Shown: piece by piece, positions 1 through 64,000 of the stretch | Layout: each line of letters begins with the position of its first letter | How positions within the stretch are numbered: the first letter of the stretch is position 1 | Source of the DNA: Escherichia phage HK6 | Reading direction: 5' to 3' (one strand) | DNA length: 64,000 nucleotides | Sequence record: PP724615.1 | Notes under the pieces: model-generated | The model's input: only the letters and a program-made list of their open reading frames with translations | What the model was told of the DNA's origin: nothing | Databases searched by the model: none | Made by a program: the position numbers and the translations under genes

Positions 1-47
1 CAAAATGGCTAGGATTCTGTCAAATCAAATCGTGCTGTTAATAAGTC

Positions 48-56
48 TGTGGATAA
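48..56 (+). promoter_or_regulatory. DnaA-box consensus match TGTGGATAA
   Basis: Exact 9-mer match to the DnaA box consensus; single copy. Confidence 0.3.
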
Positions 57-87
57 CTTAAATAATAGTGTTTCTCACTTCCATTCT

Positions 88-240
88 TAAATGAGAATCA
101 TTATCATTTGCATTCCACTATCTAAATGAGAATCGTTTCACTTCCTGAATAATTTTCATTCCACTTTTTAAATGAGAATCGTTTCACTTTCTAAATGCGA
201 ATTATTATCATTCTCATTCCGCTTTTTAAATGAGAATGAT
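88..240. repeat. Five degenerate direct repeats of TAAATGAGAAT(C/G)
   Basis: Copies near 88, 123, 170, 193 (variant) and 228, interleaved with CATTCCAC(T) motifs. Confidence 0.7.
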
Positions 241-255
241 TCTTATTATCATTCG

Positions 256-279
256 TATTTAGCGCAGGGCAATTGCCCT
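256..279. repeat. Perfect 24-bp palindrome AGCGCAGGGCAATTGCCCTGCGCT followed by TTTT
   Basis: Perfect inverted repeat, GC-rich arms, T-run downstream; hairpin/terminator-like or protein-binding site. Confidence 0.7.
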
Positions 280-286
280 GCGCTTT

Positions 287-511
287 TGTGCAAATCCGAC
301 ATTGCTCCACGGGTGTTACGTGCGGGCGTGTATGTGCAAATCCGACAATTTTTGGTAGTGTGCAAATCCGACCCCAAAATTTTTTATAGTGTGCAAATCC
401 GACAATGAATTTTTCCTAAAAACTCCAGCAATCACGAACTGCGTTCGAATCCTGTGGGGTATGTGCAAATCCGACATGGTTTTTCTAGGATTAAGATGTG
501 CGAATCCGACA
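287..511 (+). repeat. Cluster of six TGTGCAAATCCGAC(A/C) boxes (287, 333, 359, 390, 462, 497)
   Basis: Near-identical 15-mers in direct orientation at irregular spacing; the copy at 497 has one substitution (TGTGCGAATCCGACA). Confidence 0.85.
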
Positions 512-838
512 AGATTTTTGTGACTTCGATTAGATGGTGTGTGATTGTATGAGTTTGGGGAGAAGTTGAGAGATCGAGAGAAACTTGAGGGAACTGCGGG
601 AGGGGCGCATGTTTGGTGCGGGGCACCCGATTTGCGGGGATTTTGGGGAAGAGTTGAGAAGATTTGGGTTAATTTGAGATTAGTGGAGATAAAGTAAAAT
701 TTTATTAGCAAAATGGGGCAAAATAGCTTGACAAGTGAAAATTTCTGTGGCTCTAAAAACTCAGGCAATCATGGGCCTTCGGCCCGAAATAATGCTGCCA
801 TTTTCAGGAGATTATATGTTCCTAAAAACTTAGGCAAT

Positions 839-1037
839 TGTGCAAATCCGACCATAAATTTCTAGAAACACAATGTGCAAATCCGACAGTAATTTCTGAA
901 AAAGTGTTTTCAAAAAATGTCTTCTAGAAATAACCGCCCTCCCCATAACCGCCCTCCCCATAACCGCCCTGTATGGGAAAACCGGCCTAGGATATGTAGC
1001 GTTGGGAGAAACTGCCCTAGAACATGTGCAAATCCGA
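839..1037 (+). repeat. Three further TGTGCAAATCCGA boxes (839, 874, 1025)
   Basis: Same 15-mer family as the 287-511 cluster. Confidence 0.8.
930..971 (+). repeat. Tandem repeat ATAACCGCCCTCCCC x2 plus a partial third copy
   Basis: Head-to-tail 15-bp units at 930-944 and 945-959, partial at 960-971; followed by two GGGARAAACYGCCCTAG copies. Confidence 0.85.
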
Positions 1038-1321
1038 TTTAAAGTTTAGTGTAAACCCTAGAGTTAGTGTTCAACTATTCCTAAAAACTTAGGAGTCTAC
1101 TAGAAAGTGTTGTGCCATCCTAGGCAGAATGGCGGCAACCGGTGTATCATCTTGAATGTAAATTATGTGGTCAAAAGTTTTACCTTTAATTTAAGTATAA
1201 GATCCCCAAAGATTGGAAGAGATGCTCCACCCCTGGGATACGAATTGCGTGAGATGGTACAAAACTTCTTAAGATTTCCCTAGCCCTCCGACAAGCTACG
1301 GGGGAAATAGAAGTTTCCCAT

Positions 1322-1350
1322 CCACCATCCGTATCCGGGTGGATCTCTTT
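1322..1350 (+). terminator. Candidate hairpin plus T-rich tract
   Basis: ATCCACC...GGTGGAT inverted repeat followed by CTCTTTATTC. Confidence 0.3.
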
Positions 1351-1409
1351 ATTCTATGTTATTTCATAGAGTTATTATAACATGCAGAAATCATAACGTC
1401 AAGTAGAGT

Positions 1410-2300
1410 TTATTCATCGAACATGAGATTTCCTTTCATCCCCATCTCCGCATACTCCATGAGTTCTTTGATGGATCTCACAGGGTAATCTACTTTACTA
1501 AAGTTATCATATATCTTGCATGAACTCTCATACAACTCGTTAGGTATCTGCAATTTGTTATCCGTTAGCTTCTCATAACGTGCAGAAGAATTTGTACCGT
1601 CAAACAGAACTGCGATAACTGCGGCGATTTGTTTAGTAAGATCATCTGCTCCTAGAATTATTCTATTAATAGCACTCGTTACTTCATGCTTAGGTTTAGC
1701 AGGTGGAAGGATAGGTTCGAGATCCTTAGGTAAAGGTTCTGTTCCTAGGAATCCTTCTTTTGTGCGGAACCAATAATTATCTAGATCAGATATCGTTTTA
1801 GACTTATTCCAAATAGTGAAGCAGGGTTTATTTCCTTCACGATCTCTGTATTCACGAACTGGAAGGTAATGATCAGGGAATGAATTGAGTGCATCATGCA
1901 TCGGTGAGCCTGTCTTTTTGAAGGACAAACCATACAACTCATTATAATTCATAACTTCATCTTCGTAAACATGAAAATCTTTATATGCTGGAAGATTAAA
2001 CCATTCTTGAAGCGAATGAACTGCAAAACGTTGTGCCCAAGCATGCATCACTAGAACTCTGTATTCTTTTACTTCATCTTTTGGAGAAGTACCTTTAGCT
2101 GTTCTAGCTGAACGAATACAGAACATCTCAACAACACGTTTCTCATTTAAAGAGAGTTCAGAATAACAACGTTCATGGCAACCTTCTAGCATTTCTAGAA
2201 GTTCACGTAGTTTCTCTACATCGACCGGTGGAAAAGGTCTTTCTTCAACTGCGAATTTACCAGTTACACCTTTTGGTTTTCTATTACTATAAAATCCCAT
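1410..2300 (-). CDS. Hypothetical protein (296 aa)
   Basis: Long ORF, ATGA start/stop overlap with downstream gene; no motif recognised. Confidence 0.6.
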   Translation of the reverse strand: MGFYSNRKPKGVTGKFAVEERPFPPVDVEKLRELLEMLEGCHERCYSELSLNEKRVVEMFCIRSARTAKGTSPKDEVKEYRVLVMHAWAQRFAVHSLQEWFNLPAYKDFHVYEDEVMNYNELYGLSFKKTGSPMHDALNSFPDHYLPVREYRDREGNKPCFTIWNKSKTISDLDNYWFRTKEGFLGTEPLPKDLEPILPPAKPKHEVTSAINRIILGADDLTKQIAAVIAVLFDGTNSSARYEKLTDNKLQIPNELYESSCKIYDNFSKVDYPVRSIKELMEYAEMGMKGNLMFDE

Positions 2301-2914
2301 TAATTACCTCTCTTATCTTCATTAAGAGCAGCTCCCAACGCCTCCATAATAGCATCCTCTAAACTTCCATGTTTACCAGGATTATTAAAATGAATAGTAC
2401 AAACAGAACTCCTAGAAACTCCAGCATCCGCAGGTGCTACGCTTCGCATATCAGATTCAAAAGCTTCTTGAGTATGTTTCAACTGTACAGAAGGGCCGTA
2501 ATCTTCCGCAAACTTATATGACTGCGTACTACTTACTACACCCCCACAAGGAACATTGTGCAAATCCGACATTAATTTTTTATCGGAGTTATTCAGCATT
2601 GAGATTGTCCCTGACTGCCACGGATCTCTAATAGTCACTGGAGTACTAGGGCGGTTCACCTCGGTCTTCACGAGTTTGTACCCCGCATCGATTAATGTGT
2701 TAATTAGATTATCAGCTGGGATGCGAGCCTTGCCAAAAATCTTACGAGCATCTTCGAGCTTACCTTCAAGATCTTTACATGCTCTAAGGTCAGTGTGTGC
2801 AAATGTTAGCTTCATAGATTTGAATTGTACAGTAGCAGTTAAATCTTTAAGGCTATAATCCCACGTATTCAGTTCATGATCTGGCACTACTTGAATAGGT
2901 TGTTGTGTAAACAT
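2300..2914 (-). CDS. Hypothetical protein (204 aa)
   Basis: Long ORF in an overlapping gene string; carries an internal TGTGCAAATCCGACA box at 2557-2571. Confidence 0.6.
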   Translation of the reverse strand: MFTQQPIQVVPDHELNTWDYSLKDLTATVQFKSMKLTFAHTDLRACKDLEGKLEDARKIFGKARIPADNLINTLIDAGYKLVKTEVNRPSTPVTIRDPWQSGTISMLNNSDKKLMSDLHNVPCGGVVSSTQSYKFAEDYGPSVQLKHTQEAFESDMRSVAPADAGVSRSSVCTIHFNNPGKHGSLEDAIMEALGAALNEDKRGN

Positions 2915-3099
2915 TATTTATTCTCCAGTTTGTCTAACAGTTTATGGGCTGCTAGATTATATTGTTTAAGTTCACGATTAAGGATTTGGTTCTCACACTT
3001 TAGCTCTAGATTCTTATTATTAAGAATATTGCAGATTAGTAGAAGTGCTAGTATTAGTAACAGAGAACCTACGAGCATTAAAAGAAAAAGAGTTTCCAT
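2914..3099 (-). CDS. Small membrane protein (61 aa)
   Basis: Hydrophobic N-terminal segment; start/stop overlaps with neighbours. Confidence 0.45.
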   Translation of the reverse strand: METLFLLMLVGSLLLILALLLICNILNNKNLELKCENQILNRELKQYNLAAHKLLDKLENK

Positions 3100-3539
3100 T
3101 ATTTTATCTCCATTCTTAACTTTGAAAACTTATTATACCAAACTATATGATTATCGTCAATTACAAATTTATGATAACATGCCGGTACGGTATAAGTTCC
3201 ATAATCCGTGACACGCTGCACAACCTTGTGTGCACACAGTCGACAACCATGCCCTTCTAAATGAGATCTAGCAGTTTGCCAGTAATAACCATCATGGTCT
3301 GGACAGTAGATCTCTACTTGCTGTTGCATTGTTTTATAATTTACACGCTCATACCCAAAGAAAACTCCATGAACTGCAACAGCTTTCTTGATAAATATAA
3401 GGTTTAGTGCTTCTTGTTGAAAGTCGGGATGTAGCTGCTTAATCTTAGTTCTATTAATAGATCCATCCGATTTGATAAACCTATTTATTGGGAAGTTGTT
3501 AGCTTCCTCGATCAGTAATTCATTTACTTTTTCTCTCAT
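3099..3539 (-). CDS. Hypothetical Cys/His-containing protein
   Basis: ORF extends to 3641 in the track; start placed at the internal Met just after the upstream stop (uncertain). Confidence 0.5.
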   Translation of the reverse strand: MREKVNELLIEEANNFPINRFIKSDGSINRTKIKQLHPDFQQEALNLIFIKKAVAVHGVFFGYERVNYKTMQQQVEIYCPDHDGYYWQTARSHLEGHGCRLCAHKVVQRVTDYGTYTVPACYHKFVIDDNHIVWYNKFSKLRMEIK

Positions 3540-3540
3540 A

Positions 3541-3765
3541 TTAGATATTCTCACAGCTAAGGTAGAAACATTCGTAAGCATCACCAGTAAACTCTTTATC
3601 TTGTAGTATACACTTAGCCTGGTCTTCTGGTACTCCAGCATCTAATAATTGTTGTTTACTTGGCTTTTCAGCGAATACCTTTACAAAATATTCACCATCC
3701 TGATTATACTCATTTATATCTCTAGTAAGGACGTATACTTGCATCTGAAGTTCCTTGAAACACAA
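3541..3765 (-). CDS. Hypothetical protein (74 aa)
   Basis: ORF track; start uncertain. Confidence 0.4.
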   Translation of the reverse strand: MCFKELQMQVYVLTRDINEYNQDGEYFVKVFAEKPSKQQLLDAGVPEDQAKCILQDKEFTGDAYECFYLSCENI

Positions 3766-3798
3766 AAGGCCAGAACAATTAAGTCCTGGCCCCTAAAA

Positions 3799-4170
3799 TT
3801 AATGAAGTTGTTTACCACTTCTTAAAATAGTGGCCGTTTCCATAAGATTTAACGTTGTATCACGCTTTTTGATTTGTTTGTCGAGTTCATCGGTACGTTT
3901 GCCAATGTAAGCGTTAATAGCCATATTCATAGCTGAGGCGAGATCTTCTTTGGTTATCTCTTCATCATCTAAAGCTAATTTAGCCAAAGAATCGAAAGTA
4001 CTAGAAAGTCCTATAAGATCAGAAGCTTCCCCTGCCAAAATAGGATTTATATTATCTATTGTTACTTCTAGCATAGAGTTAACAATATCTTCTCCGTCTA
4101 CTAGACCAGATTCAATATTACTCTCCCATTCCTTCATCTGCTCCAGCAATGGATTTTTCTTTTCTGTCAT
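3799..4170 (-). CDS. Hypothetical acidic protein
   Basis: ORF extends to 4236; start moved to internal Met with AGGAAA-like RBS to reduce overlap with upstream gene (uncertain). Confidence 0.45.
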   Translation of the reverse strand: MTEKKNPLLEQMKEWESNIESGLVDGEDIVNSMLEVTIDNINPILAGEASDLIGLSSTFDSLAKLALDDEEITKEDLASAMNMAINAYIGKRTDELDKQIKKRDTTLNLMETATILRSGKQLH

Positions 4171-4579
4171 GGTAGAGGTTTCCTGTGTCAGTTGGTAAGA
4201 AGGACGATTGAGCTTTAGGTGGATGTTGTTTAGCAATCCAGTTAAGAATCAGCACACGACTAGGAACAATATCAGTGTTGTACCAGGAATCATGAACCCA
4301 TTGACGAGCATCCTCAAACTTACCAAATTTATACGCTTTCTTAAATAATTCAAACCCAAAACAATCTGGTGTGAAGTCTACTTCACGATACTGAATTACT
4401 TTAGAACCGGTTAGGTCTTGGATCGCTGCATTAATTTCTGTATGCGAGAATTTTGTTTCGTGAAACTTATTAAAGAATCGGTAGTTGAAGCGTCCGTTCG
4501 TTTCGACAAACAACTGGATGAAGAGATCGTTAAATTGATTATCAAACCAGTAATTCTGTAGTTGTTGTAGTGCTGTCAT
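4118..4579 (-). CDS. Hypothetical protein (153 aa)
   Basis: ORF track. Confidence 0.55.
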   Translation of the reverse strand: MTALQQLQNYWFDNQFNDLFIQLFVETNGRFNYRFFNKFHETKFSHTEINAAIQDLTGSKVIQYREVDFTPDCFGFELFKKAYKFGKFEDARQWVHDSWYNTDIVPSRVLILNWIAKQHPPKAQSSFLPTDTGNLYHDRKEKSIAGADEGMGE

Positions 4580-4776
4580 TTACGAACTCCGTTAATTGCC
4601 GCGATAATGCCTTCGTACATAAAAGGAAGTAGTTCAGAAGTGTAGAAGATATTTTCCGTTATTCCTAGATGTCGAAAAAGTATATTAAATAATGCTGTTA
4701 GAAATACAATCTGAGGCAGTAATACAAAATACTCAGTTACAATCTTTGGTGCCTGATAAACAAGACGTTTTATCAT
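4576..4776 (-). CDS. Small membrane protein (66 aa)
   Basis: Hydrophobic; ATGA overlap with downstream gene. Confidence 0.4.
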   Translation of the reverse strand: MIKRLVYQAPKIVTEYFVLLPQIVFLTALFNILFRHLGITENIFYTSELLPFMYEGIIAAINGVRK

Positions 4777-4875
4777 TGTTTTTATGTCTCCTTATTACTT
4801 TGGCCTGCTCCACAATAATAAAAACTGCGAGCACTAATAGTGCTAGTAGCCCCGCAGTAATTGGTACTAAATCAA

Positions 4876-5202
4876 TCATGGGAGACGCCATACGTAATTA
4901 GCTGTCTGTAGGATCTTAGGTGTGTCATCATGATACATTACTACAGACTTTGGTGAATAGCTATCAGCTAGTTCTTTACGAATCATTTCACACTCTTCAC
5001 CAGTATCAATATTTTTAACTATCACTTTCATATTAAGTGGTGTTAATACAGAAAGTGGTTTCCAGGAGTCCTCGATCTCAATTCCTACCTTTTTCTCGAT
5101 TAACATGAGAACTTCTAATGTATCGTCCGGAATACTAATATTATTATTCACAAACTGTAATATCTCATGTAAGGTATTTAATTCATTAAAATTAAGCTTC
5201 AT
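4876..5202 (-). CDS. Hypothetical protein (108 aa)
   Basis: ORF track. Confidence 0.5.
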   Translation of the reverse strand: MKLNFNELNTLHEILQFVNNNISIPDDTLEVLMLIEKKVGIEIEDSWKPLSVLTPLNMKVIVKNIDTGEECEMIRKELADSYSPKSVVMYHDDTPKILQTANYVWRLP

Positions 5203-5437
5203 CTTTAAGAATATCCTCTACCATATCACAAGACTGTTGCAATTCATCAGCAATACGTTTAATATCGGTTTTTGTTACTTTACCAACTAACATCACCAGT
5301 AACATAGAAAAGATAATAAGTGGAACTGGAATAACAAATAAGGCTACCTTAACAAGGTTCTTTGGCGTCCATGTGTGGTATTTAGTAACCAGTACACCAA
5401 CCACAATTAGATAAAACGCTAGAATAAACATCATCAT
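5192..5437 (-). CDS. Small membrane protein (81 aa)
   Basis: Two hydrophobic segments. Confidence 0.45.
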   Translation of the reverse strand: MMMFILAFYLIVVGVLVTKYHTWTPKNLVKVALFVIPVPLIIFSMLLVMLVGKVTKTDIKRIADELQQSCDMVEDILKDEA

Positions 5438-5715
5438 TTTTTAATCTCCGTAATTATCTGTGCACGCATTACTTTATTAGGTAATTTTGTATTCCCAGCT
5501 ATTGCTTCAATATTGTTTAATTTTTCTTTTAGAATATCCGAGCGTCTCTGTGCTAGTTCAATATCTTGTTCTTGTTCTATTAAGCGGCAGTGAAGTCCAC
5601 TATTAGTAATAAGCATACTCTCCATGTTTTTTCGTATGCTTACAATACCAATAACCCCACCAATCGCTGCTAGTGTCATAAGCACTAGCAATCCAATGAG
5701 AATTTCAATTAACAT
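5434..5715 (-). CDS. Membrane-anchored protein (93 aa)
   Basis: N-terminal transmembrane segment, charged C-terminus. Confidence 0.5.
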   Translation of the reverse strand: MLIEILIGLLVLMTLAAIGGVIGIVSIRKNMESMLITNSGLHCRLIEQEQDIELAQRRSDILKEKLNNIEAIAGNTKLPNKVMRAQIITEIKK

Positions 5716-5875
5716 TAAATACCCCTACATTTTTCGTTATCCGGGACTAATTTACACATTTCTACTTTCAGTTCTTTTGCTGAGTTTTCTAGTTTAGAAA
5801 CTTTATTGTGAATAAGTCCCAAAAATATCACTTGGAAAACTACCATTATTGCTACTAATGCTAGTTTACTCTCCA

Positions 5876-6145
5876 TTATTTCTTACCTTTCAGTTGCTTA
5901 ACTTCACGCTCAAAAGATGCTGCACGGCGTTCGGCAGTTGCTTGATGCTCTTTAGCAAAACGTGCTTCCTGTTTTGCTAGGTTGAACGCCATAGCATTCT
6001 TATTCAGGGAATCATACATCTTTTTCATTGCCGGAATAGACATCTTCATGAGCTGGCCTTCAAAACCCTGCATGTCGAGGAGAATTGCCAGAACGTTAGC
6101 CATTTCATTTTTAGTCATGTTTTCCATTAGAATTTCCTCTCTCAT
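5876..6145 (-). CDS. Hypothetical protein (89 aa)
   Basis: ORF track; promoter module upstream at about 6139-6190. Confidence 0.5.
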   Translation of the reverse strand: MREEILMENMTKNEMANVLAILLDMQGFEGQLMKMSIPAMKKMYDSLNKNAMAFNLAKQEARFAKEHQATAERRAASFEREVKQLKGKK

Positions 6146-6205
6146 TAATTTATGAACTTATTATACAGAATTTTAAGGCTTAAAGCAACTGAATTTTTTA
6201 ATTAC

Positions 6206-6637
6206 TTACCAATCGTTAACAACGCCGGAGAACTCAGAAGCAAAAACTTTTTCAAATTTCTCTGCAATTTCAGGATGATCTTTGCAGATCAGCTCAATAC
6301 AGGCTTCTGGAGTCATTCCTTCATCTTCAGGATCACCATAGTATTTATCCCAAAGATCATCAGGAATGATATGTTCCGCCAAATCTTGGAAAGAGATTAA
6401 CTGATAACGTTCTGCCTCCTCAGCGATAAGAATTTCGCACAGATCTTTATCTATATCACTACGATAATCCGCAATTAATAGGGCATTGCAAGCATGACAT
6501 TCCCAGACCATCAAACGTTCAGAGATAGGATTAGACTTATCTTGGACGTAAGACTGGAACAAGGTTCGGAAAGTTGCCTTAACTTGTTCAAACTTATCTG
6601 CTGCTGCGAAAACTAGAGCTTTATCAACTTTGTTCAT
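6206..6637 (-). CDS. Hypothetical protein (143 aa)
   Basis: ORF track; promoter module upstream at about 6646-6700. Confidence 0.55.
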   Translation of the reverse strand: MNKVDKALVFAAADKFEQVKATFRTLFQSYVQDKSNPISERLMVWECHACNALLIADYRSDIDKDLCEILIAEEAERYQLISFQDLAEHIIPDDLWDKYYGDPEDEGMTPEACIELICKDHPEIAEKFEKVFASEFSGVVNDW

Positions 6638-6804
6638 TTTGATTCCTTCTCATCAATTTATAAAATAATTATACAGAAACTTAAGCATTTTAGCAAATAA
6701 AACTTTTAATTAAAATGCCTAATCCCGTGCCAATAGCAATACAAAGGATTATAAGTATTGCTATCGCTTGTATGATTCGTTTAATAATAGCCTCAGCTAT
6801 ATAC

Positions 6805-7326
6805 TTAGACATCTAACATCCAACTAGTTTTATCATGAGATGTGTACTTACCACTCATGATGTCTTCCAGGCGTACTGGTGATTTTGCGTACTCAACACA
6901 AACGTTAATATAACGAGGATCTCCCATTAGCTCAAAGTGAGTATGCCCATGTAAGTTCTTTTTACCCCTCAGCTCCCCGGGGTGTATTGGGGCATGAGAA
7001 AGCCAGAAGTTTTTATACTTAACTAGTGACTGTATGTTATCTACAACTCCTATTAAGTCTTTGAAAGATAATCCTCCTCGTTCTAAGTCGTGGTTTCCCA
7101 AAACTAACGTAGTTCTAATATTGCTAAAGAGTTTTTCGAACTTCTCCAAACCATTTCTAGATACAAATGCATCTCCTAAAATATAGAATACTGTACGTTT
7201 ATCTTTCATGGATATAATAGTATCCATAATAAATTCGTCATGCTCTTCCATATTAGAGAAGATTGGTCTGAATTTAGTAATATTTGCATGTCCTAAGTGG
7301 AGATCACTCCAAAAACAAACTTTCAT
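6805..7326 (-). CDS. Calcineurin-like metallophosphoesterase (173 aa)
   Basis: Motifs SDLHLGH, GDAF, GNHD, GHTH. Confidence 0.8.
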   Translation of the reverse strand: MKVCFWSDLHLGHANITKFRPIFSNMEEHDEFIMDTIISMKDKRTVFYILGDAFVSRNGLEKFEKLFSNIRTTLVLGNHDLERGGLSFKDLIGVVDNIQSLVKYKNFWLSHAPIHPGELRGKKNLHGHTHFELMGDPRYINVCVEYAKSPVRLEDIMSGKYTSHDKTSWMLDV

Positions 7327-8201
7327 TAAAGAATCCTCTGTACACCGCAGCTATCTTCCCGGAGTGTAGTAAATGTGGTGATTTTGCCAGTTTCATCGTT
7401 AACTTGCGCAACCGTCAACTGCCCGTTGAAAACACCGCCAGTATCAAGATAAACACGGTTCTGGTATAAAATCGGGTAGGGTACTCCAGTATGCCCATGA
7501 AATACAAAGTCTACTCCATTAACTGGGGGTACTTCTACCATGTATTTTTCCTTAAATCCTGCATAACGCTGGAAATATGGGTGTTCCTCACCATTTTTGG
7601 ACAAGTAGAAGCCTATTTCTTGGATTACATCTCGATCCCATAAATATGGTTCAACATGGTACCCCGGATGGTCATGTGGGTCTTCCTTAGCTGCTTCTAC
7701 TTGCGCAATAAGATTATCCCATACTGGGGTTTCTACTTCATTACCACATTCTTTGTATGTAAAAGGTACACCACCATGAACAACACCAAATTTCTTACCA
7801 CGATGTCTAACAGTTAGGAATACTGGCATTTTTTCAGCCATATCTTCGGCAATATTTTTAATGGTGTCTGCATCTAGTTCATTCATAGCCCACATACCCC
7901 CATTATACATCCAATTAGCCCAATCTCCCACAATCATAAATTGGTCATGATTACCCCGGACACTGATAAAGCGTGGATTATATAGGAATTTGGCTAAAAC
8001 TTGTAAGTTTTGTGTGCCTCGATCAATTAAGTCACCAACACATACTACGCAATCTTTTTTGCTATTATACCCGGCTAATTTCAACGCATCTTCTAGCAAA
8101 TCATTGCATCCATGAATATCACCAACGAAAAACAAGTTGGCATCATCAGGCACTACTAGAGTTTTATGTACATTAAATTCTTTTTTCATAATTATTCCCA
8201 A
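7326..8201 (-). CDS. Ser/Thr protein phosphatase (PPP family, 291 aa)
   Basis: Motifs GDIHG, GDLIDRG, RGNHD; start may be the Met 4 codons downstream. Confidence 0.85.
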   Translation of the reverse strand: MGIIMKKEFNVHKTLVVPDDANLFFVGDIHGCNDLLEDALKLAGYNSKKDCVVCVGDLIDRGTQNLQVLAKFLYNPRFISVRGNHDQFMIVGDWANWMYNGGMWAMNELDADTIKNIAEDMAEKMPVFLTVRHRGKKFGVVHGGVPFTYKECGNEVETPVWDNLIAQVEAAKEDPHDHPGYHVEPYLWDRDVIQEIGFYLSKNGEEHPYFQRYAGFKEKYMVEVPPVNGVDFVFHGHTGVPYPILYQNRVYLDTGGVFNGQLTVAQVNDETGKITTFTTLREDSCGVQRIL

Positions 8202-8437
8202 ATAACAGTTAAAATAGTTGTGCCATAATCATTAGATAGTTGGAGAGTATAACCCTCTTTATAGAGGGCTTTTATAGCTTCATAACTAATCTCATCACGA
8301 TTAAACTGCACAAAAGAACCCCCAATCTCCACAGAAGAAACTATTCTCTTTTTAACATACTTATATGGTTTCTTCCTGTTATTAAGGAGTGCAGCTCTAT
8401 TTATCCTGGCTAAACGTTTTGCTTGTTCCGCTAACAT
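8192..8437 (-). CDS. Hypothetical protein (81 aa)
   Basis: ORF track. Confidence 0.45.
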   Translation of the reverse strand: MLAEQAKRLARINRAALLNNRKKPYKYVKKRIVSSVEIGGSFVQFNRDEISYEAIKALYKEGYTLQLSNDYGTTILTVIWE

Positions 8438-8503
8438 TTAATCCTCCAATCAATTTATATAAGTATTATATCAAAATTTTTAGCAAAAAGCAAGTAAAAT
8501 AAA

Positions 8504-8529
8504 AGCCTGATCAGCTAAGATCAGGCTTT
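8504..8529 (-). terminator. Hairpin plus T-run terminator downstream of thioredoxin-like gene
   Basis: AGCCTGATC..GATCAGGCT stem, T-rich tracts on both sides. Confidence 0.55.
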
Positions 8530-8534
8530 GTTTA

Positions 8535-8825
8535 TTAGTCCTCTGGATTATCATCCAGGAAATTTTTAATAGCTTCGTGCATAGTTTCTTTACGAAGCTG
8601 ACGTCCAATCAAAATATGATTAGCCTCTACTCGACCATTAGGTAAACGATCCGCCAGAACTACTACAGGAACTTGGCGCACACCAAATTTCTGCATTAAT
8701 TCTGTATTATCAGTCTCTTTATGGATTTCCAAATTATAGTCATTGACTACTTTATCAAATACTGGCTCAAACATTTTGCAAGGATTGCAAGTGGAACCTT
8801 TCAATAGATATACTAATTTACTCAT
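8535..8825 (-). CDS. Thioredoxin-like protein (96 aa)
   Basis: CxxC motif (CNPC) in a thioredoxin-sized protein. Confidence 0.7.
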   Translation of the reverse strand: MSKLVYLLKGSTCNPCKMFEPVFDKVVNDYNLEIHKETDNTELMQKFGVRQVPVVVLADRLPNGRVEANHILIGRQLRKETMHEAIKNFLDDNPED

Positions 8826-9249
8826 AGTTATTAATGGCCTCTAAGAAGTTTTTCATAGTTTTTACGGTTGCGGTGCTTAGATCAAGATTTACACCCAAAC
8901 ACTCGGTTAATGCTTCCTGATAAGGAGCCTTCAATCTGCCTTCTGGGACTTCTACCTTTTTATACTCTTTATTTTTGACCTTTTTAATCATAGTCTCTAG
9001 TACAAGAAGTGGTAATTTAGCACCCTCAATATCAGTACCCAAAAGTTCAGTTAAAATTTTATTAAGATCAAGACGAGTTAACTTTTTGCCCTTAGACATA
9101 GATGCACCTACCTTTGTATCAATAGATTTTTCCGCTTTCTTTTCGAGCTTTTTGTACTCAGGAGAGTCATGATCACGGAGTGCAATGTTTAGCTCGTAAT
9201 GTGGTATACGAAAATGTTCCGCCATTTGAGTATAGAAACGATCAGACAT
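8818..9249 (-). CDS. Hypothetical protein (143 aa)
   Basis: ORF track. Confidence 0.55.
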   Translation of the reverse strand: MSDRFYTQMAEHFRIPHYELNIALRDHDSPEYKKLEKKAEKSIDTKVGASMSKGKKLTRLDLNKILTELLGTDIEGAKLPLLVLETMIKKVKNKEYKKVEVPEGRLKAPYQEALTECLGVNLDLSTATVKTMKNFLEAINNYE

Positions 9250-9324
9250 AATATATACCTCTCTTAACTAATTTATGTATATATTATATAATAACTAGGG
9301 CTAAAAGTCAACTACTTTTTTATC

Positions 9325-9741
9325 TTAATCTACTGCATGTATAAATCTTTTCCTAACTAGATACATAGTTATTGGGTAAATTGAGTACATAAGTATCGGG
9401 GAGAAAAGGGTGAAATACGCTGTAACTCCCCCAGCTAACATCAAAGGTATTAATGCTAGAGTAAGGGCCATAAGAATCATGCCGAATGAAACAGCCAAAG
9501 CTATGGATATAGGATTCTCTAGTTCCATCCATAACCAACAATATTTCGTATCTCTATGGCAATTGCATTTACAAACGCCGAATGAACCCATAATTATATA
9601 CTCTAGTCCGTGAATAACCTTTATTAATAAGCTATTTCGGGTAGTTAATGCAAGGATAGTAAAGACTATCATTAAAACGAATACTACTAGACTTATTTTC
9701 CAGATACCTAGCAGCATCATAGTGAATAGTTCTGCAAACAT
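9325..9741 (-). CDS. Integral membrane protein (138 aa)
   Basis: Multiple hydrophobic segments. Confidence 0.55.
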   Translation of the reverse strand: MFAELFTMMLLGIWKISLVVFVLMIVFTILALTTRNSLLIKVIHGLEYIIMGSFGVCKCNCHRDTKYCWLWMELENPISIALAVSFGMILMALTLALIPLMLAGGVTAYFTLFSPILMYSIYPITMYLVRKRFIHAVD

Positions 9742-9818
9742 GGCTTTCTCCTATCTTCAAAAATTATTAAAGCCCCCTTTGCCTAAAAAGGCGGGAATAT
9801 TCCCGCCTAAGTTATTAA

Positions 9819-10232
9819 TTAAACTAGTTCGACATGACCGCCATCATAGGTACCACGTTTTATTTCATCGTGATAATCTCCCGAAGCATTCCAATCAGCA
9901 CCAAAACGAAGTTTAATGCCTAGTTCTTTACCAGCTTGTTCAAAAGCCTTTTTAACTGCCCAAAATGCTTCTAAATCATTCCAATCAATTTTGCCATTAA
10001 TGTATGGAGCAAAATCAAGGGCATCCCCAGTAATATGCTTGCTTTTACTAGGATCTTTTAAAAATGAAGTACCATTAGCAATATTCTGGGCACTTTGTGC
10101 TACTGTACGAATACCCTGTACGATCGTGAAATCATATGGAGATAATTCTAAAGCTCTACGAGCTACTTTTTGTAGCTCTGGCTTAACGGTAGCTAATTGT
10201 TTTTCGCTATTTTTACCAAATTTAAAACTCAT
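9819..10232 (-). CDS. lys: Endolysin, L-alanyl-D-glutamate peptidase type (137 aa)
   Basis: 137-aa protein matching my recollection of the T5 endolysin sequence; directly downstream of the holin gene. Confidence 0.85.
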   Translation of the reverse strand: MSFKFGKNSEKQLATVKPELQKVARRALELSPYDFTIVQGIRTVAQSAQNIANGTSFLKDPSKSKHITGDALDFAPYINGKIDWNDLEAFWAVKKAFEQAGKELGIKLRFGADWNASGDYHDEIKRGTYDGGHVELV

Positions 10233-10885
10233 ATTGATCTACCTAAAGATCTCTGTTGTGGAGAACAGAGCTTTGTTAAATACTCGTTAAATTTCTCAGA
10301 ATCGGCTGCATCTACAGGATTATCTTTCCAAGCAATACCAATATATCCAGCATAGATATTGTTTAGATTGAAATACGGACAAGTGTATATGTAATTAAAA
10401 GTAACGTTCTTAAACGCAGGTATATTTAACCCCATATATTTATTTACTTTTACACTTAAATCCGATGCGTAGTTAAAGCCGTCTAAGTGACGTCTATATA
10501 GCTCAGACGTCTTATTTACCGCTTTATCGGCCAAGTCAGCCCTATCTAATTGCGCATTGCTTTCCCATGCAATAATGTTAGAATAATCATTAATGGCATC
10601 GGGTTTATACTTGACTACAAAAACAGCATCCGCACCCGTTTGGGAAAAAAGCACCATGCTCTTTTCTCTAGCTACGTTAGGAAAATTACTTATCCTTTGA
10701 GTTTGAACATCCTGTAGAACCGCAGACGTGGAGAAAGTCTTTAAGAATGACATCACCTCACTAGTATTACTAACAAATAAGAAAATAATGACAGCAACTA
10801 AGATAGTTAGCAGACGTTTAAGAAGCGATGCTGGATCTTTCGCTTCTTGGAGCAGTACCGTTAATAATTGTAAGAACTTTTCCAA
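10229..10885 (-). CDS. Holin-like membrane protein (218 aa)
   Basis: N-terminal transmembrane segment; 4-bp overlap with the endolysin start. Confidence 0.65.
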   Translation of the reverse strand: MEKFLQLLTVLLQEAKDPASLLKRLLTILVAVIIFLFVSNTSEVMSFLKTFSTSAVLQDVQTQRISNFPNVAREKSMVLFSQTGADAVFVVKYKPDAINDYSNIIAWESNAQLDRADLADKAVNKTSELYRRHLDGFNYASDLSVKVNKYMGLNIPAFKNVTFNYIYTCPYFNLNNIYAGYIGIAWKDNPVDAADSEKFNEYLTKLCSPQQRSLGRSI

Positions 10886-11008
10886 TTGTAACCTCCTCTA
10901 ACCAGTACCATTATACTAATTTTGGAGGAAAATTACAATGTGTTTTTAAAGATCACTTCTGGAGCATAAAATTTTGTCGTTGTCAAGAAGAATTTTACAT
11001 AAAAGAAA

Positions 11009-11032
11009 AGCCAGGGTCGTTAAACCCTGGCT
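11009..11032 (-). terminator. Hairpin plus T-run terminator
   Basis: GCCAGGG..CCCTGGC stem followed on the minus strand by TTTTCTTTTATG. Confidence 0.6.
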
Positions 11033-11056
11033 TAAAACTACTTACTCTTCGTTATG

Positions 11057-11641
11057 CTACTCTGATTGAGGTAACTGGGCTTTATTATATTGCTCAGATC
11101 GATATTTTGCCAAGATTTCAATACGCTTATGGATTTCCTTGCTATCTAGATAGATATTTTTGTTGTCTTTTACCATCTCGTCGATTTCATCTATTGAGAA
11201 GAATGGATAGTAGACATCTAGCATCATATCTTCTACGAACTTGTTGTAAGATTCATAGGCTTTCTTGATTTCTTGACCCTTCTCACAGAATCCGCCAGAG
11301 AACGTGTGTCCCATTAGCGTAGCATGTGGATGTACTACCCATCCATGACAGGATAGGAAAATTGTGCAGTAAGCAGAAGCACTAGGACCAATCAGGTGTC
11401 CTATAACTGTTCCACGGCAATTAGCAATTAAGTTAGATAACTGTGCAGCAGTATCAACATAACCACCCGGGCCATTAATCATCAGATTAATTTCGTCGTC
11501 CTCATGTGCCTGCATAAGTACCATTGATAAATCACGGTATTCATCCGGCGGGCCTAGTTCTTCATCAAAGAAAAAGGTATACTCGTTAGATTGGCGAATG
11601 GAGTGAAACAGGTTAGTCTTTTCTTCTTTTTTATTAGTCAT
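11057..11641 (-). CDS. ClpP-like serine protease subunit (194 aa)
   Basis: ClpP-like motifs INGPGG, GPSASA, TLMGH. Confidence 0.6.
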   Translation of the reverse strand: MTNKKEEKTNLFHSIRQSNEYTFFFDEELGPPDEYRDLSMVLMQAHEDDEINLMINGPGGYVDTAAQLSNLIANCRGTVIGHLIGPSASAYCTIFLSCHGWVVHPHATLMGHTFSGGFCEKGQEIKKAYESYNKFVEDMMLDVYYPFFSIDEIDEMVKDNKNIYLDSKEIHKRIEILAKYRSEQYNKAQLPQSE

Positions 11642-11653
11642 AGCGATCCTTGA

Positions 11654-12406
11654 TTATCCAACTAGTGGTTCTAGCTCTAAGTCACAGAAGTTATAAACTT
11701 CTAGTTTAAGGTTATTGATACCATCGAATTTATTAACTAATTCGTGAGTAATATATTTTGCAGGAATACCACTTTCAGATGGATGATCTGATTTAATAGT
11801 GAACTTCTGCTCAGCGGGTACTACATTTACTATCAAAGAATCCATATCTAAATGGTTTGTTTCTCTGAGTAGCTCTCCTTCATTGGGGAATCTAACATCT
11901 GTTATTACGGCGACGTCTGGGTCGTCTTTAGCGATGGATTGCTCCAGAATTATGAGCCAAATGCGTTCATGCACCAGCTGCCTTCCTAGCTCTGTTCCTA
12001 CGAGCTGTAACATTTTTCTCGGAGAAATAAATAAACTATAAAGACCATCTTCTTTATTCTCTGAGATAAGTTGTTGAGGATTAAGGTATTTTTCCTCAAA
12101 AATAGGCCAAACGTACGAGAAGTCTTCAAACTTATCGATACCGTACTTAAACCATACATCTCTGGCTCGCTCCAATTGAGATTGTGTGACCGTAAACCAT
12201 TGGTCAATCTCTTTTCCCCTGCGCTCTCCTAGAAACTCTGGAGTTACACCGAGGATTACGGATGCAAGTTCATAAACGGGCTTAGCAAAACTATAACGAC
12301 GAGAAAAACACGTTGGATACGTGTCATTACACCAATCGATAATTAATTTTGCAACGGTATCTTTTCCCGAACCAGCTTCACCATGTAAACCGACTAATAC
12401 TGACAT
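11654..12406 (-). CDS. dnk: Deoxynucleoside monophosphate kinase (250 aa)
   Basis: P-loop GEAGSGKDT at the N-terminus; size fits phage dNMP kinase. Confidence 0.7.
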   Translation of the reverse strand: MSVLVGLHGEAGSGKDTVAKLIIDWCNDTYPTCFSRRYSFAKPVYELASVILGVTPEFLGERRGKEIDQWFTVTQSQLERARDVWFKYGIDKFEDFSYVWPIFEEKYLNPQQLISENKEDGLYSLFISPRKMLQLVGTELGRQLVHERIWLIILEQSIAKDDPDVAVITDVRFPNEGELLRETNHLDMDSLIVNVVPAEQKFTIKSDHPSESGIPAKYITHELVNKFDGINNLKLEVYNFCDLELEPLVG

Positions 12407-12759
12407 TAATCTTTCCTATTGTTAATTGGTGGATAATATACTAAACAACGTTTTTCTTGCAAATCTTGACGATAGAAGCAAACCATACTTGTCAGTCGTG
12501 AAATATATGAATATTCTGCCTCACGGCATTTTGCCAACATATTCCAATCTTTATATGGTACAACTACTACTACGCCATCTTCTCCATTTGTAGCTAATTT
12601 CTTTTCAAACTTAAAGTCAAAGCTACAAGGTTGAAGTCCTTTAGGCCAATCTACATGAGCTGTTGGTAACTCATGTGAGGGTTCTGGCTTTATTTCTTGC
12701 GCACAGCCTGTGATTGTGATTGCGGCTGCGAGCAGTATTCCAAGTTTCCAGTTAAACAC
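12406..12759 (-). CDS. Lipoprotein, candidate o-spanin (117 aa)
   Basis: Signal peptide with lipobox ITGC; overlaps the 3' end of the upstream coiled-coil gene. Confidence 0.45.
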   Translation of the reverse strand: MFNWKLGILLAAAITITGCAQEIKPEPSHELPTAHVDWPKGLQPCSFDFKFEKKLATNGEDGVVVVVPYKDWNMLAKCREAEYSYISRLTSMVCFYRQDLQEKRCLVYYPPINNRKD

Positions 12760-13139
12760 GCTAATCTTTCCTCGAACTCTTTATTCTGCTTTTTAGCAAT
12801 TAATGTTACCAACCCAGGCTTTGCAGCTATAATATCTTGGCGACTAAGTGCTTTATCTAACTGCTTGATCTTTTTGTCTAGATCTGCTTGCGAAATATTA
12901 TTCATTGTGAAATACTGATTCATTCTAGTCTCACGAAGTTCGCTTTCAGCTTTCACCTTATTAAGGGAAGTCTCTAGAGAAGAAATCTTTTTAGTAGCTA
13001 CCGCAAGATCTCCTGCTAAAGTCTCCACTTTATCTACTAAGTGATAAGCACCGAACCCGATGCCTATCGCTAGACCTGCTCCCAGAATATACCACTTACC
13101 GTGCCATATTCCTGAAAGAAGTTTTTGTATCAAATCCAT
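12690..13139 (-). CDS. Membrane-anchored coiled-coil protein, candidate i-spanin (149 aa)
   Basis: N-terminal TM then charged helical region; 70-bp overlap with the lipoprotein gene. Confidence 0.45.
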   Translation of the reverse strand: MDLIQKLLSGIWHGKWYILGAGLAIGIGFGAYHLVDKVETLAGDLAVATKKISSLETSLNKVKAESELRETRMNQYFTMNNISQADLDKKIKQLDKALSRQDIIAAKPGLVTLIAKKQNKEFEERLACLTGNLEYCSQPQSQSQAVRKK

Positions 13140-13794
13140 GCGCTGCTAACCTGTCTTTATCTGATACTTTAATCATATCAGGCTCACCAGTTCCTAGTAC
13201 ACCGAAGATATACTGTTCTAGAACTTGGTGTAAACGGTATAAATTACTTTCAATTTCCTGCCACGGAATACCTGACTGATGGAAACGAATGTTAGTCTGA
13301 ATCACGAAGTTACGAACATCATCGTTATCGTTCTTTTTAATACCTTTCACATATGCAATCGGTACGCGCAGTTCGGATAAGATACGTTCTGCTTTAGGTT
13401 TTGCTTCAGCTAGCAGATCACGCATTGTTTCACGAACATCTCCACGACTCTTATCCATTAAGTAAGAGCGAGCATGCAATCCCATCTCTTCCATTTTATC
13501 GAACATAGTGTCGAGATTAAACGTTTTGAAGCTAAATGCTGGATGCCAGCAGTACAGCTCGTGTAACCAGTAAACTTCACTTGCAACAAATAGTGGGTTT
13601 ACAAAGTATTCGAAATCGCCACGGAAAGATAGCGAACCATCACGAAATACCTGGCGAGTATGCACAATGTTCTTTTCTGCATCATCGGTTACTTTAACCA
13701 GTAACTCCTCAGTTTTACGTTCCCACACACGATCTGGGTCGAACAAACTGTTCTGCAAATCATACACATCGGCGAACTTAGAAATAATCCTCAT
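13096..13794 (-). CDS. Hypothetical protein (232 aa)
   Basis: Long ORF behind promoter module at about 13797-13860. Confidence 0.6.
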   Translation of the reverse strand: MRIISKFADVYDLQNSLFDPDRVWERKTEELLVKVTDDAEKNIVHTRQVFRDGSLSFRGDFEYFVNPLFVASEVYWLHELYCWHPAFSFKTFNLDTMFDKMEEMGLHARSYLMDKSRGDVRETMRDLLAEAKPKAERILSELRVPIAYVKGIKKNDNDDVRNFVIQTNIRFHQSGIPWQEIESNLYRLHQVLEQYIFGVLGTGEPDMIKVSDKDRLAAHGFDTKTSFRNMAR

Positions 13795-13861
13795 ATTTAA
13801 TCCTCTTGCCTCAATCTATAAACATATTATACAAAAGTTTGGGCATCTAAGCAACTAAAAT

Positions 13862-13903
13862 TTTATTATAAAAATAGCCCAGTCGCAAAAGTGCAGGCTG
13901 GGC
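13862..13903 (-). terminator. Hairpin plus T-run terminator
   Basis: AGCCCAG..CTGGGCT stem followed on the minus strand by ATTTTTATAAT. Confidence 0.5.
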
Positions 13904-13948
13904 TTTGTCATTATTTGCTTTTGCTAGTAAGTTGATTTAGTATCAATC

Positions 13949-14329
13949 TTATGTAATATTAGTTTCTCTAGCTTTGCGTAGTACCCCTGCATTTCTCCAC
14001 AATTTGATGTCAGCAACTGTTTCTTTATATGGAGCAATGGTAGAACCAATTGGGCCAGCAACTAATAGCCCAAAGAACCCTACAATACGCATATAGAACA
14101 AACATTCTTTGGCTGTCATACTACTTACTGCTTTTTTCTGTCTTTCATCTTTAAACTCATGTTCTTGATTATCAATGCGTAGATACTTAACAAACCATTC
14201 AGCAGAGTATTCGTCCAAATGTCTAATAATAGCTATAGCATATCCAGCACCGATTAAAAACCAAGCTGTAACAAGAATTAGTAATATAGTCATATTATCT
14301 CCAGTTATGGCTAGCAGCCACCTCACCAC
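13949..14329 (-). CDS. Membrane protein (126 aa)
   Basis: Hydrophobic segments. Confidence 0.5.
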   Translation of the reverse strand: MVRWLLAITGDNMTILLILVTAWFLIGAGYAIAIIRHLDEYSAEWFVKYLRIDNQEHEFKDERQKKAVSSMTAKECLFYMRIVGFFGLLVAGPIGSTIAPYKETVADIKLWRNAGVLRKARETNIT

Positions 14330-14403
14330 TTACCGCACTAAGGGGCACGACTCCCTTATCCGTAACAGTTGCAGGTGACGCAACTCGGTCCTACGCGAGT
14401 TCT

Positions 14404-14688
14404 TTAGGTATTCTGCATTTCAGCTTTAAATTTTTTCATATTACGAGTTTTTCTATAAAAGAAAAACACAGATGTTGGGCCTAGAAGAATATCCACAATA
14501 AATATCATAGATCTAGCACACCTGAGTAATGTTTTATCATCAAGAGGTGGCAGATCTAACGGTCGAGTTTTATGTATAACGTATAATATTACATCTTTAT
14601 TCTTAGAAATATACAGATCATCAACCAAGCTGTAAATAGCAACCACAGATCCAATGACGAACCAAAGAGCAAATGGAGAGATAATCAT
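14404..14688 (-). CDS. Membrane protein (94 aa)
   Basis: Hydrophobic segments. Confidence 0.45.
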   Translation of the reverse strand: MIISPFALWFVIGSVVAIYSLVDDLYISKNKDVILYVIHKTRPLDLPPLDDKTLLRCARSMIFIVDILLGPTSVFFFYRKTRNMKKFKAEMQNT

Positions 14689-14981
14689 TTCAGATCCTTT
14701 TCATTAATTAGAATATTAGTAAACAGTGGAGTAAATCCTAGACTCATAGTGGGTCCAAAGGTTTTCATAGCTATCCATAACTGCATGGTAATCATCCCAT
14801 CTTTAATCTCTGGATCTTTATATTCACCAATACGTTTTTTGGCAAAGGCAACTACATCTGGATTATTTTTATTTTCCTGAATATAGTCATGCCAAAACTG
14901 GGTATTCTCACTACGTAGGAATGTTAAAACATCCTTAGTTGCTGGAATCTGCACTGTGCTGTTGATGTTTAGTCTTTTCAC
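14685..14981 (-). CDS. Hypothetical protein (98 aa)
   Basis: ATGA overlap with downstream gene. Confidence 0.5.
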   Translation of the reverse strand: MKRLNINSTVQIPATKDVLTFLRSENTQFWHDYIQENKNNPDVVAFAKKRIGEYKDPEIKDGMITMQLWIAMKTFGPTMSLGFTPLFTNILINEKDLK

Positions 14982-15378
14982 GTTCTTCTCTCCGACGTTT
15001 ACTTTCTTTCATCATATGAGCTGCTACAACTTCATGGTAGTAGTCATTAATGTTACCTTCTGGCAAGAAATGCTTAATAGTCTCTAGCTGACAAATAACT
15101 CGATGAAGATGGTTATTTGGTAGACACAATTTTATACCTGCAACAAATCCAGAGAAGCCTGGAACACTGAACATGGGTTGGGCCTCTACTCTACCTTCAG
15201 AGTTGATATTAAGCTCAATTGAAATACCCATTTTCATGCTATAAAGCTGGCAATATTCTCCATTACCAGACCTTGACCAAACAGTGAAATCCTCATCAAT
15301 TTGATCTTGGATTTCTGTAATTGCAAATTTAATTCTAGGGTCTAAATTATTCATCTTCACCTTCAAAGTCGCAATCAT
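14935..15378 (-). CDS. Hypothetical protein (147 aa)
   Basis: ORF track. Confidence 0.5.
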   Translation of the reverse strand: MIATLKVKMNNLDPRIKFAITEIQDQIDEDFTVWSRSGNGEYCQLYSMKMGISIELNINSEGRVEAQPMFSVPGFSGFVAGIKLCLPNNHLHRVICQLETIKHFLPEGNINDYYHEVVAAHMMKESKRRREEREKTKHQQHSADSSN

Positions 15379-15652
15379 AACGACAAGTAAAAGAACTGGA
15401 GCTATTAGTACGTTGAGTGGTTATTTCACCGCGTTTGCTAATAGTAACGGCTGGAGTAGAGAAGTTTTTATTAGTATATATTTCTACTTTACCATTACGT
15501 TCCTTAACATCACGAACTTTACCATACTCGGTAATAATGCCGTTCTGTTGGACTTTAACATTACCATTTTTCATAGAAACTTTGGTAGATGCCAGAGAAC
15601 CGAAACTAACTGCGGAGATCACCAGTGCAATAATAAACTTATTCATCTTCAT
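15347..15652 (-). CDS. Secreted small protein with acidic C-terminus
   Basis: Signal-peptide-like MKMNKFIIALVISAVSFGSLAS at the internal Met; ends CRYDCDFEGEDE. Confidence 0.5.
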   Translation of the reverse strand: MKMNKFIIALVISAVSFGSLASTKVSMKNGNVKVQQNGIITEYGKVRDVKERNGKVEIYTNKNFSTPAVTISKRGEITTQRTNSSSSFTCRYDCDFEGEDE

Positions 15653-15920
15653 CCTCTCCACTACAATCACGACATACATCATAATCGTTGAAAGAACGTT
15701 CGTGAGCTTCACACCACCAAGAACAAGAATCGCAGAGAAACATTTCGGTTTTCTCCAGTGCTTGACCTAAAAGATCATCAGCTTCCTCAGCAGTAATCTT
15801 CAATCCGCACACATCTGCCACACGTTCTTTAATTAAACGACCTGCTTTGTGGTAAGACATGCAGGTTCCCGCAACATCATGTTCAAGAACATGAACAGCA
15901 CAGTCTAGACGAGTTTTCAT
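15639..15920 (-). CDS. Cys-rich small protein with acidic C-terminus (93 aa)
   Basis: Multiple Cys pairs; ends CRDCSGEDEDE. Confidence 0.5.
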   Translation of the reverse strand: MKTRLDCAVHVLEHDVAGTCMSYHKAGRLIKERVADVCGLKITAEEADDLLGQALEKTEMFLCDSCSWWCEAHERSFNDYDVCRDCSGEDEDE

Positions 15921-15950
15921 TTCAAACCTCTCTCATCAATTTATAAACAT

Positions 15951-15979
15951 ATTATAGCAAGAAAAGAGAGGTTTAGCAA
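15951..15979 (-). promoter_or_regulatory. Conserved early promoter (-35 TTGCTA, 17 bp, -10 TATAAT)
   Basis: Minus-sense TTGCTAaacctctcttttcttgcTATAAT; one of about 22 copies of this module. Confidence 0.65.
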
Positions 15980-15996
15980 ATGAATTATTTCAGAAT

Positions 15997-16344
15997 TTAG
16001 TCATAGCACCACCATAACCCACGTTTACGCATGTCATGATCGCGATTATAATCATAATTTTCTGGATCTTTCATCACGCGGTGGAGTTCTTGACGATTCC
16101 CTTGACGAACCATTTTATTAGAATGCCACTTAACATTCTTACTAATAGAATTCCAGTTATAACCATCCTTTTTCTCATTACGAATGGTTGCTTCCTTCAT
16201 TTCTTTTTTGATGTCGTCCCAGGATTTGGCATAAATAACACGAATCCAGTAGCCATTTTCTTTGAGGAAAGAATATTCTTGAGAGAATTGTTCTTTAGAC
16301 TTCCACCACTGATCACCAGATTGTCTACGATAAGTACGGCTCAT
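15997..16344 (-). CDS. Hypothetical Trp-rich protein (115 aa)
   Basis: ORF track. Confidence 0.5.
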   Translation of the reverse strand: MSRTYRRQSGDQWWKSKEQFSQEYSFLKENGYWIRVIYAKSWDDIKKEMKEATIRNEKKDGYNWNSISKNVKWHSNKMVRQGNRQELHRVMKDPENYDYNRDHDMRKRGLWWCYD

Positions 16345-16426
16345 ATTACCTCCATTAAGTCTTTTAAATTAACCTAATGTGGATGAATTTTATTATACAT
16401 ATATTATGTACCTTTATACAGAAAAA

Positions 16427-16454
16427 CCCCAGACTACTTATTCAATAGCTGGGG
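16427..16454 (-). terminator. Hairpin with T-runs on both sides
   Basis: CCCCAG..CTGGGG stem; TTTTTCTG follows on the minus strand. Confidence 0.55.
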
Positions 16455-16465
16455 TTTGTTATTAA

Positions 16466-16753
16466 TTACAGATCGGGGCGTTCATCTTCGAACGCTACAA
16501 AGCCATCAAATTCATCATTTGAGATGCCCATAATCATTGCTTCCATTTTCCTAATCTCCGAAATTTTCATGCCTGCTTTACTATTCTTATAATATTTGCG
16601 AGGGTTCCCGCACATCCAACAAGAACAGATGCAAGGAGTAGTAGTGATAATACCTAACCGCTTAGGGCTTTCTTCATGTGGAAAGACTGCCCAATACTTC
16701 TTGCGGTTGTTCTTCACACGTTGCCGGTGATGGCGTCTTAATGCTCGATCCAC
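16466..16753 (-). CDS. Hypothetical basic Cys-containing protein (95 aa)
   Basis: ORF track. Confidence 0.5.
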   Translation of the reverse strand: MDRALRRHHRQRVKNNRKKYWAVFPHEESPKRLGIITTTPCICSCWMCGNPRKYYKNSKAGMKISEIRKMEAMIMGISNDEFDGFVAFEDERPDL

Positions 16754-16834
16754 ACATTTCTCCTAAAACTTGGGAGATAAACGGAGTTTGCTCGACTACC
16801 TTGCGTAGCTGGGAGAAATCGTATCCAAACCCCA

Positions 16835-17203
16835 TTACATCGCCTGAGTAAATGTACGACTAATAACGTCGTTCTGCTGTTCACGAGTCAGTGCATTAAA
16901 ACGTACAGCGTACCCTGAAACACGGATAGTTAATTGAGGGTATTTTTCAGGATGTTTCTGTGCATCCAAAAGCTGATCACGGCTTAATACATTGACATTT
17001 AGGTGCTGACCACCTTCGATTTGAGGGGCGACTTCCACTTTGACTTCACGGAAGGCTTCGGGATCGAATTGTGGTGTGATACCTTCTAGATCTTCAACTA
17101 GAACTTTCTGTTTAAGTTCACCATTGTCGGAGTATAGCTGAATAATCTGATTTTCATGAACAAGGTTAATTACGCCAGATTTAAGATTTTGATATGCTTT
17201 CAT
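16835..17203 (-). CDS. grcA: Autonomous glycyl radical cofactor, GrcA/YfiD-like (122 aa)
   Basis: C-terminal [11 protein letters not shown]...[37 protein letters not shown] matches E. coli GrcA nearly residue-for-residue, including the RVSGY glycyl-radical motif. Confidence 0.85.
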
Positions 17204-17226
17204 TAGATCTCCCCGATGTTAGAATT

Positions 17227-17302
17227 TGGTAGTTAGTAGTGGATTTGAACCACTGTAGTCACTCCGTATGAAGGAGGTGCATAACCACTCTGCCAACTAA
17301 CT
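17227..17302 (-). tRNA. tRNA with CAT anticodon (Met-type)
   Basis: T-arm AGTGG-TTCAAAT-CCACT, 7-bp acceptor stem, encoded CCA; anticodon read by eye. Confidence 0.65.
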
Positions 17303-17398
17303 ATTATGTTTTACTAGACTAAGTAAGTATTCTTTATACTCTTTAGACCAATTAGCTTTTTTAAACTTTCCTGGACGCATAGTCTTAATTCCTAAATT

Positions 17399-17476
17399 TG
17401 GTACTCCGGGAGGGATTTAAACCCCCCGATCTCTCGGTTATCAGCCGAGTGCTTTAGATCGCTAAGCTACCGAAGC
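17399..17476 (-). tRNA. tRNA-Ile (GAT)
   Basis: Anticodon arm CTCGG-CTGATAA-CCGAG, acceptor GCTTCGG/CCGGAGT with G-U pairs. Confidence 0.65.
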
Positions 17477-17477
17477 A

Positions 17478-17705
17478 TTAACATTTAATTGCAGAACGTT
17501 TACCATTTCTAGGCGCACCTGGAAGTCGTGCACATTCCGCCATTTTTCTTTTTATTTTGTAGATATTTTCTTGTGTTTGTTCTTCAGGCTTAATACCTGA
17601 AACACTACACCACTGATTACCATCCCATGCAGTAATGATCATAACACCATTACTCATGATCTTTTCTGTGAAAGTAATCCTCATTATAGCAACTCGTCTA
17701 AGCAA
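17478..17705 (-). CDS. Hypothetical protein (75 aa)
   Basis: ORF track. Confidence 0.4.
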   Translation of the reverse strand: MLRRVAIMRITFTEKIMSNGVMIITAWDGNQWCSVSGIKPEEQTQENIYKIKRKMAECARLPGAPRNGKRSAIKC

Positions 17706-17977
17706 GAGGTATATTTAATTTTACCATCTTTATCTACTTTGATTTCGACTTCCGCTCGTGGTACTTGACGAACTACACCATGAATCATCTTATAGCGAAT
17801 GCCTTTAGCTGGTTCATGATCTTTTGGAAATACTTGCTTAACCGTTACTACCTTGAAACCCTCACGCGGTGTTAACACTACTACTTGATCACCTTCTTTG
17901 ATTTTCCAAGAGCTAGGAAATTCATAGGTATAGCGTTGACCACCAGTTTGGAACACAACAGAAAGATAACGTTTCAT
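17684..17977 (-). CDS. Hypothetical protein (97 aa)
   Basis: Promoter module upstream at about 17975-18040. Confidence 0.5.
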   Translation of the reverse strand: MKRYLSVVFQTGGQRYTYEFPSSWKIKEGDQVVVLTPREGFKVVTVKQVFPKDHEPAKGIRYKMIHGVVRQVPRAEVEIKVDKDGKIKYTSCLDELL

Positions 17978-18226
17978 TTGGTTTCCCTCTCATTAATTTA
18001 TATAAATATTATAACAAGAAATAAGAGAGAAAGCAAATGAATTTTTAATAAAGTTTAGTCACTTCATAAACTATACTACGAGATTCTTTATTACGTTCTA
18101 TTAAATTAGCATATGCTTTTTCAGCTTCATTTTTAGTATTAAAGTCTATAACGTGGGAGGTATTAGCTCTGTTTGATTGGCTATACCAGATAACTACTAG
18201 GAGTTTAAACATACTAGTCCTTAAAT

Positions 18227-18313
18227 TGGTGCTGGGCACAGGATTCGAACCTGCAATGGGATTACTCCTCCTGATTACAAATCAGGTGCATTCAACCATT
18301 CTGCCAACCCAGC
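18227..18313 (-). tRNA. tRNA, anticodon TGT by eye, with long variable arm (87 nt)
   Basis: Anticodon arm CCTGA-TTTGTAA-TCAGG; T-arm GCAGG-TTCGAAT-CCTGT; variable-arm hairpin; isotype uncertain. Confidence 0.6.
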
Positions 18314-18478
18314 AGAACCCGTTATTTCAACGGGATTTCTTTTTCAATAACAGGGGACTTATCAGTCATGACTGTCATTGCCATTTGTTGTAGAAATTCA
18401 AAGGTGAAGGCTACACGTTCTTCACCAATCTCTACTTCTACACGTTTCTTTTGTTTGTCGATCTTAACTTTTAGGTTA

Positions 18479-18730
18479 TCAGCCATTAGAGAGTACAGTA
18501 CTGGTAGTTGGCAATACTACAGATGAAGCAACAGTGTTTAAATGCTTTCTCCAGTCTAGGTTAAATTGTTTTCGAAACTCTTCATAAGGTTCTTCTGGAT
18601 AAAAGCTAAAACCTCCTTTCTCATCATTCAGGATAACAGAGCCGTCAGTTTGTTCGTATGCTCGGTATGTTTCTCCAATAACAATAACTCGTTTATCGGT
18701 ACTTTTATTACGAAACTCAAAAACGTGCAT
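18479..18730 (-). CDS. Hypothetical protein (83 aa)
   Basis: ORF track. Confidence 0.45.
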   Translation of the reverse strand: MHVFEFRNKSTDKRVIVIGETYRAYEQTDGSVILNDEKGGFSFYPEEPYEEFRKQFNLDWRKHLNTVASSVVLPTTSTVLSNG

Positions 18731-18746
18731 AATGTTTCCTTAAAGT

Positions 18747-18822
18747 TGGAGCGGCTAGAGGGAATCGAACCCTACTCAGCGAGGCTTGGAAGGCCTGCGA
18801 CACAACCCGTGTGCTTAACCGC
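18747..18822 (-). tRNA. tRNA-Gly (TCC)
   Basis: T-loop TTCGATT; anticodon loop CTTCCAA. Confidence 0.6.
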
Positions 18823-18830
18823 TTATTATT

Positions 18831-18906
18831 TGGCTGGAGAAGGAGGAATCGAACCTACCATTAACGGAGTCAAAGGCCGTTGTGCTAACCGTTACACTAC
18901 TCTCCA
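18831..18906 (-). tRNA. tRNA-Gln (TTG)
   Basis: Acceptor TGGAGAG/TTCTCCA; anticodon loop CTTTGAC; T-loop TTCGATT. Confidence 0.65.
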
Positions 18907-18912
18907 ATTATT

Positions 18913-18988
18913 TGGCTGGGATGCCACGGATCGAACGTGGAACCTTCGGAGTCAGAGGCCGACGATCTGCCAATTGATCTACATCCCA
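18913..18988 (-). tRNA. tRNA-Gln (CTG)
   Basis: Acceptor TGGGATG/CATCCCA; D-stem GATC/GATC; anticodon loop CTCTGAC; T-arm CCACG-TTCGATC-CGTGG. Confidence 0.7.
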
Positions 18989-18997
18989 AGAATGCTA

Positions 18998-19234
18998 TTA
19001 ACTAGATGCTGTTTCTACTGGCTGAGATACAGCCGGCTGTTCTAACGTATCTGGTGCTGATACGGAGAAAAGAGCTTGTAATGCTGCAATATCACGCTCG
19101 TAAGTATCAATACGAGTAGTAAGAGTATCTACCATTTGTTTATGGTAAGCTAAGTTATTCTGAGACTCATCTCGAAGAGTTTGCAGTTCTGCAAGACGTG
19201 TTAACATAATTTCACTAATTAAAGCATTACTCAT
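18998..19234 (-). CDS. Hypothetical coiled-coil protein (78 aa)
   Basis: ORF track. Confidence 0.4.
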   Translation of the reverse strand: MSNALISEIMLTRLAELQTLRDESQNNLAYHKQMVDTLTTRIDTYERDIAALQALFSVSAPDTLEQPAVSQPVETASS

Positions 19235-19424
19235 TTGTTTCTCCTAAGTTTTCCTGTTCTTCTAAACGTTTGCCTTCATGATCTACTCGAATAACTCCGC
19301 ATCCTTCGCAAATCACAACTGCACCATAACCTTCTTTGACCTCAGCTTCTGTAATCAAACCAGAAAGATCACCAGTATCTCTGCCCCACATATCAATGGA
19401 GCATTGTTTGCAGAAATCAGCCAT
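19227..19424 (-). CDS. Small zinc-ribbon-like protein (65 aa)
   Basis: CKQCS and CEGCG Cys pairs. Confidence 0.4.
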   Translation of the reverse strand: MADFCKQCSIDMWGRDTGDLSGLITEAEVKEGYGAVVICEGCGVIRVDHEGKRLEEQENLGETNE

Positions 19425-19451
19425 ATTTTATTTCCTATTTAAGTTAATTTG

Positions 19452-19528
19452 GGGTGGCTAGTGGAATTCGAATCCACATAGGCCTGATTCACAATCAGGA
19501 TCATTAACCAATTATGATATAGCCACAA
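19452..19528 (-). tRNA. tRNA-His (GTG)
   Basis: Anticodon arm CCTGA-TTGTGAA-TCAGG; T-arm GTGGA-TTCGAAT-TCCAC; acceptor GTGGCTA/TAGCCAC. Confidence 0.75.
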
Positions 19529-19892
19529 TTGAAAACTCGCAGGGTTAGCGAAACCTTCCTCAATTAGCATGTTCTAGAATACTAATCAAGTTATCTCCTA
19601 TTGCACGCAGCTCAAGACGAGTACGAATTTTCAATTGTGGCGGCTCTCAGAAACTCTTCTACTCTAGTCTTAGCAGCTTACTCCCGAACGCATGTCGGGG
19701 AAGTCTTACCAAGAGCATCAAATAGCACCGTTACACTTTGAGCCATAGGTGTATCAAGAAGCAGAAGGACTTGAACCTTCACGAGATAGACCATTTATCT
19801 CAGCCGCTTTATGAGGTATGTTGCTGGGAGTGGATGTTCCCCATAAACCTTTTAGGCAGCCCCGTCTACCGATTCCGGCATACTTCAAGATT

Positions 19893-19986
19893 TGGAGGTA
19901 GGTAAGGGGATCGAACCCTTACACCGTATCACTACGATCAACCGATTTCAAGTCGGAGTCCAGCGCCAGCCGTTGGATTGACCTAC
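19893..19986 (-). tRNA. tRNA-Ser (TGA), long variable arm
   Basis: T-arm AAGGG-TTCGATC-CCCTT; acceptor GGTAGGT/ACCTACC; anticodon loop CTTGAAA. Confidence 0.65.
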
Positions 19987-19998
19987 CGTATAAATTGT

Positions 19999-20093
19999 TT
20001 GGCGGAAAAGATGGGAGTTGAACCCATAAGGCGGTATTGCTACCACTCAACCGATTTCCAATCGGGTTTAGTCACCAGTCTATTTGCTTTTCC
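19999..20093 (-). tRNA. tRNA-Ser (GGA), long variable arm
   Basis: T-arm ATGGG-TTCAACT-CCCAT; acceptor GGAAAAG/CTTTTCC; anticodon loop TTGGAAA; 5' end overlaps the stop of the HNH gene by about 14 nt. Confidence 0.6.
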
Positions 20094-20664
20094 GTTGTTC
20101 TGTTAATACTTTTGGGCTTAATCCGGTTAGTTTAGTATATCGTCTACGTAAAGTGGACTCTGATACTTCTAGATCTTTAGCTGCCTTAACCCACCCCATT
20201 AATAAAACCTTTTCAGTTATGTCTTCTAAGGACAATTCTGGTTTTATTAACTTTCCTGTAGGTTTTGGCTTACAATTTGTACATGTTACTGATCTCTGAA
20301 GCATTAGATTTCCACATAAGGGGCAAGGTACTCTACTATCAGACCATCCATTATCTTTATTAGTTTTCTTCTGATGTTCTATTTTTGACAAAACTTGAAG
20401 ATTATCTTTAGATAGATTCAGCCTATCTCTATCCTTGTGATCTACTTCTAATTCAGGGTCAAATAGATTATATAAGTCCCCAAATACATGAGAAATAATT
20501 CGGTGTATAAGTACCGAAGTTTGCTTACCATTTATCTGTAATTTTACAGCAGGGTATCCATCAACTATATATCTTGATAAAATTTTATTAGTAAATGTAG
20601 ATAACACATCCCCTGTTTCATTTACTAAATACCCTGGTGCATCTTTTATTGGTACAAACTGCAT
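20080..20664 (-). CDS. HNH homing endonuclease (194 aa)
   Basis: N-terminal IKDAPGYLVNETGDV (NUMOD4-like), HNH core VDHKDRDRLNLSKDNLQVLSKIEHQKK, C-terminal HTH-like tail. Confidence 0.75.
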   Translation of the reverse strand: MQFVPIKDAPGYLVNETGDVLSTFTNKILSRYIVDGYPAVKLQINGKQTSVLIHRIISHVFGDLYNLFDPELEVDHKDRDRLNLSKDNLQVLSKIEHQKKTNKDNGWSDSRVPCPLCGNLMLQRSVTCTNCKPKPTGKLIKPELSLEDITEKVLLMGWVKAAKDLEVSESTLRRRYTKLTGLSPKVLTEQRKSK

Positions 20665-20680
20665 ACATTACCCTATAAGT

Positions 20681-20765
20681 TGGTGGGGCTAGGGAGACTC
20701 GAACTCCCACGCATTTAAGCTACGGAATCTAAGGCCGTATTGTCTACCAGTTCCAGCATAGCCCC
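20681..20765 (-). tRNA. tRNA-Leu (TAG), long variable arm
   Basis: T-arm GGGAG-TTCGAGT-CTCCC; acceptor GGGGCTA/TAGCCCC; anticodon loop CTTAGAT. Confidence 0.65.
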
Positions 20766-20770
20766 AAATT

Positions 20771-20844
20771 TGGTGGAGAAAGAGGGAGTTGAACCCTCGT
20801 CTTCTGCGTGCAAAGCAGATGTTCTACCATTAAACTATATCCCC
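20771..20844 (-). tRNA. tRNA-Ala (TGC)
   Basis: T-arm GAGGG-TTCAACT-CCCTC; anticodon arm TCTGC-TTTGCAC-GCAGA. Confidence 0.65.
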
Positions 20845-21129
20845 AAATTCTTTAGTTTACTAAGGCTATTAGCTCGGCGTAACTACAGCACCTTCGCTTC
20901 GAGCGGAAGGAACCGCGTCATCTCGCAAACCCGATACACTATTCAGTTGCCGCTGAATCTAGTGGACTAATCTAGAACTTCTCCCGAATCGTAGGGATCG
21001 TGCTTTTTGGCAGCCAGTCCTAGGTCGAGCTAATACCTTAGTGAACTATGATGAGGATTTCTCCTCATCAATTTATATTGATATTATAACAAGAAATTAA
21101 GCATCAAGCAACTGCATTTTTCTTGAAAT

Positions 21130-21209
21130 TGGTAGATCGCCTGGGACTCGAACCCAGAACCTTCCGATTAAAAGTCGGATGCTACTAAACCTATTGAGCT
21201 AGCGATCTA
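21130..21209 (-). tRNA. tRNA-Lys (TTT)
   Basis: Acceptor AGATCGC/GCGATCT; anticodon arm TCCGA-CTTTTAA-TCGGA; T-arm CTGGG-TTCGAGT-CCCAG. Confidence 0.7.
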
Positions 21210-21397
21210 TTAGTAACCATTATACACTTCTTTAATAGAGTGGACTTTTAAGTAAGGGTGATTAGTACTAAACTCTACCATTACTTCATCCCAATTTTTA
21301 CCGTAATGAGCAAGTAAGGATTTTGATGTATTCTTACCTGAACGTTTGTCACTTACTACTAATCGAAATACTTTCATTTCGAAATCCCCTATTAAAA

Positions 21398-21474
21398 TGG
21401 AAGCGGGTGCAGGAATCGAACCTACCTCTTTCTAGCTTATGAGACTAGTGATCTCTACCAGAGATCTAACCCGC
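21398..21474 (-). tRNA. tRNA with CAT anticodon (Met/fMet/Ile2-type)
   Basis: Anticodon arm CTAGT-CTCATAA-GCTAG; T-loop TTCGATT; acceptor pairing imperfect, ends approximate. Confidence 0.5.
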
Positions 21475-21481
21475 AATTGTT

Positions 21482-21557
21482 TGGTCAGTGCGGCAGGACT
21501 CGAACCTGCGACCCGAAGCATCCAAGGCTCCCACGCTACCAACTGCGCTACGCACTG
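21482..21557 (-). tRNA. tRNA-Pro (TGG)
   Basis: Acceptor CAGTGCG/CGCACTG; anticodon loop CTTGGAT; T-arm GCAGG-TTCGAGT-CCTGC. Confidence 0.75.
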
Positions 21558-21566
21558 TTAATTCTT

Positions 21567-21764
21567 TTATTGTGGAGGAATATTAATAATTCGTCCATCT
21601 ACACAATAAACGGTACTAGGAATCGTACTATATATGTAGAAATTCTTTATATTACTCTCTCCGCCACAGAAATTTTTAGCAAATTCATACTCTTTATTAA
21701 TGGTTGAGTCAAATTTAAAACAACCAGTAAGTAGGAATACAGATAGTAATAAAACTTTCTTCAT
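21567..21764 (-). CDS. Small lipoprotein (65 aa)
   Basis: Signal peptide with lipobox LLTGC; promoter module upstream. Confidence 0.5.
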   Translation of the reverse strand: MKKVLLLSVFLLTGCFKFDSTINKEYEFAKNFCGGESNIKNFYIYSTIPSTVYCVDGRIINIPPQ

Positions 21765-22217
21765 TTAGCTTTCCTTCTCTTCACTTTATAAGATATATTA
21801 TACAGAGAATTAAGCAGAATAGCAAATGAATTTTTAATAAATTTACTTATTGTGTAGGCCACCTGGAGGCTACCAACCCCACGGCTGACAAAGAAGTTTG
21901 CGAGACCTCTCTTAAATGCCAGAATAGACCCGCCGATCTATCGGAACCTACATAATAAGTAAACTTTATAGTGTCATTCTAGACAGGACTCGAACCTGTT
22001 ATCACTTGTGCGGACTTACGAGAACCATTCTTTCACTCGAATCGAACGAGCTTCTGCCCTCGCCAAGCTGGTTTCCCCATCAACCACGCTAGAATGTTTG
22101 ATTATTTTCAGTGCAAGAGTCCGAGTCTTGGACACGACCGCTTCGCAAGTACATAGGCTGCTTATCATGAGTCAGCACTTCCGAATTGCTAGCTCCGTGT
22201 TCTGCACTGAAATTTTG

Positions 22218-22565
22218 TTAATTTAACAGTAAAGTACGATCTACTTCACCATTAATTGTTCGGCATTCTTCTGGGATCTCTGGTGTAGCCTTATATTCCC
22301 ACCATTCAGAACCGTCGTATTCACCACGTTCTAACCAAGTTCCATCAGTAAACCACACGTTACCATAAAGCAATTGCCCACCATAACCAGAATCATATTT
22401 AAAGTCTAGATTATTTAGAAAATCTTCAATATCTTTTTCTGTATAACCTACGGGCAATACCCAAACTTCTTTGTCTCCATAATAACCGAATTCTATCTTA
22501 ATACACTTAACTTCAGAATTAGTATTCTTTAGGGCAAGTAACAACTCTTCTTTAGCATTAATCAT
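22218..22565 (-). CDS. Hypothetical protein (115 aa)
   Basis: ORF track. Confidence 0.5.
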   Translation of the reverse strand: MINAKEELLLALKNTNSEVKCIKIEFGYYGDKEVWVLPVGYTEKDIEDFLNNLDFKYDSGYGGQLLYGNVWFTDGTWLERGEYDGSEWWEYKATPEIPEECRTINGEVDRTLLLN

Positions 22566-22591
22566 AGCATATTTCTCGTGCTAGTTTAGTT

Positions 22592-22667
22592 TGGTACACC
22601 CACTAGGACTTGAACCTAGAACCCCCCGCTTAAGAGGCGGTAGCTCTAACCATTGAGCTATGGATGT
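22592..22667 (-). tRNA. tRNA-Lys (CTT) by eye
   Basis: Acceptor ACATCCA/TGGGTGT; anticodon loop CTCTTAA; T-arm CTAGG-TTCAAGT-CCTAG. Confidence 0.55.
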
Positions 22668-22843
22668 ATTAAATTACTTTTTCCAGTTCATCAGCTATGG
22701 CTTTGATTTTTTCAAAGTTTACATCACTTATAATGATACCTTCCAGTGACAGAGATATTCTAGCATTTTTTATAGCAGATTCTTTTATCTGCTCTATCTC
22801 TTCTGGAGTAAACTCCCTACGTTCCATAGCTAACCTACCTTAT

Positions 22844-22920
22844 TTGGCGCGACCGATGGGATTCGAACCCACATTCTCTCCCGTGACAGGGGAGTACCAT
22901 TACCAAACCAGCCCCGGTCG
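22844..22920 (-). tRNA. tRNA-Asp (GTC)
   Basis: Acceptor GCGACCG/CGGTCGC; anticodon arm CTCCC-CTGTCAC-GGGAG; T-loop TTCGAAT. Confidence 0.7.
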
Positions 22921-22930
22921 CATAATTCAT

Positions 22931-23116
22931 TTACTCAGCTTTGAGTTTTTCAATAGCTGCATTAAGTTCCTTAAGAAACTCTTTTCGTACATTAAGACGA
23001 TTAAGACTTACTAGTATATCATGTTTAAGTTCTTCGATGTATTTCTTCTCAACTTCAATATTGTTGATAGTGCTATCACGATGAACTTCTAGCTGTGCAA
23101 TTACATTCTTGGACAT
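22931..23116 (-). CDS. Hypothetical coiled-coil protein (61 aa)
   Basis: ORF track. Confidence 0.35.
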   Translation of the reverse strand: MSKNVIAQLEVHRDSTINNIEVEKKYIEELKHDILVSLNRLNVRKEFLKELNAAIEKLKAE

Positions 23117-23230
23117 GCTTGTTTCCTCAGTTATTAATGAAAATGGTATCTGTGGCTGAATTCGATGTCAGCAATGATAGCTGGTTGGCTACCGGTTTAC
23201 TTAACTCTACACAGAATTTGGCGGGCCGTG

Positions 23231-23313
23231 TAGGATTCGAACCTACGTTGTCTTTCGACACGGATTAACAATCCGCCGCCAAACCGCTTGGCTAACGACC
23301 CTAAATTTATATT
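23231..23313 (-). tRNA. tRNA, anticodon GTT (Asn-type) with unusually long variable arm (83 nt)
   Basis: Acceptor GGGTCGT/ACGGCCC; D-stem GCCA/TGGC; anticodon arm GCGGA-TTGTTAA-TCCGT; 13-nt variable arm; T-arm GTAGG-TTCGAAT-CCTAC. Confidence 0.6.
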
Positions 23314-23453
23314 GCTGACTAGGATTTTCACCTAGACGGAGTTAGCACCGTAGCGTGTAGCGGCATACCTCTCCAAACCGTGCCTCATCTTTCAATTACG
23401 GAGACAGTGTTCCTACGCGTGCCTGAATTGTTTTAACAATTCTTTCAGCAAAT

Positions 23454-23529
23454 TGGACGACCGCATGAGATTTGAACTCACATAAAAAGGATTTGCAATC
23501 CTTCGCCTAAGCCATTCAGCCAACGGTCG
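23454..23529 (-). tRNA. tRNA-Cys (GCA)
   Basis: Anticodon arm AAGGA-TTGCAAA-TCCTT; T-loop TTCAAAT; acceptor CGACCGT/GCGGTCG. Confidence 0.65.
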
Positions 23530-23598
23530 ATTTATCTTATTCTATCATGTTGCTTCTCCAGTTCAATTTATGTAATTATTATACAGAACTTTTGGAAA

Positions 23599-23886
23599 CT
23601 AAGCAACTACATTTTTTAAAAATTTGATGCCTTTCTTTTTCTTCTTATATTTCCACGTTAATGGATTCTGTCGATTATGAACGCTTGAGATCTTTGTCTC
23701 GTCAAAGTTCTTCAATATCATGTAATCACAAGATAATTGTTCTAGTGGAATGTGATCACCATCAAAAGCATATACATAAGGCTGTTGACTAGCACGATAA
23801 TGATAGACTTTGTTAATTCTACGTTTCAGCGACTTATCCGCGCAGTAAATAAAGAAGTTTTCAGGATGCATCAGCAGCTCCTTCAA
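23599..23886 (-). CDS. Hypothetical protein (95 aa)
   Basis: Promoter module upstream at about 23540-23620. Confidence 0.5.
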   Translation of the reverse strand: MKELLMHPENFFIYCADKSLKRRINKVYHYRASQQPYVYAFDGDHIPLEQLSCDYMILKNFDETKISSVHNRQNPLTWKYKKKKKGIKFLKNVVA

Positions 23887-23888
23887 AT

Positions 23889-23963
23889 TGGTGCACCCTG
23901 TTCGTATCGAACGAACCTCTCAAGCTCTTCAGGCAAGCGCTAATCCATCTCAGCTAAAGGTGC
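23889..23963 (-). tRNA. tRNA-like, possible Phe (GAA), weak anticodon stem
   Basis: Good acceptor (GCACCTT/AGGGTGC) and T-arm (GTTCG-TTCGATA-CGAAC) but the anticodon stem has two mismatches; may be degenerate. Confidence 0.4.
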
Positions 23964-23969
23964 AAATTT

Positions 23970-24040
23970 TGGCAGGGGTAAAGGTATTCGAAACCTTTTC
24001 ATGGGTTTTGGAGGCCCATTTGCAACCTATGCGTACCCCA
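23970..24040 (-). tRNA. tRNA-Trp (CCA) candidate, short D region
   Basis: T-arm AAGGT-TTCGAAT-ACCTT; anticodon loop CTCCAAA; only about 71 nt, 5' end approximate. Confidence 0.45.
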
Positions 24041-24049
24041 ATTATTAAT

Positions 24050-24124
24050 TGGCACACCCAACGAGGATCGAACTCGTGTTCCCACTGTGAAAGAGTAGTG
24101 TCCTAACCGCTAGACGATAGGTGC
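24050..24124 (-). tRNA. tRNA-Glu (TTC)
   Basis: D-stem GTCT/GGAC; anticodon arm CTACT-CTTTCAC-AGTGG; T-arm ACGAG-TTCGATC-CTCGT. Confidence 0.7.
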
Positions 24125-24131
24125 ATTAAAT

Positions 24132-24219
24132 TGGTGGGCGTTAATGGAGTCGAACCACTCGAGTCGCAATGACCAGGGATTTACAATCCCCTCCGCTACC
24201 ACTTACGGAATAAACGCCC
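24132..24219 (-). tRNA. tRNA-Tyr (GTA), long variable arm
   Basis: Anticodon arm GGGGA-TTGTAAA-TCCCT; D-arm TTCC..GG.AG resembles bacterial tRNA-Tyr; acceptor GGGCGTT/AACGCCC. Confidence 0.7.
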
Positions 24220-24417
24220 AAATTCTCTTTAAGGTAGCCAGTGTTACCGCACTGACTAGGAGTTATCGGTAAAATGGTGGGGGCCATCTGCCAAAAATTT
24301 ACTCTGCTAAAGTAAGAACTACCTTAAAAAGAACTTTCCAAATTAGATAAATATTATACCAAGTTTTATAGTATTGGGCAAGTCAAATTTTAAAGAACTT
24401 GCCCAATGCTGTATTAG

Positions 24418-24693
24418 TTAGTCGAACTTAGGAGTGACAGTTAAGGAGAATGGAAGTTCGAAAACTTCTTCCCCCTCATTACTAACGGTAACTACACGAC
24501 CTTTAAGTTCAGACATTGAAATATCAATATCAGCTTTTGCATCCGGAGCCATGCCAGCTTCAACACATTTAGCTTTAATTTCCGGCAGAAGTTCTACATC
24601 GTAGAAATAAAGCCATTCAATCTCACCTTCCCAGCCTTCCCAGGATTTACAGATTGCACTTTCAATACCAGCTGCTATAACACGATTTTGCAT
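24418..24693 (-). CDS. Hypothetical protein (91 aa)
   Basis: Promoter module upstream at about 24700-24770. Confidence 0.5.
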   Translation of the reverse strand: MQNRVIAAGIESAICKSWEGWEGEIEWLYFYDVELLPEIKAKCVEAGMAPDAKADIDISMSELKGRVVTVSNEGEEVFELPFSLTVTPKFD

Positions 24694-24783
24694 TCATTAA
24701 CTCCTTCATCAATTTATATAACTATTATATCAGAAATTTAAAGCAAAAGGCAAGTACATTTTTAAAAATTCTGTTTGGAGGAG

Positions 24784-24990
24784 CTAAACTCCAGATTCTT
24801 CAGCCAAGTCTAGACTAATAAGAGATATAGCCATAATTGCCGCTCCATGTTCTTTTTCTCCAGTTTCTTTAGCTAGAGTTATAATATCAAGAAATTGCTT
24901 ATGAAAATCTGCAACCTCTTGAGTTAAACCCGCCTCAGCAATCATACCTTTAAGCATGAAACGTTGTGCGGTAATTTCAGGATTAGCCAT
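24784..24990 (-). CDS. Hypothetical protein (68 aa)
   Basis: ORF track. Confidence 0.4.
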   Translation of the reverse strand: MANPEITAQRFMLKGMIAEAGLTQEVADFHKQFLDIITLAKETGEKEHGAAIMAISLISLDLAEESGV

Positions 24991-25164
24991 GTTGTTTCTC
25001 CAGTTTCATCTTTAATAGTCTACAAATAAAATCAATGTCTTCATCCGTGCCTAGATCTCTATCTTCAAGAGTTGCCTTGAAGTTTTTAGTCAACTCCATG
25101 AGAATAACTTCTCTAGAACGACGTGTTGGCGGAGGTGGATGTCTATACATCTTATTTCCTTAAT

Positions 25165-25241
25165 TTGGTAGGGGTGGTGGGATTCGAACCCACAAAACCT
25201 GAATTTTAAGTCCAGTACCTATGCCAATTCGATTACACCCC
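25165..25241 (-). tRNA. tRNA with TAA anticodon (Leu-type) but short variable arm
   Basis: Acceptor GGGGGTG/CACCCCT; anticodon arm CTGGA-CTTAAAA-TTCAG; T-arm GTGGG-TTCGAAT-CCCAC; 77 nt. Confidence 0.55.
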
Positions 25242-25343
25242 CATGTAATCAGTTTATTAGTTGATACATATTATAGCCTAGTGAAAATCCTACTACTAGT
25301 CCCACAAACCAACCAATATAGTAATCTTTTAGTTTCACAGGTA

Positions 25344-25529
25344 TTATCCTCGTTCAATATCTAGGGAAATACCACAGTTAGGATTAATACCTGTACCATT
25401 GCAATTTGGGCAAACCCAGATATTGCAAAAAGTATCTCCTGCTTCTGCATCAGAACTTTCACCAATTCCCCTACACTCAGGGCAGGCACATTCTTCTAGC
25501 TCTTGCTTGAGTTCTTGAAACTTGGACAT
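25344..25529 (-). CDS. Small zinc-ribbon protein (61 aa)
   Basis: CPECRG...CPNCNG Cys pairs. Confidence 0.45.
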   Translation of the reverse strand: MSKFQELKQELEECACPECRGIGESSDAEAGDTFCNIWVCPNCNGTGINPNCGISLDIERG

Positions 25530-25538
25530 ATAGTCTCC

Positions 25539-25727
25539 TTAGTCAATTACTTTTGAGGCTTCTAAAGCATTGACGTAGTAAACATCTTCTACATTATACA
25601 TATAGTCTACTACTTTGTCCATAGCATGGAGTTCGGATGTAGCCTTTACTAGTCTGTACCCTTGTTTAAACTCGTCCGAACGTTCTCTATCTTGTGCAAA
25701 TTTAACAGAAACTATGAATAATTCCAT
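25539..25727 (-). CDS. Hypothetical protein (62 aa)
   Basis: ORF track. Confidence 0.4.
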   Translation of the reverse strand: MELFIVSVKFAQDRERSDEFKQGYRLVKATSELHAMDKVVDYMYNVEDVYYVNALEASKVID

Positions 25728-25745
25728 TAATTGTCCTTATTTAAT

Positions 25746-25823
25746 TTGGTGGCTCCCCGAGGATTCGAACCTACGTACCTACCGGTTATGAGCCGGGTGC
25801 TCATACCATATGAGCTTGAGAAC
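25746..25823 (-). tRNA. tRNA with CAT anticodon (Met/fMet/Ile2-type)
   Basis: Acceptor GGTTCTC/GGGAGCC; D-arm GCTCA-TATGGTA-TGAGC; anticodon loop CTCATAA; T-loop TTCGAAT. Confidence 0.6.
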
Positions 25824-25829
25824 CAAAAT

Positions 25830-25918
25830 CTGGCGGAAGAAGTGGGAATCGAACCCACAAGGCTATATTTCAAACCGACAGATTAGCAATCTGCTGCAAT
25901 ACCGTTATGCTATTCTTC
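25830..25918 (-). tRNA. tRNA-Ser (GCT), long variable arm
   Basis: Acceptor GGAAGAA/TTCTTCC; anticodon arm GCAGA-TTGCTAA-TCTGT; T-arm GTGGG-TTCGATT-CCCAC. Confidence 0.7.
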
Positions 25919-25940
25919 CGAATTTATAAGATATATTATA

Positions 25941-26510
25941 TTAGAAATTTAGCTTCATAGCAAGAAAATTTTTCAAGTTTTCGGTAGACATCTCATCCAC
26001 ATCTACAGGAGAAACAAATCCATTTAATTTTCTAGCAAATTTTTCACCAGCAGGATCGTTGTCCCCGACAGCTACTAATTTAAAAGGTAATAATTTCAAT
26101 TGCTTTAATAACGCTTTTCCTGGAGAAGAACCCAACATTGCCAGGGCTGGGTAACCAGCATTATGTAACGCAACTGCCTTAAATACAGATTCAGCGATCA
26201 ATACTACTTTTTCATCTCCATTGAGAGTTTCTAGTCCCCATACACACTGGGTAGTAGAATAAGTAAAGTATTTAGCTTCAAAGGGGCACTTACCATGACC
26301 TTTTGGAGCAGAAGGATTGTAAGTTTGATAGCCCCTCAACATCCCAGAGAAGTCATACAACGGGACAGTTAGCCATCCTTCCGGACTTAACCAGCAATGA
26401 TATTTATCTGTATCAAATCCTCTAGATAAGAGGTGCTGTGTTAGCTCATCAACATTCATATTTGGTTCCTCTCTCAAATTTATAGATATATTATACAGAG
26501 AATTTAGCAT
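25941..26510 (-). CDS. Toprim-domain protein (189 aa)
   Basis: VAVGDNDPAGEKFARKL resembles the Toprim DxD acidic motif; no zinc-binding primase domain. Confidence 0.5.
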   Translation of the reverse strand: MLNSLYNISINLREEPNMNVDELTQHLLSRGFDTDKYHCWLSPEGWLTVPLYDFSGMLRGYQTYNPSAPKGHGKCPFEAKYFTYSTTQCVWGLETLNGDEKVVLIAESVFKAVALHNAGYPALAMLGSSPGKALLKQLKLLPFKLVAVGDNDPAGEKFARKLNGFVSPVDVDEMSTENLKNFLAMKLNF

Positions 26511-26634
26511 TCAAGCAATCAAATTTTTTAACTTTTTAGAGGAGAATCATAGGGCACTTAAGGGTAGCAGATAAGTGGTGAGGACCAAAATTTGTGACCC
26601 CACTAAAAATCCGGGGGCAATTTTTAAAGATCCC

Positions 26635-26663
26635 TTGACATTTTCGCTGGGGTAGTGTAAAGT
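26635..26663 (+). promoter_or_regulatory. sigma70-like promoter (TTGACA, 17 bp, TAAAGT) for the plus-strand operon
   Basis: Perfect -35 hexamer, weaker -10; shares the 13-mer TTGACATTTTCGC with the promoter at 55633. Confidence 0.5.
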
Positions 26664-26725
26664 ATATGTTATGGATGAGTGATCAAAGAGACACACATTT
26701 TCTATATACTAGGAGGTGTCAAAAA

Positions 26726-27718
26726 ATGACAGAAGAAGTAGCTAAGAGTCCTGAGACCGTCGCTAGCGTTGCAGCAGAACTGCACCGTCACGAGGAATCA
26801 GATAAGAAAAAGTGGGAGAAGGTCAGAGCCTACGAAGAAAAACATCGTGAACACGATGAAGATGATAAAGAAGATGACGATGATGAGCATTGTCATAAAT
26901 ATGGAAAACATAAAATGCAAGAACCAGTAAACGTATTTACTAGTGGCTTCCCTGGCCTACTGGGTGGTTACCCAGCAAACGCAGGTGCTTTCGGTGGTGA
27001 AGGTATGGGACTATTCGGAGCTATCCTAATCGGTGCTCTATTAACAGGCGGATTCGGTGGATTCGGTGGATTCGGTGGACGTGGTATAGTTGGTGATGGT
27101 ACCGCAGTTGATGCAGTACTTCAGAACCAAGATACCGCTAGTATTCTAGCAGCTATTAACACTACTCGTACAGAAGCTAATCAGGGTACTGGAGCTGTTT
27201 TAAGCGCAGTTAACAATGGTTTTAGCCAGACATCCCAAAACCAGAGCCGTGATACTCAGTCTGTACTAACTACGATCTATGGTACGGGTGCTAATCTGTC
27301 TAATCAAATCTGCCAGGAAACTCGCAACGTTATTCAGGGTCAGTTCGATCTTTCTCGCCAGATTGATCAATCTTTCGCAGCTAACCAGATAGCTCGTGCA
27401 CAAGATAAGTTTGATTCTGCACAGATCGCTTTCCAGCAGACTTTACAAACTAATAACCAGTTTGCCGCTGTTCAGGCTCAGATGTGTGCTAACCAGAACT
27501 CTCTGGAACGTCAGATTGCTGAATGTTGCTGTGAACTTCAGACTGCGATCGCTGGTGTAACTACTGCGCGTATCCAGGATGAGTTAGATGCGTGTCGCCT
27601 ACGTGAAGCAATCGCTGCGGGTAGCGGTGCTAACGGTCAGGTAATTAATCAAATCGCTTTAAGTCTTGGTACTATCACTCAGACTCTGGCTGGTCTGCAG
27701 GCTAAACTGCCGGCTTAA
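26726..27718 (+). CDS. Low-complexity membrane protein, acidic N-terminus, GGFGGFGGFGG segment, Q/T/N-rich C-terminus (330 aa)
   Basis: Start at the ATG 8 nt after AGGAGG (track ORF begins 26666); hydrophobic glycine-zipper GMGLFGAILIGALLTGGFGGFGGFGGRG; no family recognised. Confidence 0.65.
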   Translation: MTEEVAKSPETVASVAAELHRHEESDKKKWEKVRAYEEKHREHDEDDKEDDDDEHCHKYGKHKMQEPVNVFTSGFPGLLGGYPANAGAFGGEGMGLFGAILIGALLTGGFGGFGGFGGRGIVGDGTAVDAVLQNQDTASILAAINTTRTEANQGTGAVLSAVNNGFSQTSQNQSRDTQSVLTTIYGTGANLSNQICQETRNVIQGQFDLSRQIDQSFAANQIARAQDKFDSAQIAFQQTLQTNNQFAAVQAQMCANQNSLERQIAECCCELQTAIAGVTTARIQDELDACRLREAIAAGSGANGQVINQIALSLGTITQTLAGLQAKLPA

Positions 27719-27739
27719 TATTAAGGGGAGGAGCCCATT

Positions 27740-28156
27740 ATGAGTAAATATGGTTTTGTAAATAACGGACTTAATCAAAGTATGGGCTCCCAGCAGCCCA
27801 TTCCGGGTCTGGATAACCCCTACTTACAACAGTTGCAACAGCGTTTAGCAGAAGCGCAACAGATGCAGCAACAACTCCAGCAAAACCCTGGAAGTGTAAG
27901 TCCTATGCAAATGATGCAGCAAATGAGCGGGCAGTCGCAAATGCCTCAACAAATGCAGCAACAGATTCCGCAGCAGCAAGTTCAGCAACAAACCCAACAA
28001 CCGCAGGTTTCTGCGGAAGGACAGGCAGTACTAGCCCTTTTCGAAGACTTCGCAAAGACAGAGGATGGAAAACAGCTTGTATCACTTATGGGTAAGTTTA
28101 ATAGCTTCTGCCAAAGCCAAGTTGCAAAAGCTCAAAATGGTGGTAATAACTCCTAA
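27740..28156 (+). CDS. Gln-rich low-complexity protein (138 aa)
   Basis: RBS GGGGAGGAG; about 40 percent Q in the central region. Confidence 0.6.
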   Translation: MSKYGFVNNGLNQSMGSQQPIPGLDNPYLQQLQQRLAEAQQMQQQLQQNPGSVSPMQMMQQMSGQSQMPQQMQQQIPQQQVQQQTQQPQVSAEGQAVLALFEDFAKTEDGKQLVSLMGKFNSFCQSQVAKAQNGGNNS

Positions 28157-28165
28157 GGAGGAATT

Positions 28166-28360
28166 ATGTGTTGCAGAAAATCTGTTTCGTGCTGCCCAAT
28201 GCCTGTAGCACGTTGTTGCTCTCCAGCAATGTTTACGCAAATACCGGCGTTCAATCCGTTTGCCTTTAAGCCTACTCTTATCCTGCCCCCTAGAGTAGAT
28301 TTTCAGTCAAGATTGGCCTCCCGTATGGGTGGTTGCTGTAACAAGAGTATATGGTTCTAA
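28166..28360 (+). CDS. Small Cys-doublet protein (64 aa, four CC pairs)
   Basis: RBS AAGGAGG; MCCRKSVSCCPMPVARCC...GGCCNKSIWF. Confidence 0.55.
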   Translation: MCCRKSVSCCPMPVARCCSPAMFTQIPAFNPFAFKPTLILPPRVDFQSRLASRMGGCCNKSIWF

Positions 28361-28375
28361 GGAACCAAACAATAA

Positions 28376-28406
28376 AGCCCCTAAGTCTTTCGACTAGGGG
28401 CTTTTC
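28376..28406 (+). terminator. Rho-independent terminator ending the plus-strand operon
   Basis: GCCCCTAG..CTAGGGGC stem followed by TTTTCTTTT. Confidence 0.75.
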
Positions 28407-28426
28407 TTTTATCTTAAATACAGAAA

Positions 28427-28455
28427 AGCCCGCGCTTTCGGAGAAAACGCGGGCT
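28427..28455 (-). terminator. Rho-independent terminator downstream of SPFH gene
   Basis: AGCCCGCG..CGCGGGCT stem followed on the minus strand by TTTTCTGTATTT. Confidence 0.7.
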
Positions 28456-28479
28456 TGGTTCGAAGATTACGTGTAACTA

Positions 28480-29427
28480 TTACTTGTTACGCATATCCAT
28501 AATCATTTGACCATCATAGCCAGTGCCAACTACAGTCTGAGGTACACCACCTTGATACTTCTGAGCACGAATCATTTCAACTTCCAGTTGCTTCCAGCGA
28601 ATCATCTCAGGAGTAATGGTACGTTGCAATGCGGCGTTAGCTTCAGCTTCTTTCTTAGCTGCGTACAGTTTAGCATCTGCGTCACGTTCATTAGCAATAG
28701 CTTGGTTGTTGCGAGCCTCACGATCTGCTTCTGCTTGTTTAACTTTTTGCTGTGCTTCCTGTTCAACGCGAGCGAGTTCAGCTTTCGCAGCATTAACTTG
28801 TTCTTCACGAACTTTGGTATTCTGTACCTGTTCCATGATTACCGGTGGCAAAGTAATATCCTGAAGAAACACCTGCTTAACTGTGTAACCATATGGGCGT
28901 GCATACTCTTCAACTTCCTGTTGAATTGCAGTTTGCAATTGAGCCTGAATTTTAGCATCAAATAAATCTTGTGCTTTAGGTACAGACTTACCAAACTCAC
29001 GAATAGTAGACAGTAATTTTTCAGTTACATATTTGTCTAACGCTTGATCCTGAGTACCTGCGTTAATACGGTTAATCGGTGCCTTAGAACCATCAAACTG
29101 CAACATAACAGTCAAGTCAACAGTGGATTTAAACTTGTCCTGGCTAGGAACCTGAAGTTTATCTAATTTTACAGCAATATCTTTTGTACTAAAAGTATCA
29201 AAAGATGCAAACGGGTTTACAAGATGGAAACCAGGCAATACTGGATTAGGGTCTACTTTACCCAGGAATGTTTGGGTTTTAACCGTACCATCAGAAACAA
29301 TAGTATATGAATTAAAAGCTAGGATTAAACCTGCTAAACCAACTACAGCACCAATACCCCAACGTTTAATAGTACGAATTACTTTCTGCTCAGAAGTCAG
29401 TTCTTTCATATTTTTAGTATTAAACAT
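28480..29427 (-). CDS. SPFH/band-7 (stomatin/prohibitin-like) membrane protein (315 aa)
   Basis: N-terminal TM, SPFH-like core, long Ala/Gln/Glu-rich coiled coil. Confidence 0.7.
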   Translation of the reverse strand: MFNTKNMKELTSEQKVIRTIKRWGIGAVVGLAGLILAFNSYTIVSDGTVKTQTFLGKVDPNPVLPGFHLVNPFASFDTFSTKDIAVKLDKLQVPSQDKFKSTVDLTVMLQFDGSKAPINRINAGTQDQALDKYVTEKLLSTIREFGKSVPKAQDLFDAKIQAQLQTAIQQEVEEYARPYGYTVKQVFLQDITLPPVIMEQVQNTKVREEQVNAAKAELARVEQEAQQKVKQAEADREARNNQAIANERDADAKLYAAKKEAEANAALQRTITPEMIRWKQLEVEMIRAQKYQGGVPQTVVGTGYDGQMIMDMRNK

Positions 29428-29461
29428 ATATTTCCTTTGTTTTAGTTACAGTTAATAAAAT

Positions 29462-29536
29462 TGGCCGAGGTGACAGGATTCGAACCTGCATAAAGGAATT
29501 TAGAAGACTCCTGCCTCTCCCTTAGACTACACCCCG
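29462..29536 (-). tRNA. tRNA-Arg (TCT)
   Basis: Acceptor CGGGGTG/CACCTCG; anticodon arm GGAGT-CTTCTAA-ATTCC; T-arm GCAGG-TTCGAAT-CCTGT. Confidence 0.65.
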
Positions 29537-30040
29537 TTTAAGTATTTTTAAGAACTCTCGTAAAAACTCTTAAAAATACAGACGATACCGGGAGAGTCAT
29601 AAGTCTCACTCATTAAGTATTTCAAGACAAAATACGGTAACGTCTATTATTTTCCAGTTTAAGTCAGGGTGACTTAGTGGTTATGTCCTGCGGTATATTG
29701 AGGACTCGGTTAGGCTTGGGGTCATGACTTCCCGCCTTTTGCTGCTACTCAACAGGAATTATCGCGAATTACCTGTGCTATTGTGCACCATTAGTGACAT
29801 CTCTCATGTCAGCATTTCCCACTTTGTGGATAGCTTGAAAAACTACTCCGATATGGAGAAAGAACTTCACTATCCTAGAATACCTTCTAAAGTTCTTCTT
29901 TAGCCTGGACATAGTTAAATCGTAATAAAACTATTCAGCAGACTGGTTGGTTAGTCTGGAACCAACTACCGCGTGGTTTAGGCAGTGCGCAACTAACCTC
30001 GGAAGCTTTTACGTTAAAAGCACCAGTTATCCAGTTCTTA

Positions 30041-30112
30041 CCGACCGTAGGATTCGAACCTACATCTTCCACCAGTTACGGCTTGATAATACCAATTATA
30101 ATAGGACGGCAG
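30041..30112 (-). ncRNA. tRNA-like element without a clean anticodon stem
   Basis: Canonical T-arm GTAGG-TTCGAAT-CCTAC and partial acceptor pairing; no 5+7+5 anticodon arm found. Confidence 0.3.
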
Positions 30113-30370
30113 TGTTACTACATAAGTGATTTCCATACCCCACTATTTATAAATTAGAGAAGAGTTTAGGGGAGAGGTTTCAGACGCCTCATTTTACACG
30201 TTCTAGCCACTAACCGGGATTGCCGCCCCCTGTGTACTAGTTTTACAACTAACCCACCGACTCTATTCAATGCGCTCCGGTTGGGATTCTGCATTCAGCG
30301 TAATCGGCTCGCTGTTCCCTAATTTATGAATATATTATACATAATTTATAAGCATTTAGCAAATGAATTT

Positions 30371-30805
30371 TTAGAAAAATTCACTAGCAATCAAAGCAGT
30401 TGTTTTACCGTCATAACGTCCAGGAAACTCTGCCTTAATAGTTTTCATTAATAGAGCTTTGGTAATACCTGGGTTTAATTTAACCAGTTCTGCAAAATAC
30501 TCACGAATTTCAGTTTCAGTCAGTTGACTTGGCTGATACTCTTGCAGCATGGAATAAAGCAGTTGCTCATAGTCTACATCAGTAGGAACTTTCGTACCAA
30601 CTTTAATAGCGCGCTGTTTTGCATTTTCTAGAGCCTTAATCTGAGCTTTCAGATAGGCTACGAACTCGGTTCGAGTAACAATGTCTTTATCAATACGTTG
30701 CAGATCACCAATCATGGTCTGAAGATTAAGTGCCCGCTCTTTATCACCGTGAGTACGTGCTAGACTAAGCAGTCCACGAAGGGTCATTAGGATATTTTCA
30801 CCCAT
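30371..30805 (-). CDS. Hypothetical protein (144 aa)
   Basis: ORF track. Confidence 0.55.
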   Translation of the reverse strand: MGENILMTLRGLLSLARTHGDKERALNLQTMIGDLQRIDKDIVTRTEFVAYLKAQIKALENAKQRAIKVGTKVPTDVDYEQLLYSMLQEYQPSQLTETEIREYFAELVKLNPGITKALLMKTIKAEFPGRYDGKTTALIASEFF

Positions 30806-30808
30806 TAT

Positions 30809-30976
30809 TTCATCCCCAATGCTTGGTTAAAAGATTGTTCTGTCATAACTGCTGAGACTTTGGCGAAATCAAACTTTTTAGGGTTCGTAGTGATTTCAGC
30901 AACGTTAGAAGTTTTAACAGTTTTCGTAGTACGAAAACCGCGAGTGTTAACACCAATAATTACAACTGATTTCATA
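30809..30976 (-). CDS. Small hypothetical protein (55 aa, below track threshold)
   Basis: ATG behind a GAGAGGAAG RBS and a promoter module; read by eye. Confidence 0.35.
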
Positions 30977-31043
30977 TTTCGCTTCCTCTCATTAATTTAT
31001 GAAAGTATTATACAGAAATTTAAGTAATTAAGCAAGTAAATTT

Positions 31044-31511
31044 TTAAGTTTTAGTGACAACAGGTTTATAGAATGTATGTCCCTTAATCTTAGTTGTTTT
31101 CTTAAATTTCTTTGTCCAGTAAGGTTTATCTTTACCACTATGGAAGTATAGTGCTCCATGTGTAGGATCTTGTGGTAAATCAACGTAGTATATCACTCTA
31201 GCTAAATTCTTAGCGGTTTGCCAAGCCTCATCAGTTTTATCAACTTTTGGTCTCTTAGATACCCAAGAGAACTGGTTAGACTGATATACTACTTTACAGT
31301 AGGAATCTGGGAATTTACCGGAGTTTACACGGTTTTTAGTAACATGTGCAATCGCCGTCATTCCCTTTATGCCCTCACCACGACTTTCGAAATAGATATT
31401 TTTAGCAATGCAATCTATTTCTTTTGCATCGTGCGATGCCTGACTACTAAAGCTGAAGGTAAGGGCAGCTACTAAAAGCAAAGCTGCCTTCATTCTTCTT
31501 ACTCCTGCCAA
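31044..31511 (-). CDS. Secreted SleB-like cell wall hydrolase (155 aa)
   Basis: Signal peptide; IAKNIYFESRGEG...TAIAHVTKNRV resembles the SleB/hydrolase_2 family. Confidence 0.7.
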   Translation of the reverse strand: MAGVRRMKAALLLVAALTFSFSSQASHDAKEIDCIAKNIYFESRGEGIKGMTAIAHVTKNRVNSGKFPDSYCKVVYQSNQFSWVSKRPKVDKTDEAWQTAKNLARVIYYVDLPQDPTHGALYFHSGKDKPYWTKKFKKTTKIKGHTFYKPVVTKT

Positions 31512-31816
31512 TCATATTCAACACGATTGGGATTTTCTTTATACCCTAAGTCAAGCAAATCATTACGCATATTTTGCTTAGCTACTGGGTTCGAGGTTAC
31601 TAGTACCACTTTCTTTGGTCTCTGCCCAAATTCTAAGAGTAAACGAAGAATTTGATAACCTTCCATACCATCTACAGCCAAGTCATTATCCATATAAACG
31701 AAATGGCCTGTGGTATCAGTTTTATTCAGAAACTCTACAGCGGCTTCTGGGGTTCGAATGATAATGTCCATTCCGTGAAGATTACGCACATCATCAATCA
31801 AAATATGAAAAGTCAT
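31499..31816 (-). CDS. CheY-like receiver-domain candidate (105 aa)
   Basis: ILIDDV, VYMDNDL and LVTSNP spaced like receiver-domain acidic pocket, phospho-Asp and conserved Thr/Ser; weak. Confidence 0.4.
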   Translation of the reverse strand: MTFHILIDDVRNLHGMDIIIRTPEAAVEFLNKTDTTGHFVYMDNDLAVDGMEGYQILRLLLEFGQRPKKVVLVTSNPVAKQNMRNDLLDLGYKENPNRVEYDWQE

Positions 31817-32258
31817 AATAGCCTCGTTTCATCAATTTAAAAATATATTATACAGATAACTTAGTAAATTAGCAAATACATTTTTAAATTGTGAAACTAG
31901 TAAACCGATAAACAGCCTAGAGGCGCCACAGGCCATATCTTATGAGCCATGTACCTTTGATCTAGGGTTTGAATCATCAACGAATACTTTGCATCTTTTA
32001 GCTTTAAAAGTTTAGAAGTTTGAGTTCTTTAAACTTTTTAGCTTTCATACTTAAATGTTGATCTTTGAAGTTGTGTCGGTAATATCAACGACGCTTTGTT
32101 TTTACGTGTCAGATTAAATGTCTGATGTAATAAACATAATCTCCAATAGATTATACTTTATAGTATGGTCAGCGGTCTTATTTAACCTCGTATTTCAACC
32201 GCTGCTGCGAGGTAAGATGCTTGGGCTTTCGTCTACCGATTTACTAGCTTTTAAATTA

Positions 32259-32897
32259 TTACTCTACTTCAATGAAGGTAGAGGCGTTAGACTCGGACAG
32301 AACAAAGTCAACATTTGTTGCAAAGTCCTGGTATTCCTCGTCATGCTGCTTAATCAGCTTTTCCAGTTCCAGCGGGTCAATCAAGAATGGAGTATTCTTG
32401 AGTTCCAGCAGGTTGAGCTGCATTTTAACTTCATCTTCGGAAGTTTTCTTATCGCGGGTAGCCATGCTATCCTGCAAACGCTCATATTTAGCATCAAACT
32501 GTGCTTTCTGCGTATTAAACTTAACCGTAGCGGCATGGAACTGCTTACGCATGTTAGCCAGCAGTTGAGCTTTAAGTTCCATAGAACGCTTAGCTTCAAT
32601 TGCTTCCGCAACAGTCATCTTACGAGAGCCAATCTCAACGACTGTTTCCGCATTGCTTTTAATCAGAGCAGCTTTGATACGATCACGCTGGGACATCATA
32701 TCCAGGAGAGATTGGAAATCTGCCTTAATACGAGCAGACAGATCGTCTACTTCGATTGCAGCGCCAACTACAACCTTATTTTTATCCTTACCTTCACCAA
32801 CAGCGATCAGAAGCTGTTGTTCAGTAGCTTTACGAATTTTAGCTTCCAGAGATTTGATAGTTGCCAGAGCGCGAGTTTTAGAGATACGAGTAGTCAT
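32259..32897 (-). CDS. Hypothetical helical protein (212 aa)
   Basis: Chosen over the antisense 270-aa ORF by codon style and strand context. Confidence 0.55.
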   Translation of the reverse strand: MTTRISKTRALATIKSLEAKIRKATEQQLLIAVGEGKDKNKVVVGAAIEVDDLSARIKADFQSLLDMMSQRDRIKAALIKSNAETVVEIGSRKMTVAEAIEAKRSMELKAQLLANMRKQFHAATVKFNTQKAQFDAKYERLQDSMATRDKKTSEDEVKMQLNLLELKNTPFLIDPLELEKLIKQHDEEYQDFATNVDFVLSESNASTFIEVE

Positions 32898-32950
32898 TAT
32901 TTGCTTCCTTATATGAAGTTTGAGATTTGAATTTGTTTAAATTTGGTCTA

Positions 32951-33133
32951 TTACAGACCAATTGCCAGCAGAGTGCGCAGAACAGTATCATTACTGTTAT
33001 CAATTTTAGGATTAGCACGATTTAGCAGATCAAAGATTTTCTGGATACCTGATTGACGTTCAGCCATACGACGGATACCCAGATTACGAGTAGCTTTCTT
33101 ACCATTTTTACGAACATTTTTAGATACTGGCAT
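32951..33133 (-). CDS. Small basic protein (60 aa)
   Basis: ORF track; promoter module upstream. Confidence 0.4.
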   Translation of the reverse strand: MPVSKNVRKNGKKATRNLGIRRMAERQSGIQKIFDLLNRANPKIDNSNDTVLRTLLAIGL

Positions 33134-33203
33134 ATTTGTTTTCCTTTTATTGTTTTCTCAAATTTATGAATATATTATACAGAATTTTGGAGCCGGAAGC
33201 AAA

Positions 33204-33905
33204 TCAAATTTTCATTTTTTCGATCATAGCTGCAACACAATAGCTCTCAACTAAGGCATCGAATGCTGGATCATGTTTAACCGGATAGATCCCATAACGA
33301 ATAGTGTCCATTTTCTCCATTTTAGCGGTTGCCCAGCTAATACCTTCAGCCTCTAGCTCTTTGTAACTATATCCAGCTTGCATCCAGAGATTACGAAGAG
33401 ATCGAACATTGCCCAAATTCCAGAATTTCCACGGAACTACCTCTTCATTGGTTCCAGCATGGAAAGTGTTTGCAGAGTAGATAGTCATATCAAACTCTGG
33501 GCCATTGCCATAATACAAAGCATTATCGCCTAGAGCCAACTCCATAATATTTTGAGCCATAGAGTAGGCAGCATAGTTAGAGCCGAGTTTATTAGTACAA
33601 TGATGTTTACCGTTTTGGAATGCAATCAGCTTTGGATTACGCTCGTTCATAGCTTGCATAATGTGGATAGCAGACGGACTGTCTTTAGCTTGATCCATCC
33701 AGAATGCTAGAGTAGATGCTGTAACTTTGGCACCAGAATTAAGCTGATCCTGCACATCCAAAGTAACAAATACTAGATCAGGGTCTTTATCAATTCCATG
33801 CATAGCCACAAAAGCGAATGAAGGCATTGCGATATGAGTAGTACCACAATCTCCCGGAGTTCCCAGAGATTCAATATCTAGCATACCAAATGGTTTTACT
33901 TTCAT
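33204..33905 (-). CDS. DEDD-type 3'-5' exonuclease (233 aa)
   Basis: Exo I-like MLDIESLG near the N-terminus and H..D..AFDA near the C-terminus. Confidence 0.6.
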   Translation of the reverse strand: MKVKPFGMLDIESLGTPGDCGTTHIAMPSFAFVAMHGIDKDPDLVFVTLDVQDQLNSGAKVTASTLAFWMDQAKDSPSAIHIMQAMNERNPKLIAFQNGKHHCTNKLGSNYAAYSMAQNIMELALGDNALYYGNGPEFDMTIYSANTFHAGTNEEVVPWKFWNLGNVRSLRNLWMQAGYSYKELEAEGISWATAKMEKMDTIRYGIYPVKHDPAFDALVESYCVAAMIEKMKI

Positions 33906-33933
33906 AACTTATCCTTTATTGTGTAGAAAACTA

Positions 33934-34170
33934 TTAAAGAGCTGTCTCTTTAATAGACTCCCACTTCTTGGGGTCTTTAAAACCAGGAAGCATATCCTCA
34001 CTGACATCCCAGTTCTCTTCCATAGAGAAGTCGGGCCATTCATTCCAGCTACCTTCCAGCTCTTCATAACAGGTGTCCATTACCTCATGACTAGAAAGTC
34101 GTGTATAATCTCTAGCGGACTTATGAGTGCTAGCACGGTTAAAATCATTCTTTACTACAAAATTACGCAT
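33934..34170 (-). CDS. Hypothetical acidic protein (78 aa)
   Basis: ORF track. Confidence 0.45.
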   Translation of the reverse strand: MRNFVVKNDFNRASTHKSARDYTRLSSHEVMDTCYEELEGSWNEWPDFSMEENWDVSEDMLPGFKDPKKWESIKETAL

Positions 34171-34211
34171 AGTTTCTCCAAATAAGAGGGGCTTTCGCCC
34201 CCTGATTTAAA

Positions 34212-34427
34212 TTACTTGCCCAGCAGTTTAAGGATATTTTCCATAATAGTTTGGGCAGATTTTTCACTCTTGTTGGTTTCAGCCAACTTTAAAGCTAGTT
34301 CTTCCTGCTGTTTCTGAATATCCGCAGCAATTTTTTGATCAGCCTCAATACGAGCTTGAAGCTCATCAGTGATAGTGGTAAAGGAAGCAACGATTTCAGT
34401 AACGGAACGTGGTTTCTTAGAGAACAT
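34212..34427 (-). CDS. Hypothetical coiled-coil protein (71 aa)
   Basis: ORF track. Confidence 0.45.
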   Translation of the reverse strand: MFSKKPRSVTEIVASFTTITDELQARIEADQKIAADIQKQQEELALKLAETNKSEKSAQTIMENILKLLGK

Positions 34428-34491
34428 AAAAAATATCCTTGATTAGTTAGAGAATTAGTAGATTGTAGGGGCTTCTGCCCCTATTTATCTA

Positions 34492-35007
34492 TTACTTCGC
34501 TTTACGCTTGCGAGCTGGTTTAGCAGATTTACGGGCAGAATCACCCGTGAACTTAATGCCTACACCGTAACACAGAGCGCGAACGTTATCTTTACTATAC
34601 TCTACGCCAAAGATATTTGGCTTAACAGAACCAAACTGTCCACGAGCATCACGTAGTACGTCTGCCGTTGGTTTACGCTTCTGGTTAACTGCTTTCTCAT
34701 AGTCTTTCATAGCCATGCCATTACGAGAGAACAATTCAGCCCCAGCGTTGAAGCTCAGGGAAACTGGGACAGATTTGTGGCCGTAATTTTCTACATACAT
34801 AACCATTTTGTAGGATTTACGGGTGGCATTTTTAGCTTTAGGCTTCTGACGAATCGGAGCCGGATTATTCAGTGCTTGTGCAGCCTGAGCATCGGTAGGA
34901 TGCTTACGCAGGTGGCGTTCCAGACGAGCTTTGCGATTAGCCTCGGTCTGCGGGAAAGTTTTAACTGCCGGAGCTGCTTGAGTTTTTGCGTTTTTCTGCT
35001 TAGCCAT
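34492..35007 (-). CDS. Basic protein with Lys/Arg-rich termini (171 aa)
   Basis: Basic N- and C-termini, optimal-looking codons. Confidence 0.55.
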   Translation of the reverse strand: MAKQKNAKTQAAPAVKTFPQTEANRKARLERHLRKHPTDAQAAQALNNPAPIRQKPKAKNATRKSYKMVMYVENYGHKSVPVSLSFNAGAELFSRNGMAMKDYEKAVNQKRKPTADVLRDARGQFGSVKPNIFGVEYSKDNVRALCYGVGIKFTGDSARKSAKPARKRKAK

Positions 35008-35082
35008 TATTTGTTTTCCTTTTTGTTTATCAATTTATGAAGTATATTATACGAGAATTTGAAGCGTTTAGCAAATGAATTT

Positions 35083-35532
35083 TTAATTTATTAACTGTAA
35101 GCTTCTTTTAATTTCAGACCTTACCTGCATCAAAAGAACTCCTAAAGTATTATCCCCGATGCCTCGGCAAACACCCCAATATGTATCTCCCCAGGTATTT
35201 CCTTCGATCAAAGTTGCATTTTTTGTTGCTAACAGTTTGTCCCTCAAATCAGGGATTGCAAACTTTAACCGTAAAAGCTCTAGCATTACATCATCTTTTA
35301 CCTTATCCCAGTCAGAGCGCAGAGTTAATTTACGTCCTCTACGTTTGGCAACACCTGCATTTAGGGAGCGCAGTACATGAGCTACATCATCTTTTTGGTC
35401 GGATTTCATAGCCTGAAAAGCATGTTCTACAGTATCAGCATGCCATATTTCATTCAGATATTCAAAAGTAATTGGTGATAAATAAAAGTTTGATAAGAAA
35501 CTATAAGCACCTTTAAATTCAGTAATCTTCAT
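35083..35532 (-). CDS. NADAR / YbiA-like (DUF1768) protein (149 aa)
   Basis: Motifs FLSNFY, HAFQAMK, GNTWGDTYWGV typical of the YbiA/NADAR family. Confidence 0.7.
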   Translation of the reverse strand: MKITEFKGAYSFLSNFYLSPITFEYLNEIWHADTVEHAFQAMKSDQKDDVAHVLRSLNAGVAKRRGRKLTLRSDWDKVKDDVMLELLRLKFAIPDLRDKLLATKNATLIEGNTWGDTYWGVCRGIGDNTLGVLLMQVRSEIKRSLQLIN

Positions 35533-35813
35533 TTTTTACGCCCCGCATCTTTAGCCTCTTCGGCTGTATAGATATACTGATAAGCCCCTTTGGAGTATGC
35601 TGGAGCAGTACACATTTTCTTACGCTCAATCTCTTCTTGAGCTTTTCTTTCGCGTTCAGCTAATTCTTCGTCCAGATAAACTAAACGTTGTTCTGGAGGG
35701 GGTGGAAGACGTGTTTCTGGCTCACCAATATTAGCCTTTCTTATTTGACGAGGTGATTGTGCGCGTTTTCTCAATGGTTTAAATCCTAATGAATTTGAGT
35801 TATAAATCCGCAT
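35529..35813 (-). CDS. Hypothetical basic protein (94 aa)
   Basis: ORF track. Confidence 0.45.
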   Translation of the reverse strand: MRIYNSNSLGFKPLRKRAQSPRQIRKANIGEPETRLPPPPEQRLVYLDEELAERERKAQEEIERKKMCTAPAYSKGAYQYIYTAEEAKDAGRKK

Positions 35814-35890
35814 AAAGCCCTCCTCACTTTCAATACGAATATTATACTAAATTAGAGGGCTTTAAGCAAGAGAATTTTTCAATTTATTTA

Positions 35891-36379
35891 TCACATCTCA
35901 GCCATTTCAGCTTCAGTAATAACTGTATTACATAAGGCATCTACAGCTTCATTACCACTAATACCAGAATGTCCTTTAACCTTAATAAAGGTAGGGTTAG
36001 TATTATGAAAGTTGATATACTGCTGTGTTAATTTAAATGCTTCCTGCCAAAGTTCTAGATTAAGAGGAACTTCACCATCTGCTTTCTTCCAGCCTTTCCT
36101 TTGCCAAGAAAACATCCAACTTTCCATGCCATTTTTGCAATAAGCAGAGTCAGTATAGATAGCAATTGGTCTATTATCTTTTTTAACAGACCAACGTAGA
36201 GCTTCTACGATAGCTGTGAGTTCCATCTCATTATTTGTAGTTTTAGGATTATAACCAGATTTAGAACCTAAACGATCGTAGTTATCATCATAGACAATAA
36301 AACCCCAAGCACCTGGACCTGGGTTAGACTTACAAGCACCATCTGTGTAAATGTGGAAAACCGACATTATACCTCCCAA
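35891..36379 (-). CDS. rnhA: Ribonuclease HI (162 aa)
   Basis: TDGACKSNPGPGAWG, TNNEMEL and KGHSG motifs align with E. coli RNase HI. Confidence 0.85.
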   Translation of the reverse strand: MGGIMSVFHIYTDGACKSNPGPGAWGFIVYDDNYDRLGSKSGYNPKTTNNEMELTAIVEALRWSVKKDNRPIAIYTDSAYCKNGMESWMFSWQRKGWKKADGEVPLNLELWQEAFKLTQQYINFHNTNPTFIKVKGHSGISGNEAVDALCNTVITEAEMAEM

Positions 36380-36648
36380 CTAATTTTAAGACCCATGTCT
36401 ACAAAGGCGGCTTCTCGGTAGTATTGTGAGAGATGATACCCCTTATCCGATAAGGTTTTTAGTACCGATTTAGCTGCTCCTGGCATTTCTCTAGGATTAT
36501 ATAGCCACCTAGCGTAAGGATTATCTCGAATAATTACTTCTGTATTTCCAGACTTAGCAGCTTCTACAATCTTTTCTTCTATAAACTTTAGAAATGCAGG
36601 TACTTCTGTTAACCCTGCAAGTTCTTGAGCTTCTTTGGCTGAAATCAT
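36367..36648 (-). CDS. Hypothetical protein (93 aa)
   Basis: ORF track. Confidence 0.5.
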   Translation of the reverse strand: MISAKEAQELAGLTEVPAFLKFIEEKIVEAAKSGNTEVIIRDNPYARWLYNPREMPGAAKSVLKTLSDKGYHLSQYYREAAFVDMGLKISWEV

Positions 36649-36741
36649 TATATACCTCCAATTTATAAAATATATTATATTTAAATTTCACTAAATAAGC
36701 AAATGAAATTTAAATATAATAGCCCCGAAGGGCTACTTAAG

Positions 36742-37581
36742 TTAAGAGGACATTTTAGCTTTAAGAGCTGGATGTGGATCATATCCTTCAAGTTGGAAGG
36801 ACCAAGCCGCAGTATTATTCTCTAATAAATCATAGAGATCTACAAATTCTGGCATTACTAGAGTTGGCAAAGGACGTGGTTTGCGTTTCATTTGCTCCTC
36901 TACTTGCTCTATATGATCACTGTAAATATGTGTATCTCCACCACTAAAGATGAGATAACGAGGTTTTAATCCAGTCAGTTTTGCCAGGATATGTGTTAAT
37001 AAAGCATAGCTAGCAATATTGAAAGGCAGACCTAGAAAACAGTCTACAGAACGTTGTGTCCATTTAAGGTCTAAGTATCCATCATTACTTACGTAACATT
37101 GAAAACCATAGTGACATGGTGGTAATGCCATCTTATCCAGTTCAGCTACGTTCCATGCGGATACTAGGTGTCTACGACCGTGTGGATTATTCTTGAGACC
37201 CTCAATGAGTTCTAGGATCTGATCTCGTCCACCAAAGTTACGCCATTGTTTACCATATACTGGCCCTAGATTACCATTGTCATATCCCATACTTATGGCT
37301 TGGTCTTCATAATTTGGAGTCCAGATGGTCCACTGTCCTTCGTCACGCCCAAATGTGAATACTCGCAGATCATGGAGATTTGTAGATCCAGATAAAAACC
37401 ATAAGAGTTCTCCAACTACCGACTTCCAAGCTAGACGTTTTGTAGTTACAGCTGGAAATCCCTCACGTAAATCGAACTTAGCATAGGAATCAAAAATTGA
37501 AACTGTGCCTGTTCCTGTACGGTCGTTACGTGGTTCACCTAGTAGAATTACATCTGTTAGAATTTTTAAATATTGTTGCAT
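36742..37581 (-). CDS. thyA: Thymidylate synthase (279 aa)
   Basis: Active-site region PPCHYGFQ and other ThyA-conserved blocks. Confidence 0.9.
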   Translation of the reverse strand: MQQYLKILTDVILLGEPRNDRTGTGTVSIFDSYAKFDLREGFPAVTTKRLAWKSVVGELLWFLSGSTNLHDLRVFTFGRDEGQWTIWTPNYEDQAISMGYDNGNLGPVYGKQWRNFGGRDQILELIEGLKNNPHGRRHLVSAWNVAELDKMALPPCHYGFQCYVSNDGYLDLKWTQRSVDCFLGLPFNIASYALLTHILAKLTGLKPRYLIFSGGDTHIYSDHIEQVEEQMKRKPRPLPTLVMPEFVDLYDLLENNTAAWSFQLEGYDPHPALKAKMSS

Positions 37582-38114
37582 TAATAAGTAACCAATTCCT
37601 GTACAAATCGCAGGCTGTTATCACTGTTTGCGCCAGTTGCGTAAACTAAACGAGTAGATTCATAGTTGTAATCTAGAATCGTATTATCCAGATGTACATC
37701 TGCCTCTAGTTTTTGATTACTAAAGATTGTTGATACAAAAGCACTTTCAATATGTCCATGAATATACATTTCGTACAGTAATGTTGCACCGCCTAAAACC
37801 ACTGTCTGTTGATCTTTTAAGAATGTGGGTAATGTATCTCCAATCTTTGAAATTGGGGTATAGATACCATGTTTAATATCATCAGGCAGAGGACGATCCG
37901 CACGAATAAAGAGATCAGATTCTCCAATCATACGTTGCCGAACAACTTCTGGAAGTGCTAAATAAGTACCCGCACCAATGATGATGTTATCTGGATTCAA
38001 CACGTCCAGTTGAGAATAGAAAGCATCTAGTTCTTCTTTGAAGGAACCCCAGGGGAGTTTACCTCGGAGGCCGAACTCTCCATTCGGCCCAACTGCATAT
38101 ATTGCTGTAATCAT
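37581..38114 (-). CDS. frd: Dihydrofolate reductase (177 aa)
   Basis: DHFR-like N-terminus IYAVGPNGEFGLRGKLPW; directly upstream of thyA. Confidence 0.75.
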   Translation of the reverse strand: MITAIYAVGPNGEFGLRGKLPWGSFKEELDAFYSQLDVLNPDNIIIGAGTYLALPEVVRQRMIGESDLFIRADRPLPDDIKHGIYTPISKIGDTLPTFLKDQQTVVLGGATLLYEMYIHGHIESAFVSTIFSNQKLEADVHLDNTILDYNYESTRLVYATGANSDNSLRFVQELVTY

Positions 38115-39256
38115 AAGAAATCTCCAAATTCATTACCCAGATCTTTCAGAGTATCCGTAGAGGTCTCAGTTACCTGACCTACACGGTAGGCTGCACCAAT
38201 CTGGATTTCTTGTGGAGCAGGCTGTAAAGAAGTAGTATCCAACCAGTTCATGATCCACGGAATAGGGTTTTTGGTGATTACTGGTAAATGACTAGGCCAT
38301 TCTACACCAATGTGCATGAACGCATTACGCCCTACAAAATATAGGTACTCTTCTAGAAGTTCTGCGTTCAAACCAATCAGACTACGACCTTTGAAAATGA
38401 AATGACCCCATTCAATTTCAGTTTTCAGAGTTTTCAGGAGCTGTGCTGGTGCTTTAGCCACTGCTTCATCTACCAGATCTTTGTCAAACTGCTGGAACAT
38501 AATCTGGATGATTGCTTTAGACATCTGAGTGTGTAGAGCTTCATCTTTAGCGATTAATTGCAGATTTTTAGCAATACCTTGCAGAATATCGTTCTCTGCT
38601 AATGCAAAGGTACATGCAAAGGATGCGTAAAACTGCATTGCTTCCAGACCGTAGATCGCAAAGTAAGCATCTAATAGCTTAGCCTGAGTTTCACGTTTAA
38701 CTTCAGGGAACTCAGTTTCTGGATATGTATTGTCTCCACGATGATCGCGTACTGCGATGAAATACTGACCTAACTGGTACAGTTCATCGAATAGTTCAAC
38801 AGAATCAGCGATGCGTGCGAATGCTTCTTGGTTTTTGGTTACAGAATCAATAAATTCTGCTGGATCAGTCAGCACATTACGAATAATATTGCTATAAGCA
38901 CGACTATGCAGGTCTTCAAAATAGCTCCACTGTTTGAGCATACCTTCCAATTCTGGACGACTTACAAGGGGCATAATAGCTGCTTCAGGAGCACGACTAA
39001 TAAAGGAGTCTGTTTGAGTCTGCCATGCTAAGTTCAGGAGTGTAATTTCCTGAATTTCCCGTGGGAGATTAGGCCATTGTTTCTTATCTGCTTCCAGACT
39101 GATTTCAGTTTCAGTCCAAAATTGAGAGCGTTGCAGGAGTGCCAGACGTTCTAGTTCTGGATGTGCTACACGTACATAATCTGCGATACCGAGAGAATCT
39201 CCCAGGAAAAGGTCAGCGTTAGTATGATCCCAATTCAGGTTTAGTAAAGTAGTCAT
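38111..39256 (-). CDS. nrdB: Ribonucleotide reductase class Ia small subunit (381 aa)
   Basis: Strong similarity to E. coli NrdB blocks (HSRAYSNIIRNV, FACTFALAEND, IAKDEALH). Confidence 0.9.
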   Translation of the reverse strand: MTTLLNLNWDHTNADLFLGDSLGIADYVRVAHPELERLALLQRSQFWTETEISLEADKKQWPNLPREIQEITLLNLAWQTQTDSFISRAPEAAIMPLVSRPELEGMLKQWSYFEDLHSRAYSNIIRNVLTDPAEFIDSVTKNQEAFARIADSVELFDELYQLGQYFIAVRDHRGDNTYPETEFPEVKRETQAKLLDAYFAIYGLEAMQFYASFACTFALAENDILQGIAKNLQLIAKDEALHTQMSKAIIQIMFQQFDKDLVDEAVAKAPAQLLKTLKTEIEWGHFIFKGRSLIGLNAELLEEYLYFVGRNAFMHIGVEWPSHLPVITKNPIPWIMNWLDTTSLQPAPQEIQIGAAYRVGQVTETSTDTLKDLGNEFGDFL

Positions 39257-39333
39257 TGATTTTCCTCTTTCTCACTATTTCAGGAATATTATAGCAAATC
39301 TGATAGCGATTAGCAAGTAAAATTTCAAAGAAA

Positions 39334-39355
39334 AAGGAGACCCGAAGATCTCCTT
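39334..39355 (-). terminator. Hairpin plus T-run terminator between nrdA and nrdB
   Basis: AAGGAGA..TCTCCTT stem followed on the minus strand by TTTCTTTGA. Confidence 0.55.
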
Positions 39356-39362
39356 GTTTTTA

Positions 39363-41693
39363 TTAAATAGTACAACCACCGGATGCACAACCGGCTGCTT
39401 CTTCTCCAGCACCTCCACCATTTGCGGTATTGAAGTTAGCATAATACCAAGTTTTCCACCCATACTTAACAGCAGTCATGAAATCACGAACCACTACTGG
39501 GCCAGGAATGATTTCATTCTCAAACTTGGTGTAGTCATAGTACATATTCGTACTGATAGACTGACTGAAGAATTTCTGCATAGTTGCTACCCACTTGATC
39601 CACTCGATACGATCTACATCATAAGCCAGTTTATAGCTCATTAACGTTTCCCAATCGGTTGCACCCGGAGCAATTGCAATTACTTTATTCACTGCACTAC
39701 CCTTGATAGATACAATCTTACGAGGCGGTTCAATAGAGTTAGTAACACCTAACAGAACAGAAGAACTTTCTCCCGGCATCTGAGCAGTCAGAACAGAGTT
39801 ACGCATACCATATTTCAGAATATCTGCACGCAGAGACTCCCAGTCCATTTCTAGACCTACGGATACCAGTTCATCAACAGTTTTCTTGTACGTGTCGATT
39901 ACCAGAATTCCTTTAGATGGTTTAGTACGATCAAACCACTCACATGCACCCTGTTCTTTAGCTAGTCGTACAGAGGCTTTATGCAGGAAGTAAGACAGTT
40001 TTTCAGCCTCACGGTGAATCCAGTTACGGGCTTCAATACCTTCATAAGCCAGACCTTCTGCTGCCATTGCACCTGCTGCGTTCATTAGTCCAATACCAAC
40101 ATTACGACGTTTCTTAGCCGTATATTCCATAGTTGGGAACGGATAATCCTGAATTTCAATAATTGTATCAACGAATTTCAGAAGGATGTAGCAAGTTTTT
40201 TCCCACTCAGCTAGTGATTCCATACGTCCAAGTACAACACCACCTAAGTTACACAAAGATACTTCACCAATATCCTCCGGTTTCATTTGATCAAGCTGCT
40301 CTTTTGTCTTATACAGCTCTGTGATATGATGGAACGGGCGTGTAGGCTGAGTAATTTCAACACAAAGGTTTGTCATACGGATCGGATCAAGGAAATTACC
40401 GTGACGATTAGATTCCCCGATGTGATGAGCATACATACGTCCTGTTTCCATTCGGATACGTAGCCAAGTATCTAGGATTTCTTTTGCAGAGACTTTAGGA
40501 GCTGCAGGAACTGTTTTTCCTTCGTGGTCGATCTTTGTAAGAGATGCCACACGTTTCTCCGCTGCCACGTAGATTTCTTCAAATTTAGCCTCGTCATCAC
40601 TATAAAACGCTTCATGAACTTCTGGAGCATAGAAGTATGACATTAGCGTAATATCTTCGTTTTTAAGATAACGTTTTAACAAAAGATTGTTAAAGCTCAG
40701 AGAATAATCCATCTTATCGATTTTATTCTCATCTGTAGCACGTTGTTGCTTAACCTGCATCAATTGAATGATTTCAGGGTCGAAGTATGGATAAGACACT
40801 GTAGCAGAACCACCACGAGTTTGCTGAGTATTGGCCTTTACTGAGCGGTCAATGTGTCGATAATATGGCAGTTTTCCGGAATGCGGGAATGCCCCATTTC
40901 GCACCGGATCAGCAATTGATCGGCTTTCAAGATGATACCCGATTCCCGCTCTGGCTGCGACCATTTTGAAGACGATGTGCTCGGCGGTGTCGATTGAATC
41001 CAACGTGTCAGTGGAATCCACGAGGCAGCAACTAGCAAATCCACGGTCACTAGAGCGCAGACCAACCAGTGGCGGCGTAGGAACGTTGATTTTGTGGAGT
41101 GACATTGCGTTGTAGAGATCGATTGCATCTAGAATTGTCCAGTTAGGTTGAGATAGCATCGCCATTGCCATACCCATGTAGGCAAACTGCGGAGTTTCGT
41201 AAATTTCACCAGTGGCTATGTTACGACGGGAATACTTATCAAAGAACTGCTTCAGTCCACCACTAGTAAAAAGACGGTCACGATCATGGTCGATAACCTG
41301 ATTCAGAGCTTCAAATTGCTCATCGGTAATCCATGCACTCATGTCTTCCCATGCACCTACGCTAACCATATGGTCATGGAAGAAGCGTAGAGAAGGTGGT
41401 TCGAAAGAATCATAAAGGCGTTTACGCATTTGCGCAAGACGTAATTCCTTTGCTGGCACATCATATGCTGGATTATCTTTAATAAGACTTTCAGCAGCTT
41501 TAATTAATGCATCCATCAGAGTGTCGGAATCTACAACCCCTTTAGGCAGAGTTTTTTGAGCAGCCATAGTAATGGCTGACCAACTTACATCAACTGTTTT
41601 GCAACCATACTCTGCCCAACCATTGATTTTTTCAGGAGCAAAGTCTTCTACAGTACCGTCACGTTTAATTACTTTTTCAATGCGATGGCTCAT
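39363..41693 (-). CDS. nrdA: Ribonucleotide reductase class Ia large subunit (776 aa)
   Basis: ATP-cone N-terminus, catalytic core blocks, C-terminal Cys pair; start set at MSHRIEK behind an AGGAAA RBS, not the longer track ORF. Confidence 0.9.
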   Translation of the reverse strand: MSHRIEKVIKRDGTVEDFAPEKINGWAEYGCKTVDVSWSAITMAAQKTLPKGVVDSDTLMDALIKAAESLIKDNPAYDVPAKELRLAQMRKRLYDSFEPPSLRFFHDHMVSVGAWEDMSAWITDEQFEALNQVIDHDRDRLFTSGGLKQFFDKYSRRNIATGEIYETPQFAYMGMAMAMLSQPNWTILDAIDLYNAMSLHKINVPTPPLVGLRSSDRGFASCCLVDSTDTLDSIDTAEHIVFKMVAARAGIGYHLESRSIADPVRNGAFPHSGKLPYYRHIDRSVKANTQQTRGGSATVSYPYFDPEIIQLMQVKQQRATDENKIDKMDYSLSFNNLLLKRYLKNEDITLMSYFYAPEVHEAFYSDDEAKFEEIYVAAEKRVASLTKIDHEGKTVPAAPKVSAKEILDTWLRIRMETGRMYAHHIGESNRHGNFLDPIRMTNLCVEITQPTRPFHHITELYKTKEQLDQMKPEDIGEVSLCNLGGVVLGRMESLAEWEKTCYILLKFVDTIIEIQDYPFPTMEYTAKKRRNVGIGLMNAAGAMAAEGLAYEGIEARNWIHREAEKLSYFLHKASVRLAKEQGACEWFDRTKPSKGILVIDTYKKTVDELVSVGLEMDWESLRADILKYGMRNSVLTAQMPGESSSVLLGVTNSIEPPRKIVSIKGSAVNKVIAIAPGATDWETLMSYKLAYDVDRIEWIKWVATMQKFFSQSISTNMYYDYTKFENEIIPGPVVVRDFMTAVKYGWKTWYYANFNTANGGGAGEEAAGCASGGCTI

Positions 41694-42058
41694 TTGGCTT
41701 TCCTTTTTATAGTTATCAGGATTTAAGGAATATTCTACTTTATTATCGGTCATTAGGCAAATAAAATTTTCTGATAGAAAAGGCCCGAGTATTTTCATAC
41801 CCAGGCCCTGTATATTACCAGTCTAGCTTTTTAGCTTATTCAATTACTTTAGCTCTAGCTACTTCTTTTAATAGAATATCTATGGAGGTGCTCAGCTCGT
41901 TATAATTGAATGGTTTATTTGGATTTGAGGTTACAATTTTCCACGCTAGGGTTGTCTTAGGACTTTCTTCCCCTTCCTTACGTGTAATCATATTAGCAGC
42001 ACTCAGTGAAGTACGATGTATTTTAGTTTTACGGCTCAGATGAACGACGTTTCCCATA

Positions 42059-42820
42059 TTACACCTTCCCCATGTCTTTAAAAATATCATAGAATGCTTT
42101 AGACTCAACAGAACGAACGTTATCAATCAATTCGATCATTGAGAATGGGGCATTTTCGTATTTCTCATAGACTTCCATAAGGAGTGCTAGACCTGAGTCA
42201 CCTTTAATGTCTTTCTGAGCTATATCTCCGCAGATAATTAAACGGCAGTCTTGTCCTACACGAGTTAGGAGACAAATCATTGCCTCAACGGAAATATTCT
42301 GAGCTTCATCGACAATTACATAGGAGTTGTTGAAAGTTCTGCCACGAGCATGTTCGATAGCCAAAAATTTAATTTTCTGACGTTCGACATATCCTTTATA
42401 TGCATGATCGCCGATGGCCCATTTCATACCATCAGCTATTGGCTCCAACCAAGGTTCTAGCTTTTCCGCTAGATCACCAGGAAGCATACCAAGAGACTTG
42501 CCTAGAGGTTCATTAGGACGTACGAGAATCACTTGCTCAATATCTGAGTGAATGTCTACGAGTTCCTGAGCTGCAAGAACGGACGGAATAAAGGTTTTAC
42601 CAGTACCCGGCTCACCGATACCCACAGTCACTGTGTTGTTCTTGATCATATTGATATATGATTTTTGCTCGCGGTTTTTACCTACTAGGGATTTAGCAAC
42701 TGGATTAGCGTAATCATTAGAAAAATCAGCCTGAATTACGTTGTTCTCATATTTGTTGCCACGCTTTCTTGAACCATTGCGGTTCTCTCTTTTTTGACGT
42801 GCTTTTCCCATAAATAACAC
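42059..42820 (-). CDS. phoH: PhoH-like ATPase (253 aa)
   Basis: Walker A GEPGTGKT and VIVDEAQN Walker B; RBS AGGAG. Confidence 0.85.
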   Translation of the reverse strand: MLFMGKARQKRENRNGSRKRGNKYENNVIQADFSNDYANPVAKSLVGKNREQKSYINMIKNNTVTVGIGEPGTGKTFIPSVLAAQELVDIHSDIEQVILVRPNEPLGKSLGMLPGDLAEKLEPWLEPIADGMKWAIGDHAYKGYVERQKIKFLAIEHARGRTFNNSYVIVDEAQNISVEAMICLLTRVGQDCRLIICGDIAQKDIKGDSGLALLMEVYEKYENAPFSMIELIDNVRSVESKAFYDIFKDMGKV

Positions 42821-43105
42821 TCCTATAGTGTACTTCGCTAACAGAGGATCAACAAAAAGATCTTGTTTATCAACTTACAAATATATTATACCAATATATA
42901 CAGTAAAAAGCAACTACAATTTTAAATAAGCCTATGATATTGCATTTAAATAAAAAATTTGCTTGCTTTTAACGTGAGATGTGTGATACTAGATAATCAT
43001 TTTATATCGCGTGCACGAGTGCGTGATTATACAATTTTTAATAGAGATTGGCAAATAAAATTTTTTGACTCAGATCATGTTACAGAACTTTATAGTAAAA
43101 TATTG

Positions 43106-43134
43106 TTGACATCCGCCCTCGAATGAGTTATAAT
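43106..43134 (+). promoter_or_regulatory. Consensus sigma70 promoter (TTGACA, 17 bp, TATAAT) upstream of nrdD
   Basis: Perfect -35 and -10 hexamers with 17-bp spacer; about 30 bp before the nrdD RBS. Confidence 0.75.
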
Positions 43135-43163
43135 AGTAGTCTTAGTTAGAGAAGGAGAGTATA

Positions 43164-45038
43164 ATGAATCGCAATGAAGAACTAAAGTATAAAGAAATGC
43201 AGGCGTTAATTAGAAACTGCAAAGAGATTATCGAAGGGTCAGCAGATGAAGAGCTGCTGTTTAATAATGCTAATAAACCCTCAGAACGTTTCCCTACACA
43301 AAGGGATATGCTTGCAGGTGAGTTGAGTAAGTATCTGATTCTAGAAGAAATGCCAATTCAGATTCGAAATGCTCATATGATTGGGGATATTCATTTCCAT
43401 GATGCTGATTATGCTGCATTAGGCATGACTAATTGTTGTCTGGTAGCTCTGGAAGATATGTTAAAGAATGGTATGAAGGTTGGTAATGCTGAAATTAGCA
43501 CTCCAAACTCTATTACCACTGCGGCGGCTATTACTGCTCAAATTATCACTCAGGTTAGCTCCCATCAGTATGGTGGTACTTCTGTAGATCGCCTTGATGA
43601 AGTATTAGCCCCTTATGTTCGTAAATCCTATGACAAAAATCATGCGTTTGCAAAACGTTGGACTAAGGATGAAGCCAAAGCATCCGTAATGGCTACGGAG
43701 ATGACTGAAAAAGAAGTCTATGACGCTTGTCAGGGTTTAGAATATGAAATCAATACCATGTTCAACTCTAATGGTCAGAGTCCATTTATTACCTTTGGTT
43801 TTGGTCTAGGAACTTCTTGGGAAGCACGTCTAGTACAGAAAGCAATACTGAAAGTACGCATGGATGGTTTAGGTATCAATAAACGTACAGCTATCTTCCC
43901 AAAACTGGTATTTGTACTTCGTGATGGTGTTAACATGAAACCAGGAGATGTTAATTATGACATCAAGAAGTTAGCTATGAAATGTACTGCTGAACGTATG
44001 TATCCAGATTATATCAGCTATGACAAGGTTGTAGAAGTTACTGGAGACTACAAAGTTTCTATGGGCTGCCGTTCATTCCTAGCTGCTACAGAAGATGGTG
44101 AAACTGCCGGTCGTAATAACTTAGGTGTTGTTTCTGTAAACTTGCCTAGAATTGCTATCGAAGCTGAAGGAAATATTGACCTATTCTTTGATTTGCTTGA
44201 GCTACGTGTGGATACAGCGTTAAAAGCATTGGAGTGGAGAGTTGATCGCTTAAAATACATTCAAGCTAAAGCTGCACCTATCCTCTATATGTCCGGAGCC
44301 TTTGGGTTACGCTTGGGGCCTGATGAGTATGTGTTCGATCATTTCTATAACCGTGCTTCTGTATCTCTAGGGTATATTGGTTGCCATGAAATGCTACAGT
44401 TCATGTTTGGCAAAGATGTAGACACAATGTCCGAGACCTGCATCAAGTTTGTTCAGCGTGTATTGCAGTACATGCGGGATAGAGTCGATCAGAAGAAGGA
44501 AGAGACTAAGTTAGGTTATAGCTTGTATGCTACACCGTCAGAGTCCCTATGCGATAGGTTTTGCCGTTTAGATCGTGAATATTTCCCAGAGCATGAAGAT
44601 ATTCTGTCTAAAGGATACTACACTAACTCGCACCACCTTGATGTAGAACGTAAAGTTGCTCCCAATGTGAAATTTGATTATGAATCTAACTTTACTCCTA
44701 TTGCTTCTGGTGGGTGCATTTCCTATGTAGAACTACCAGATATGAAACGATTCCCAGATGCACTGGAATGGGTTATTAATTATGCTGCTAGTAAAGTTCA
44801 TTACTTCGGTATTAATACTCCAGTGGATTCTTGTGGTAAATGTGGATTCTTAGGTGAAACAGTAGCATCCGAAGATGGGTTTAAGTGCCCTATCTGTGGT
44901 AATCATGACCCCGAAACTCTTGAAGTAACTCGTCGAGTTTGTGGGTATCTTGGAAATCCAGGTGCTCGTCCATTTAACCCCGGCAAACAGCACGAGGTAA
45001 TGGGCAGAGTGAAGCATCAAGATATTCGAGCTAAGTAA
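43164..45038 (+). CDS. nrdD: Anaerobic ribonucleoside-triphosphate reductase (624 aa)
   Basis: C-terminal zinc ribbon CGKCGF...CPICG and glycyl-radical motif RVCGYLG. Confidence 0.9.
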   Translation: MNRNEELKYKEMQALIRNCKEIIEGSADEELLFNNANKPSERFPTQRDMLAGELSKYLILEEMPIQIRNAHMIGDIHFHDADYAALGMTNCCLVALEDMLKNGMKVGNAEISTPNSITTAAAITAQIITQVSSHQYGGTSVDRLDEVLAPYVRKSYDKNHAFAKRWTKDEAKASVMATEMTEKEVYDACQGLEYEINTMFNSNGQSPFITFGFGLGTSWEARLVQKAILKVRMDGLGINKRTAIFPKLVFVLRDGVNMKPGDVNYDIKKLAMKCTAERMYPDYISYDKVVEVTGDYKVSMGCRSFLAATEDGETAGRNNLGVVSVNLPRIAIEAEGNIDLFFDLLELRVDTALKALEWRVDRLKYIQAKAAPILYMSGAFGLRLGPDEYVFDHFYNRASVSLGYIGCHEMLQFMFGKDVDTMSETCIKFVQRVLQYMRDRVDQKKEETKLGYSLYATPSESLCDRFCRLDREYFPEHEDILSKGYYTNSHHLDVERKVAPNVKFDYESNFTPIASGGCISYVELPDMKRFPDALEWVINYAASKVHYFGINTPVDSCGKCGFLGETVASEDGFKCPICGNHDPETLEVTRRVCGYLGNPGARPFNPGKQHEVMGRVKHQDIRAK

Positions 45039-45045
45039 GCTAATC

Positions 45046-45080
45046 AGCCGGGTTGCTAGTCGACCTGGCTTTTATTTTAT
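45046..45080 (+). terminator. Rho-independent terminator after nrdD
   Basis: GC-rich imperfect hairpin followed by TTTATTTTATTT. Confidence 0.55.
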
Positions 45081-45109
45081 TTGCTTTCATCCAAAAATTT
45101 ATATATAAT
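45081..45109 (+). promoter_or_regulatory. Conserved early promoter (TTGCTT, 17 bp, TATAAT)
   Basis: Same module as the other early promoters, followed by AGAGGAG RBS. Confidence 0.65.
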
Positions 45110-45137
45110 AGATTTATAAATTTGAGAGGAGAAAGAT

Positions 45138-45518
45138 ATGGAATTAAAGCCCTATATAGTTGAATCTACATGTGGTAGTTTCCATCTGGGTGTGGATGAT
45201 ATTGCTGAGGCTGTCTTTGCTGCTACAGGTGATTACTCGCATATAGAGGGTGTTGCATACCCTACCATTATTGGCGATTGGGTGGAAACAAATCTAGATG
45301 TATCGCCTTATAACCCATATTGCTTGTTTGATGAAGACAGAGATGAAGTAAAATGTAATCTTGAATTTGTGTATAATAGAGTGTTAAAAGTATACCAACG
45401 TAGCCCCAATGGGTACGAAGATATTACTTGGAGTATTAAACAGTATCTTAAAGATATATACTCTAGTTTTTCTGACGAAGACCTAGAAATAGTTGCAGTG
45501 GAGTTTAATAATGACTAA
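45138..45518 (+). CDS. Hypothetical acidic protein (126 aa)
   Basis: ORF with strong RBS behind promoter. Confidence 0.6.
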   Translation: MELKPYIVESTCGSFHLGVDDIAEAVFAATGDYSHIEGVAYPTIIGDWVETNLDVSPYNPYCLFDEDRDEVKCNLEFVYNRVLKVYQRSPNGYEDITWSIKQYLKDIYSSFSDEDLEIVAVEFNND

Positions 45519-45717
45519 GAATGTGAAACACCTTAAATATCGCTTAATTTACAACGGACGTATGGAAACAGAAGATCTGGCCCAGTTAGCTATTAATTCT
45601 AAGGAGGTTACAGTGCGTGCGCTGGCAATTGAAAAGTTGCGTGCCTCTTATGAAAATCGTGTTATGGAATTAGAGGAGAAACTTTATGGCATTCTCGAAG
45701 CCGATGCTACCAGATAA
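45493..45717 (+). CDS. Hypothetical protein (74 aa)
   Basis: ORF track. Confidence 0.4.
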   Translation: MQWSLIMTKNVKHLKYRLIYNGRMETEDLAQLAINSKEVTVRALAIEKLRASYENRVMELEEKLYGILEADATR

Positions 45718-45907
45718 GGGTTTAAACGCCGCTTTGGAAAACGCATTAATGCAGCACTGGGAAACTGGCTATAAGGATGGTGTTGAATCCTGCGCTACTA
45801 TGCTAGAAGTTATTGCTAATACCTTAATGGAGAAAGGCAATAAAGAATTAGCTGAGCTATTAGATAGTATTGGGCAAAACTTCAGAGAACAGGTGAAAAA
45901 TGCGTAG
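45686..45907 (+). CDS. Hypothetical protein (73 aa)
   Basis: ORF track. Confidence 0.4.
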   Translation: MAFSKPMLPDKGLNAALENALMQHWETGYKDGVESCATMLEVIANTLMEKGNKELAELLDSIGQNFREQVKNA

Positions 45908-46736
45908 ATTAATTATTATTAGTGGTGCAGGTTTGAGTGTTGAAAGTGGTGTACGAGCTTTTCGTACTAATACTGCTAGCGGTAAAGCATTGTGGGATGA
46001 TTATGATCTAGAAGAAGTATGTAATATTCATGCCTTTCGTGGTAATTTTTATCATAAAACCCATATGTTTTACAACAAGCGTCGTGAAGAGCTAAAAACT
46101 GTTGAACCCAATCTTGCGCATTTGCGTATTGGTGAATGGTATAAACAATATCCAGGTCAAGTAGTAAACTTGACTACCAACGTTGATGACCTTATTGAGC
46201 GTGCTGGCGTTTCACATAGTGACATTCTGCACATTCACGGATATTTAAAAGAGGTTGTTGTAGCTGATAGCTACAATAGTAGCAATAAACGGATTATTGA
46301 TGTAGGATACAGTTCTATCGATCCGGATGATTATAAATGGGTTAAACCTAATGTAATCTTCTTTGGAGAGCATGCTCCAGCATATGCAGAAATGTACAAT
46401 GTTTTTGATGGTATTACCAGTCAAGATATGATTGTTGTGGTTGGTTGTTCTAACCAAGTAATTAACTTCTACTGGGAATTATTTCCTGTTCTTAATTTGA
46501 CTGCTGCGAAACTTATGGTTGTTAACTACCATGATAGTGCCCTCGCAGCGGAACCGGGCTATCAAGGTATGACTCGTAGTGAGATGTACCAGCTGGAGGA
46601 ACGCGGTATCCCTTACTGGAGTAAAGGTGCGGTAGATGCTTTCAGTGACCCTGATTTTATTGCTCGTGTAGAAGCTCATTTAGAGGGTAGACCTTATGTG
46701 TTGAGAAGCAAGGGAAACAGATATGTCCATAGTTAA
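45900..46736 (+). CDS. Sir2-like (sirtuin family) protein (278 aa)
   Basis: N-terminal Rossmann motif IIISGAGLSVESGVRAFR resembles the sirtuin GAGxS...FR signature. Confidence 0.6.
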   Translation: MRRLIIISGAGLSVESGVRAFRTNTASGKALWDDYDLEEVCNIHAFRGNFYHKTHMFYNKRREELKTVEPNLAHLRIGEWYKQYPGQVVNLTTNVDDLIERAGVSHSDILHIHGYLKEVVVADSYNSSNKRIIDVGYSSIDPDDYKWVKPNVIFFGEHAPAYAEMYNVFDGITSQDMIVVVGCSNQVINFYWELFPVLNLTAAKLMVVNYHDSALAAEPGYQGMTRSEMYQLEERGIPYWSKGAVDAFSDPDFIARVEAHLEGRPYVLRSKGNRYVHS

Positions 46737-46905
46737 ATCTGTATATACACATCCCGATGACATATTTGTATGGGCAGATGGTAGTTGGTGCTATCGATGT
46801 GAGTTATGGGAAATGGACTATAAATCCGATGACTATGGCGTCATATATGTTGATACGGTTGAGTATGATACGTTCTTAGAAAGGAACAAAAATGGAAATA
46901 AGTAA
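46723..46905 (+). CDS. Hypothetical protein (60 aa)
   Basis: ORF track. Confidence 0.35.
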   Translation: MSIVKSVYTHPDDIFVWADGSWCYRCELWEMDYKSDDYGVIYVDTVEYDTFLERNKNGNK

Positions 46906-47398
46906 TACTCCAATTATTTTTCTAGATATTGATGGGGTGCTCAATTCGAGCATCTCCCACCATCATGCACCTGATAATGAAAAGATTTTCTTTGGAAGTG
47001 ACTGGGTTTTCAAACCGCTTCTCAAGGCTTTTCAGGATTTTATTCGTCCTTCTCCGATAATGATTGTTGGAGTATCCTCATGGTTCTCTGTCAGGAATGA
47101 GATGGAAAACGTTCAGATTATGACCGGATTAGGTCTTATCGATCGTTTTCTTGGTACAACGGATTTTACTGGGGGTGGATTATCTAGGGGTAATTCTGTT
47201 CTTCGCTTCGTTGAAAAGCATAAGCTCAAACATTGGTGTGTGCTTGATGATGCTGGTGCTATGATGTATCAGTATCCAACGGTTATAGTCAACGGTAGGA
47301 CTGGGATAAATCTTCAAGATTTAAAAGCTGTTAGCTATATGCTAGAATTTAGCCCAGATCTTGAAATGTGTAAATCCTTACAACAATTTAAGGTGTAA
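46892..47398 (+). CDS. HAD-superfamily phosphatase (168 aa)
   Basis: Motif I FLDIDGVLN near the N-terminus; later acidic VLDDAG. Confidence 0.6.
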   Translation: MEISNTPIIFLDIDGVLNSSISHHHAPDNEKIFFGSDWVFKPLLKAFQDFIRPSPIMIVGVSSWFSVRNEMENVQIMTGLGLIDRFLGTTDFTGGGLSRGNSVLRFVEKHKLKHWCVLDDAGAMMYQYPTVIVNGRTGINLQDLKAVSYMLEFSPDLEMCKSLQQFKV

Positions 47399-47400
47399 AT

Positions 47401-47829
47401 ATGTTCAATAATGTATTCTCTAAAGAAGCTAACCCAATTTTGGTTAACTTTTGGCGTACTCTCCCAGCTAGCCTGTATAATGAGGCTATTAACTCCTTGA
47501 AAATATGGTGTGAGAATAATGAAATCTCCTTTGCTTTTAAAGATGATATTGATGAGGCCCCCTGTATTGGTTTAATTGTTCAGGTAGAGGAGGGTCTTGA
47601 GGAGATTGTCGGCTGGAAAGAGTTAGATGAAATAGGCTTAGTTTTTGCGTTAAACTATAAGCTGTTTATGCCTGCTAAGCATCGCCTCGTTGTTAACTAT
47701 AAAACTAGTGAATCTCCTGGTTTTCAAGTTAATGAACGTTACGGTTGGTCTTACTTACCGGAAGAAGTAAATGATGGTATCCAAAAACTTCGCCGTTTTG
47801 GTTATCAAATTCCGGGTTTAACTGCTTAA
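47401..47829 (+). CDS. Hypothetical protein, paralog A (142 aa)
   Basis: Shares blocks with the next ORF (PCIG, LNY/LNF, shared C-terminal PGL). Confidence 0.55.
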   Translation: MFNNVFSKEANPILVNFWRTLPASLYNEAINSLKIWCENNEISFAFKDDIDEAPCIGLIVQVEEGLEEIVGWKELDEIGLVFALNYKLFMPAKHRLVVNYKTSESPGFQVNERYGWSYLPEEVNDGIQKLRRFGYQIPGLTA

Positions 47830-47838
47830 GGAGGAAGA

Positions 47839-48231
47839 ATGGAACAAGTATATTGGCGTCAGATTGACCCTAGTTTGGTGAAGCGTGCGGAAAAGCTGCT
47901 ACAACGTTGGTTAGGGGTAAGGCAAGCCTCCTTCACTTTTCCGGAGCAGCAAACGGATGATCCCTGCATTGGCGTTTTCCTGTCTGGATATGCCGGGGAA
48001 TGGGAGATGGACTGGAATGAATTGTCAGCTATGGGTTTAATTGTTGCCCTAAACTTCTCTATATTCCATCCACGTGGTTTGGCCATATGTCGCGTGCCTG
48101 ATGACGGTTGTTCGCCCCATCTTTTACAGGTGGAAAATGATATTTGGGAGTACACTCCAGATATTCTCGCAGAAGCTAAAGAACAATTAAATCGTGTTGG
48201 GATTTATGTTCCGGGATTAAATGATGAATAA
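47839..48231 (+). CDS. Hypothetical protein, paralog B (130 aa)
   Basis: Tandem paralog of 47401-47829. Confidence 0.55.
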   Translation: MEQVYWRQIDPSLVKRAEKLLQRWLGVRQASFTFPEQQTDDPCIGVFLSGYAGEWEMDWNELSAMGLIVALNFSIFHPRGLAICRVPDDGCSPHLLQVENDIWEYTPDILAEAKEQLNRVGIYVPGLNDE

Positions 48232-48418
48232 GGAATTTTGGAAAATAAAAGGGAAGATTTCTAAGTGGAATACTACAGGGAAAATTAGTAAGTCTCTAGA
48301 GATAGAGATAGCTAGAATGTTTACTGATCCTAATTTTGATATAGAAAAACTAAGCAAAGTAGATGCTAAAAAAGTAGATAAGTATATAGAAGAGATTAGA
48401 AGTATTTTAAGTGTCTAA
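48221..48418 (+). CDS. Hypothetical protein (65 aa)
   Basis: ORF track. Confidence 0.35.
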   Translation: MMNKEFWKIKGKISKWNTTGKISKSLEIEIARMFTDPNFDIEKLSKVDAKKVDKYIEEIRSILSV

Positions 48419-48494
48419 TCCACGTAACCGAGTCATTTTGGCTCGGTTTTATCCGTACTCAAGACCAATGATAGCACCATCCGGAAAATTTTAC

Positions 48495-48523
48495 TTGCAG
48501 GATGCCCAAAATCTTGATATAAT
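48495..48523 (+). promoter_or_regulatory. Early-type promoter (TTGCAG, 17 bp, TATAAT) at the start of a long leader
   Basis: TTGCAGgatgcccaaaatcttgaTATAAT; about 500 nt before the next start codon. Confidence 0.5.
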
Positions 48524-49021
48524 ATTTATATTGAATTGAGAGACATTAGTAAAAATTGATTTTGCTAATTTTTCTTGTTTACAATCCGCGATACGGAACA
48601 GTTAGGCTGCCCCATTAAGGGTTGTTTTAACTGTTACGTGTTAGTTTTTAAACAAATAGTTAATAGAATACTTAGCGATCTACATCCCGTAGGAACCCTG
48701 GTAAGGCCTCGAAGCAACCTAGTGTGAGGTGGTTGTGAAGTGAGACGGGAAGAGTGAAAAACTCTGAGAAGTGATGACGTAAGGTATACTGCATCTAGTA
48801 TGAGCTAGTACATGAAGCATTAGGTGAGCAAATCTGGCTTAGCGGCCATCCTCAAGGATTTGTGCGGTATAGTGAAGCGGCAGTGTAGCGTGAAAGGGGA
48901 AGTTGCCACCCCCCTTCAGTATTTGCGATTAATTGTTGAGAAATTGACAGTAACAGTTGTTCTATTCTTTCTGAATAGTCCTAAAGAAAACTTATTTCAT
49001 TTCCAACACAGGAGTATTGTT

Positions 49022-51811
49022 GTGTTCTCAATCCTACAAGGTCATGCAGGATTTCATCGCGACTTAGCCACAGGCATTTGGCGAGAAGTTAAAGCAGAAG
49101 ACTATCTTTTTGCTAAAAGATTTTCCTCAAAGCATCCTGAAGGTAAACCAGCTTCAATGCCCTTCAAGTTTGATGTAATTGATGAAGTTGATCCTCAAAC
49201 CCTAGTAGAAATGCTCCCTCTTATGAGACGTTTAACGTCTGACCCTCATATCGTTGCGGTACGAGGTCGATGTCTTGCACCCAAAAATAACGTGCGGCGT
49301 AAGAAGGGCAACTTTAATGTATCTAACCCAAGTCATATAATTGCATTGGACGTGGATGGTATTGTAGATACAGGTGGTTGTAACAAGTTTGATCTTGTTG
49401 GCATGGCTCGACATATTATTAGGATGTTAAATAGTATTAGTGAGGATATGTTTCCTCTTGATGCAGGGTTTATTGCTCATGCATCGTCTTCGGCTGGGCT
49501 AAAACCAGGTATCCGAATGCACTTAATACTAGAATCTAATGTTAAAGTAACTCAGGGTCAAATCAAATTCTTATTTACATCTATCAACGAAAGTAGTAGA
49601 CAAAAGTATGGCTTTGATATTGCCGACTTAGCTTATTACTCTTCCGTACAGCTCCATTATTTTGCAGATCCGTTATTTACCGATGGTATAGTAGATCCGT
49701 TTAAAGCGGAGGGTGCCTCACGTCTGGTATTTGTTAAGGGTTCTAAAGTAAATTTACCTAATAATCTGGTTGACTATGAAACAACTAGAGGTGAGTTTAA
49801 AGAGGAGTTCTACTCTTTACTCGACCAAATTAAGGGTAAAAAAGCTGCCTCTGATAAAGTAGAGGAAACTATCAGCGAACTAGAAGAAGCTGAGGATGGA
49901 GTGTACCTACGTATTATACCTAAACTCTATCATAGAGCTTTGGAGGATGGTGTTGATTTTGCATGGCTAGAAAAAGAAATCCGTCCAGCCTTATCAGAAT
50001 ATATTGCAACTAAAGATAATAGTCGCAATATTCAAGATTACTTTAATAACGGTCGTAAGCAGGCTCTAAAAGCATTTGTTAATAATTCTAAACGTGATAT
50101 ACCTGATGTTTTAAAAGGTATTCCACTTAAAAAGCTAGAAACTAACTCTCTAGAAACTGATAACTTCTTGAAATTAAATACTGTACCACCAGAAGGTTAT
50201 ATGACTTTTGTAAAAGCAAGTCTAGGTACAGGTAAAACTACGGCGGTTGTGCGTTGGTTAGATTCAGGAGTTATTAAAGGTAATTTCTTAGCAATTACCA
50301 ATACTCGAGCACTGGTATCTTCAAATGCTAAGAAATTTAGTGCAGGACAATATGATAAGTCTGTAGATATGCTTAATTTTAAGCGTGGCGCTATTGACCG
50401 TATGTCCACAACTATACATTCTTTGCATAAGTTCAAGAGTTTTATTGGTCAAATTGATGCAATCTTTATCGATGAATGTGATGCTGTAATGAATGACCTA
50501 TTATTCGCCCCGGTTGTTAAACAACGTCGTGAATGTATTCAGGTTCTTCGGGATATTCTTGCAACTGCAAAAATCATTATATTATCTGATGGGGATATTA
50601 GTGCAGAAACAATTGAAGCATACGGTTCTTTGATTGAGTTTGATAAACCAGTAGCATTTTATAATCATCACCGTAAGATGCTGTCAAAAGCTCATGCTTA
50701 TGAGTTCCCTGACGAATCCAGTATTTGGGTTGCACTTCAGACTTCTCTAGAGATGGGTGAGAAATCTATCCTAGTATCTGACTGTGGTCCAGATGAACTG
50801 AATGAGAAGGGCATGGCGTTGCGTCGTAATACGGGTGCGTTAGTTAAGGAAATCCACTCAAACTCTACGTCTGATGTAGATATTCGACGTATTCTGGATT
50901 ACACAACTAATGAGTTAATTGACCAACAAATTGATTGCTTATTATGTAGCCCATCCGTAACGAGCGGTGTTGACTTTAACTATTTTGATAACGTATTCGT
51001 TATTACTAGGACCAGTAACCAAGCGCCAAACATGCGTTTTCAAGCAATCAGGCGCGACCGTGGCGCTCAGAACATTTATTATTTTATTGATAAATCTACG
51101 AGTGGATTCTCCGCAGGTTCTGAGCAATATAACATTGACGAGGGTTGGCTGGAGTTAGCACAGCAATTATACGCACGTCGCAGAGAGCTGGAATCTAGGA
51201 ACTATACTAGTACTTTACGTTACTATTTGCTTGATCAGGGTGCAACTATTGATATTTTCAGTGAAAGCTGGGGAACTATCGAAGGTGCGGGGAAAGAATA
51301 TACAGAAGAGCGAATCAAAGCCATTTTGTATTCAACCCCTGATTATTGTGCTCCACGCCATGCAGATGCGTATGAAGCTAAACTACTTCTTGTACGCTAT
51401 TATCATCTTGAGTCTATTAAAGATGTAACAGTTGAGCATGTTGAACAATATATCAAGGATAAACCGAATGATCGAGCTGCATTCTTCCATAAGATGCACG
51501 AGATGTTCTGGGAAGATATTAAGAAGTGTTCAAATGTCACTATCAAACCATTCATAGAAGCTCTGAAAGGTAAGAAGAAAGATTTCTTCCTTAAAACAGG
51601 TCAGAGTGCTAACCCAAAATATGCAAGAATGTATCTTGGTATGATGGGTATTGGTAAGGATATGAACACGGAGAATATTGTAGACTGGTACAGAACCTAT
51701 TGTAAAATCGAGTGTATGCCAATCCCATATAAGTTTATGACTGATGAGGAGAAACATATGCATGATGAAGCAATGGCAGAGCTAGGTGCTAGAAATGACA
51801 GTGAAGAATAA
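49022..51811 (+). CDS. SF2 helicase-like ATPase, putative replication origin-binding protein (929 aa)
   Basis: Walker A SLGTGKTT and DExD-like IFIDECD; start set at GTG 49022, 7 nt after AGGAG, not the track start 48824. Confidence 0.75.
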   Translation: MFSILQGHAGFHRDLATGIWREVKAEDYLFAKRFSSKHPEGKPASMPFKFDVIDEVDPQTLVEMLPLMRRLTSDPHIVAVRGRCLAPKNNVRRKKGNFNVSNPSHIIALDVDGIVDTGGCNKFDLVGMARHIIRMLNSISEDMFPLDAGFIAHASSSAGLKPGIRMHLILESNVKVTQGQIKFLFTSINESSRQKYGFDIADLAYYSSVQLHYFADPLFTDGIVDPFKAEGASRLVFVKGSKVNLPNNLVDYETTRGEFKEEFYSLLDQIKGKKAASDKVEETISELEEAEDGVYLRIIPKLYHRALEDGVDFAWLEKEIRPALSEYIATKDNSRNIQDYFNNGRKQALKAFVNNSKRDIPDVLKGIPLKKLETNSLETDNFLKLNTVPPEGYMTFVKASLGTGKTTAVVRWLDSGVIKGNFLAITNTRALVSSNAKKFSAGQYDKSVDMLNFKRGAIDRMSTTIHSLHKFKSFIGQIDAIFIDECDAVMNDLLFAPVVKQRRECIQVLRDILATAKIIILSDGDISAETIEAYGSLIEFDKPVAFYNHHRKMLSKAHAYEFPDESSIWVALQTSLEMGEKSILVSDCGPDELNEKGMALRRNTGALVKEIHSNSTSDVDIRRILDYTTNELIDQQIDCLLCSPSVTSGVDFNYFDNVFVITRTSNQAPNMRFQAIRRDRGAQNIYYFIDKSTSGFSAGSEQYNIDEGWLELAQQLYARRRELESRNYTSTLRYYLLDQGATIDIFSESWGTIEGAGKEYTEERIKAILYSTPDYCAPRHADAYEAKLLLVRYYHLESIKDVTVEHVEQYIKDKPNDRAAFFHKMHEMFWEDIKKCSNVTIKPFIEALKGKKKDFFLKTGQSANPKYARMYLGMMGIGKDMNTENIVDWYRTYCKIECMPIPYKFMTDEEKHMHDEAMAELGARNDSEE

Positions 51812-52028
51812 AAAATGGGAAACAAGGAAGTTCCCAGTAAAAGAACGTAAAGTTCCTGTTTACGACACTTCGGAAAAGCTATGTAGGGTAGTACCGCATA
51901 GATTAGCTGGCATCCCTAACATATCCGAGTGGTTACTTAAACAACGGAAAACAAACGTGTCTCTTCGTATCGGCTTTGAGTTAGATAAAGTCTACGCTGA
52001 ACTTGCTTCTTTGCTCAAGGAATCGTAA
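51786..52028 (+). CDS. Hypothetical protein (80 aa)
   Basis: ORF track. Confidence 0.4.
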   Translation: MLEMTVKNKKWETRKFPVKERKVPVYDTSEKLCRVVPHRLAGIPNISEWLLKQRKTNVSLRIGFELDKVYAELASLLKES

Positions 52029-52036
52029 AAATTTAT

Positions 52037-52065
52037 TTGCTTTCAGGAAAATTTTTCTGTATAAT
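52037..52065 (+). promoter_or_regulatory. Conserved early promoter (TTGCTT, 17 bp, TATAAT)
   Basis: Followed by AGAGGAG RBS and the ATG at 52097. Confidence 0.65.
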
Positions 52066-52096
52066 AGATTCATAAATTTGAGAGAGGAGTTTAAAT

Positions 52097-52801
52097 ATGG
52101 CTGGTTCTCGCAGAAAGAAACATATCCATGAAATCCCGGATGAAGTCTTTAAAAAGGTTATAGAGCATCTGGAGAACGGTGGTACTAAGAAAGCAGCATG
52201 TGAAATGCTCGGCGTATCATCCAATCCAACTATGGAAAGGATGATTGAAGAATGGCAAGACCGCCAGATTCAAGTTGCCGAAATGAAGAAAAAGAAACGT
52301 GGTACACTCATTGAAGGCATTGAGTTAGCTAACGTTATTGAGCAGTATTTATCTGGTGATTCTTTTGAAGAAATTGCCGATCGTAATTATCGCTCTGTAG
52401 CAATGGTCAAATCAGTTTTGGAACGCTATGGTGCTTTACTTCGTTTGAACGATATTGTAGACCCATTGAATCCTCCAATTATTCCTGATGATGCTGTAGC
52501 AGAAGAATTTGCAGTTGGTGAGCTTGTTTGGGTTCCTGGATACCAGTGTATAGGCGAAATCAAAAAGGCAATGGATAATCCTGTAGGTTGCTACCGTGTA
52601 TGGCTTCTATCGGAAGGCAAACAACAGAACGTCCATTATATGAATTACGAGCTGGCCTCTGTTAAACATCTGGAAAAATTAGGGGTTGACGTAAAATCTC
52701 TAGGGTACAAGTGGACTCGTGAAGAAGTAATTTCATTAATTAATGAAGCTGTTAAGGCTGCCTTGAAACTTGATAAAGAAAAAGGAAAACGCCGTGAGTA
52801 G
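52097..52801 (+). CDS. Hypothetical protein with HTH-like segment (234 aa)
   Basis: Segment TKKAACEMLGVSSNPTMERMIEEW looks HTH-like. Confidence 0.6.
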   Translation: MAGSRRKKHIHEIPDEVFKKVIEHLENGGTKKAACEMLGVSSNPTMERMIEEWQDRQIQVAEMKKKKRGTLIEGIELANVIEQYLSGDSFEEIADRNYRSVAMVKSVLERYGALLRLNDIVDPLNPPIIPDDAVAEEFAVGELVWVPGYQCIGEIKKAMDNPVGCYRVWLLSEGKQQNVHYMNYELASVKHLEKLGVDVKSLGYKWTREEVISLINEAVKAALKLDKEKGKRRE

Positions 52802-53045
52802 GCTAACTGATTTGCTTAAAGATGGGGAAGTAAAAACTCTCTATCGTAGAAGCTGGGATAATGATAATAATGGCTTAGTATTACTAACTCTAGATGCTGA
52901 CTCAGATGTAGTTACCCAACATACCTGGGTAGCTGGTAATTATCCCTATAGTGAGGTTGTTACGTTAACAGTATGCGAAGCTATTGCCGACGATTGGGAG
53001 GTTGCCAGCATCGATGATATGCTCGCTGTTGGCCTGGTGGAGTAA
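52770..53045 (+). CDS. Hypothetical protein (91 aa)
   Basis: ORF track; start uncertain. Confidence 0.45.
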   Translation: MIKKKENAVSRLTDLLKDGEVKTLYRRSWDNDNNGLVLLTLDADSDVVTQHTWVAGNYPYSEVVTLTVCEAIADDWEVASIDDMLAVGLVE

Positions 53046-53148
53046 CTACAGAAAAATTTCAGTTGCTTAATCCTATAATTCTTGATATAATATTCTCATA
53101 GTTTGAAAGAACTATTCTGTTTAATTCTTAATTAAGGAAATATAAAAT

Positions 53149-53559
53149 ATGACTACTCCAACTCAGTGGACTGATGAACTGTTCGAAAAAATGTCTTCCG
53201 AATACGTTGCTCGCATGGAGCAATTTCCAGAGGATGAACGTCCGGGTGTTAGCATGGAAATTGTTAGCGAAATTGCCCAGGAAAATGGTGTAACTCCGAA
53301 TGGTTTTCGTATGAAGCTAACTAAAGCAGGTGTGTATATCAAGAAAGCTGCTGGCTCCGCTTCTAAATCTAGCGCATCTACTGGAGAAAAAGCTTCTGGT
53401 GGTTCTCGTACTTCTAAAGCCCAAGCTCATGCCGACCTTCGTTCAGCATTCTCTGATGCTGGCCTAGCACCAGATTTTCTGGATGATGCAATTATCGACA
53501 AACTGACCGGTAAAGCGGCTGCTCATCTGGCAGAAGCAATCCGAGCTATCACTAAGTAA
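53149..53559 (+). CDS. Hypothetical protein with optimal-looking codons (136 aa)
   Basis: Promoter-like TTGCTT...TATAAT upstream; Ser/Ala-rich central segment. Confidence 0.6.
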   Translation: MTTPTQWTDELFEKMSSEYVARMEQFPEDERPGVSMEIVSEIAQENGVTPNGFRMKLTKAGVYIKKAAGSASKSSASTGEKASGGSRTSKAQAHADLRSAFSDAGLAPDFLDDAIIDKLTGKAAAHLAEAIRAITK

Positions 53560-53595
53560 TTTTTAGATAAATCCACCAACAAAAGGAACACAGTT

Positions 53596-53892
53596 ATGAC
53601 CAAAGCTGAAATTATCGCACAATGTGAAAAATTTGGTGAGTTTTATCTTCATTACGAAAAACTTCGTCAGAAAGGAACCACGTACCTTCAGGGTACGATG
53701 GAATTTGATCCAGCTCAAGATAAATATCTGGCTGAGCGTATTAAACGTGAACGTATTCGTAAAGCGAAAGATGATGAGATCCTTGTCTTCTCTCGTACTA
53801 ATGATAGCTTCCGTTTTATTCCTGTCGAGAAAGTCCGTCGTGTGACTAGCCTCCAATCAGAGTTAGATCGTGCTTCTCCAGTAGGCCGATAA
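53596..53892 (+). CDS. Hypothetical protein (98 aa)
   Basis: ORF with RBS. Confidence 0.55.
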   Translation: MTKAEIIAQCEKFGEFYLHYEKLRQKGTTYLQGTMEFDPAQDKYLAERIKRERIRKAKDDEILVFSRTNDSFRFIPVEKVRRVTSLQSELDRASPVGR

Positions 53893-53902
53893 GAAACCAA
53901 TT

Positions 53903-53925
53903 AGCCCCTATATGGGGCTTTTTGT
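53903..53925 (+). terminator. Rho-independent terminator
   Basis: AGCCCCTATATGGGGCT hairpin followed by TTTTTGTG. Confidence 0.7.
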
Positions 53926-53942
53926 GTATTTGGGATATGTAA

Positions 53943-54251
53943 ATGAGCGAACAGGTAAATCAAAACTATGAAGGACACGTTGATGACCAGTCCATCATAC
54001 TCTGGGAGAAGGAGGGAGAACAAGTAAGATTAACAGTATCTGAATTTCGTGGGAATCTATACATGGGTATTCGTTACTGGCTTCTTGATATTAATGATGA
54101 ATGGTTTCCAACGAAATCTGGCTTCTCTTTTCCTTACACCCTAGAAACAACATCACAGCTTTTCTATGCGTTTACACAGATTCTTAGCGAATCTGAGGTT
54201 TTACATGAGGTACAGAAACGAGCTGAAGAACTCAAAGCCAAGAATGCCTAG
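53943..54251 (+). CDS. Hypothetical protein (102 aa)
   Basis: ORF track. Confidence 0.5.
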   Translation: MSEQVNQNYEGHVDDQSIILWEKEGEQVRLTVSEFRGNLYMGIRYWLLDINDEWFPTKSGFSFPYTLETTSQLFYAFTQILSESEVLHEVQKRAEELKAKNA

Positions 54252-54278
54252 TTCTTGGCTTTTTCTTTATAAATGTAT

Positions 54279-54307
54279 TTGCTTTCAACTCAGTTTTGTT
54301 ATATAAT
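54279..54307 (+). promoter_or_regulatory. Conserved early promoter (TTGCTT, 17 bp, TATAAT)
   Basis: Same module; precedes the GTG-start ORF at 54338. Confidence 0.65.
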
Positions 54308-54337
54308 ATTTATATAAATTAATGAGAGGGTTGCAAA

Positions 54338-54610
54338 GTGAAAAAGATAAATATAAGTACACTTAAACCTTTCCCATATATCGGACAGCCTCTTATACTT
54401 ATGTGGGAGGAGAAGATTAATGGAGAAAAGTATACTAAAATTAGAAGTGGGTATAAGCTGATTTCACTTCATTACGAAAAAGAAGTATTAACAGCTGAAA
54501 TATACTCTCCATTATCAGATAGGCTAGTAAAAACCACGTATTTGCATCTCTGCAAAAATTTTACATGGCACGGATCCACTAGACAGCCCACGTACTATGA
54601 GGCAGAATAA
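54338..54610 (+). CDS. Hypothetical protein, GTG start (90 aa)
   Basis: GAGAGGG RBS then GTG. Confidence 0.5.
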   Translation: MKKINISTLKPFPYIGQPLILMWEEKINGEKYTKIRSGYKLISLHYEKEVLTAEIYSPLSDRLVKTTYLHLCKNFTWHGSTRQPTYYEAE

Positions 54611-55582
54611 ATGACTAATGTAAAAGACTTTATTAAACGTTGCCAAGAAGCGTATTACCAGGGAATGTCTTTAATCTCTGACGAAGAATATGATCGTCTG
54701 ATTAAAAGATTTCCGTTAGAAGAAGAGATCGGGCCTAAGGGCGATATTCCACATCTGTATCGTATGTATTCTTTACAGAAAGTTTATTATAATCGTGGAG
54801 ATAAACCTCCATTTAACCCATTAGGTCAGGTAGAAACTGATAAGTTAGATGGTTGTGCGATTTCTCTGTTATATATTAATGGAGAATTTGTTCAAGCACT
54901 AACTCGTGGTAATGGTATTCTAGGGAATGATGTCACAAGCAACGTAAGATTGCTGAACATCCCTAAAAAGATTTCCCAAAAAGTACCTACTCAAATCACT
55001 GGTGAAGTTCTAATTACAAAAGAAGTAGAAAATAAACGTAACTTTGCCTCTGGTGCTATTAACCTCAAAGATAGTGATGATTTCGTACAACGTATCGGAG
55101 AAGGTGGTTTAATCTTCGTTGCATACGGTATCCAGTGTTCTGCTGAATCTGTAGGTATTACAGAAGCATATTTAAAAGATATGCTTTGGCTAGAGAATGA
55201 GGACTTCTTAACAGTTGTTAATGTGCGTTCCTTCTTTAAATGGATTCCGACGGACGGTAAAGTTGTTCGTATTAATGATAACAACAAATTCTTTCGTGAA
55301 GGCTGGACTAATAAATTTCCTCGTGGCGCATTCGCTATTAAAGAAGATGAAGAAGGCGAAATTACAACTCTTACTAAAGTTGAATGGCAGGTAGGGGCTT
55401 CTGGTAAAGTAACTCCAGTTGGTTATTTCGAACCGGTAATTATTGATGATGCTACAATTGTTAAGGCGACTCTTAATAACGTTGATTATATTAACTCTCT
55501 TGATCTAGAGATCGGTTGCCAGATTCGAGTAATTCGTGCTGGTGGTGTGATCCCGTGCATAGTAGAGCGAGTATACGATTAA
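54611..55582 (+). CDS. NAD-type DNA ligase, N-terminal part (adenylation and OB, 323 aa)
   Basis: LigA-like N-terminus YYQGMSLISDEEYDRL; adenylation lysine motif KLDG. Confidence 0.75.
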   Translation: MTNVKDFIKRCQEAYYQGMSLISDEEYDRLIKRFPLEEEIGPKGDIPHLYRMYSLQKVYYNRGDKPPFNPLGQVETDKLDGCAISLLYINGEFVQALTRGNGILGNDVTSNVRLLNIPKKISQKVPTQITGEVLITKEVENKRNFASGAINLKDSDDFVQRIGEGGLIFVAYGIQCSAESVGITEAYLKDMLWLENEDFLTVVNVRSFFKWIPTDGKVVRINDNNKFFREGWTNKFPRGAFAIKEDEEGEITTLTKVEWQVGASGKVTPVGYFEPVIIDDATIVKATLNNVDYINSLDLEIGCQIRVIRAGGVIPCIVERVYD

Positions 55583-55632
55583 TACATAACCCTTTGCTAC
55601 CCATCTACCATATCGGAATTATAAAGTGGTTA

Positions 55633-55661
55633 TTGACATTTTCGCCGCTTAGGTATATACT
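55633..55661 (+). promoter_or_regulatory. sigma70-like promoter (TTGACA, 17 bp, TATACT) inside the ligase split
   Basis: Perfect -35; shares TTGACATTTTCGC with the promoter at 26635. Confidence 0.55.
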
Positions 55662-55725
55662 ATTATCATTCAGTTGAGGGATAGAAAGTTATGGCGAGGG
55701 TAAGCAAAGTTAGTTAAAATTGTAG

Positions 55726-55754
55726 TTGCTAAATGCTTAAATACTTGCTATAAT
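55726..55754 (+). promoter_or_regulatory. Conserved early promoter (TTGCTA, 17 bp, TATAAT)
   Basis: Directly upstream of the second ligase ORF. Confidence 0.6.
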
Positions 55755-55784
55755 ATTTATATAAATTGATAAGGAAGAAATTTG

Positions 55785-56564
55785 ATGAAAATCGAAATTC
55801 CAACACAATGTCCCTCTTGTGGTTCTAAGCTAGATCTTGTCAACGGACAATTATTCTGTAGGAATAAGTCCAACTGTCCAGCGCAATCAAGTAAGTTAAT
55901 TGAGAACTTCTGTTCAAAAATGAAGTTAAAGGGCTTTGGCCCAAAAACTATTGAGAAGCTGGAGCTGACGAAGATTTCAGAACTATTTTACCTAACCGAA
56001 GAAGATTTGGTTAGAGCCGTGGGTAGCAAGGTTGCCGCTAAGTTAATTAGCGAATTAAATACTAAAGTTCGCGGAGGCATTGACTTTGGTTCAGTTCTCG
56101 GTTCTTTAGGAATCCCTCTAATTGGAGAGGTTGCAGCAAAGAAATTATCCCAAAATTGCACTAGCTTCCACGATGTGAAGGCTGACGGCAAGGCTGGAGA
56201 AAACTATAAAGCCTGGCTAAATTCCCCACAAGGCAAGGATGTTATCGAACTACCGTGGAAATTCTCAACTGGTATTAAGGGCACTAAAGCCGACATCATC
56301 ATTACAGATGAGTTAGTTGCCCAGCCAAATGGAATCGCGGTATGTATTACCGGATCTTTGCAAGATTTTGCAAATCGAACGGATGCAACAAACTATTTAG
56401 AGAGTCTAGGATATACGGTTAAGAAATCCGTTACCAAAGACGTCAAATACCTAATCTGTGAGGATGAATCAAAACGTTCTTCCTCATCTTATAAGAAAGC
56501 CGAAACGAATGGGATAGAAATCCTGTCGATTAAAGAACTATTGGAGAAAAATAATAATGTCTAA
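55785..56564 (+). CDS. NAD-type DNA ligase, C-terminal part (Zn finger, HhH, BRCT, 260 aa)
   Basis: Four-Cys zinc finger CPSCGSKL...CRNKSNCPAQ, HhH-like segments, BRCT-like C-terminus; ATG 8 nt after AAGGAAG. Confidence 0.75.
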   Translation: MKIEIPTQCPSCGSKLDLVNGQLFCRNKSNCPAQSSKLIENFCSKMKLKGFGPKTIEKLELTKISELFYLTEEDLVRAVGSKVAAKLISELNTKVRGGIDFGSVLGSLGIPLIGEVAAKKLSQNCTSFHDVKADGKAGENYKAWLNSPQGKDVIELPWKFSTGIKGTKADIIITDELVAQPNGIAVCITGSLQDFANRTDATNYLESLGYTVKKSVTKDVKYLICEDESKRSSSSYKKAETNGIEILSIKELLEKNNNV

Positions 56565-57324
56565 ACTGAACTGGAACGTAGAAGGTGTAACCGAGTCTCT
56601 GAAAGCAAAAGCCACTGCTCTGGGTGTTGCTGTAATCTCTCAAGAACAAGTAGCTGCTATCGCTGCTGAACTGGCTGCTGAAACTGGCAAAGATGTTACT
56701 GCTCGCTCTGTTGGCTCTAAACTGCGTAAAGAAGGTTTTGAAGTACAGAAAGCTAACGAAGTGCAGAAATCTCCGTGGACTCCTGAGCAGGAAGCTGAAC
56801 TGGTTGATTTCCTGAACGCTCATGCTGGTCAGTATACCTATGCTGAAATCGCTGCTGCTGTAGCTGGTGGTCAGTTCGGTGCTAAACAGGTACAGGGTAA
56901 GATCCTGAGTCTGGAAATGACCGCTTCTGTTAAACCAACTGAAAAAGCTGCTGCTGTTCGTTCCTTCACTCCGGATGAAGAAACTGATTTTGTTAATCAG
57001 GTTGTTGCTGGTGCTACTATTGAAGCTATCGCTGCTCACTTCGGTCGCAATATTAAGCAGATCCGTGGTAAAGCTCTGAGCCTGCTTCGTGAAGGTCGTA
57101 TTGCTGCTATGCCGGTACAGGAAACTTCAAGTGCTAAAACTCGTGAAGATCTGTTAGAAGGTCTAGATCTGGTTAACATGACTGTTGCTGAGATCGCTGA
57201 GAAAACCGGTAAGTCTGAGCGTGGTGTTAAATCTATGCTGTCTCGTCGTGGTCTGGTTGCTAAGGACTATGATGGTGCCGCTAAGCGTGCTAAACTGGAT
57301 GCAAAAGCTGCGGCTGCTGAATAA
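56557..57324 (+). CDS. Ala-rich protein with three internal HTH-like repeats (255 aa)
   Basis: Three related segments (TYAEIAAAVAGGQFGAKQVQGKILSL / TIEAIAAHFGRNIKQIRGKALSL / TVAEIAEKTGKSERGVKSMLSR); codon usage looks tuned for high expression. Confidence 0.65.
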   Translation: MSKLNWNVEGVTESLKAKATALGVAVISQEQVAAIAAELAAETGKDVTARSVGSKLRKEGFEVQKANEVQKSPWTPEQEAELVDFLNAHAGQYTYAEIAAAVAGGQFGAKQVQGKILSLEMTASVKPTEKAAAVRSFTPDEETDFVNQVVAGATIEAIAAHFGRNIKQIRGKALSLLREGRIAAMPVQETSSAKTREDLLEGLDLVNMTVAEIAEKTGKSERGVKSMLSRRGLVAKDYDGAAKRAKLDAKAAAAE

Positions 57325-57342
57325 TCTGGTAAATTAAACCTA

Positions 57343-57374
57343 AGGGGAGGGGGCTATGCTCCTTCCCCTTTTTG
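57343..57374 (+). terminator. Rho-independent terminator
   Basis: AGGGGAGGGGG..CTCCTTCCCCT hairpin followed by TTTTTGCATTT. Confidence 0.7.
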
Positions 57375-57406
57375 CATTTAGAAGGCACGAAAGCGTGCAA
57401 AGGAGA

Positions 57407-58879
57407 ATGACCTTGTTTAACGTGCAAGCTGTAGTGTTGAAGATGCTTCTCGCTTCCGAACAGAAGCAAATAGCATTGGAAACATTCTCAAAACTGCATA
57501 AAGATCATTTTAATGACGCTTTCTCCTCAATTTACCAAGCCGTCCAGAATTATTATAAAAAATATAACACAATGCCGTCCATTGACGCACTTATGCTTGA
57601 AGCTAATAGGAACGCCCGCCTTTCTCAAGCTCTAGTCGTCTTAGCTAACACTCAAATTCCAGAAGTGAGCATGGAACAGGCACTTGAAGTCCTAGAGGCC
57701 GAATATACACAGGATTTATTCCTGAAGCTTCTAGAAACAGACGTGCTTCAAGATTTAACAATGCTGGATCAGGGAGAAATTCTCAACCGAGTTGCCTCCC
57801 TTCACTTAAAATTAGAAGAGAAAGTAACGAATACTGGAAAAGTATTCAACGCAGATAACATGCGTATTTTCCAGAGAGAAGAAGATACCAAACTGAACTT
57901 AATCGCTCTTGGTATTTGTAATGAGTTCGACGCTCAAATTGGTTTAGCTCGCACAGAAACGTTACTGCTTGGTGGTTGGCGTGGTACTGGTAAATCCATT
58001 ATCTGTTCAAACATACAGGTTCAGCAATATTTGAATGGGGATATTGCTCCATACTTCTCAATTGAGATGAAAGAACATGAAGTATTTAGACGTAATCTAG
58101 CCATGTTAGCTGGTGTATCAGCATTAGCAATGCGTAATAATACTCTAGAAGGTGCAGCTCTATTAAGATTAGCCAGAACTAGAGCTAGAATGTTTAATGG
58201 TGGTGAAGAGCTTTTCGATAACTTCGTTAAACAGTACACAATGGCTAAGATGAGTGATTTCTACGATATGGAGAGTAAACTAATAGAAGGGTATGAGCTA
58301 CATACTCCTATGATTATTGTTTATGACCCTGAGCTGTCTATTACAACAGTTGACGTAGAATTAAATAAATTAGTTGCTAGATATGGAGATAAAGTTACAG
58401 TAGCTTTACTGGACTATATTAACCAAACCCGACTTCCAGATTCTAAAACCATTGATATGTATGACTGGAAAGAACAGATGGTTGTTAGCTCGTCTTTCAA
58501 ATCTATCTGCCAGAAACATAACGTGGCTGGTGTAGCTCCTTACCAGATCGATCAAGATGGTAGAACACGTATGTCAAAGGGGATTCTTGATTCCGCAGAC
58601 ATGGCTGCTAATCTTAATGCTGCAAAAGCTGATAATGGTCAAGGTGCTATTATGTTTGACTTCGTTAAGACTCGTTCTTCTGATAGCGTGAAGTTTATGC
58701 CTAAAATGAACTGGGAAACTCTGCGAATGGATAACACTACCAACCTAGCAATGGAAGATATATCTCAAATGGAAGCTGAGTTCGTTATCCCTATTGAGAA
58801 GGATAAGCCGGCTCAACCTAAACGTGCTAAGAAAGACAAAACTGAAAATTCAACAGGTGAACAGGCCAGCGATATATGA
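57407..58879 (+). CDS. DnaB/RecA-like replicative helicase candidate (490 aa)
   Basis: Walker A GGWRGTGKS; start set at the ATG after AAAGGAGA (track start 57356 lies inside the terminator hairpin). Confidence 0.65.
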   Translation: MTLFNVQAVVLKMLLASEQKQIALETFSKLHKDHFNDAFSSIYQAVQNYYKKYNTMPSIDALMLEANRNARLSQALVVLANTQIPEVSMEQALEVLEAEYTQDLFLKLLETDVLQDLTMLDQGEILNRVASLHLKLEEKVTNTGKVFNADNMRIFQREEDTKLNLIALGICNEFDAQIGLARTETLLLGGWRGTGKSIICSNIQVQQYLNGDIAPYFSIEMKEHEVFRRNLAMLAGVSALAMRNNTLEGAALLRLARTRARMFNGGEELFDNFVKQYTMAKMSDFYDMESKLIEGYELHTPMIIVYDPELSITTVDVELNKLVARYGDKVTVALLDYINQTRLPDSKTIDMYDWKEQMVVSSSFKSICQKHNVAGVAPYQIDQDGRTRMSKGILDSADMAANLNAAKADNGQGAIMFDFVKTRSSDSVKFMPKMNWETLRMDNTTNLAMEDISQMEAEFVIPIEKDKPAQPKRAKKDKTENSTGEQASDI

Positions 58880-59766
58880 GTAGAATAACAGAACTACTTG
58901 ATCTGAAAGGCATTGAATATAAAGACACAGGTGGGGACATCCTCATCTGTTGTCTCAATCCAGATCATGACGATAAACACCCAAGTTTGCGTATTGATCC
59001 TGAAACAGGTATTATGCACTGCTTGAGTTGTGGCTTCGGTAAAGGTATACCGAGCATTTACCATTATTTTAATGAGACTCAGTACAGACAGTCCCCAAGG
59101 CTATCGCAAGTACGCAAAAAGATTTCAGAGATTAGGAATGGATCAACGAATCTTGCAATTCCTGAATCTGCTTACCTTTTCGAAGGTGATTTCCGAGGTA
59201 TAAGTTCTAAGACCTTGAAGAAATATTTTGCTTTCCAACACCAAGCAGACTGGGAAGGCAGAATTGTATTCCCAATCACAGATGCTGTTGGACGCAATAT
59301 CCTATTTTTGGGTCGTTCTATAAACAGTTCTGCCCCTCCTAAATACTTAGTAAAACCAAAACAAGTTTCACCGCCGATTTTCCCTGTACGATATAATACT
59401 CCAGTGCTTATTCTAGTTGAAGGTATCTTTGATATGCTGAACCTAGAGGATAATGGTATAGACTATGCTTCTTGCTGCTTTGGTACACATCAGTTCACTT
59501 CAGATAACATTGCAGATAAGTTCAGTCCTTATATTATTGCTGGTGTAAAAGTTGTTGTTATCTTACTAGATAATGATGCTTCTGGTAATAAAGCTGCACA
59601 AGCGTTGGCCAAGCTAATTCGTACAAAAACGCGTTTAACACCTGTAGTTGCTAACTTTCTCCTACCTGAAGGCAAAGATCCAGGTGAGTTAAACAAAGAT
59701 GAAATTGATATGTTAGCAAAACGTATTGAAATTTTAGTTGCTGAATCGCTTAAAGATTTGGTATAA
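58876..59766 (+). CDS. DNA primase, zinc-binding plus Toprim (296 aa)
   Basis: Zinc-binding CC...H...C..C region and Toprim motifs LVEGIFDMLN and LLDNDASGNKAAQ. Confidence 0.8.
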   Translation: MSRITELLDLKGIEYKDTGGDILICCLNPDHDDKHPSLRIDPETGIMHCLSCGFGKGIPSIYHYFNETQYRQSPRLSQVRKKISEIRNGSTNLAIPESAYLFEGDFRGISSKTLKKYFAFQHQADWEGRIVFPITDAVGRNILFLGRSINSSAPPKYLVKPKQVSPPIFPVRYNTPVLILVEGIFDMLNLEDNGIDYASCCFGTHQFTSDNIADKFSPYIIAGVKVVVILLDNDASGNKAAQALAKLIRTKTRLTPVVANFLLPEGKDPGELNKDEIDMLAKRIEILVAESLKDLV

Positions 59767-59828
59767 TATATTGGTAAGTTAGAGAAGAAACACTGAAGTT
59801 ATACTTACTTACCAAGAGGAGATTAAAT

Positions 59829-62396
59829 TTGAAAATCGCAGTAGTTGATAAAGCTCTAAATAACACTCGTTATGATAAACATTTCCAGCTATACGGCGAG
59901 GAAGTTGATGTATTCCATATGTGTAACGAGAAGTTATCTGGTCGTTTGCTTAAAAAGCACATTACTATTGGAACACCAGAAAACCCATTTGATCCGAATG
60001 ATTATGATTTTGTTATACTAGTAGGTGCTGAACCTTTCCTGTATTTCGCAGGTAAGAAAGGCATTGGTGACTATACTGGTAAACGTGTAGAGTATAATGG
60101 ATATGCTAACTGGATTGCGAGTATCAGCCCAGCCCAGTTACACTTTAAACCTGAAATGAAACCAGTTTTTGATGCAACAGTAGAGAATATCCACGATATT
60201 ATCAATGGTCGTGAGAAGATTGCAAAAGCTGGTGATTACCGTCCTATTACTGACCCTGACGAGGCGGAAGAATATATCAAGATGGTGTATAATATGGTTA
60301 TCGGACCTGTAGCATTCGACTCCGAAACCTCAGCACTATACTGTCGAGATGGTTATCTGCTTGGTGTTTCTATGTCTCACCAAGAGTATCAGGGTGTGTA
60401 TATCGATTCTGATTGCCTCACAGAGGTTGCAGTATATTATCTCCAGAAAATTCTGGATAGTGAAAATCACACTATTGTTTTTCACAACCTGAAGTTTGAT
60501 ATGCACTTTTATAAGTACCATCTGGGACTTACTTTTGACAAAGCACATAAAGAACGCAGGCTCCATGATACCATGTTGCAGCATTATGTTCTGGATGAGC
60601 GTCGTGGTACTCATGGCTTGAAATCTCTAGCAATGAAGTATACCGATATGGGTGACTATGACTTTGAACTAGATAAGTTCAAGGAGGATTACTGCAAAGC
60701 ACATAAAATCAAGAAAGAAGATTTCACTTATGATTTAATTCCGTTTGATATTATGTGGCCTTACGCTGCAAAAGATACCGATGCCACCATACGTTTGCAC
60801 AATTTCTTCTTACCAAAAATTGAGAAGAATGAAAAACTTTGCAGTCTGTATTATGATGTTCTAATGCCTGGTTGTGTATTTCTCCAGCGTGTTGAGGATC
60901 GTGGTGTACCAATTTCTATTGATCGCTTGAAAGAAGCTCAGTATCAGTTAACTCATAATCTGAATAAAGCTCGTGAGAAGCTGTATACTTATCCAGAAGT
61001 CGTTCAGCTAGAGAAAGATCAGAACGAAGCGTTTAACCCAAACTCTGTTAAACAACTCCGTGTTCTTCTGTTTGATTATGTTGGCTTAACTCCAACAGGT
61101 AAATTGACGGATACTGGAGCAGACTCTACAGATGCAGAGGCTTTGAACGAATTGTCTACGCAGCATCCAATTGCTAAGACTCTACTAGAAATTCGTAAGC
61201 TGACTAAGCTGATCTCTACTTATGTTGAGAAGATTCTTCTGAGTATTGATGCAGATGGTTGCATTCGTACTGGCTTCCATGAACACATGACTACTTCTGG
61301 TCGTCTGAGTTCTTCTGGTAAACTGAACCTGCAACAGTTACCTCGTGATGAATCTATTATCAAGGGTTGTGTAGTAGCTCCTCCCGGGTATCGTGTAATC
61401 GCATGGGACTTAACAACTGCGGAAGTTTATTATGCTGCTGTTCTATCTGGTGATAGAAATATGCAACAGGTATTTATCAACATGAGAAATGAACCTGATA
61501 AATACCCTGACTTCCACTCTAACATCGCACACATGGTATTTAAGCTCCAATGCGAACCTCGTGATGTTAAAAAGTTGTTCCCAGCTCTGCGTCAGGCTGC
61601 TAAGGCAATTACCTTTGGTATTTTGTATGGTTCTGGCCCGGCTAAAGTAGCTCATTCTGTTAATGAAGCTCTTCTGGAACAAGCTGCTAAGACAGGCGAA
61701 CCGTTTGTAGAATGTACTGTTGCAGATGCTAAAGAGTACATTGAAACTTATTTCGGTCAGTTCCCGCAGCTTAAGCGTTGGATTGATAAGTGCCACGATC
61801 AAATCAAGAATCATGGGTTTATCTATAGTCACTTTGGGCGTAAACGTCGTCTGCATAATATCCACTCCGAAGACCGTGGTGTTCAGGGTGAAGAAATTCG
61901 TTCTGGATTTAACGCAATCATTCAGTCTGCTTCCTCTGATAGCCTCCTTTTAGGTGCTGTAGATGCAGATAATGAGATCATTTCTCTTGGCCTAGAACAA
62001 GAGATGAAGATTGTTATGCTGGTTCATGACTCCGTAGTTGCTATTGTTCGTGAGGATTTGATTGATCAATACAATGAAATCCTGATTCGTAATATCCAAA
62101 AAGACCGTGGTATCAGTATTCCTGGCTGTCCGATTGGTATTGATTCTGATTCTGAAGCTGGAGGTTCTCGTGACTACTCTTGTGGTAAGATGAAGAAGCA
62201 GCATCCATCAATCGCTTGTATTGATGATGATGAATATACTCGTTATGTCAAGGGTGTATTACTTGACGCAGAATTCGAGTATAAGAAACTAGCTGCAATG
62301 GATAAAGAGCATCCAGATCATAGCAAATACAAGGATGATAAGTTTATTGCTGTATGTAAAGATTTGGATAACGTGAGAAGGATTCTCGGTGCTTGA
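59829..62396 (+). CDS. DNA polymerase, family A with 3'-5' exonuclease (855 aa)
   Basis: Exo motifs near the N-terminal third, Pol A motifs RQAAKAITFGILYG and VHDS; TTG start after AAGAGGAG RBS; 855 aa matches T5 polymerase length. Confidence 0.9.
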   Translation: MKIAVVDKALNNTRYDKHFQLYGEEVDVFHMCNEKLSGRLLKKHITIGTPENPFDPNDYDFVILVGAEPFLYFAGKKGIGDYTGKRVEYNGYANWIASISPAQLHFKPEMKPVFDATVENIHDIINGREKIAKAGDYRPITDPDEAEEYIKMVYNMVIGPVAFDSETSALYCRDGYLLGVSMSHQEYQGVYIDSDCLTEVAVYYLQKILDSENHTIVFHNLKFDMHFYKYHLGLTFDKAHKERRLHDTMLQHYVLDERRGTHGLKSLAMKYTDMGDYDFELDKFKEDYCKAHKIKKEDFTYDLIPFDIMWPYAAKDTDATIRLHNFFLPKIEKNEKLCSLYYDVLMPGCVFLQRVEDRGVPISIDRLKEAQYQLTHNLNKAREKLYTYPEVVQLEKDQNEAFNPNSVKQLRVLLFDYVGLTPTGKLTDTGADSTDAEALNELSTQHPIAKTLLEIRKLTKLISTYVEKILLSIDADGCIRTGFHEHMTTSGRLSSSGKLNLQQLPRDESIIKGCVVAPPGYRVIAWDLTTAEVYYAAVLSGDRNMQQVFINMRNEPDKYPDFHSNIAHMVFKLQCEPRDVKKLFPALRQAAKAITFGILYGSGPAKVAHSVNEALLEQAAKTGEPFVECTVADAKEYIETYFGQFPQLKRWIDKCHDQIKNHGFIYSHFGRKRRLHNIHSEDRGVQGEEIRSGFNAIIQSASSDSLLLGAVDADNEIISLGLEQEMKIVMLVHDSVVAIVREDLIDQYNEILIRNIQKDRGISIPGCPIGIDSDSEAGGSRDYSCGKMKKQHPSIACIDDDEYTRYVKGVLLDAEFEYKKLAAMDKEHPDHSKYKDDKFIAVCKDLDNVRRILGA

Positions 62397-62886
62397 TTTC
62401 AAATTGCCCGTATATGCTTTACGGGCGTTTGTATCAATTGAGCAAGAAGGTGATTATTCCGTAATTACAACAAGGTATAATAAATACGTGCTAGATAACA
62501 GGAAGTTGCCTGGCACTTTTTCTCAACGTAGGCTTATTCTATTTGAGAAACGGAAAGAATTACCATACAAGCTCTATCCTATTAGAGGTAGAATATCAAT
62601 GTTGTCTCAATTAGTTGGGTCAAAGCGTAGCCAATTTATAGATTCTGATGGAAATCTTATTAACTGGAAGAAAACTACGTTCTATGATGTTGTCACCTCT
62701 AAAGTTTTGCATTCAGCTAGAATTTATAACGGAAAATACCAATGCTATGTAGCTAAAGTTCCATACCCATTTGTATTATCCTATGTTCCAGCTTATATAA
62801 GCTATATTCTGGTAAATAATAGCCCTGTTATTTATCAAGTCCATCAAGAGGAGCCTGAAATTCCTAGACTTAGAATAAAATTATGA
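62389..62886 (+). CDS. Hypothetical protein (165 aa)
   Basis: Overlaps the polymerase stop by 8 nt. Confidence 0.5.
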   Translation: MLDFKLPVYALRAFVSIEQEGDYSVITTRYNKYVLDNRKLPGTFSQRRLILFEKRKELPYKLYPIRGRISMLSQLVGSKRSQFIDSDGNLINWKKTTFYDVVTSKVLHSARIYNGKYQCYVAKVPYPFVLSYVPAYISYILVNNSPVIYQVHQEEPEIPRLRIKL

Positions 62887-64000
62887 AGGTTGTCATATCT
62901 AATAAAGCATATTTCAAGCCCGATGATGAACTTTGGGATTATTGTAGTAAGCAAACCACTTATCACATTGAGACAATGACTAGTAAATACCCTATTATGT
63001 ATAAGAATAGTGGTGTTGTTGCCAAAGAGATTAAGTGGATTCCTATTACGCGTCTGGACTTACTAGACGCTAAAGGAGTAAAATACGAATTAGTCGATAA
63101 ACGTACATTAGCTCCGGTAGATATACCAAAACCTAAGTTCAAACTGCGTGAAGAAGACCAGCTCCCAATATATGAAGAGTGTGATGATACCTGTATTATT
63201 AATGGTAAGCCCGGATTCGGTAAAACTATCCTAGCCCTTGCACTTGCGTATAAATTTGGCCAAAAAACTCTGGTAATATGTACGAATACATCCATTCGTG
63301 AGATGTGGGCAGCAGAAGTTCGTAAATGGTTTGGGTTTGAGCCTGGTATCATAGGTTCTGGGAAATATAACATTGATCCACCAATTGTGGTCAGTAATAT
63401 TCAAACAGTGAATAAACATGCGAATAATCTTTCTAAAGTATTCGGTACTGTTATAGTTGATGAGGTTCACCATTGTGTGGCTACAACTTTCACTAACTTC
63501 CTAGAAATATCATGTGCTCGCTATAAGATTGGGCTATCTGGAACATTAAAACGTAAAGACGGTCTACAAGTTATGTTCAAAGATTTCTTTGGATATAAGA
63601 TCTTTAGCCCACCGGTTAATAATACTGTTGCACCTACAATCCATAGATACTCCGTACCTGTTGAGTTATCAGGGAACCAAAACGTACCATGGGCATTACG
63701 TGCTAACGATGTATATAATCATCCTGAATATCGAGAGACTATTATAAATCTAGCACATCTATACGTGAATATGGGGCATAAAGTACTCATTGTAAGCGAT
63801 AGAACAGAGTTAATCCAAACAGTACTAGAAGCTCTTGCACAGCGTGGTGTTACAACATATGAAATTATAGGGGCAACCCACTTAGATGATCGATTAAAAA
63901 TTCAGGAAGATATAGCAAAAGGTGGACCTTGTGTACTTGCAGCAGCTCAAAGTATCTTCTCTGAAGGTATTTCTCTTAATGAGTTGTCCTGTTTAATAAT
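62883..64000 (+). CDS. SF2 helicase, 3'-truncated at window edge
   Basis: Not in the track because it runs off the window; ATGA overlap with the upstream stop; Walker A GKPGFGKT and DEVHH box. Confidence 0.75.
   Translation, partial: MKVVISNKAYFKPDDELWDYCSKQTTYHIETMTSKYPIMYKNSGVVAKEIKWIPITRLDLLDAKGVKYELVDKRTLAPVDIPKPKFKLREEDQLPIYEECDDTCIINGKPGFGKTILALALAYKFGQKTLVICTNTSIREMWAAEVRKWFGFEPGIIGSGKYNIDPPIVVSNIQTVNKHANNLSKVFGTVIVDEVHHCVATTFTNFLEISCARYKIGLSGTLKRKDGLQVMFKDFFGYKIFSPPVNNTVAPTIHRYSVPVELSGNQNVPWALRANDVYNHPEYRETIINLAHLYVNMGHKVLIVSDRTELIQTVLEALAQRGVTTYEIIGATHLDDRLKIQEDIAKGGPCVLAAAQSIFSEGISLNELSCLI

What the first reader, a model, noticed from the sequence alone, without database searches (positions are those of the whole stretch)
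40..1100. Dense multi-family repeat array at the window start, resembling an injection-stop / terminal-repeat boundary
At least five repeat families are interleaved in about 1 kb with no convincing coding potential: ten TGTGCAAATCCGAC(A) boxes, four CTAAAAACT..GCAAT boxes, two and a half tandem ATAACCGCCCTCCCC units, five TAAATGAGAAT repeats, a perfect 24-bp palindrome and a purine-rich tract (540-720). T5-type genomes are known to carry repeats, palindromes and DnaA boxes near the injection stop signal inside the terminal repeat, so this is the likely identity, but the repeated 15-mer looks like a binding-site array for a specific protein.
Basis: partly seen in the sequence, partly recalled or inferred. 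Interest (0 to 1): 0.75.

Follow-up and report, generated by a model that had tools for sequence, protein, structure and literature searches.

The report
T5-type injection-stop repeat region
This is the well-known non-coding repeat block at the inner end of the long terminal repeat of a T5-like phage, where DNA injection pauses; it has been described since 1987, but how it works and what binds its repeated 14-base box are still unknown.

Summary
Window 1-1156 is the orthologue of phage T5 "Repeat Region 3", which carries the annotated injection stop signal (about 84% identity to T5, 94% to the closest phage). All five repeat families, the palindrome and the G-rich tract are present. Nine 14-mer boxes lie in the stated range and a tenth lies at 2557. 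The module straddles the terminal-repeat end: T5, Spc35 and PhageTerm-mapped BF23 all place the right terminus at window 753|754, inside the best-conserved block. The palindrome carries the T5 major-nick consensus. New here: the box core GTGCAAA(T/A)CCGA forms one-orientation arrays at this boundary in Klebsiella and Vibrio T5-like phages whose A1 proteins are only 31-73% identical. Boxes are more conserved than spacers (0.97 against 0.82). This points to a binding-site array for a conserved phage protein. My leading candidate is the pre-early protein A2, which has a predicted Myb/GcrA-like HTH domain; the small terminase subunit (SciB) is the main rival. The element is already known, and no binder has been shown. 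Interest is modest.

The parts
36..56 (-). Pair of DnaA-type boxes, TGTTAATAA-GTC-TGTGGATAA. On the minus strand these read TTATTAACA (variant) and TTATCCACA (consensus), 3 bp apart. This is the tail of the IRD'-spacer-IRC' cluster; the rest of that cluster lies upstream of window position 1.
   Evidence: Read directly. The pairing at a 3-bp gap matches Davison's description. Nearly invariant in the alignment.
79..260 (+). AT-rich repeat block (26-30% GC). It holds five TAAATGAGAAT words (88, 123, 169, 192, 227), a 46-bp tandem (106-196), and interleaved inverted arms (AATGAGAATCATTATCATT type). It corresponds to the T5 DRE/DRC repeats.
   Evidence: Four 19-mers match the Fur box consensus at 15/19 or better.
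261..284 (.). Perfect 24-bp palindrome AGCGCAGGGCAATTGCCCTGCGCT. It carries the T5 major-nick consensus R|GCGCRGG. The minus-strand nick is predicted between 284 and 283. The same motif also lies on the + strand at 261-268.
   Evidence: I14. The T5 nick at 9748/9749 maps to window 283/284. Three T5 nick sites share CCCTGCGC|T. Consensus taken from PMC3517423.
287..510 (+). Left array of six 14-mer boxes, T-GTGCAAATCCGA-C (287, 333, 359, 390, 462, 497), inside the terminal repeat. The first box lies 2 bp after the palindrome.
   Evidence: Boxes are 0.91-0.99 conserved against 0.82 for spacers.
416..432 (+). CTAAAAACTCCAGCAAT box, copy 1 of the tYCTARAAACT family.
   Evidence: (D6).
520..720 (+). 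G-rich, C-poor tract with nine G3-4 runs and TTTGGGG-type words. It lies on the strand whose 3' end is the right terminus.
691..840 (.). Near-invariant core spanning the physical right terminus of the genome (cut at 753|754, GGCTC|TAAAAACTCAGGCAAT). It contains TTGACA (728-733), CTAAAAACT boxes at 753 and 822, and a GGGCCTTCGGCCC hairpin (773-785).
   Evidence: Mean identity 0.95 across 20 distinct relatives, and 0.97 within +-30 nt of the cut. Terminus from T5 and Spc35 annotation, eight genome records that end here, and BF23 PhageTerm.
839..1038 (+). Right array of three 14-mer boxes (839, 874, and 1025 with one mismatch). It lies outside the terminal repeat, so it occurs once per genome.
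930..970 (+). ATAACCGCCCTCCCC in 2.7 tandem copies (T5 has 1.7). It shares the TAACCGCC core with a motif 30-50 bp inside the left genome terminus of T5, Javier and phi 3.
1078..1156 (.). Conserved right-hand block containing the fourth CTAAAAACT box (1081). Homology with most relatives stops abruptly at 1156, which marks the right limit of the module.
   Evidence: identity 0.89 in this block, falling to 0.43 after 1156.
2557..2570 (+). Tenth, exact 14-mer box in the same orientation. It lies antisense inside the early gene 2300-2914 (phrog_5271). T5 has the equivalent copy at 12153.

Best explanation
The segment is this phage's copy of T5 Repeat Region 3. That is the non-coding module at the right-hand boundary of the roughly 10-kb terminal repeat, lying between the rightward pre-early genes and the leftward early genes. 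It contains the locus where first-step DNA transfer pauses (iss). This identification is shown here and I rate it about 0.95.

It is a composite protein-loading site rather than a single signal. From left to right it contains:
- host-type operator sites (a DnaA box pair here; more DnaA boxes and a LexA-like box just upstream of the window);
- an AT-rich repeat block;
- a palindrome carrying the major-nick consensus;
- six 14-mer boxes;
- a G-rich tract;
- an almost invariant core in which the genome's right terminus is cut (753|754);
- three more boxes, and a tenth box 1.5 kb further on.

The next steps are inferred. The boxes (T-GTGCAAATCCGA-C) are asymmetric and all point the same way, so I read them as sites for a monomeric sequence-specific DNA-binding domain of a protein conserved throughout Demerecviridae (about 0.6).

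My leading candidate is the pre-early protein A2 (about 0.3-0.35). A2 is made from the DNA that has already entered the cell. In this model it would, with A1, bind the boxes one after another as they reach the cytoplasm. That would give a directional handle, or ratchet, that restarts and carries forward second-step transfer across the repeat boundary into the early region.
For: Identity:
- Alignment to T5, and mapping of the iss, the nick and the repeat end.
- 448 related records.
- The literature description of the region.
- The BF23 PhageTerm terminus maps to the same base.

Binding-site array:
- 10 copies against 0.03 expected.
- Every one of 46 arrays in T5-like genomes has all its copies on one strand.
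- Boxes are 0.97 conserved against 0.82 for spacers, and 0 of 10,000 permutations reach the box value.
- Information is confined to 14-15 bp with uninformative flanks.
- Copy number and spacing turn over (17, 21, 27, 31, 46 bp...) while the word is kept.
- The core persists in Klebsiella (8 copies), Vibrio Javier (7) and Vibrio phi 3 (12) at the same boundary, although A1 is only 73%, 31% and about 35% identical.
- In phi 3 nearly all copies share a one-base shift (T to A). That fits a co-evolving phage protein better than a host factor.

A2 specifically:
- A2 is essential for second-step transfer and is a DNA-binding protein with no known mechanism.
- It is present in all lineages that have the boxes.
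- Its confidently modelled N-domain is a three-helix GcrA/Myb/RAP1/Tc3-type HTH, a type that reads asymmetric sites as a monomer.
- The boxes begin at the mapped pause region, continue past the repeat end, and include a copy 1.5 kb further on. That distribution makes sense for DNA entry and less sense for a terminus cut.
Against: - No binding data exist for any protein.
- A2 and the small terminase subunit have the same phylogenetic distribution, so co-occurrence cannot separate them.
- The pause point is known only to about 1% of the genome length.
- The boxes flank the terminus in three subfamilies, and the first box always abuts the nick palindrome. Both facts fit a packaging protein at least as well.
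- The test for DNA-level constraint on the intragenic tenth box was not significant (p about 0.12).
- The footprinting set is made of fairly close relatives (74-92% identity).
Confidence: 0.5

Rival explanations
1. The boxes are a packaging signal. They would be the recognition array of the small terminase subunit (the T5 sciB product), arranged on both sides of the right-terminus cut in the manner of SPP1 pacL/pacR or lambda cosB. In this reading they also position the late nicking system at the adjacent palindrome. The pause of injection at this locus would then be a secondary consequence, or would be encoded by other parts of the module.
For: - The physical terminus (753|754) lies between the two box groups, in the most conserved block.
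- Boxes flank or contain the repeat end in Javier and phi 3 as well.
- In T5, L013/L038, Javier and phi 3 the first box sits 1-4 bp from a GCGC nick-type palindrome.
- T5's small-terminase homologue is annotated sciB, one of two late genes needed for nicking.
- Unique, non-permuted ends require a sequence-specific signal (established knowledge of terminases).
Against: - No box occurs within 6.5 kb to the right or 1 kb to the left of the other cut site, the left repeat boundary.
- The distance from the array to the terminus is not fixed: about 243 bp in the T5 group, about 70 bp in Javier, and inside the array in phi 3.
- The other major nick sites have no box.
- The conserved tenth box lies 1.8 kb beyond the cut, inside a gene.
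- The direction of packaging is unresolved.
Confidence: 0.25
2. The module is a host-factor landing pad or roadblock. Pre-existing host DNA-binding proteins would load on the entering DNA and tether or block it, and the 14-mer would also be the site of a host protein conserved between Enterobacteria and Vibrio. The candidates are DnaA at the membrane (as Davison proposed), possibly LexA, and Fur.
For: - The pause needs no phage protein synthesis, and it is absent in vitro with FhuA proteoliposomes (Davison).
- A consensus DnaA box pair lies at 36-56, and more lie upstream.
- A 19/20 LexA-consensus palindrome sits about 55 bp upstream of the window start. It is conserved at 18-19/20 in T5, Spc35, Klebsiella and Vibrio phages.
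- Four Fur-like 19-mers match at 15/19 or better, against 0.013 expected.
- The extreme conservation of the box word across hosts would suit a conserved host protein.
Against: - The box matches the DnaA 9-mer only 8/9 at best.
- The base that would complete CACA is the variable first base, and the invariant ATCCGA lies outside a DnaA site.
- I could not match the box to any host operator I know (from memory only, not tested).
- phi 3 shows a lineage-wide T-to-A shift in the box.
- The Fur-like words are replaced by unrelated tandem repeats in the Vibrio phages.
Confidence: 0.12
3. The region is an iteron-type replication origin. DnaA boxes, an AT-rich repeat block and directly repeated iterons would be bound by a phage initiator, as in RK2 oriV.
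For: The formal architecture matches: DnaA boxes, a 26-30% GC repeat block, nine one-orientation repeats in two groups, and a G+C-skewed tract. Davison also notes a resemblance to oriC.
Against: - T5 origins were mapped near the middle of the genome, and the replication genes are not on the first-step DNA (Davison).
- Box spacing is irregular (26-72 bp), not about 22 bp.
- No initiator gene is adjacent.
Confidence: 0.05

Closest known systems
Phage T5 Repeat Region 3 / injection stop signal (NC_005859 misc_feature 9140-10149; Heusterspreute 1987, Wang 2005, Davison 2015 and 2020)
   Same: It is orthologous. It has the same position at the right end of the left terminal repeat and the same order of elements. 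About 84% of bases are identical over window 1-1207. It has the same nine-plus-one 14-mer boxes, the same nick site and the same terminus.
   Different: - The window begins inside the module, so about 320 bp of T5's annotated iss are missing. The missing part includes the LexA-like palindrome and most DnaA boxes.
- The palindrome is perfect here, whereas T5's left arm reads GAGC.
- There are 2.7 rather than 1.7 ATAACCGCCCTCCCC units.
- Several 9-17-nt indels lie in the AT-rich block and the spacers.
Terminase recognition sites that flank a cut: SPP1 pacL-pacC-pacR and lambda cosB (R sites) beside cosN (comparison from established knowledge)
   Same: Short repeated protein sites lie in non-coding DNA on both sides of, or next to, the point where the genome end is made, with bent or A/T-tract DNA nearby.
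   Different: - No terminase binding has been shown here.
- The geometry relative to the cut varies between lineages.
- The other genome end has no boxes.
- The repeat here is 10 kb long, so the two cuts are far apart.
Iteron-type origins and partition sites: RK2 oriV, and R1 parC with two groups of direct repeats (comparison from established knowledge)
   Same: Arrays of one-orientation 11-22-bp repeats in two groups, DnaA boxes, and an AT-rich block.
   Different: Spacing is irregular, there is no adjacent initiator or partition gene, and T5 origins are mapped elsewhere.
Phage T7 transcription-driven genome entry (comparison from established knowledge)
   Same: A short leading segment enters first. 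The rest then requires proteins acting on specific sites in the DNA that has already entered or is just entering.
   Different: In T7 the sites are promoters and the motor is RNA polymerase. Here the sites are not promoter-like, and the required proteins are A1 and A2.

Membership tests
T5 Repeat Region 3 / injection stop locus | Lies at the right end of the long terminal repeat, between the pre-early and early genes | tested here: met
   The T5, Spc35 and BF23 repeat ends all map to window 753|754. Leftward early-gene homologues begin at 1410.
T5 Repeat Region 3 / injection stop locus | Sequence homology to T5 9194-10409, with the same order of DRE/DRC repeats, palindrome, DRD boxes and DRA units | tested here: met
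   Alignment A1. 84% identity to T5 over window 1-1207. Box positions correspond one to one.
T5 Repeat Region 3 / injection stop locus | Paired DnaA-type boxes of the IRD'-spacer-IRC' unit | tested here: inconclusive
   One pair (36-56) is present. The rest of the unit lies upstream of window position 1 and cannot be seen.
T5 Repeat Region 3 / injection stop locus | DNA transfer actually pauses here in vivo | not testable with these tools
   Needs blender or qPCR transfer assays on this phage.
Terminase recognition (pac/cos-type) site | Contains the physical genome terminus | tested here: met
   The BF23 PhageTerm end and the T5 record end map to window 753. Eight genome records end at 751-754.
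Terminase recognition (pac/cos-type) site | The repeated sites keep a fixed geometry relative to the cut, and occur at each cut | tested here: not met
   The distance is 243 bp in the T5 group, about 70 bp in Javier, and the cut is inside the array in phi 3. There are no boxes near the left repeat boundary of T5.
Terminase recognition (pac/cos-type) site | Bound by the small terminase subunit | not testable with these tools
   The T5 small-terminase homologue (sciB) is known only from annotation.
DnaA box (as a reading of the 14-mer) | 9-mer TT(A/T)TNCACA | tested here: not met
   The reverse complement ATTTGCACA matches 8/9 at best. The base that completes CACA is the variable first box base (T 0.78). 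The invariant ATCCGA lies outside the 9-mer.
Iteron-type replication origin | Regularly spaced iterons next to an initiator gene, with origin activity | tested here: not met
   Spacings are 46, 26, 31, 72, 35, 342, 35 and 151 bp. The neighbouring genes have no known function. Origin activity itself is not testable here.
Fur box (as a reading of the AT-rich repeats) | 19-mer GATAATGATAATCATTATC | tested here: inconclusive
   Four sites match at 15-16/19, against 0.013 expected, with none elsewhere in the 64 kb. They are copies of one repeat unit and are not kept in the Vibrio phages.
Known structured RNA (Rfam) or tRNA-derived element | Match to a covariance model, or to a tRNA T-arm | tested here: not met
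   No Rfam match comes near its gathering score. C[AG]AATCCGA occurs only in the ten boxes and in none of the 22 tRNA genes.

The most novel reading that the evidence does not exclude
The 14-mer GTGCAAA(T/A)CCGA array would be the long-sought functional cis element of two-step DNA injection. In this reading it is the specific, directional loading site for the pre-early protein A2 (a Myb/GcrA-like HTH protein), conserved from E. coli to Vibrio T5-like phages. Successive A2/A1 binding to the entering boxes would restart transfer and ratchet the DNA across the terminal-repeat boundary.
Probability: 0.3. Interest if true: 0.7.

Novelty: already known. Interest (0 to 1): 0.33.

Why it matters
Two-step DNA injection by T5 has been known since the 1960s, yet neither the stop nor the restart has a mechanism. 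[quoted passage not shown]

The element itself is not new. What this comparison adds is a sharper target:
- a single asymmetric 12-14-bp word that is the most deeply conserved part of the module across three subfamilies;
- a terminus placed exactly inside the best-conserved block;
- a short list of candidate binders, A2 and SciB/TerS, that can be tested with simple binding assays and with the T5 engineering methods that now exist.

Tried and rejected
- **Coding.** The ORFs 316-768 (minus) and 172-408 (plus) have no PHROG match, and relatives carry non-3n indels. Rejected.
- **Structured RNA.** No credible Rfam match.
- **tRNA T-arm origin of the box.** The word is absent from all 22 tRNA genes and there is no 5' stem. 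Rejected.
- **Box read as a DnaA box.** It fails on the variable first base and on the invariant ATCCGA that lies outside the 9-mer.
- **Host operators by eye.** I compared the box with the CRP, IHF, FadR, sigma-54, sigma-28 and dif/XerC consensus sequences as I remember them. None fitted. This is recollection, not a test.
- **Co-occurrence test to separate A2 from the small terminase subunit.** Both are restricted to the same roughly 900 Demerecviridae records. Uninformative.
- **Synonymous-site test on the intragenic tenth box.** Third positions are conserved, but 12% of comparable windows are as well. Inconclusive.
- **DRA-type motif as a shared signal at both repeat boundaries.** A TAACCGCC core lies 30-50 bp inside the left terminus in three lineages. 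No matching copy was found outside the right boundary in the Vibrio phages. Left open.
- **Nick sites as the reason for the boxes.** The other major nick sites have no box. Rejected as a general rule.
- **Davison 2015.** The paper could not be retrieved.

Full report
**What is there**

- The 14-mer TGTGCAAATCCGAC occurs ten times in the 64-kb window at one mismatch or fewer, all on the + strand, against 0.03 expected.
- Nine copies lie at 287-1038. The tenth is at 2557, outside the stated range.
- The other elements are all confirmed:
  - TAAATGAGAAT words: four exact and one with a single mismatch.
  - Four CTAAAAACT boxes, the fourth lacking ..GCAAT.
  - The 2.7-copy ATAACCGCCCTCCCC tandem.
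  - The perfect 24-bp palindrome.
- The "purine-rich" tract is more precisely G-rich and C-poor (68 G, 14 C). It has the highest GC skew in the window.
- The longest ORFs match no phage protein family. Relatives differ by indels that are not multiples of three. No Rfam family matches.

**What it is**

The window comes from a T5-like phage (Demerecviridae).

- 448 phage records match this segment. The best is Stokescottia at 93.6%.
- The segment aligns colinearly with T5 9463-10607.
- T5's own record annotates "injection stop signal (iss)" at 9140-10149, a major single-chain interruption at 9748/9749, and the end of the left terminal repeat at 10219.
- These map to window <1-683, 283/284 and 753|754 respectively.
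- The region is known in the literature as T5 Repeat Region 3. It is described as containing nine DRD repeats; DRE, DRC and DRA repeats; many palindromes; and DnaA boxes. It is highly conserved among T5-like phages and has no established mechanism.

**Anatomy relative to the genome end**

- The T5 record ends with ...TTGACAAGTGAAAATTTCTGTGGCTC, which is identical to window 729-753.
- Spc35's annotated repeat end maps to the same column.
- Eight genome records carrying two repeats stop at window 751-754.
- BF23's repeat was determined from sequencing reads with PhageTerm. Its end is ...GTGGATC|TAAAAACTCAGGCAAT, the same base.
- One record (Kenya-K20) annotates a different end, equivalent to window 331. 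Davison's text implies 10139 for T5. I regard these as annotation differences.

The module therefore straddles the repeat boundary.

- Positions 1-753 are present at both genome ends; 754-1156 are present once.
- The cut falls at the first base of a CTAAAAACT..GGCAAT box.
- It lies within the best-conserved stretch of the whole region. Identity is 0.95 over 691-840 and 0.97 within 30 nt of the cut, in 20 distinct relatives.
- Conservation ends abruptly at 1156.

**The palindrome**

- T5's three annotated major nicks share CCCTGCGC|T. This agrees with the published consensus R/GCGCRGG.
- The window has four such sites on the nicked (minus) strand: 277-284, 12218, 28429 and 45789.
- Only one occurrence in 64 kb lies on the + strand. 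It is the left arm of this palindrome.
- In T5 that left arm is degenerate (GAGC).
- Whether a perfect palindrome is nicked on both strands is unknown.

**The 14-mer**

- In 46 arrays from T5-like genomes, all copies in a genome point the same way.
- Across 300 distinct copies the information is confined to T-GTGCAAATCCGA-C-a. There is a weak T-tract at +18 to +20, and the flanks carry no information.
- Boxes are more conserved than the spacers between them (0.969 against 0.819). None of 10,000 random placements does as well.
- Divergent genomes keep the word but change copy number and spacing, including regular 17- and 27-bp tandems.

The word and its position survive far beyond detectable DNA homology:

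| Phage | A1 identity to T5 | Boxes | Placement |
|---|---|---|---|
| Klebsiella VAC51 (Sugarlandvirus) | 73% | 8 | same boundary |
| Vibrio phage Javier (Thalassavirus) | 31% | 7 | 5 inside the repeat, 2 outside |
| Vibrio phage phi 3 | about 35% | 12 | annotated repeat end inside the array |

- In phi 3 most copies read GTGCAAAACCGA.
- In all these lineages the order of elements is the same:
  1. a CTGT-N8-ACAG palindrome;
  2. paired DnaA boxes;
  3. a lineage-specific tandem block;
  4. a GCGC palindrome directly abutting the first box;
  5. the box array;
  6. a G-rich tract;
  7. the terminus.

**Who binds it**

The site is asymmetric and one-directional, which suggests a monomeric recognition domain. 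Two phage proteins are conserved in exactly the lineages that carry the boxes.

*A2.*
- It is essential for second-step transfer and is known to bind DNA. Its mechanism is unknown.
- A model built from 19 homologues has mean pLDDT 84.
- These matches are weak, but they fit recognition of an asymmetric site.

*The small terminase subunit.*
- It is annotated sciB in T5. sciB is one of two late genes needed for nicking.
- In its favour, the boxes flank the terminus and abut the nick site.
- Against it:
  - there are no boxes at the other cut site;
  - the geometry relative to the cut varies;
  - the other nick sites lack boxes;
  - a conserved box lies 1.8 kb away inside a gene.

On balance I favour A2 by a small margin. 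I rate a phage-encoded binder at about 0.6, A2 at about 0.3-0.35, and terminase at about 0.25.

*A host protein.* This is less likely. The DnaA reading fails, and phi 3 shows a lineage-wide base shift in the box.

**Proposed mechanism**

Shown:
- identity;
- position;
- the terminus;
- the nick motif;
- selection on the boxes;
- family-wide conservation.

Inferred:
1. The left part of the module carries host-type operators (DnaA, LexA-like, Fur-like) and is where the leading DNA stalls.
2. A2, made from the DNA that has already entered, binds the boxes together with A1 as they emerge.
3. The one-way array, which continues past the repeat end, gives a directional handle that restarts and sustains transfer.
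4. The invariant core is the terminase cut site, used later in infection.

**Comparison and novelty**

- The element is an orthologue of a described element, so it is already known.
- Formally it resembles terminase sites that flank a cut (SPP1 pac, lambda cosB) and iteron origins or partition sites.
- It fails defining features of both where I could test them (see the membership table).
- Interest is modest. The repeats have been in print since 1987.
- The family-wide conservation of one word, together with the two named candidate binders, makes a long-standing question directly testable.

Noticed in passing
L002:2910-2929 (T5 9409-9428), about 55 bp upstream of window position 1; also L001:2947, L128:574, L127:514 and 3940: TACTGTATAAATATACAGTA matches the E. 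coli LexA SOS-box consensus at 19/20. It is kept at 18-19/20 in Spc35, Klebsiella VAC51 and Vibrio phage Javier, and phi 3 has CACTGTATAAATATACAGTG. Davison's paper does not mention it, and my literature search did not find it.
   Followed up: partly
window 87-105, 93-111, 197-215, 232-250: Four 19-mers match the Fur box consensus GATAATGATAATCATTATC at 15-16/19. There are none elsewhere in the 64 kb, and 0.013 are expected from shuffles of the region. T5's receptor FhuA is Fur-regulated. The Vibrio phages have unrelated tandem repeats at this position.
   Followed up: partly
window 261-284: Because the palindrome is perfect, the nick consensus R|GCGCRGG is present on both strands here. The + strand copy at 261-268 is the only one on that strand in 64 kb. 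T5's left arm is degenerate. Nicks on both strands would lie 22 nt apart.
   Followed up: partly
window 416, 753, 822, 1081, 2412, 12229 (all + strand): There are six tYCTARAAACTYNRG boxes. The one at 753 begins exactly at the genome terminus. The one at 12229 lies 4 nt after the predicted major nick at 12218-12225. T5 has the same arrangement at 22336. Two of six boxes coincide with strand breaks, and I have no explanation.
   Followed up: partly
window 1374-1402 (minus strand): A near-consensus sigma-70 promoter (TTGACG, 17 nt, TATAAT, with an upstream TG; 11/12). It lies just downstream of the stop codon of gene 1410-2300 and fires leftward into about 250 bp that contain no ORF, toward the repeat module. 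It is conserved in T5 and Spc35. It could drive a small RNA.
   Followed up: no
window 1325-1342 (+ strand): A terminator-like hairpin, CCATCCGTATCCGGGTGG followed by ATCTCTTTAT. It lies in the variable stretch between the module and the first early gene.
   Followed up: no
window 1156|1157: A sharp homology break. Most relatives match up to 1156 and then diverge completely, with identity falling from 0.89 to 0.43. This looks like a mosaic boundary.
   Followed up: no
window 2557-2570, inside gene 2300-2914 (minus strand): The intragenic tenth box encodes S-D-L-H on the opposite strand. Its only variable base in 12 distinct homologues is the same A/T position that varies in the intergenic arrays. 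Here that change is non-synonymous, Leu to Met.
   Followed up: yes
L005:24-52 (T5 left end); the left ends of Javier (L130, reverse complement) and phi 3 (L131:37-66): A conserved motif, AGTCT..T(A/T)ACCGCC, lies 30-50 bp inside the left genome terminus in three subfamilies. Its TAACCGCC core is shared with the window's ATAACCGCCCTCCCC units at 930-970.
   Followed up: partly
window 554-669; Javier and phi 3 equivalents: TTTGGGG-type words cluster next to the right terminus on the strand whose 3' end is that terminus. There are 3 in 241 nt against 0.2 expected, and 11 in phi 3. This is the same strand polarity as telomeric G-strands.
   Followed up: partly
L004 (Kenya-K20 OQ291032, record end): The annotated DTR of this record ends at the equivalent of window 331, not 753. 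This conflicts with T5, Spc35 and BF23. Davison's text also implies 10139 rather than 10219 for T5.
   Followed up: partly
window 1-1400, compared with OR896820 (Stokescottia) and MZ571830 (VAC51): Some records annotate several small 'hypothetical proteins' across this non-coding module: five in Stokescottia and seven in VAC51. These are probably over-calls.
   Followed up: no
window 36352-36365: TGTGGAAAACCGAC, a two-mismatch relative of the box, lies on the + strand far from the array.
   Followed up: no
window 3099-3641 (minus strand): An ORF with an HNH-endonuclease-like segment (phrog_4605, with weaker matches to endonuclease families) lies among the first early genes.
   Followed up: no
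window 17227-29536 (minus strand): A cluster of 22 tRNA genes, as in T5.
   Followed up: no

What the first reader, a model, noticed from the sequence alone, without database searches (positions are those of the whole stretch)
2557..2571. Exact TGTGCAAATCCGACA box inside a coding region
One full 15-mer copy of the repeat from the non-coding array lies inside the 204-aa ORF at 2300-2914, about 1.5 kb from the main cluster. A 15-mer match by chance is improbable in 64 kb. It may be an outlying functional site (binding, pausing or nicking).
Basis: seen in the sequence. Interest (0 to 1): 0.5.

Follow-up and report, generated by a model that had tools for sequence, protein, structure and literature searches.

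The report
Conserved repeat box inside phage gene
A 15-base box, already known as a repeat at the end of the terminal repeat of T5-like phages, also sits inside a neighbouring gene, where its silent codon positions have stayed frozen across relatives, so it is probably a real extra protein-binding site of unknown function rather than a coincidence.

Summary
TGTGCAAATCCGACA occurs exactly at 2557-2571 (+), inside the minus-strand 204-aa ORF 2300-2914. The window comes from a T5-like phage (Tequintavirus). The "non-coding array" is the published DRD direct-repeat family of the T5 injection-stop / terminal-repeat-end region, whose function is unknown. The ORF is the T5.019 family.

In 54 distinct homologues the site is kept: 3 exact, 41 with one mismatch, 10 with two or three. 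Fifty of 54 keep all nine positions that never vary in 214 array units. The codons TCG-GAT-[T/A]TG-CAC-AAT-GTT show no synonymous change where about 20 were expected (gene-wide permutation P=0.0016), although TCG, TTG and CAC are non-preferred codons. Amino-acid changes do break the box in about 10% of lineages, so it is not essential.

T5 has one further outlier, a tandem box pair inside gene D13. All copies are on the + strand. The 6+3 arrangement of boxes around the terminal-repeat boundary is shared by T5 and Pectobacterium phage My1.

Nick sites have a different consensus, and no promoter, terminator, RNA family or antisense ORF fits.

Most likely this is an auxiliary binding site of the DRD family. 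The binding protein and its role (end processing or injection stop) are only inferred.

The parts
2557..2571 (+). Outlying intragenic copy of the DRD box, TGTGCAAATCCGACA (the finding)
   Evidence: Exact match. It is kept at the same codon positions in 54 distinct homologues with 0-3 mismatches.
2552..2584 (-). 33-nt block (codons D111-V121 of the 204-aa gene) with suppressed synonymous variation. It contains the box plus 5 nt on one side and the T-tract side on the other.
   Evidence: Columns 113-123 of the codon alignment show 0-2 synonymous changes, while the flanking codons show 3-8 each. It holds the longest zero-synonymous run in the gene, with permutation P=0.0016.
2300..2914 (-). 204-aa ORF, homologue of T5.019 (phrog_5271, function unknown), restricted to Tequintavirus and Epseptimavirus
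287..511 (+). Left cluster of the DRD array: six boxes at 287, 333, 359, 390, 462 and 497, inside the terminal repeat
   Evidence: It is homologous to T5 9752-9975.
839..1039 (+). Right cluster of the DRD array: three boxes at 839, 874 and 1025, just outside the terminal repeat
   Evidence: It is homologous to T5 10305-10491.
753..754 (.). Inferred right boundary of the terminal repeat (the physical right end of the genome), lying between the two box clusters
   Evidence: Window 1-753 aligns with T5 120994-121750, the end of the right terminal repeat. The annotated T5 left-repeat end at 10219 has the same sequence context, ctgtggctc|taaaaactc.
283..284 (-). Position homologous to the T5 7.9% major nick (CCCTGCGC|TTTT), 3 nt from the first box. 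It is a separate element, not part of the box.
   Evidence: T5 annotation and sequence context.
2409..2428 (+). Possible second echo of an array-region motif (TTCCTAAAAACTYAGGCAAT family) inside the same gene
   Evidence: 80% match over 20 nt. The core TCCTAGAAACTCC is kept in most homologues and the GGA GTT TCT codons show no synonymous change, but T5 itself carries a different allele.

Best explanation
The 15-mer at 2557-2571 is a real, evolutionarily maintained outlying member of the DRD box family of T5-like phages (core GTGCAAATCCGA). This family is most likely the recognition site of a sequence-specific DNA-binding protein. Its main cluster, six boxes inside and three outside, brackets the right boundary of the terminal repeat. 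That boundary is where the genome end is cut and, during infection, near where first-step DNA transfer stops. The intragenic copy is written into the T5.019-family gene by an unusual codon choice (TCG GAT TTG CAC). Selection acts there on the protein motif S-x-x-H-N-V-P-C-G-G and also on the DNA site.

Shown: the site, its orientation, its conservation and the synonymous-site freeze. Inferred: that a protein binds it, and that binding serves terminal-repeat end recognition (terminase or packaging) or the injection stop, with the outlier acting as a dispensable auxiliary site.
For: (1) Chance is excluded: 11 matches against 0.12 expected. In the whole T5 genome, matches with up to 2 mismatches occur only in the array, its right-repeat copy, T5.019 and a tandem pair in D13, all on the + strand. 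Two independent outliers with at most 1 mismatch have a Poisson probability of about 5e-5 (my calculation).
(2) In 54 distinct homologues with down to 57% amino-acid identity, the codons for S, D, H, N and V around the box show 0 synonymous changes where about 20 were expected. This is the longest zero run in the gene, with P=0.0016.
(3) The frozen codons are non-preferred: TCG is 3.5% of Ser codons, TTG 12% of Leu and CAC 28% of His.
(4) 50 of 54 copies keep all nine positions that never vary in 214 distinct array units. Variation falls on positions 7, 14 and 15, which also vary in the arrays.
(5) The copy resembles a full unit over 28 nt, including the T-tract.
(6) The box and the 6+3 arrangement around the terminal-repeat end are shared by T5 (end 10219) and Pectobacterium phage My1 (end 12854). 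A degenerate version occupies the homologous region of Vibrio phage VPT02.
(7) The D13 pair is kept in 28 of 28 Markadamsvirinae loci. Vibrio phages carry GCGCAAATCCGACA-like sequences at the same place in D13 in another reading frame.
Against: Only 3 of 54 homologues are exact. The central T/A change (Leu/Met) toggles about 6 times on the tree. Roughly 10% of protein clusters have S-E/G/K-x-H-N, and the glutamate variant alters array-invariant position 8 (GAT to GAA). The site can therefore be lost.

The frozen block extends 5 nt beyond the box, where the arrays show no conservation, so some other overlapping constraint could be responsible. My1 has the array but no outlier within 4.7 kb to its right and no D13 boxes. 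No binding protein is known, and nothing here tests binding. The D13 synonymous test has no power, because 44% of its codons are already invariant.
Confidence: 0.55

Rival explanations
1. Historical accident kept by protein selection only. An array unit was once copied into the gene, or matched it by luck. It persists because it encodes the most conserved peptide of the C-terminal half (S-D-[L/M]-H-N-V-P-C-G-G). The DNA site itself does nothing.
For: S116, H119, N120, C123, G124 and G125 are invariant at the protein level, while residues 2-3 of the motif vary (D/E/G/K and L/M/I/T/S). This is the pattern expected from protein constraint. The exact match is rare, at 3 of 54. My1 and Vibrio relatives manage without this outlier.
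Against: Protein selection does not explain zero synonymous change in 6 consecutive codons (P=0.0016). It also does not explain the fixation of the rarest Ser codon and of minor His and Leu codons. Neighbouring invariant residues P, C, G and G show 4-8 synonymous changes each. A second intragenic outlier in the same orientation exists in D13.
Confidence: 0.28
2. The frozen block reflects a different overlapping element, such as an mRNA structure, a translational signal or an internal regulatory site of the early operon. Its overlap with the box is then incidental.
For: The conserved block (2552-2584) is wider than the box, and a weak hairpin CACAA-N6-TTGTG overlaps its edge (sequence). A second zero-synonymous patch lies at 2409-2428.
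Against: There is no promoter- or terminator-like site at the box, no Rfam match, and no conserved antisense ORF, since stops occur after 18-39 codons in many homologues. This reading does not explain why the block is centred on a 14-15/15 match to the array consensus in the array's orientation.
Confidence: 0.1
3. The box is a nicking or ejection-pause site, like the T5 single-strand interruptions.
For: In T5 the first array box starts 3 nt from the annotated 7.9% major nick, and the D13 pair lies 362 nt from the 64.5% nick. In-vitro ejection of T5 pauses near nick positions (review PMC2771126).
Against: The nicks at 22336 and 39746 share CCCTGCGC|TCTC and have no box nearby. The consensus in the record is Pu-pGCGC. 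The intragenic box has no GCGC next to it.
Confidence: 0.05

Closest known systems
DRD direct repeats of T5 'Repeat Region 3' (injection-stop-signal region at the right end of the left terminal repeat; Davison, bioRxiv 10.1101/866236, which credits earlier descriptions to its references, including the T5 genome paper of Wang et al.)
   Same: Same 15-nt consensus, same strand and same T-tract after the box. The nine copies I find in T5 (9752-10477) match the 'nine DRD repeats' of the paper.
   Different: The published family is confined to the untranslated region. This copy lies 1.5-1.7 kb away inside a coding sequence and is not among the nine. The paper assigns no function to DRD.
Terminase recognition repeats that flank the cut site (lambda cosB R sites; SPP1 pacL/pacR boxes). 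Recalled from general knowledge, not tested.
   Same: Several short boxes in one orientation lie on both sides of the point where the genome end is made. The terminal-repeat end lies between a 6-box and a 3-box cluster in both T5 and My1.
   Different: There is no evidence that T5 terminase binds them. Those systems have no known intragenic outliers kilobases away.
Arrays of short repeats next to the terminal repetition of T7 (SRL/SRR). Recalled from general knowledge.
   Same: Arrays of short direct repeats abut a direct terminal repeat in a phage with defined ends.
   Different: Different sequence, unit length and phage family. The function of the T7 arrays is also unsettled.
Binding sites embedded in coding sequence (lambda ori iterons inside gene O; chromosomal parS sites inside genes). 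Recalled from general knowledge.
   Same: A protein-binding DNA motif coexists with a reading frame, which constrains synonymous positions.
   Different: There is no evidence that this box is an origin or a partition site. Here there is one copy in T5.019 and two in D13, not an iteron array.
DnaA box (TTWTNCACA)
   Same: The reverse complement of the box contains ATTTGCACA, 8/9 of the relaxed consensus. True DnaA boxes lie nearby (window 48-56, and paper).
   Different: The base that completes the CACA end of the DnaA box (box position 1) is T in T5, A in My1 and G in Vibrio phages and in D13. The strongly conserved AATCCGA part is irrelevant to DnaA.

Membership tests
T5 DRD direct-repeat family | Match to the consensus TGTGC[A/G]AATCCGAC[A/C] | tested here: met
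   15/15 in the window. 50 of 54 homologues keep all nine positions that never vary in the arrays.
T5 DRD direct-repeat family | Same orientation as the array copies (+ strand of the conventional map) | tested here: met
   All copies in the window, in T5 and in 40+ loci share one orientation.
T5 DRD direct-repeat family | T-rich tract 5-8 nt after the box | tested here: met
   The array logo has T at positions +20 to +22. The intragenic copy reads ACAttaatttttt.
T5 DRD direct-repeat family | Location in the untranslated region at the terminal-repeat end | tested here: not met
   It lies inside the T5.019-family ORF, 1.5 kb from the array.
T5 major nick site | Consensus Pu-pGCGC (CCCTGCGC|T) at the interruption | tested here: not met
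   There is no GCGC at or next to 2557-2571. The nick sites at T5 22336 and 39746 lack the box.
DnaA box | TTWTNCACA 9-mer conserved as such | tested here: not met
   8/9 only. The position needed for the CACA end varies between subfamilies (T/A/G), while non-DnaA positions are invariant.
Sigma-70 promoter or intrinsic terminator | -35/-10 hexamers, or a GC hairpin followed by a T run, at the site | tested here: not met
   None of the 23 promoter-like or 2 terminator-like hits overlaps 2540-2590.
Known RNA family (Rfam 15) | Covariance-model match | tested here: not met
   No match near the site at E<=1.
Terminase recognition site (cos/pac type) | Specific binding by the small terminase subunit and a requirement for end formation | not testable with these tools
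   Only positional evidence is available: the boxes flank the terminal-repeat boundary in T5 and My1.
Injection stop signal (iss) | Cis-acting sequence that halts DNA transfer at about 7.9% | not testable with these tools
   The T5 record annotates iss as 9140-10149, which covers the left box cluster. The intragenic copy lies outside it.

The most novel reading that the evidence does not exclude
The DRD box is the recognition element of a family-wide, orientation-dependent DNA-protein system of Demerecviridae. The system defines the right terminal-repeat boundary (genome-end formation and/or the two-step injection stop). Its few dispersed copies inside T5.019 and D13 are functional auxiliary sites held in place by dual coding and DNA constraint. 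If so, a small set of synonymous edits would give a direct genetic handle on the unresolved T5 injection-stop and end-formation mechanism.
Probability: 0.3. Interest if true: 0.65.

Novelty: new member of a known kind. Interest (0 to 1): 0.45.

Why it matters
How T5 stops DNA transfer at 8% and how it makes its 10-kb terminal repeats are old open questions. The repeat-rich region at the repeat end has been described, but its repeats have no assigned function.

This work shows three things:
- One repeat family has a core conserved across three subfamilies (hosts Escherichia/Salmonella, Pectobacterium, Vibrio).
- Its boxes bracket the repeat boundary in the same 6+3 layout in T5 and My1.
- It has a few outliers in the same orientation whose silent codon positions are frozen.

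Together these argue that the box is a protein-binding site. They also offer clean targets: single intragenic copies can be destroyed by synonymous mutation without touching the complex array. If the outliers prove inert, the finding is a curiosity of sequence history.

Tried and rejected
- **Nick-site reading.** Rejected after reading the T5 annotation and comparing the nick contexts.
- **Promoter or terminator.** No hit at the site.
- **Rfam.** Nothing relevant.
- **Antisense ORF starting at the box** (TTG TGC AAA...). It is open for 100 codons in the window but interrupted after 18-39 codons in many homologues, so it is not a gene.
- **Protein fold as an explanation of the peptide motif.** The AlphaFold2 model has mean pLDDT 50.6, and the region 90-204, including the motif, is below 50. 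I therefore ran no fold search.
- **Protein family.** No Pfam family; PHROG family of unknown function. HMMER over 1.84 billion representatives found only T5-like relatives, plus faint N-terminal similarity to repeats in two giant proteins.
- **Co-variation test** (does the intragenic copy follow the array consensus when it changes?). Not possible, because the array consensus is identical in every phage that has the gene.
- **Distant relatives.** Two scans added nothing about boxes: the GCGCAAATCCGACA scan returned only single, apparently random hits, and the A1-anchored loci showed only an unrelated coding tandem repeat.
- **Synonymous test on the D13 pair.** No power, because 44% of the codons are already invariant.
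- **Cumulative GC skew of T5.** It follows transcription direction and says nothing about the box positions.
- **Second near-box in the Epseptimavirus homologues** (TGTGCAAAAACGACA, codons 36-41). Its synonymous positions vary, so it is probably incidental.
- **Match at window 36352** (2 mismatches). Absent from T5, so treated as chance.

Full report
**What the window is.** Megablast of window 1-4000 finds 450 phage records, all T5-like (Salmonella and Escherichia phages; best hits phC17, ABTNLsp9, AKFV33, Spc35). Aligned to T5, the window runs from T5 position 9463 to 75268. It therefore starts inside the left terminal repeat. Window 1-753 also aligns with the last 757 bases of the T5 right terminal repeat, so the repeat boundary falls at window 753|754.

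**The observation.** TGTGCAAATCCGACA is present exactly at 2557-2571 on the + strand. With up to two mismatches there are 11 matches in the window against 0.12 expected. Nine form the array: six at 287-511 and three at 839-1039. All are on the + strand. The site lies in the minus-strand ORF 2300-2914 (204 aa) and encodes M-S-D-L-H-N. The resemblance to an array unit extends to 28 nt (86% identity to unit 837-864) and includes the T-tract that follows most array boxes.

**What the array is.** It is already described. Davison's analysis of the T5 first-step-transfer region lists 'nine copies of direct repeat DRD' in Repeat Region 3, the untranslated region that holds the injection stop signal and overruns the repeat end by 270 bp. 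The paper assigns them no function. In T5 I find exactly nine copies (9752-10477). The annotated repeat end (10219) lies between a six-box cluster and a three-box cluster.

The same core and the same 6+3 layout around the annotated repeat end (12854) occur in Pectobacterium phage My1, which belongs to another subfamily. Vibrio phage VPT02, of a third subfamily, has degenerate GGTGCAAATYC boxes in the homologous non-coding region, next to DnaA boxes and a LexA-like palindrome. A logo from 214 distinct array units shows positions 1-5, 8 and 11-13 essentially invariant. Positions 6, 7, 9, 10, 14 and 15 are tolerant. Conservation this deep in a short asymmetric motif, with freely varying flanks, is the signature of a protein-binding site. 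That is an inference.

**The gene.** The ORF is the homologue of T5.019. It matches phrog_5271 (function unknown) and no Pfam family. tblastn finds it in 439 phage records, mostly of Salmonella and Escherichia phages; every one I examined belongs to Tequintavirus or Epseptimavirus. An exhaustive HMMER search finds no other relatives, apart from faint N-terminal similarity to repeats in two giant proteins. The AlphaFold2 model is unreliable over the C-terminal half, with mean pLDDT 50.6. The role of the S-D-[L/M]-H-N-V-P-C-G-G motif therefore stays unknown.

**Is the intragenic box conserved, and at what level?** I assembled 54 distinct gene sequences, down to 57% amino-acid identity, from IMG/VR, metagenomes and GenBank phages.
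- The box variants are TGTGCATATCCGACA (31), TGTGCAAATCCGACG (10), TGTGCAAATCCGATG (6), TGTGCATTTCCGACG (4) and the exact form (3).
- 50 of 54 keep all nine array-invariant positions.
- Parsimony counts on the gene tree give no synonymous change at TCG, GAT, CAC, AAT and GTT, where class means predict about 20.
- The run of six zero-change degenerate codons is the longest in the gene. Shuffling within degeneracy classes reaches it in 0.16% of trials.
- The neighbouring invariant residues P, C, G and G each show 4-8 synonymous changes.
- The frozen codons are not the preferred ones: TCG is 3.5% of Ser codons, TTG 12% of Leu and CAC 28% of His in the long ORFs of this window.
- All third-codon positions within the box fall on array-invariant or near-invariant positions (2, 5, 8, 11 and 14).

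**Evidence on the other side.**
- The central T/A change (Leu/Met, box position 7) toggles about six times on the tree.
- Among 120 protein clusters, about 10% have S-E/G/K-x-H-N or similar; the glutamate variant (GAT to GAA) changes array-invariant position 8.
- The frozen block (window 2552-2584) is wider than the box.
- My1 has the array but no outlier.

The site is therefore not essential, and another overlapping constraint is not excluded.

**Genome-wide count.** In the complete T5 genome, matches with up to two mismatches occur only in four places: the array, its copy in the right repeat, T5.019 (12153), and a head-to-tail pair at 78935-78964. The pair reads TGTGCAAATCCTACA GGTGCAAATCCGACA. 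It lies inside D13, the SbcC-like nuclease subunit, where it encodes VQILQ-VQIRQ. All copies are on the + strand although T5.019 and D13 are transcribed in opposite directions. The orientation therefore follows the genome, not transcription.

The D13 pair is present in all 28 Tequintavirus and Epseptimavirus loci. Its second copy keeps every array-invariant position in all 28 loci; the first copy departs from the consensus at invariant position 12 (T for G) and varies more, including a G-to-A change at invariant position 4 in one locus. Vibrio phages carry GCGCAAATCCGACA-like sequences at the same place in D13 in a different reading frame. My1 and two other distant phages carry none. The D13 site lies about 3.7 kb beyond the right end of this window.

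**Readings that fail.**
- **Nicks.** The T5 record places the major nicks at CCCTGCGC|T. One abuts the first array box, but those at 22336 and 39746 have no box, and the intragenic box has no GCGC.
- **Transcription signals and RNA.** No promoter- or terminator-like site, Rfam family or conserved antisense ORF overlaps the site.
- **DnaA.** The box contains an 8/9 DnaA-box match, but the base needed for it varies between subfamilies, while the non-DnaA part is the conserved part.

**Most likely mechanism.** The box is a binding site for a protein conserved in Demerecviridae, or for a host protein common to enterobacteria and vibrios. The main cluster marks the right boundary of the terminal repeat. 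This suggests a role in end recognition by terminase or in the injection stop. The T5 record annotates the stop signal as 9140-10149, which covers the left cluster. The T5.019 copy, and the D13 pair elsewhere in the genome, would be auxiliary sites kept by weak selection on top of the coding constraint. Binding, the identity of the protein and the process served are all inferred. None could be tested here.

**Verdict.**
- The array is already known.
- The intragenic copy is an additional member of that family, not listed among the nine published copies as far as I could check.
- Its silent positions are conserved beyond what the protein requires.

Interest is moderate. It gives a tractable handle on an old problem, but the function is unproven and the site is dispensable in some lineages.

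Noticed in passing
outside the window: T5 NC_005859 78935-78964 (loci L181, L182-L209): A head-to-tail pair of boxes (TGTGCAAATCCTACA GGTGCAAATCCGACA) lies inside gene D13 and encodes VQILQ-VQIRQ. It is on the + strand and present in all 28 Tequintavirus/Epseptimavirus loci. Vibrio phages have GCGCAAATCCGACA-like sequences at the same place in another reading frame. It lies 362 nt from the annotated 64.5% nick.
   Followed up: partly
window 2409-2428: A second array-region motif (TTCCTAAAAACTYAGGCAAT family) has an 80% copy inside the same 204-aa gene, in the same orientation. The codons GGA GTT TCT there show no synonymous change, but T5 itself carries a different allele.
   Followed up: partly
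window 2136-2154: An inverted 17/19 copy of the TAAATGAGAAT-type repeat of window 90-250 lies inside the 296-aa ORF. It is present in only a few relatives.
   Followed up: partly
window 255-286: The palindrome AGCGCAGGGCAATTGCCCTGCGC followed by TTTT is homologous to the T5 site annotated as the 7.9% major nick (CCCTGCGC|T). It ends 3 nt before the first box.
   Followed up: partly
window 540-720: A purine-rich, almost C-free tract of about 180 nt lies just left of the inferred terminal-repeat end. It is conserved in T5, My1 and the Vibrio phage.
   Followed up: no
window 400-1150: CTAG is about 2.4 times more frequent here (10.7 per kb) than in the window as a whole (4.4 per kb), often within TTCTAGAAA-like motifs.
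   Followed up: no
window 930-971: An exact 15-nt tandem ATAACCGCCCTCCCC x2 is followed by a partial third copy, between the right-cluster boxes.
   Followed up: no
window 48-56: A consensus DnaA box (TGTGGATAA) lies here. It is one of the paired boxes described for the injection-stop region.
   Followed up: no
outside the window: T5 about 9400-9425 (L163) and Vibrio phage VPT02 (L388, about 3250-3400): A perfect LexA-type palindrome (TACTGTATAAATATACAGTA) lies next to the DnaA boxes and is conserved between T5 and a Vibrio phage.
   Followed up: no
L031 (Escherichia phage HASG4) 4995-5600: The T5.019 homologue carries an in-frame stop and is annotated as two CDSs, yet the box (TGTGCAAATCCGACG) is intact.
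   Followed up: no
L027-L030, L018, L019 (Epseptimavirus homologues), codons 36-41: A second near-box, TGTGCAAAAACGACA (13/15), lies in the same gene and encodes L-S-F-L-H. Its synonymous positions vary, so it is probably incidental.
   Followed up: partly
window 2300-2914, residues 16-90 of the protein: The N-terminal domain shows faint similarity (E 5.5e-10 and 1e-7) to a unit repeated 8-11 times in two giant proteins of 2003 and 2321 aa.
   Followed up: no

Follow-up and report, generated by a model that had tools for sequence, protein, structure and literature searches.

The repeated modules of the HK6 early region are almost certainly the early promoters of a T5-like phage, dependent on sigma-70 and each joined directly to a short leader for translation initiation. 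The window (the whole stretch of 64,000 nucleotides that was analyzed) corresponds to the early region of a Tequintavirus, a T5-like phage with about 97% identity to phage Lindwurm, and both of its divergent early gene blocks carry the module, with 23 copies on the minus strand and seven on the plus strand (n = 30). As strong T5-type early promoters combined with a ribosome-binding site, the repeats have been annotated and published before and are hence ordinary; the feature singled out by the first-pass annotation is real, was rightly interpreted and was previously known. The sole modest addition is that the module architecture is kept in Klebsiella and Vibrio Demerecviridae. The anatomy, statistics, positional orthology to T5, class specificity in T5 and conservation were established here, the literature supplies the N25 start site and kinetics as well as the evidence that P15A and Ppol are early, and we infer that every copy is active in HK6.

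A search of the 64-kb window for TTGCT-N16-20-TATAAT returned 26 matches against an expected 0.54 ± 0.74, and none of 100 shuffles reached 26. We built a matrix of 66 columns (−36 to +29 around the −10 hexamer) from the 25 copies whose spacer is exactly 17 bp, and its scan of the window found 29 sites at 26-71 bits, compared with a top score of 6.1 in 50 Markov-shuffled windows. The resemblance among copies extends beyond the two hexamers: with the hexamers masked and each copy left out in turn, the module flanks have a median of 28.8 bits versus −49.7 for the window's 74 other TATAAT hexamers. Because a generic TTGACA/TATAAT scan was not enriched (58 found, 60.6 expected, with the remaining two thirds of the window similar), the over-represented signal is the T5-specific consensus; two ordinary sigma-70 promoters, at 3137(−) and 43129(+), were also detected. 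All 28 copies listed earlier (22 on the minus strand and six on the plus strand) coincide with matrix matches, and the scan added the two that had been overlooked, 24358(−) and 59762(+). The coordinates in that list are plus-strand left edges, 20-50 bp off the −10 hexamer.

Each module consists of an A-tract at −45 to −41, TTGCTw, 17 bp, TATAAT, ATATTy and then A(+1)TAAATTGATGAGAGG, so that the conserved part spans about 65-70 bp (−46 to about +20) and not the roughly 55 bp first estimated. The −10 hexamer is TATAAT in 30/30 copies, followed directly by A in 24 of the 25 matrix-building copies. The −35 element is TTGCT in 26 copies, 25 with a 17-bp spacer and one (59762) with 18 bp, and the others carry the variants TTGCAG, TTGCCC, TTGACT or, next to a spacer of 18 bp, TTGCCT; the weaker copies 9288, 24358, 24729 and 59762 (scores 10-30) have an aberrant −35 hexamer or spacer length. 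Upstream, A occupies −45 to −42 in 21-24 of 25 copies and is followed by TT, a segment worth 9.9 bits, while in the downstream consensus TATAAT ATATTy A TAAATT the discriminator holds 3.4 bits and the start region 6.3 bits (all leave-one-out), both in agreement with published statements (PMC7472727; PMC3326045). The start codon lies 19-27 nt past the predicted start in 22 of 32 sites (the 30 modules and the two ordinary promoters), and five modules serve tRNAs or stable RNAs instead of a protein gene.

Table 1. Early promoter modules and candidate regulator genes in the HK6 window, with T5 coordinates.
Position	Strand	Feature	Score	T5 coordinates or identity
4118..4579	−	gpT5.026 homolog, candidate trans-acting partner		97% identical to T5.026
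6133..6199	−	early promoter module; −10 at 6165-6160, predicted +1 6153, start codon +26 nt	70.9	16245-16319
6641..6707	−	module, P-F30 counterpart	63.8	16784
8438..8504	−	module immediately behind bidirectional terminator 8502-8529	53.2	18550-18624
9256..9322	−	module, −35 variant TTGACT	27.2	19368-19442
13799..13865	−	early promoter module	60.0	24443-24517, T5 terminator annotated just upstream
15924..15990	−	early promoter module	59.9	26722-26796
17981..18047	−	module, counterpart of feature named P11 in T5 record	67.5	28597-28671
21056..21122	−	module, P13b counterpart; RNA2H homolog and tRNAs downstream, no ORF	58.3	32001-32075, then RNA2H
21770..21836	−	module, P13a counterpart	56.2	32757-32831
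23551..23617	−	module, P14b counterpart; tRNA-Cys starts at predicted +1 plus 42 nt	56.6	34759-34833
24326..24392	−	module, TTGCCC −35, P14a counterpart, tRNA-Tyr/Glu/Phe group; overlooked earlier	30.1	35524-35598
24697..24763	−	module, P15c counterpart, TTGCCT-18-TATAAT	26.1	35897-35971
25908..25974	−	module, P15b counterpart; tRNA-Ser starts 9 nt past predicted +1	43.3	37247-37321
26463..26529	−	module, P15a counterpart	66.2	37802-37876
30307..30373	−	module, P16-17 counterpart; about 790 nt without ORF (RNAX homolog), then tRNA-Arg	61.5	
30980..31046	−	module, P-D/E33 counterpart	70.2	42227-42301
31820..31886	−	early promoter module	64.1	43067-43141
33147..33213	−	early promoter module	58.9	44393-44467
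35019..35085	−	module, P-H207 counterpart	52.7	45985-46059
35814..35880	−	early promoter module	43.8	46337-46411
36647..36713	−	module behind GC hairpin, ahead of thymidylate synthase operon	40.3	46937-47011
39261..39327	−	module immediately behind terminator 39334-39355, ahead of nrdB	45.5	50061-50135
42858..42924	−	module at divergence point, phoH-like gene after 67-nt leader	54.9	53638-53712
45070..45136	+	module immediately behind terminator 45046-45070	57.1	55708-55782
48484..48550	+	module, TTGCAG −35, behind hairpin 48426-48448; about 490-nt leader	42.0	58999-59073
52026..52092	+	module, P-N25 counterpart (before D2), +1 = A at 52072	64.3	
53052..53118	+	module, P-N26 counterpart (before D3), leader 51 nt	51.1	64068-64142
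54268..54334	+	module behind terminator 54234-54262, ahead of ligA	57.9	65284-65358
55715..55781	+	module, P-K28a counterpart (before ligB)	66.8	66459-66533
56557..57324	+	D5 homolog; PHROG 323		99% identical to T5 D5
59728..59794	+	module, 18-bp spacer, Ppol counterpart (before DNA polymerase gene); overlooked earlier; consensus match 59738-59767		70987-71061

The assignment to strong T5-type early promoters, which had been proposed from the letters of this stretch, is borne out by position, as each of the 30 copies sits at a promoter feature of T5 (NC_005859). All 32 sites, the two ordinary promoters among them, can be aligned with T5 (77-99% identity), and in each the −10 lies within an annotated promoter feature. 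As judged from this alignment of the HK6 window with T5, the hexamers are under purifying selection, with mismatches at 0/174 positions of the −10 hexamer and 2/174 of the −35 hexamer, whereas the flanks show about 0.15 mismatches per site. Comparison with published T5 promoters showed that copy 52060 matches P-N25 exactly from −36 to +24, and its +1 is fixed because the −12 to +2 sequence of N25, TATAATAGATTCAT, is quoted in PMC7472727. When the HK6-derived matrix was applied to T5, every match of at least 24 bits fell within 16.2-75.5 kb or at the early-expressed lpp, with no match at the pre-early P-D/E20 and P-H22 or the late P-J5 and only 10.8 at the late P-G25; this restriction to the early region and lpp supports the early class of the HK6 modules. 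Moreover, P15A and Ppol, the T5 counterparts of 26495 and 59762, have early kinetics by primer extension (PMC7472727). Counting against the activity of every copy, published in vivo kinetics cover no more than a few of the T5 counterparts, and of 19 promoters known from in vitro work just 11 yielded primer-extension products in vivo (PMC7472727).

In the mechanism that we propose, host RNA polymerase holoenzyme would recognize the A-tract, the −35 TTGCTw, the −10 TATAAT and the discriminator ATATTy, four elements in all, with the A-tract (AAAAATT, −45 to −41) matching a proximal UP-element subsite and a 17-bp AT-rich spacer separating TTGCTw from the perfect TATAAT. Transcription is predicted to start at an A seven nucleotides past the −10 hexamer, and the AT-rich initial transcribed sequence ATAAATTGA may allow quick escape from a very stable open complex. 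At N25 the kon is 2.9e8 per M per s, open complexes have a half-life of 180 min and escape is limiting, and exchanging the promoter's own AT-rich initial transcribed sequence for another lowers output 10-fold (PMC12464699). The transcript would then lead directly into a purine-rich Shine-Dalgarno (GAGAGG/GGAG) and usually reach a start codon after 19-27 nt, through a leader predicted to be essentially without secondary structure.

The dense starts implied by the earlier picture of many short, individually promoted units are present, with a spacing of about 1.6 kb on the minus-strand side and of 1.6-2 kb over both early blocks; the separation of units by terminators is seen only in part, as an intrinsic terminator directly precedes only about 7 of 30 modules. 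The statement that nearly every minus-strand gap carries a module was likewise overstated, with about 23 modules for 39 gaps of at least 50 bp; between 6000 and 43000, 21 of these 39 gaps contain a module and two further modules overlap ORF ends, a count that rests on a crude gene model. Since only some of the gaps carry modules and few modules follow terminators, most transcription units probably overlap via read-through. The leftmost unit, running leftwards from 6165, covers about 5 kb of packed ORFs with one weak internal promoter only. A lambda-type loading site for Q antitermination (Q-binding element plus sigma-dependent pause) would call for a Q-family antiterminator encoded by the phage, and the one candidate gives no support for it: the 61-aa ORF at 25344-25529(−) is "Q-like" through PHROG 6060 alone, and its Pfam matches are to zinc ribbons, weakly, with none to a Q family.

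About 30 copies with a common consensus of about 65 bp, and spacers that hold a semi-conserved GCTTAAATT, might suggest a repeat scattered by duplication or by a mobile cassette, with the likeness of its copies reflecting common descent rather than selected function. We find this hardly credible, since the similarity between copies is centered on positions of known function while spacers and flanks vary freely, and the copies are oriented with transcription at a fixed distance to a start codon or RNA gene. In addition, terminal inverted repeats and target duplications are absent at the copies, every copy is positionally conserved in T5 with zero −10 mismatches, and distant relatives keep the architecture, not the copy sequence. 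It is also very unlikely that the downstream half (ATAAATTGATGAGAGG) is mainly an RNA-level element, that is, a shared structure or protein-binding site in the 5' leader. This half is transcribed in all copies, and positions +1 to +18 hold about 10 bits of leave-one-out information; however, the leaders fold no more than composition predicts (mean z −0.03; mean energy −2.0 kcal/mol, versus −5.0 for random 40-mers), and an Rfam search found tRNAs only. The copies serving tRNAs or stable RNAs retain ATAAATT and drop the GAGAGG part, as expected if the first half acts in initiation and escape and the second is a Shine-Dalgarno.

A third reading, which we regard as possible and rather doubtful, takes TTGCT (in place of TTGACA), ATATTy and ATAAATT to do more than tune how polymerase binds and escapes, and to form a cis target through which phage proteins, for example the gpT5.026 homolog and D5, shut off all early promoters at once at the early-to-late transition. 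These elements are class-specific in T5 and are still found in Vibrio phages with as little as 49-58% identity in the DNA polymerase, and the HK6 window encodes homologs of both proteins. The discriminator, with ATATT common to early promoters, is the main early/late promoter difference, and gpT5.026 is an RNA-polymerase-binding protein that weakens the discriminator contact, cutting polymerase binding to a −12 to +2 N25 oligonucleotide 8-fold, with more early transcripts in an 026 mutant (PMC7472727); D5 is noted in the T5 record as DNA-binding, involved in early-expression shut-off and required for late transcription. Against this, effects of gpT5.026 on transcription in vitro are at most two-fold and the 026 mutant still switches (PMC7472727), and open-complex stability and escape kinetics suffice to account for a discriminator and initial transcribed sequence rich in A and T. 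A shut-off target would in any case supplement the explanation of the modules as promoters and would not displace it.

Beyond HK6, the same promoter architecture is present in Klebsiella and Vibrio Demerecviridae, including the divergent Vibrio phages, and no matrix matches were found in the tail-gene regions of three distant relatives. The AKFV33 record (HQ665011) labels the same sites "T5 promoter consensus TTGCTT(N17-18)TATAATA", and the accompanying paper (PMC3326045) describes 32 "T5-like promoters" with TTGCTw, TATAATA, 17-18 bp, AAAAATT at −43 and TAAATT at +1; AKFV33 is a different isolate, and its paper is silent on the ribosome-binding-site fusion and on class specificity. T5 early promoters and those of HK6 are alike in TTGCTw-17-TATAAT(A), the A-tract at −43, the discriminator ATATT and the start region TAAATT, and differ in the UP element and spacer, where substitutions amount to about 5%, and to some extent farther upstream, though never in kind; a few T5 sites adjoin homing-endonuclease genes, which the HK6 window does not have. 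The T5 early promoters were reportedly studied by Gentz and Bujard in 1985. Similarly to the T5 module, rrnB P1, a strong sigma-70 promoter that depends on its UP element, has an A-tract where the proximal UP subsite lies and a −10 close to consensus, but its discriminator is GC-rich and its open complexes are short-lived, whereas the T5 module combines an AT-rich discriminator with extremely stable, escape-limited complexes. In T4, too, the early promoters follow an extended sigma-70 consensus of the phage's own, which occurs in many copies with A-rich sequence upstream and out-competes host promoters early in infection; they differ from the T5 type in having another −35 consensus, another mode of shut-off (ADP-ribosylation, AsiA/MotA) and no sequence relation.

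Matches to the pattern TTGCT-N16-20-TATAAT number 26 in the window (20 on the minus strand, six on the plus strand), where 0.54 ± 0.74 are expected, a count reached by none of 100 shuffles. Aligned on the -10 hexamer, whose position names each copy here, the module copies share the consensus tTAAAAATTyAnTTGCTw-N17-TATAAT-ATATTy-ATAAATTGATGAGAGG, usually followed by ATG. The weight-matrix check proposed in the first-pass annotation was run on the window with a matrix spanning -36 to +29, which returned 29 sites at 26-71 bits against a highest score of 6.1 over 50 shuffled windows, with further matches at a copy with an 18-bp spacer (59762) and at two ordinary promoters, 3137(-) and 43129(+). 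All 28 copies listed in that annotation were recovered by the scan, together with two that it had missed, 24358(-) and 59762(+). The flanks contribute independently of the hexamers: with both hexamers masked and in a leave-one-out design, they alone score a median of 28.8 bits (UP region 9.9, spacer 4.6, discriminator 3.4, +1 to +8 6.3, +9 to +18 4.2). The 74 other TATAATs in the window have a median flank score of -49.7, and only the extra sites already identified score positively among them. A generic TTGACA/TATAAT scan by thirds of the window found 58, 45 and 61 matches versus 60.6, 51.8 and 57.9 expected, unenriched over shuffles, indicating that the signal is a phage-specific consensus and that only this T5-specific form is over-represented. 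TATAAT...TAGCAA, the plus-strand pattern of the first-pass annotation in the wrong orientation, has one match, which is chance level.

The T5 reference record has 48 annotated promoters, many with names, and in BLAST comparisons of each window site with T5 every -10 hexamer fell inside a T5 promoter feature, which supports the initial reading of these sites as strong T5-type early promoters. On the full 121,750-bp T5 genome, the window-derived matrix gives 34 matches above 5 bits; those of at least 24 bits all lie within annotated promoters (30 of 30) and, except for one ahead of lpp, at 16.2-75.5 kb. The lipoprotein gene lpp is known to be expressed early, according to a reference as cited in PMC7472727. 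In the same scan the pre-early P-D/E20 and P-H22 and the late P-J5 are unmatched and the late P-G25 reaches 10.8 bits, these four having TTGACA-like -35 hexamers and imperfect -10 hexamers; the matrix cleanly tells early-class promoters apart from pre-early and late ones and from chance sigma-70-like sites. Mismatches between window and T5 amount to 0 of 174 positions in the -10 hexamers and 2 of 174 in the -35 hexamers, and per site to 0.048 in the UP region, 0.055 in the spacer, 0.092 in the discriminator and 0.060 at +1 to +8, compared with about 0.15 in the adjacent flanks, a value in part inflated by indels.

Window position 6165 corresponds to T5 16276, so that the window spans approximately 10.1-74.1 kb of T5; by sequence correspondence it is the T5 early region, starting just within the end of the left terminal repeat. 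Based on the ORF list and the AKFV33 and T5 annotations, it contains the T5 early genes nrdA/B, thy, frd, phoH, nrdD, D2, D3, ligA/B and D5, as well as the helicase, primase and DNA polymerase genes, and it carries 22-23 tRNA genes on the minus strand. The 12 kb at 20000-32000 match 611 phage records, with Escherichia phage Lindwurm the best (97.6%) and numerous T5-like phages of Salmonella and Escherichia next.

Promoters and other features of the window, with T5 counterparts
Feature	Position	Strand	T5 counterpart	Remark
Module	6673		P-F30	
Module	18013		P11 (record's name)	
Module	21088		P13b	upstream of homolog of stable RNA 'RNA2H'
Module	21802		P13a	
Module	23583		P14b	42 nt ahead of tRNA-Cys
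Module	24358	minus	P14a	upstream of Tyr/Glu/Phe tRNAs
Module	24729		P15c	
Module	25940		P15b	9 nt ahead of tRNA-Ser
Module	26495		P15a	
Module	30339		P16-17	upstream of ~790 nt homologous to 'RNAX'
Module	31012		P-D/E33	
Module	35051		P-H207	
Module	42890	minus		divergent gap
Module	52060		P-N25	
Module	53086		P-N26	
Module	55749		P-K28a	
Module	59762	plus	polymerase promoter (Ppol)	
TTGCCA-17-TATAAT	43054-43026	minus		divergent gap
TTGACA-17-TATAAT	43106-43134	plus		perfect double consensus, ahead of nrdD
TTGACA-17-TAAAGT	26635-26663		P12	island promoter, non-module
Plus-strand island	26635-28456	plus		three ORFs, 26666-28360
Bidirectional terminator	28426-28456			strong; closes island
Divergent gap	43026-43134	both		three promoters
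Module-free left end	1-6100	minus		packed ORFs
gpT5.026 homolog	4118-4579	minus		within left end
RNA2H homolog	20845-21076	minus	'RNA2H'	driven by module 21088
Hairpin	21049-21070			9 bp
Short frame	23530-23571	minus		ATG ATA GAA TAA, behind module 23583
Zinc-ribbon ORF	25344-25529	minus		61 aa, CxxC
Rfam tRNA	25750-25824	minus	tRNA-Ile2(CAU) position	40.2 bits
RNAX homolog	29537-30327	minus	'RNAX'	~790 nt without ORF, module 30339 to tRNA-Arg
tRNA-like element	30039-30110			Rfam tRNA 30.9 bits
Untranslated leader	48530-49021	plus		~490 nt, from module 48518
Invariant GCTTAGCGGC	48837-48846			within leader

We placed +1 at the seventh nucleotide past the -10 hexamer because copy 52060 (TATAATAGATTCAT) is identical to T5 N25 from -12 to +2 as quoted in PMC7472727. 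At 22 of 32 sites, made up of the 30 modules and the two ordinary promoters, a Shine-Dalgarno sequence and start codon follow 19-27 nt from the 5' end, so that promoter and ribosome-binding site form one unit of approximately 70 bp. These short leaders are 57-82% A+U (the majority 68-82%), with C nearly absent, and are essentially unfolded, at a mean energy of -2.0 kcal/mol versus -5.0 for random 40-mers. Five modules have no directly driven protein gene and instead precede tRNAs or stable RNA homologs; in these RNA-driving copies ATAAATT is kept and GAGAGG is lost, which argues that the initiation-and-escape part is separable from the translation part.

The overall mechanism, that of sigma-70-dependent early promoters each joined to a short translation-initiation leader, is supported by direct sequence evidence, positional orthology and the published biochemistry of one copy in the window. 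At N25, polymerase associates with a kon of 2.9e8 per M per s and the open complex has a half-life of 180 min, the rate limit is promoter escape, the native AT-rich initial transcribed sequence allows quick escape with few abortive products, and replacement of +3 to +20 lowers full-length RNA about 10-fold (PMC12464699). All three T5 temporal classes are transcribed by the sigma-70 holoenzyme, ATATT in the discriminator is common to early promoters, P15A and Ppol are early promoters by their in vivo behavior, and gpT5.026 binds the beta subunit, weakening its discriminator contact (PMC7472727). The window encodes a gpT5.026 homolog (97% identical) and D5 (99% identical).

The conservation pattern and the fixed relation of the copies to genes exclude a dispersed or mobile repeat. 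An RNA-level element in the leader is not supported, as the short leaders have no conserved structure (mean z versus shuffles -0.03) and Rfam searches of the whole window returned tRNAs only. A further reading, proposed in PMC7472727, holds that ATATTy-ATAAATT, the discriminator and start region specific to the early class, doubles as a regulatory target for shutting off early transcription. This reading adds to the promoter explanation, is compatible with all observations and agrees with the conservation of the region from coliphage T5 to Vibrio Demerecviridae; we consider it rather unlikely. That this region is a shared cis switch through which the gpT5.026 homolog and D5 silence some 30 early promoters jointly, with sigma unreplaced, we regard as unlikely. 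This conserved region provides a concrete cis element for the problem of the T5 early-to-late switch. More speculatively, TAAATT at +2 to +7, a -10-like hexamer retaining the critical A2 and T6, might be a candidate sigma-dependent promoter-proximal pause or loading site; the literature searched yielded nothing directly relevant on sigma-dependent pausing at N25, nor a genome-wide T5 start-site map.

An intrinsic terminator lies directly ahead of about seven of the 30 modules (8470, 13831, 36679, 39293, 45104, 48518 and 54302). Under a crude gene model, 21 of the 39 gaps of at least 50 bp at 6000-43000 contain a module and two more modules overlap ORF ends, so the original statement that nearly every gap carries one was too strong. 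The picture that results is one of many starts and few ends, in which transcripts probably overlap and share 3' ends, so that the short, individually promoted units of the first-pass annotation are an overstatement as well. The leftmost ~5 kb lacks a module, its sole promoter being a weak TTGACG-17-TATAAT at 3137, and would be one long unit, unlike the remaining early region. The divergent gap has its three promoters in T5 likewise. According to Gentz and Bujard, both consensus hexamers reportedly never occur together in strong T5 promoters. A plus-strand island with its own promoter and terminator interrupts the minus-strand block.

The RNA-encoding part of the window holds several other features. 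The frame behind module 23583 has only four codons and is followed by tRNA-Cys; T5 annotates a 42-codon ORF (T5.070) in this place, indicating that the small ORF is not conserved. The tRNA at the T5 tRNA-Ile2 position was detected by Rfam and missed by ARAGORN. PHROG 6060 ('anti-termination protein Q-like') includes the zinc-ribbon ORF of the tRNA cluster, which some related records label 'antitermination protein Q'; Pfam shows no Q family for this ORF, leaving the label unsupported, and we rejected it as evidence for Q-type regulation. In the RNA2H homolog, the Shine-Dalgarno-like GAGGAG of module 21088 pairs with downstream sequence in the hairpin. The tRNA-like element of the RNAX homolog is annotated as tRNA-Ser-CGA in one related record, and permissive Rfam scans of the two long transcripts without an ORF yielded nothing credible beyond one tRNA-like match. 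The long leader ends at the replication-origin-binding/helicase gene, and a gap of matching length occurs in T5, AKFV33 and Klebsiella IME260. Conservation covers the initial ~110 nt and the final ~90 nt of this leader, and its center is replaced, except for GCTTAGCGGC, invariant in 4 of 4 sequences; consensus folding had only these four, of which the central 300 nt fail to align.

In an exact-pattern scan of viral contigs, nearly all of the matches listed fall in contigs as long as T5-like genomes (104-128 kb); unrelated contigs, examined as a sample only, have isolated single matches. Distant family members, scanned over 42 kb of their early regions, still have matrix sites immediately ahead of genes and oriented with transcription: seven sites of about 25 bits or more in Klebsiella IME260 (polymerase 78% identical), three at 34-42 bits plus weaker ones in Vibrio phage Gary (58%), and nine at 12-39 bits in Vibrio phage D115 (49%). 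These sites share the A-tract, TTGCnn, 17 bp, TATAATA, yATAAA and a Shine-Dalgarno sequence, and the tail-gene regions of the same three phages have no matrix sites. The architecture thus characterizes the family and is not peculiar to coliphage T5, the sole point that goes slightly beyond statements found in the literature. The matrix could annotate hundreds of T5-like genomes that now lack promoter features.

T5 early promoters are textbook material, and commercial 'T5 promoter' expression vectors are built on P-N25. As a discovery the module carries little weight, since it is already known and carries public annotation in GenBank, in both the T5 and the AKFV33 entries. In the AKFV33 entry the same sites bear the label 'T5 promoter consensus TTGCTT (N17-18) TATAATA (Wang et al. 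2005)', and the accompanying paper counts 32 promoters of this kind, which have AAAAATT near -43 and TAAATT at +1 (PMC3326045), which is the same module that the first-pass annotation had described.
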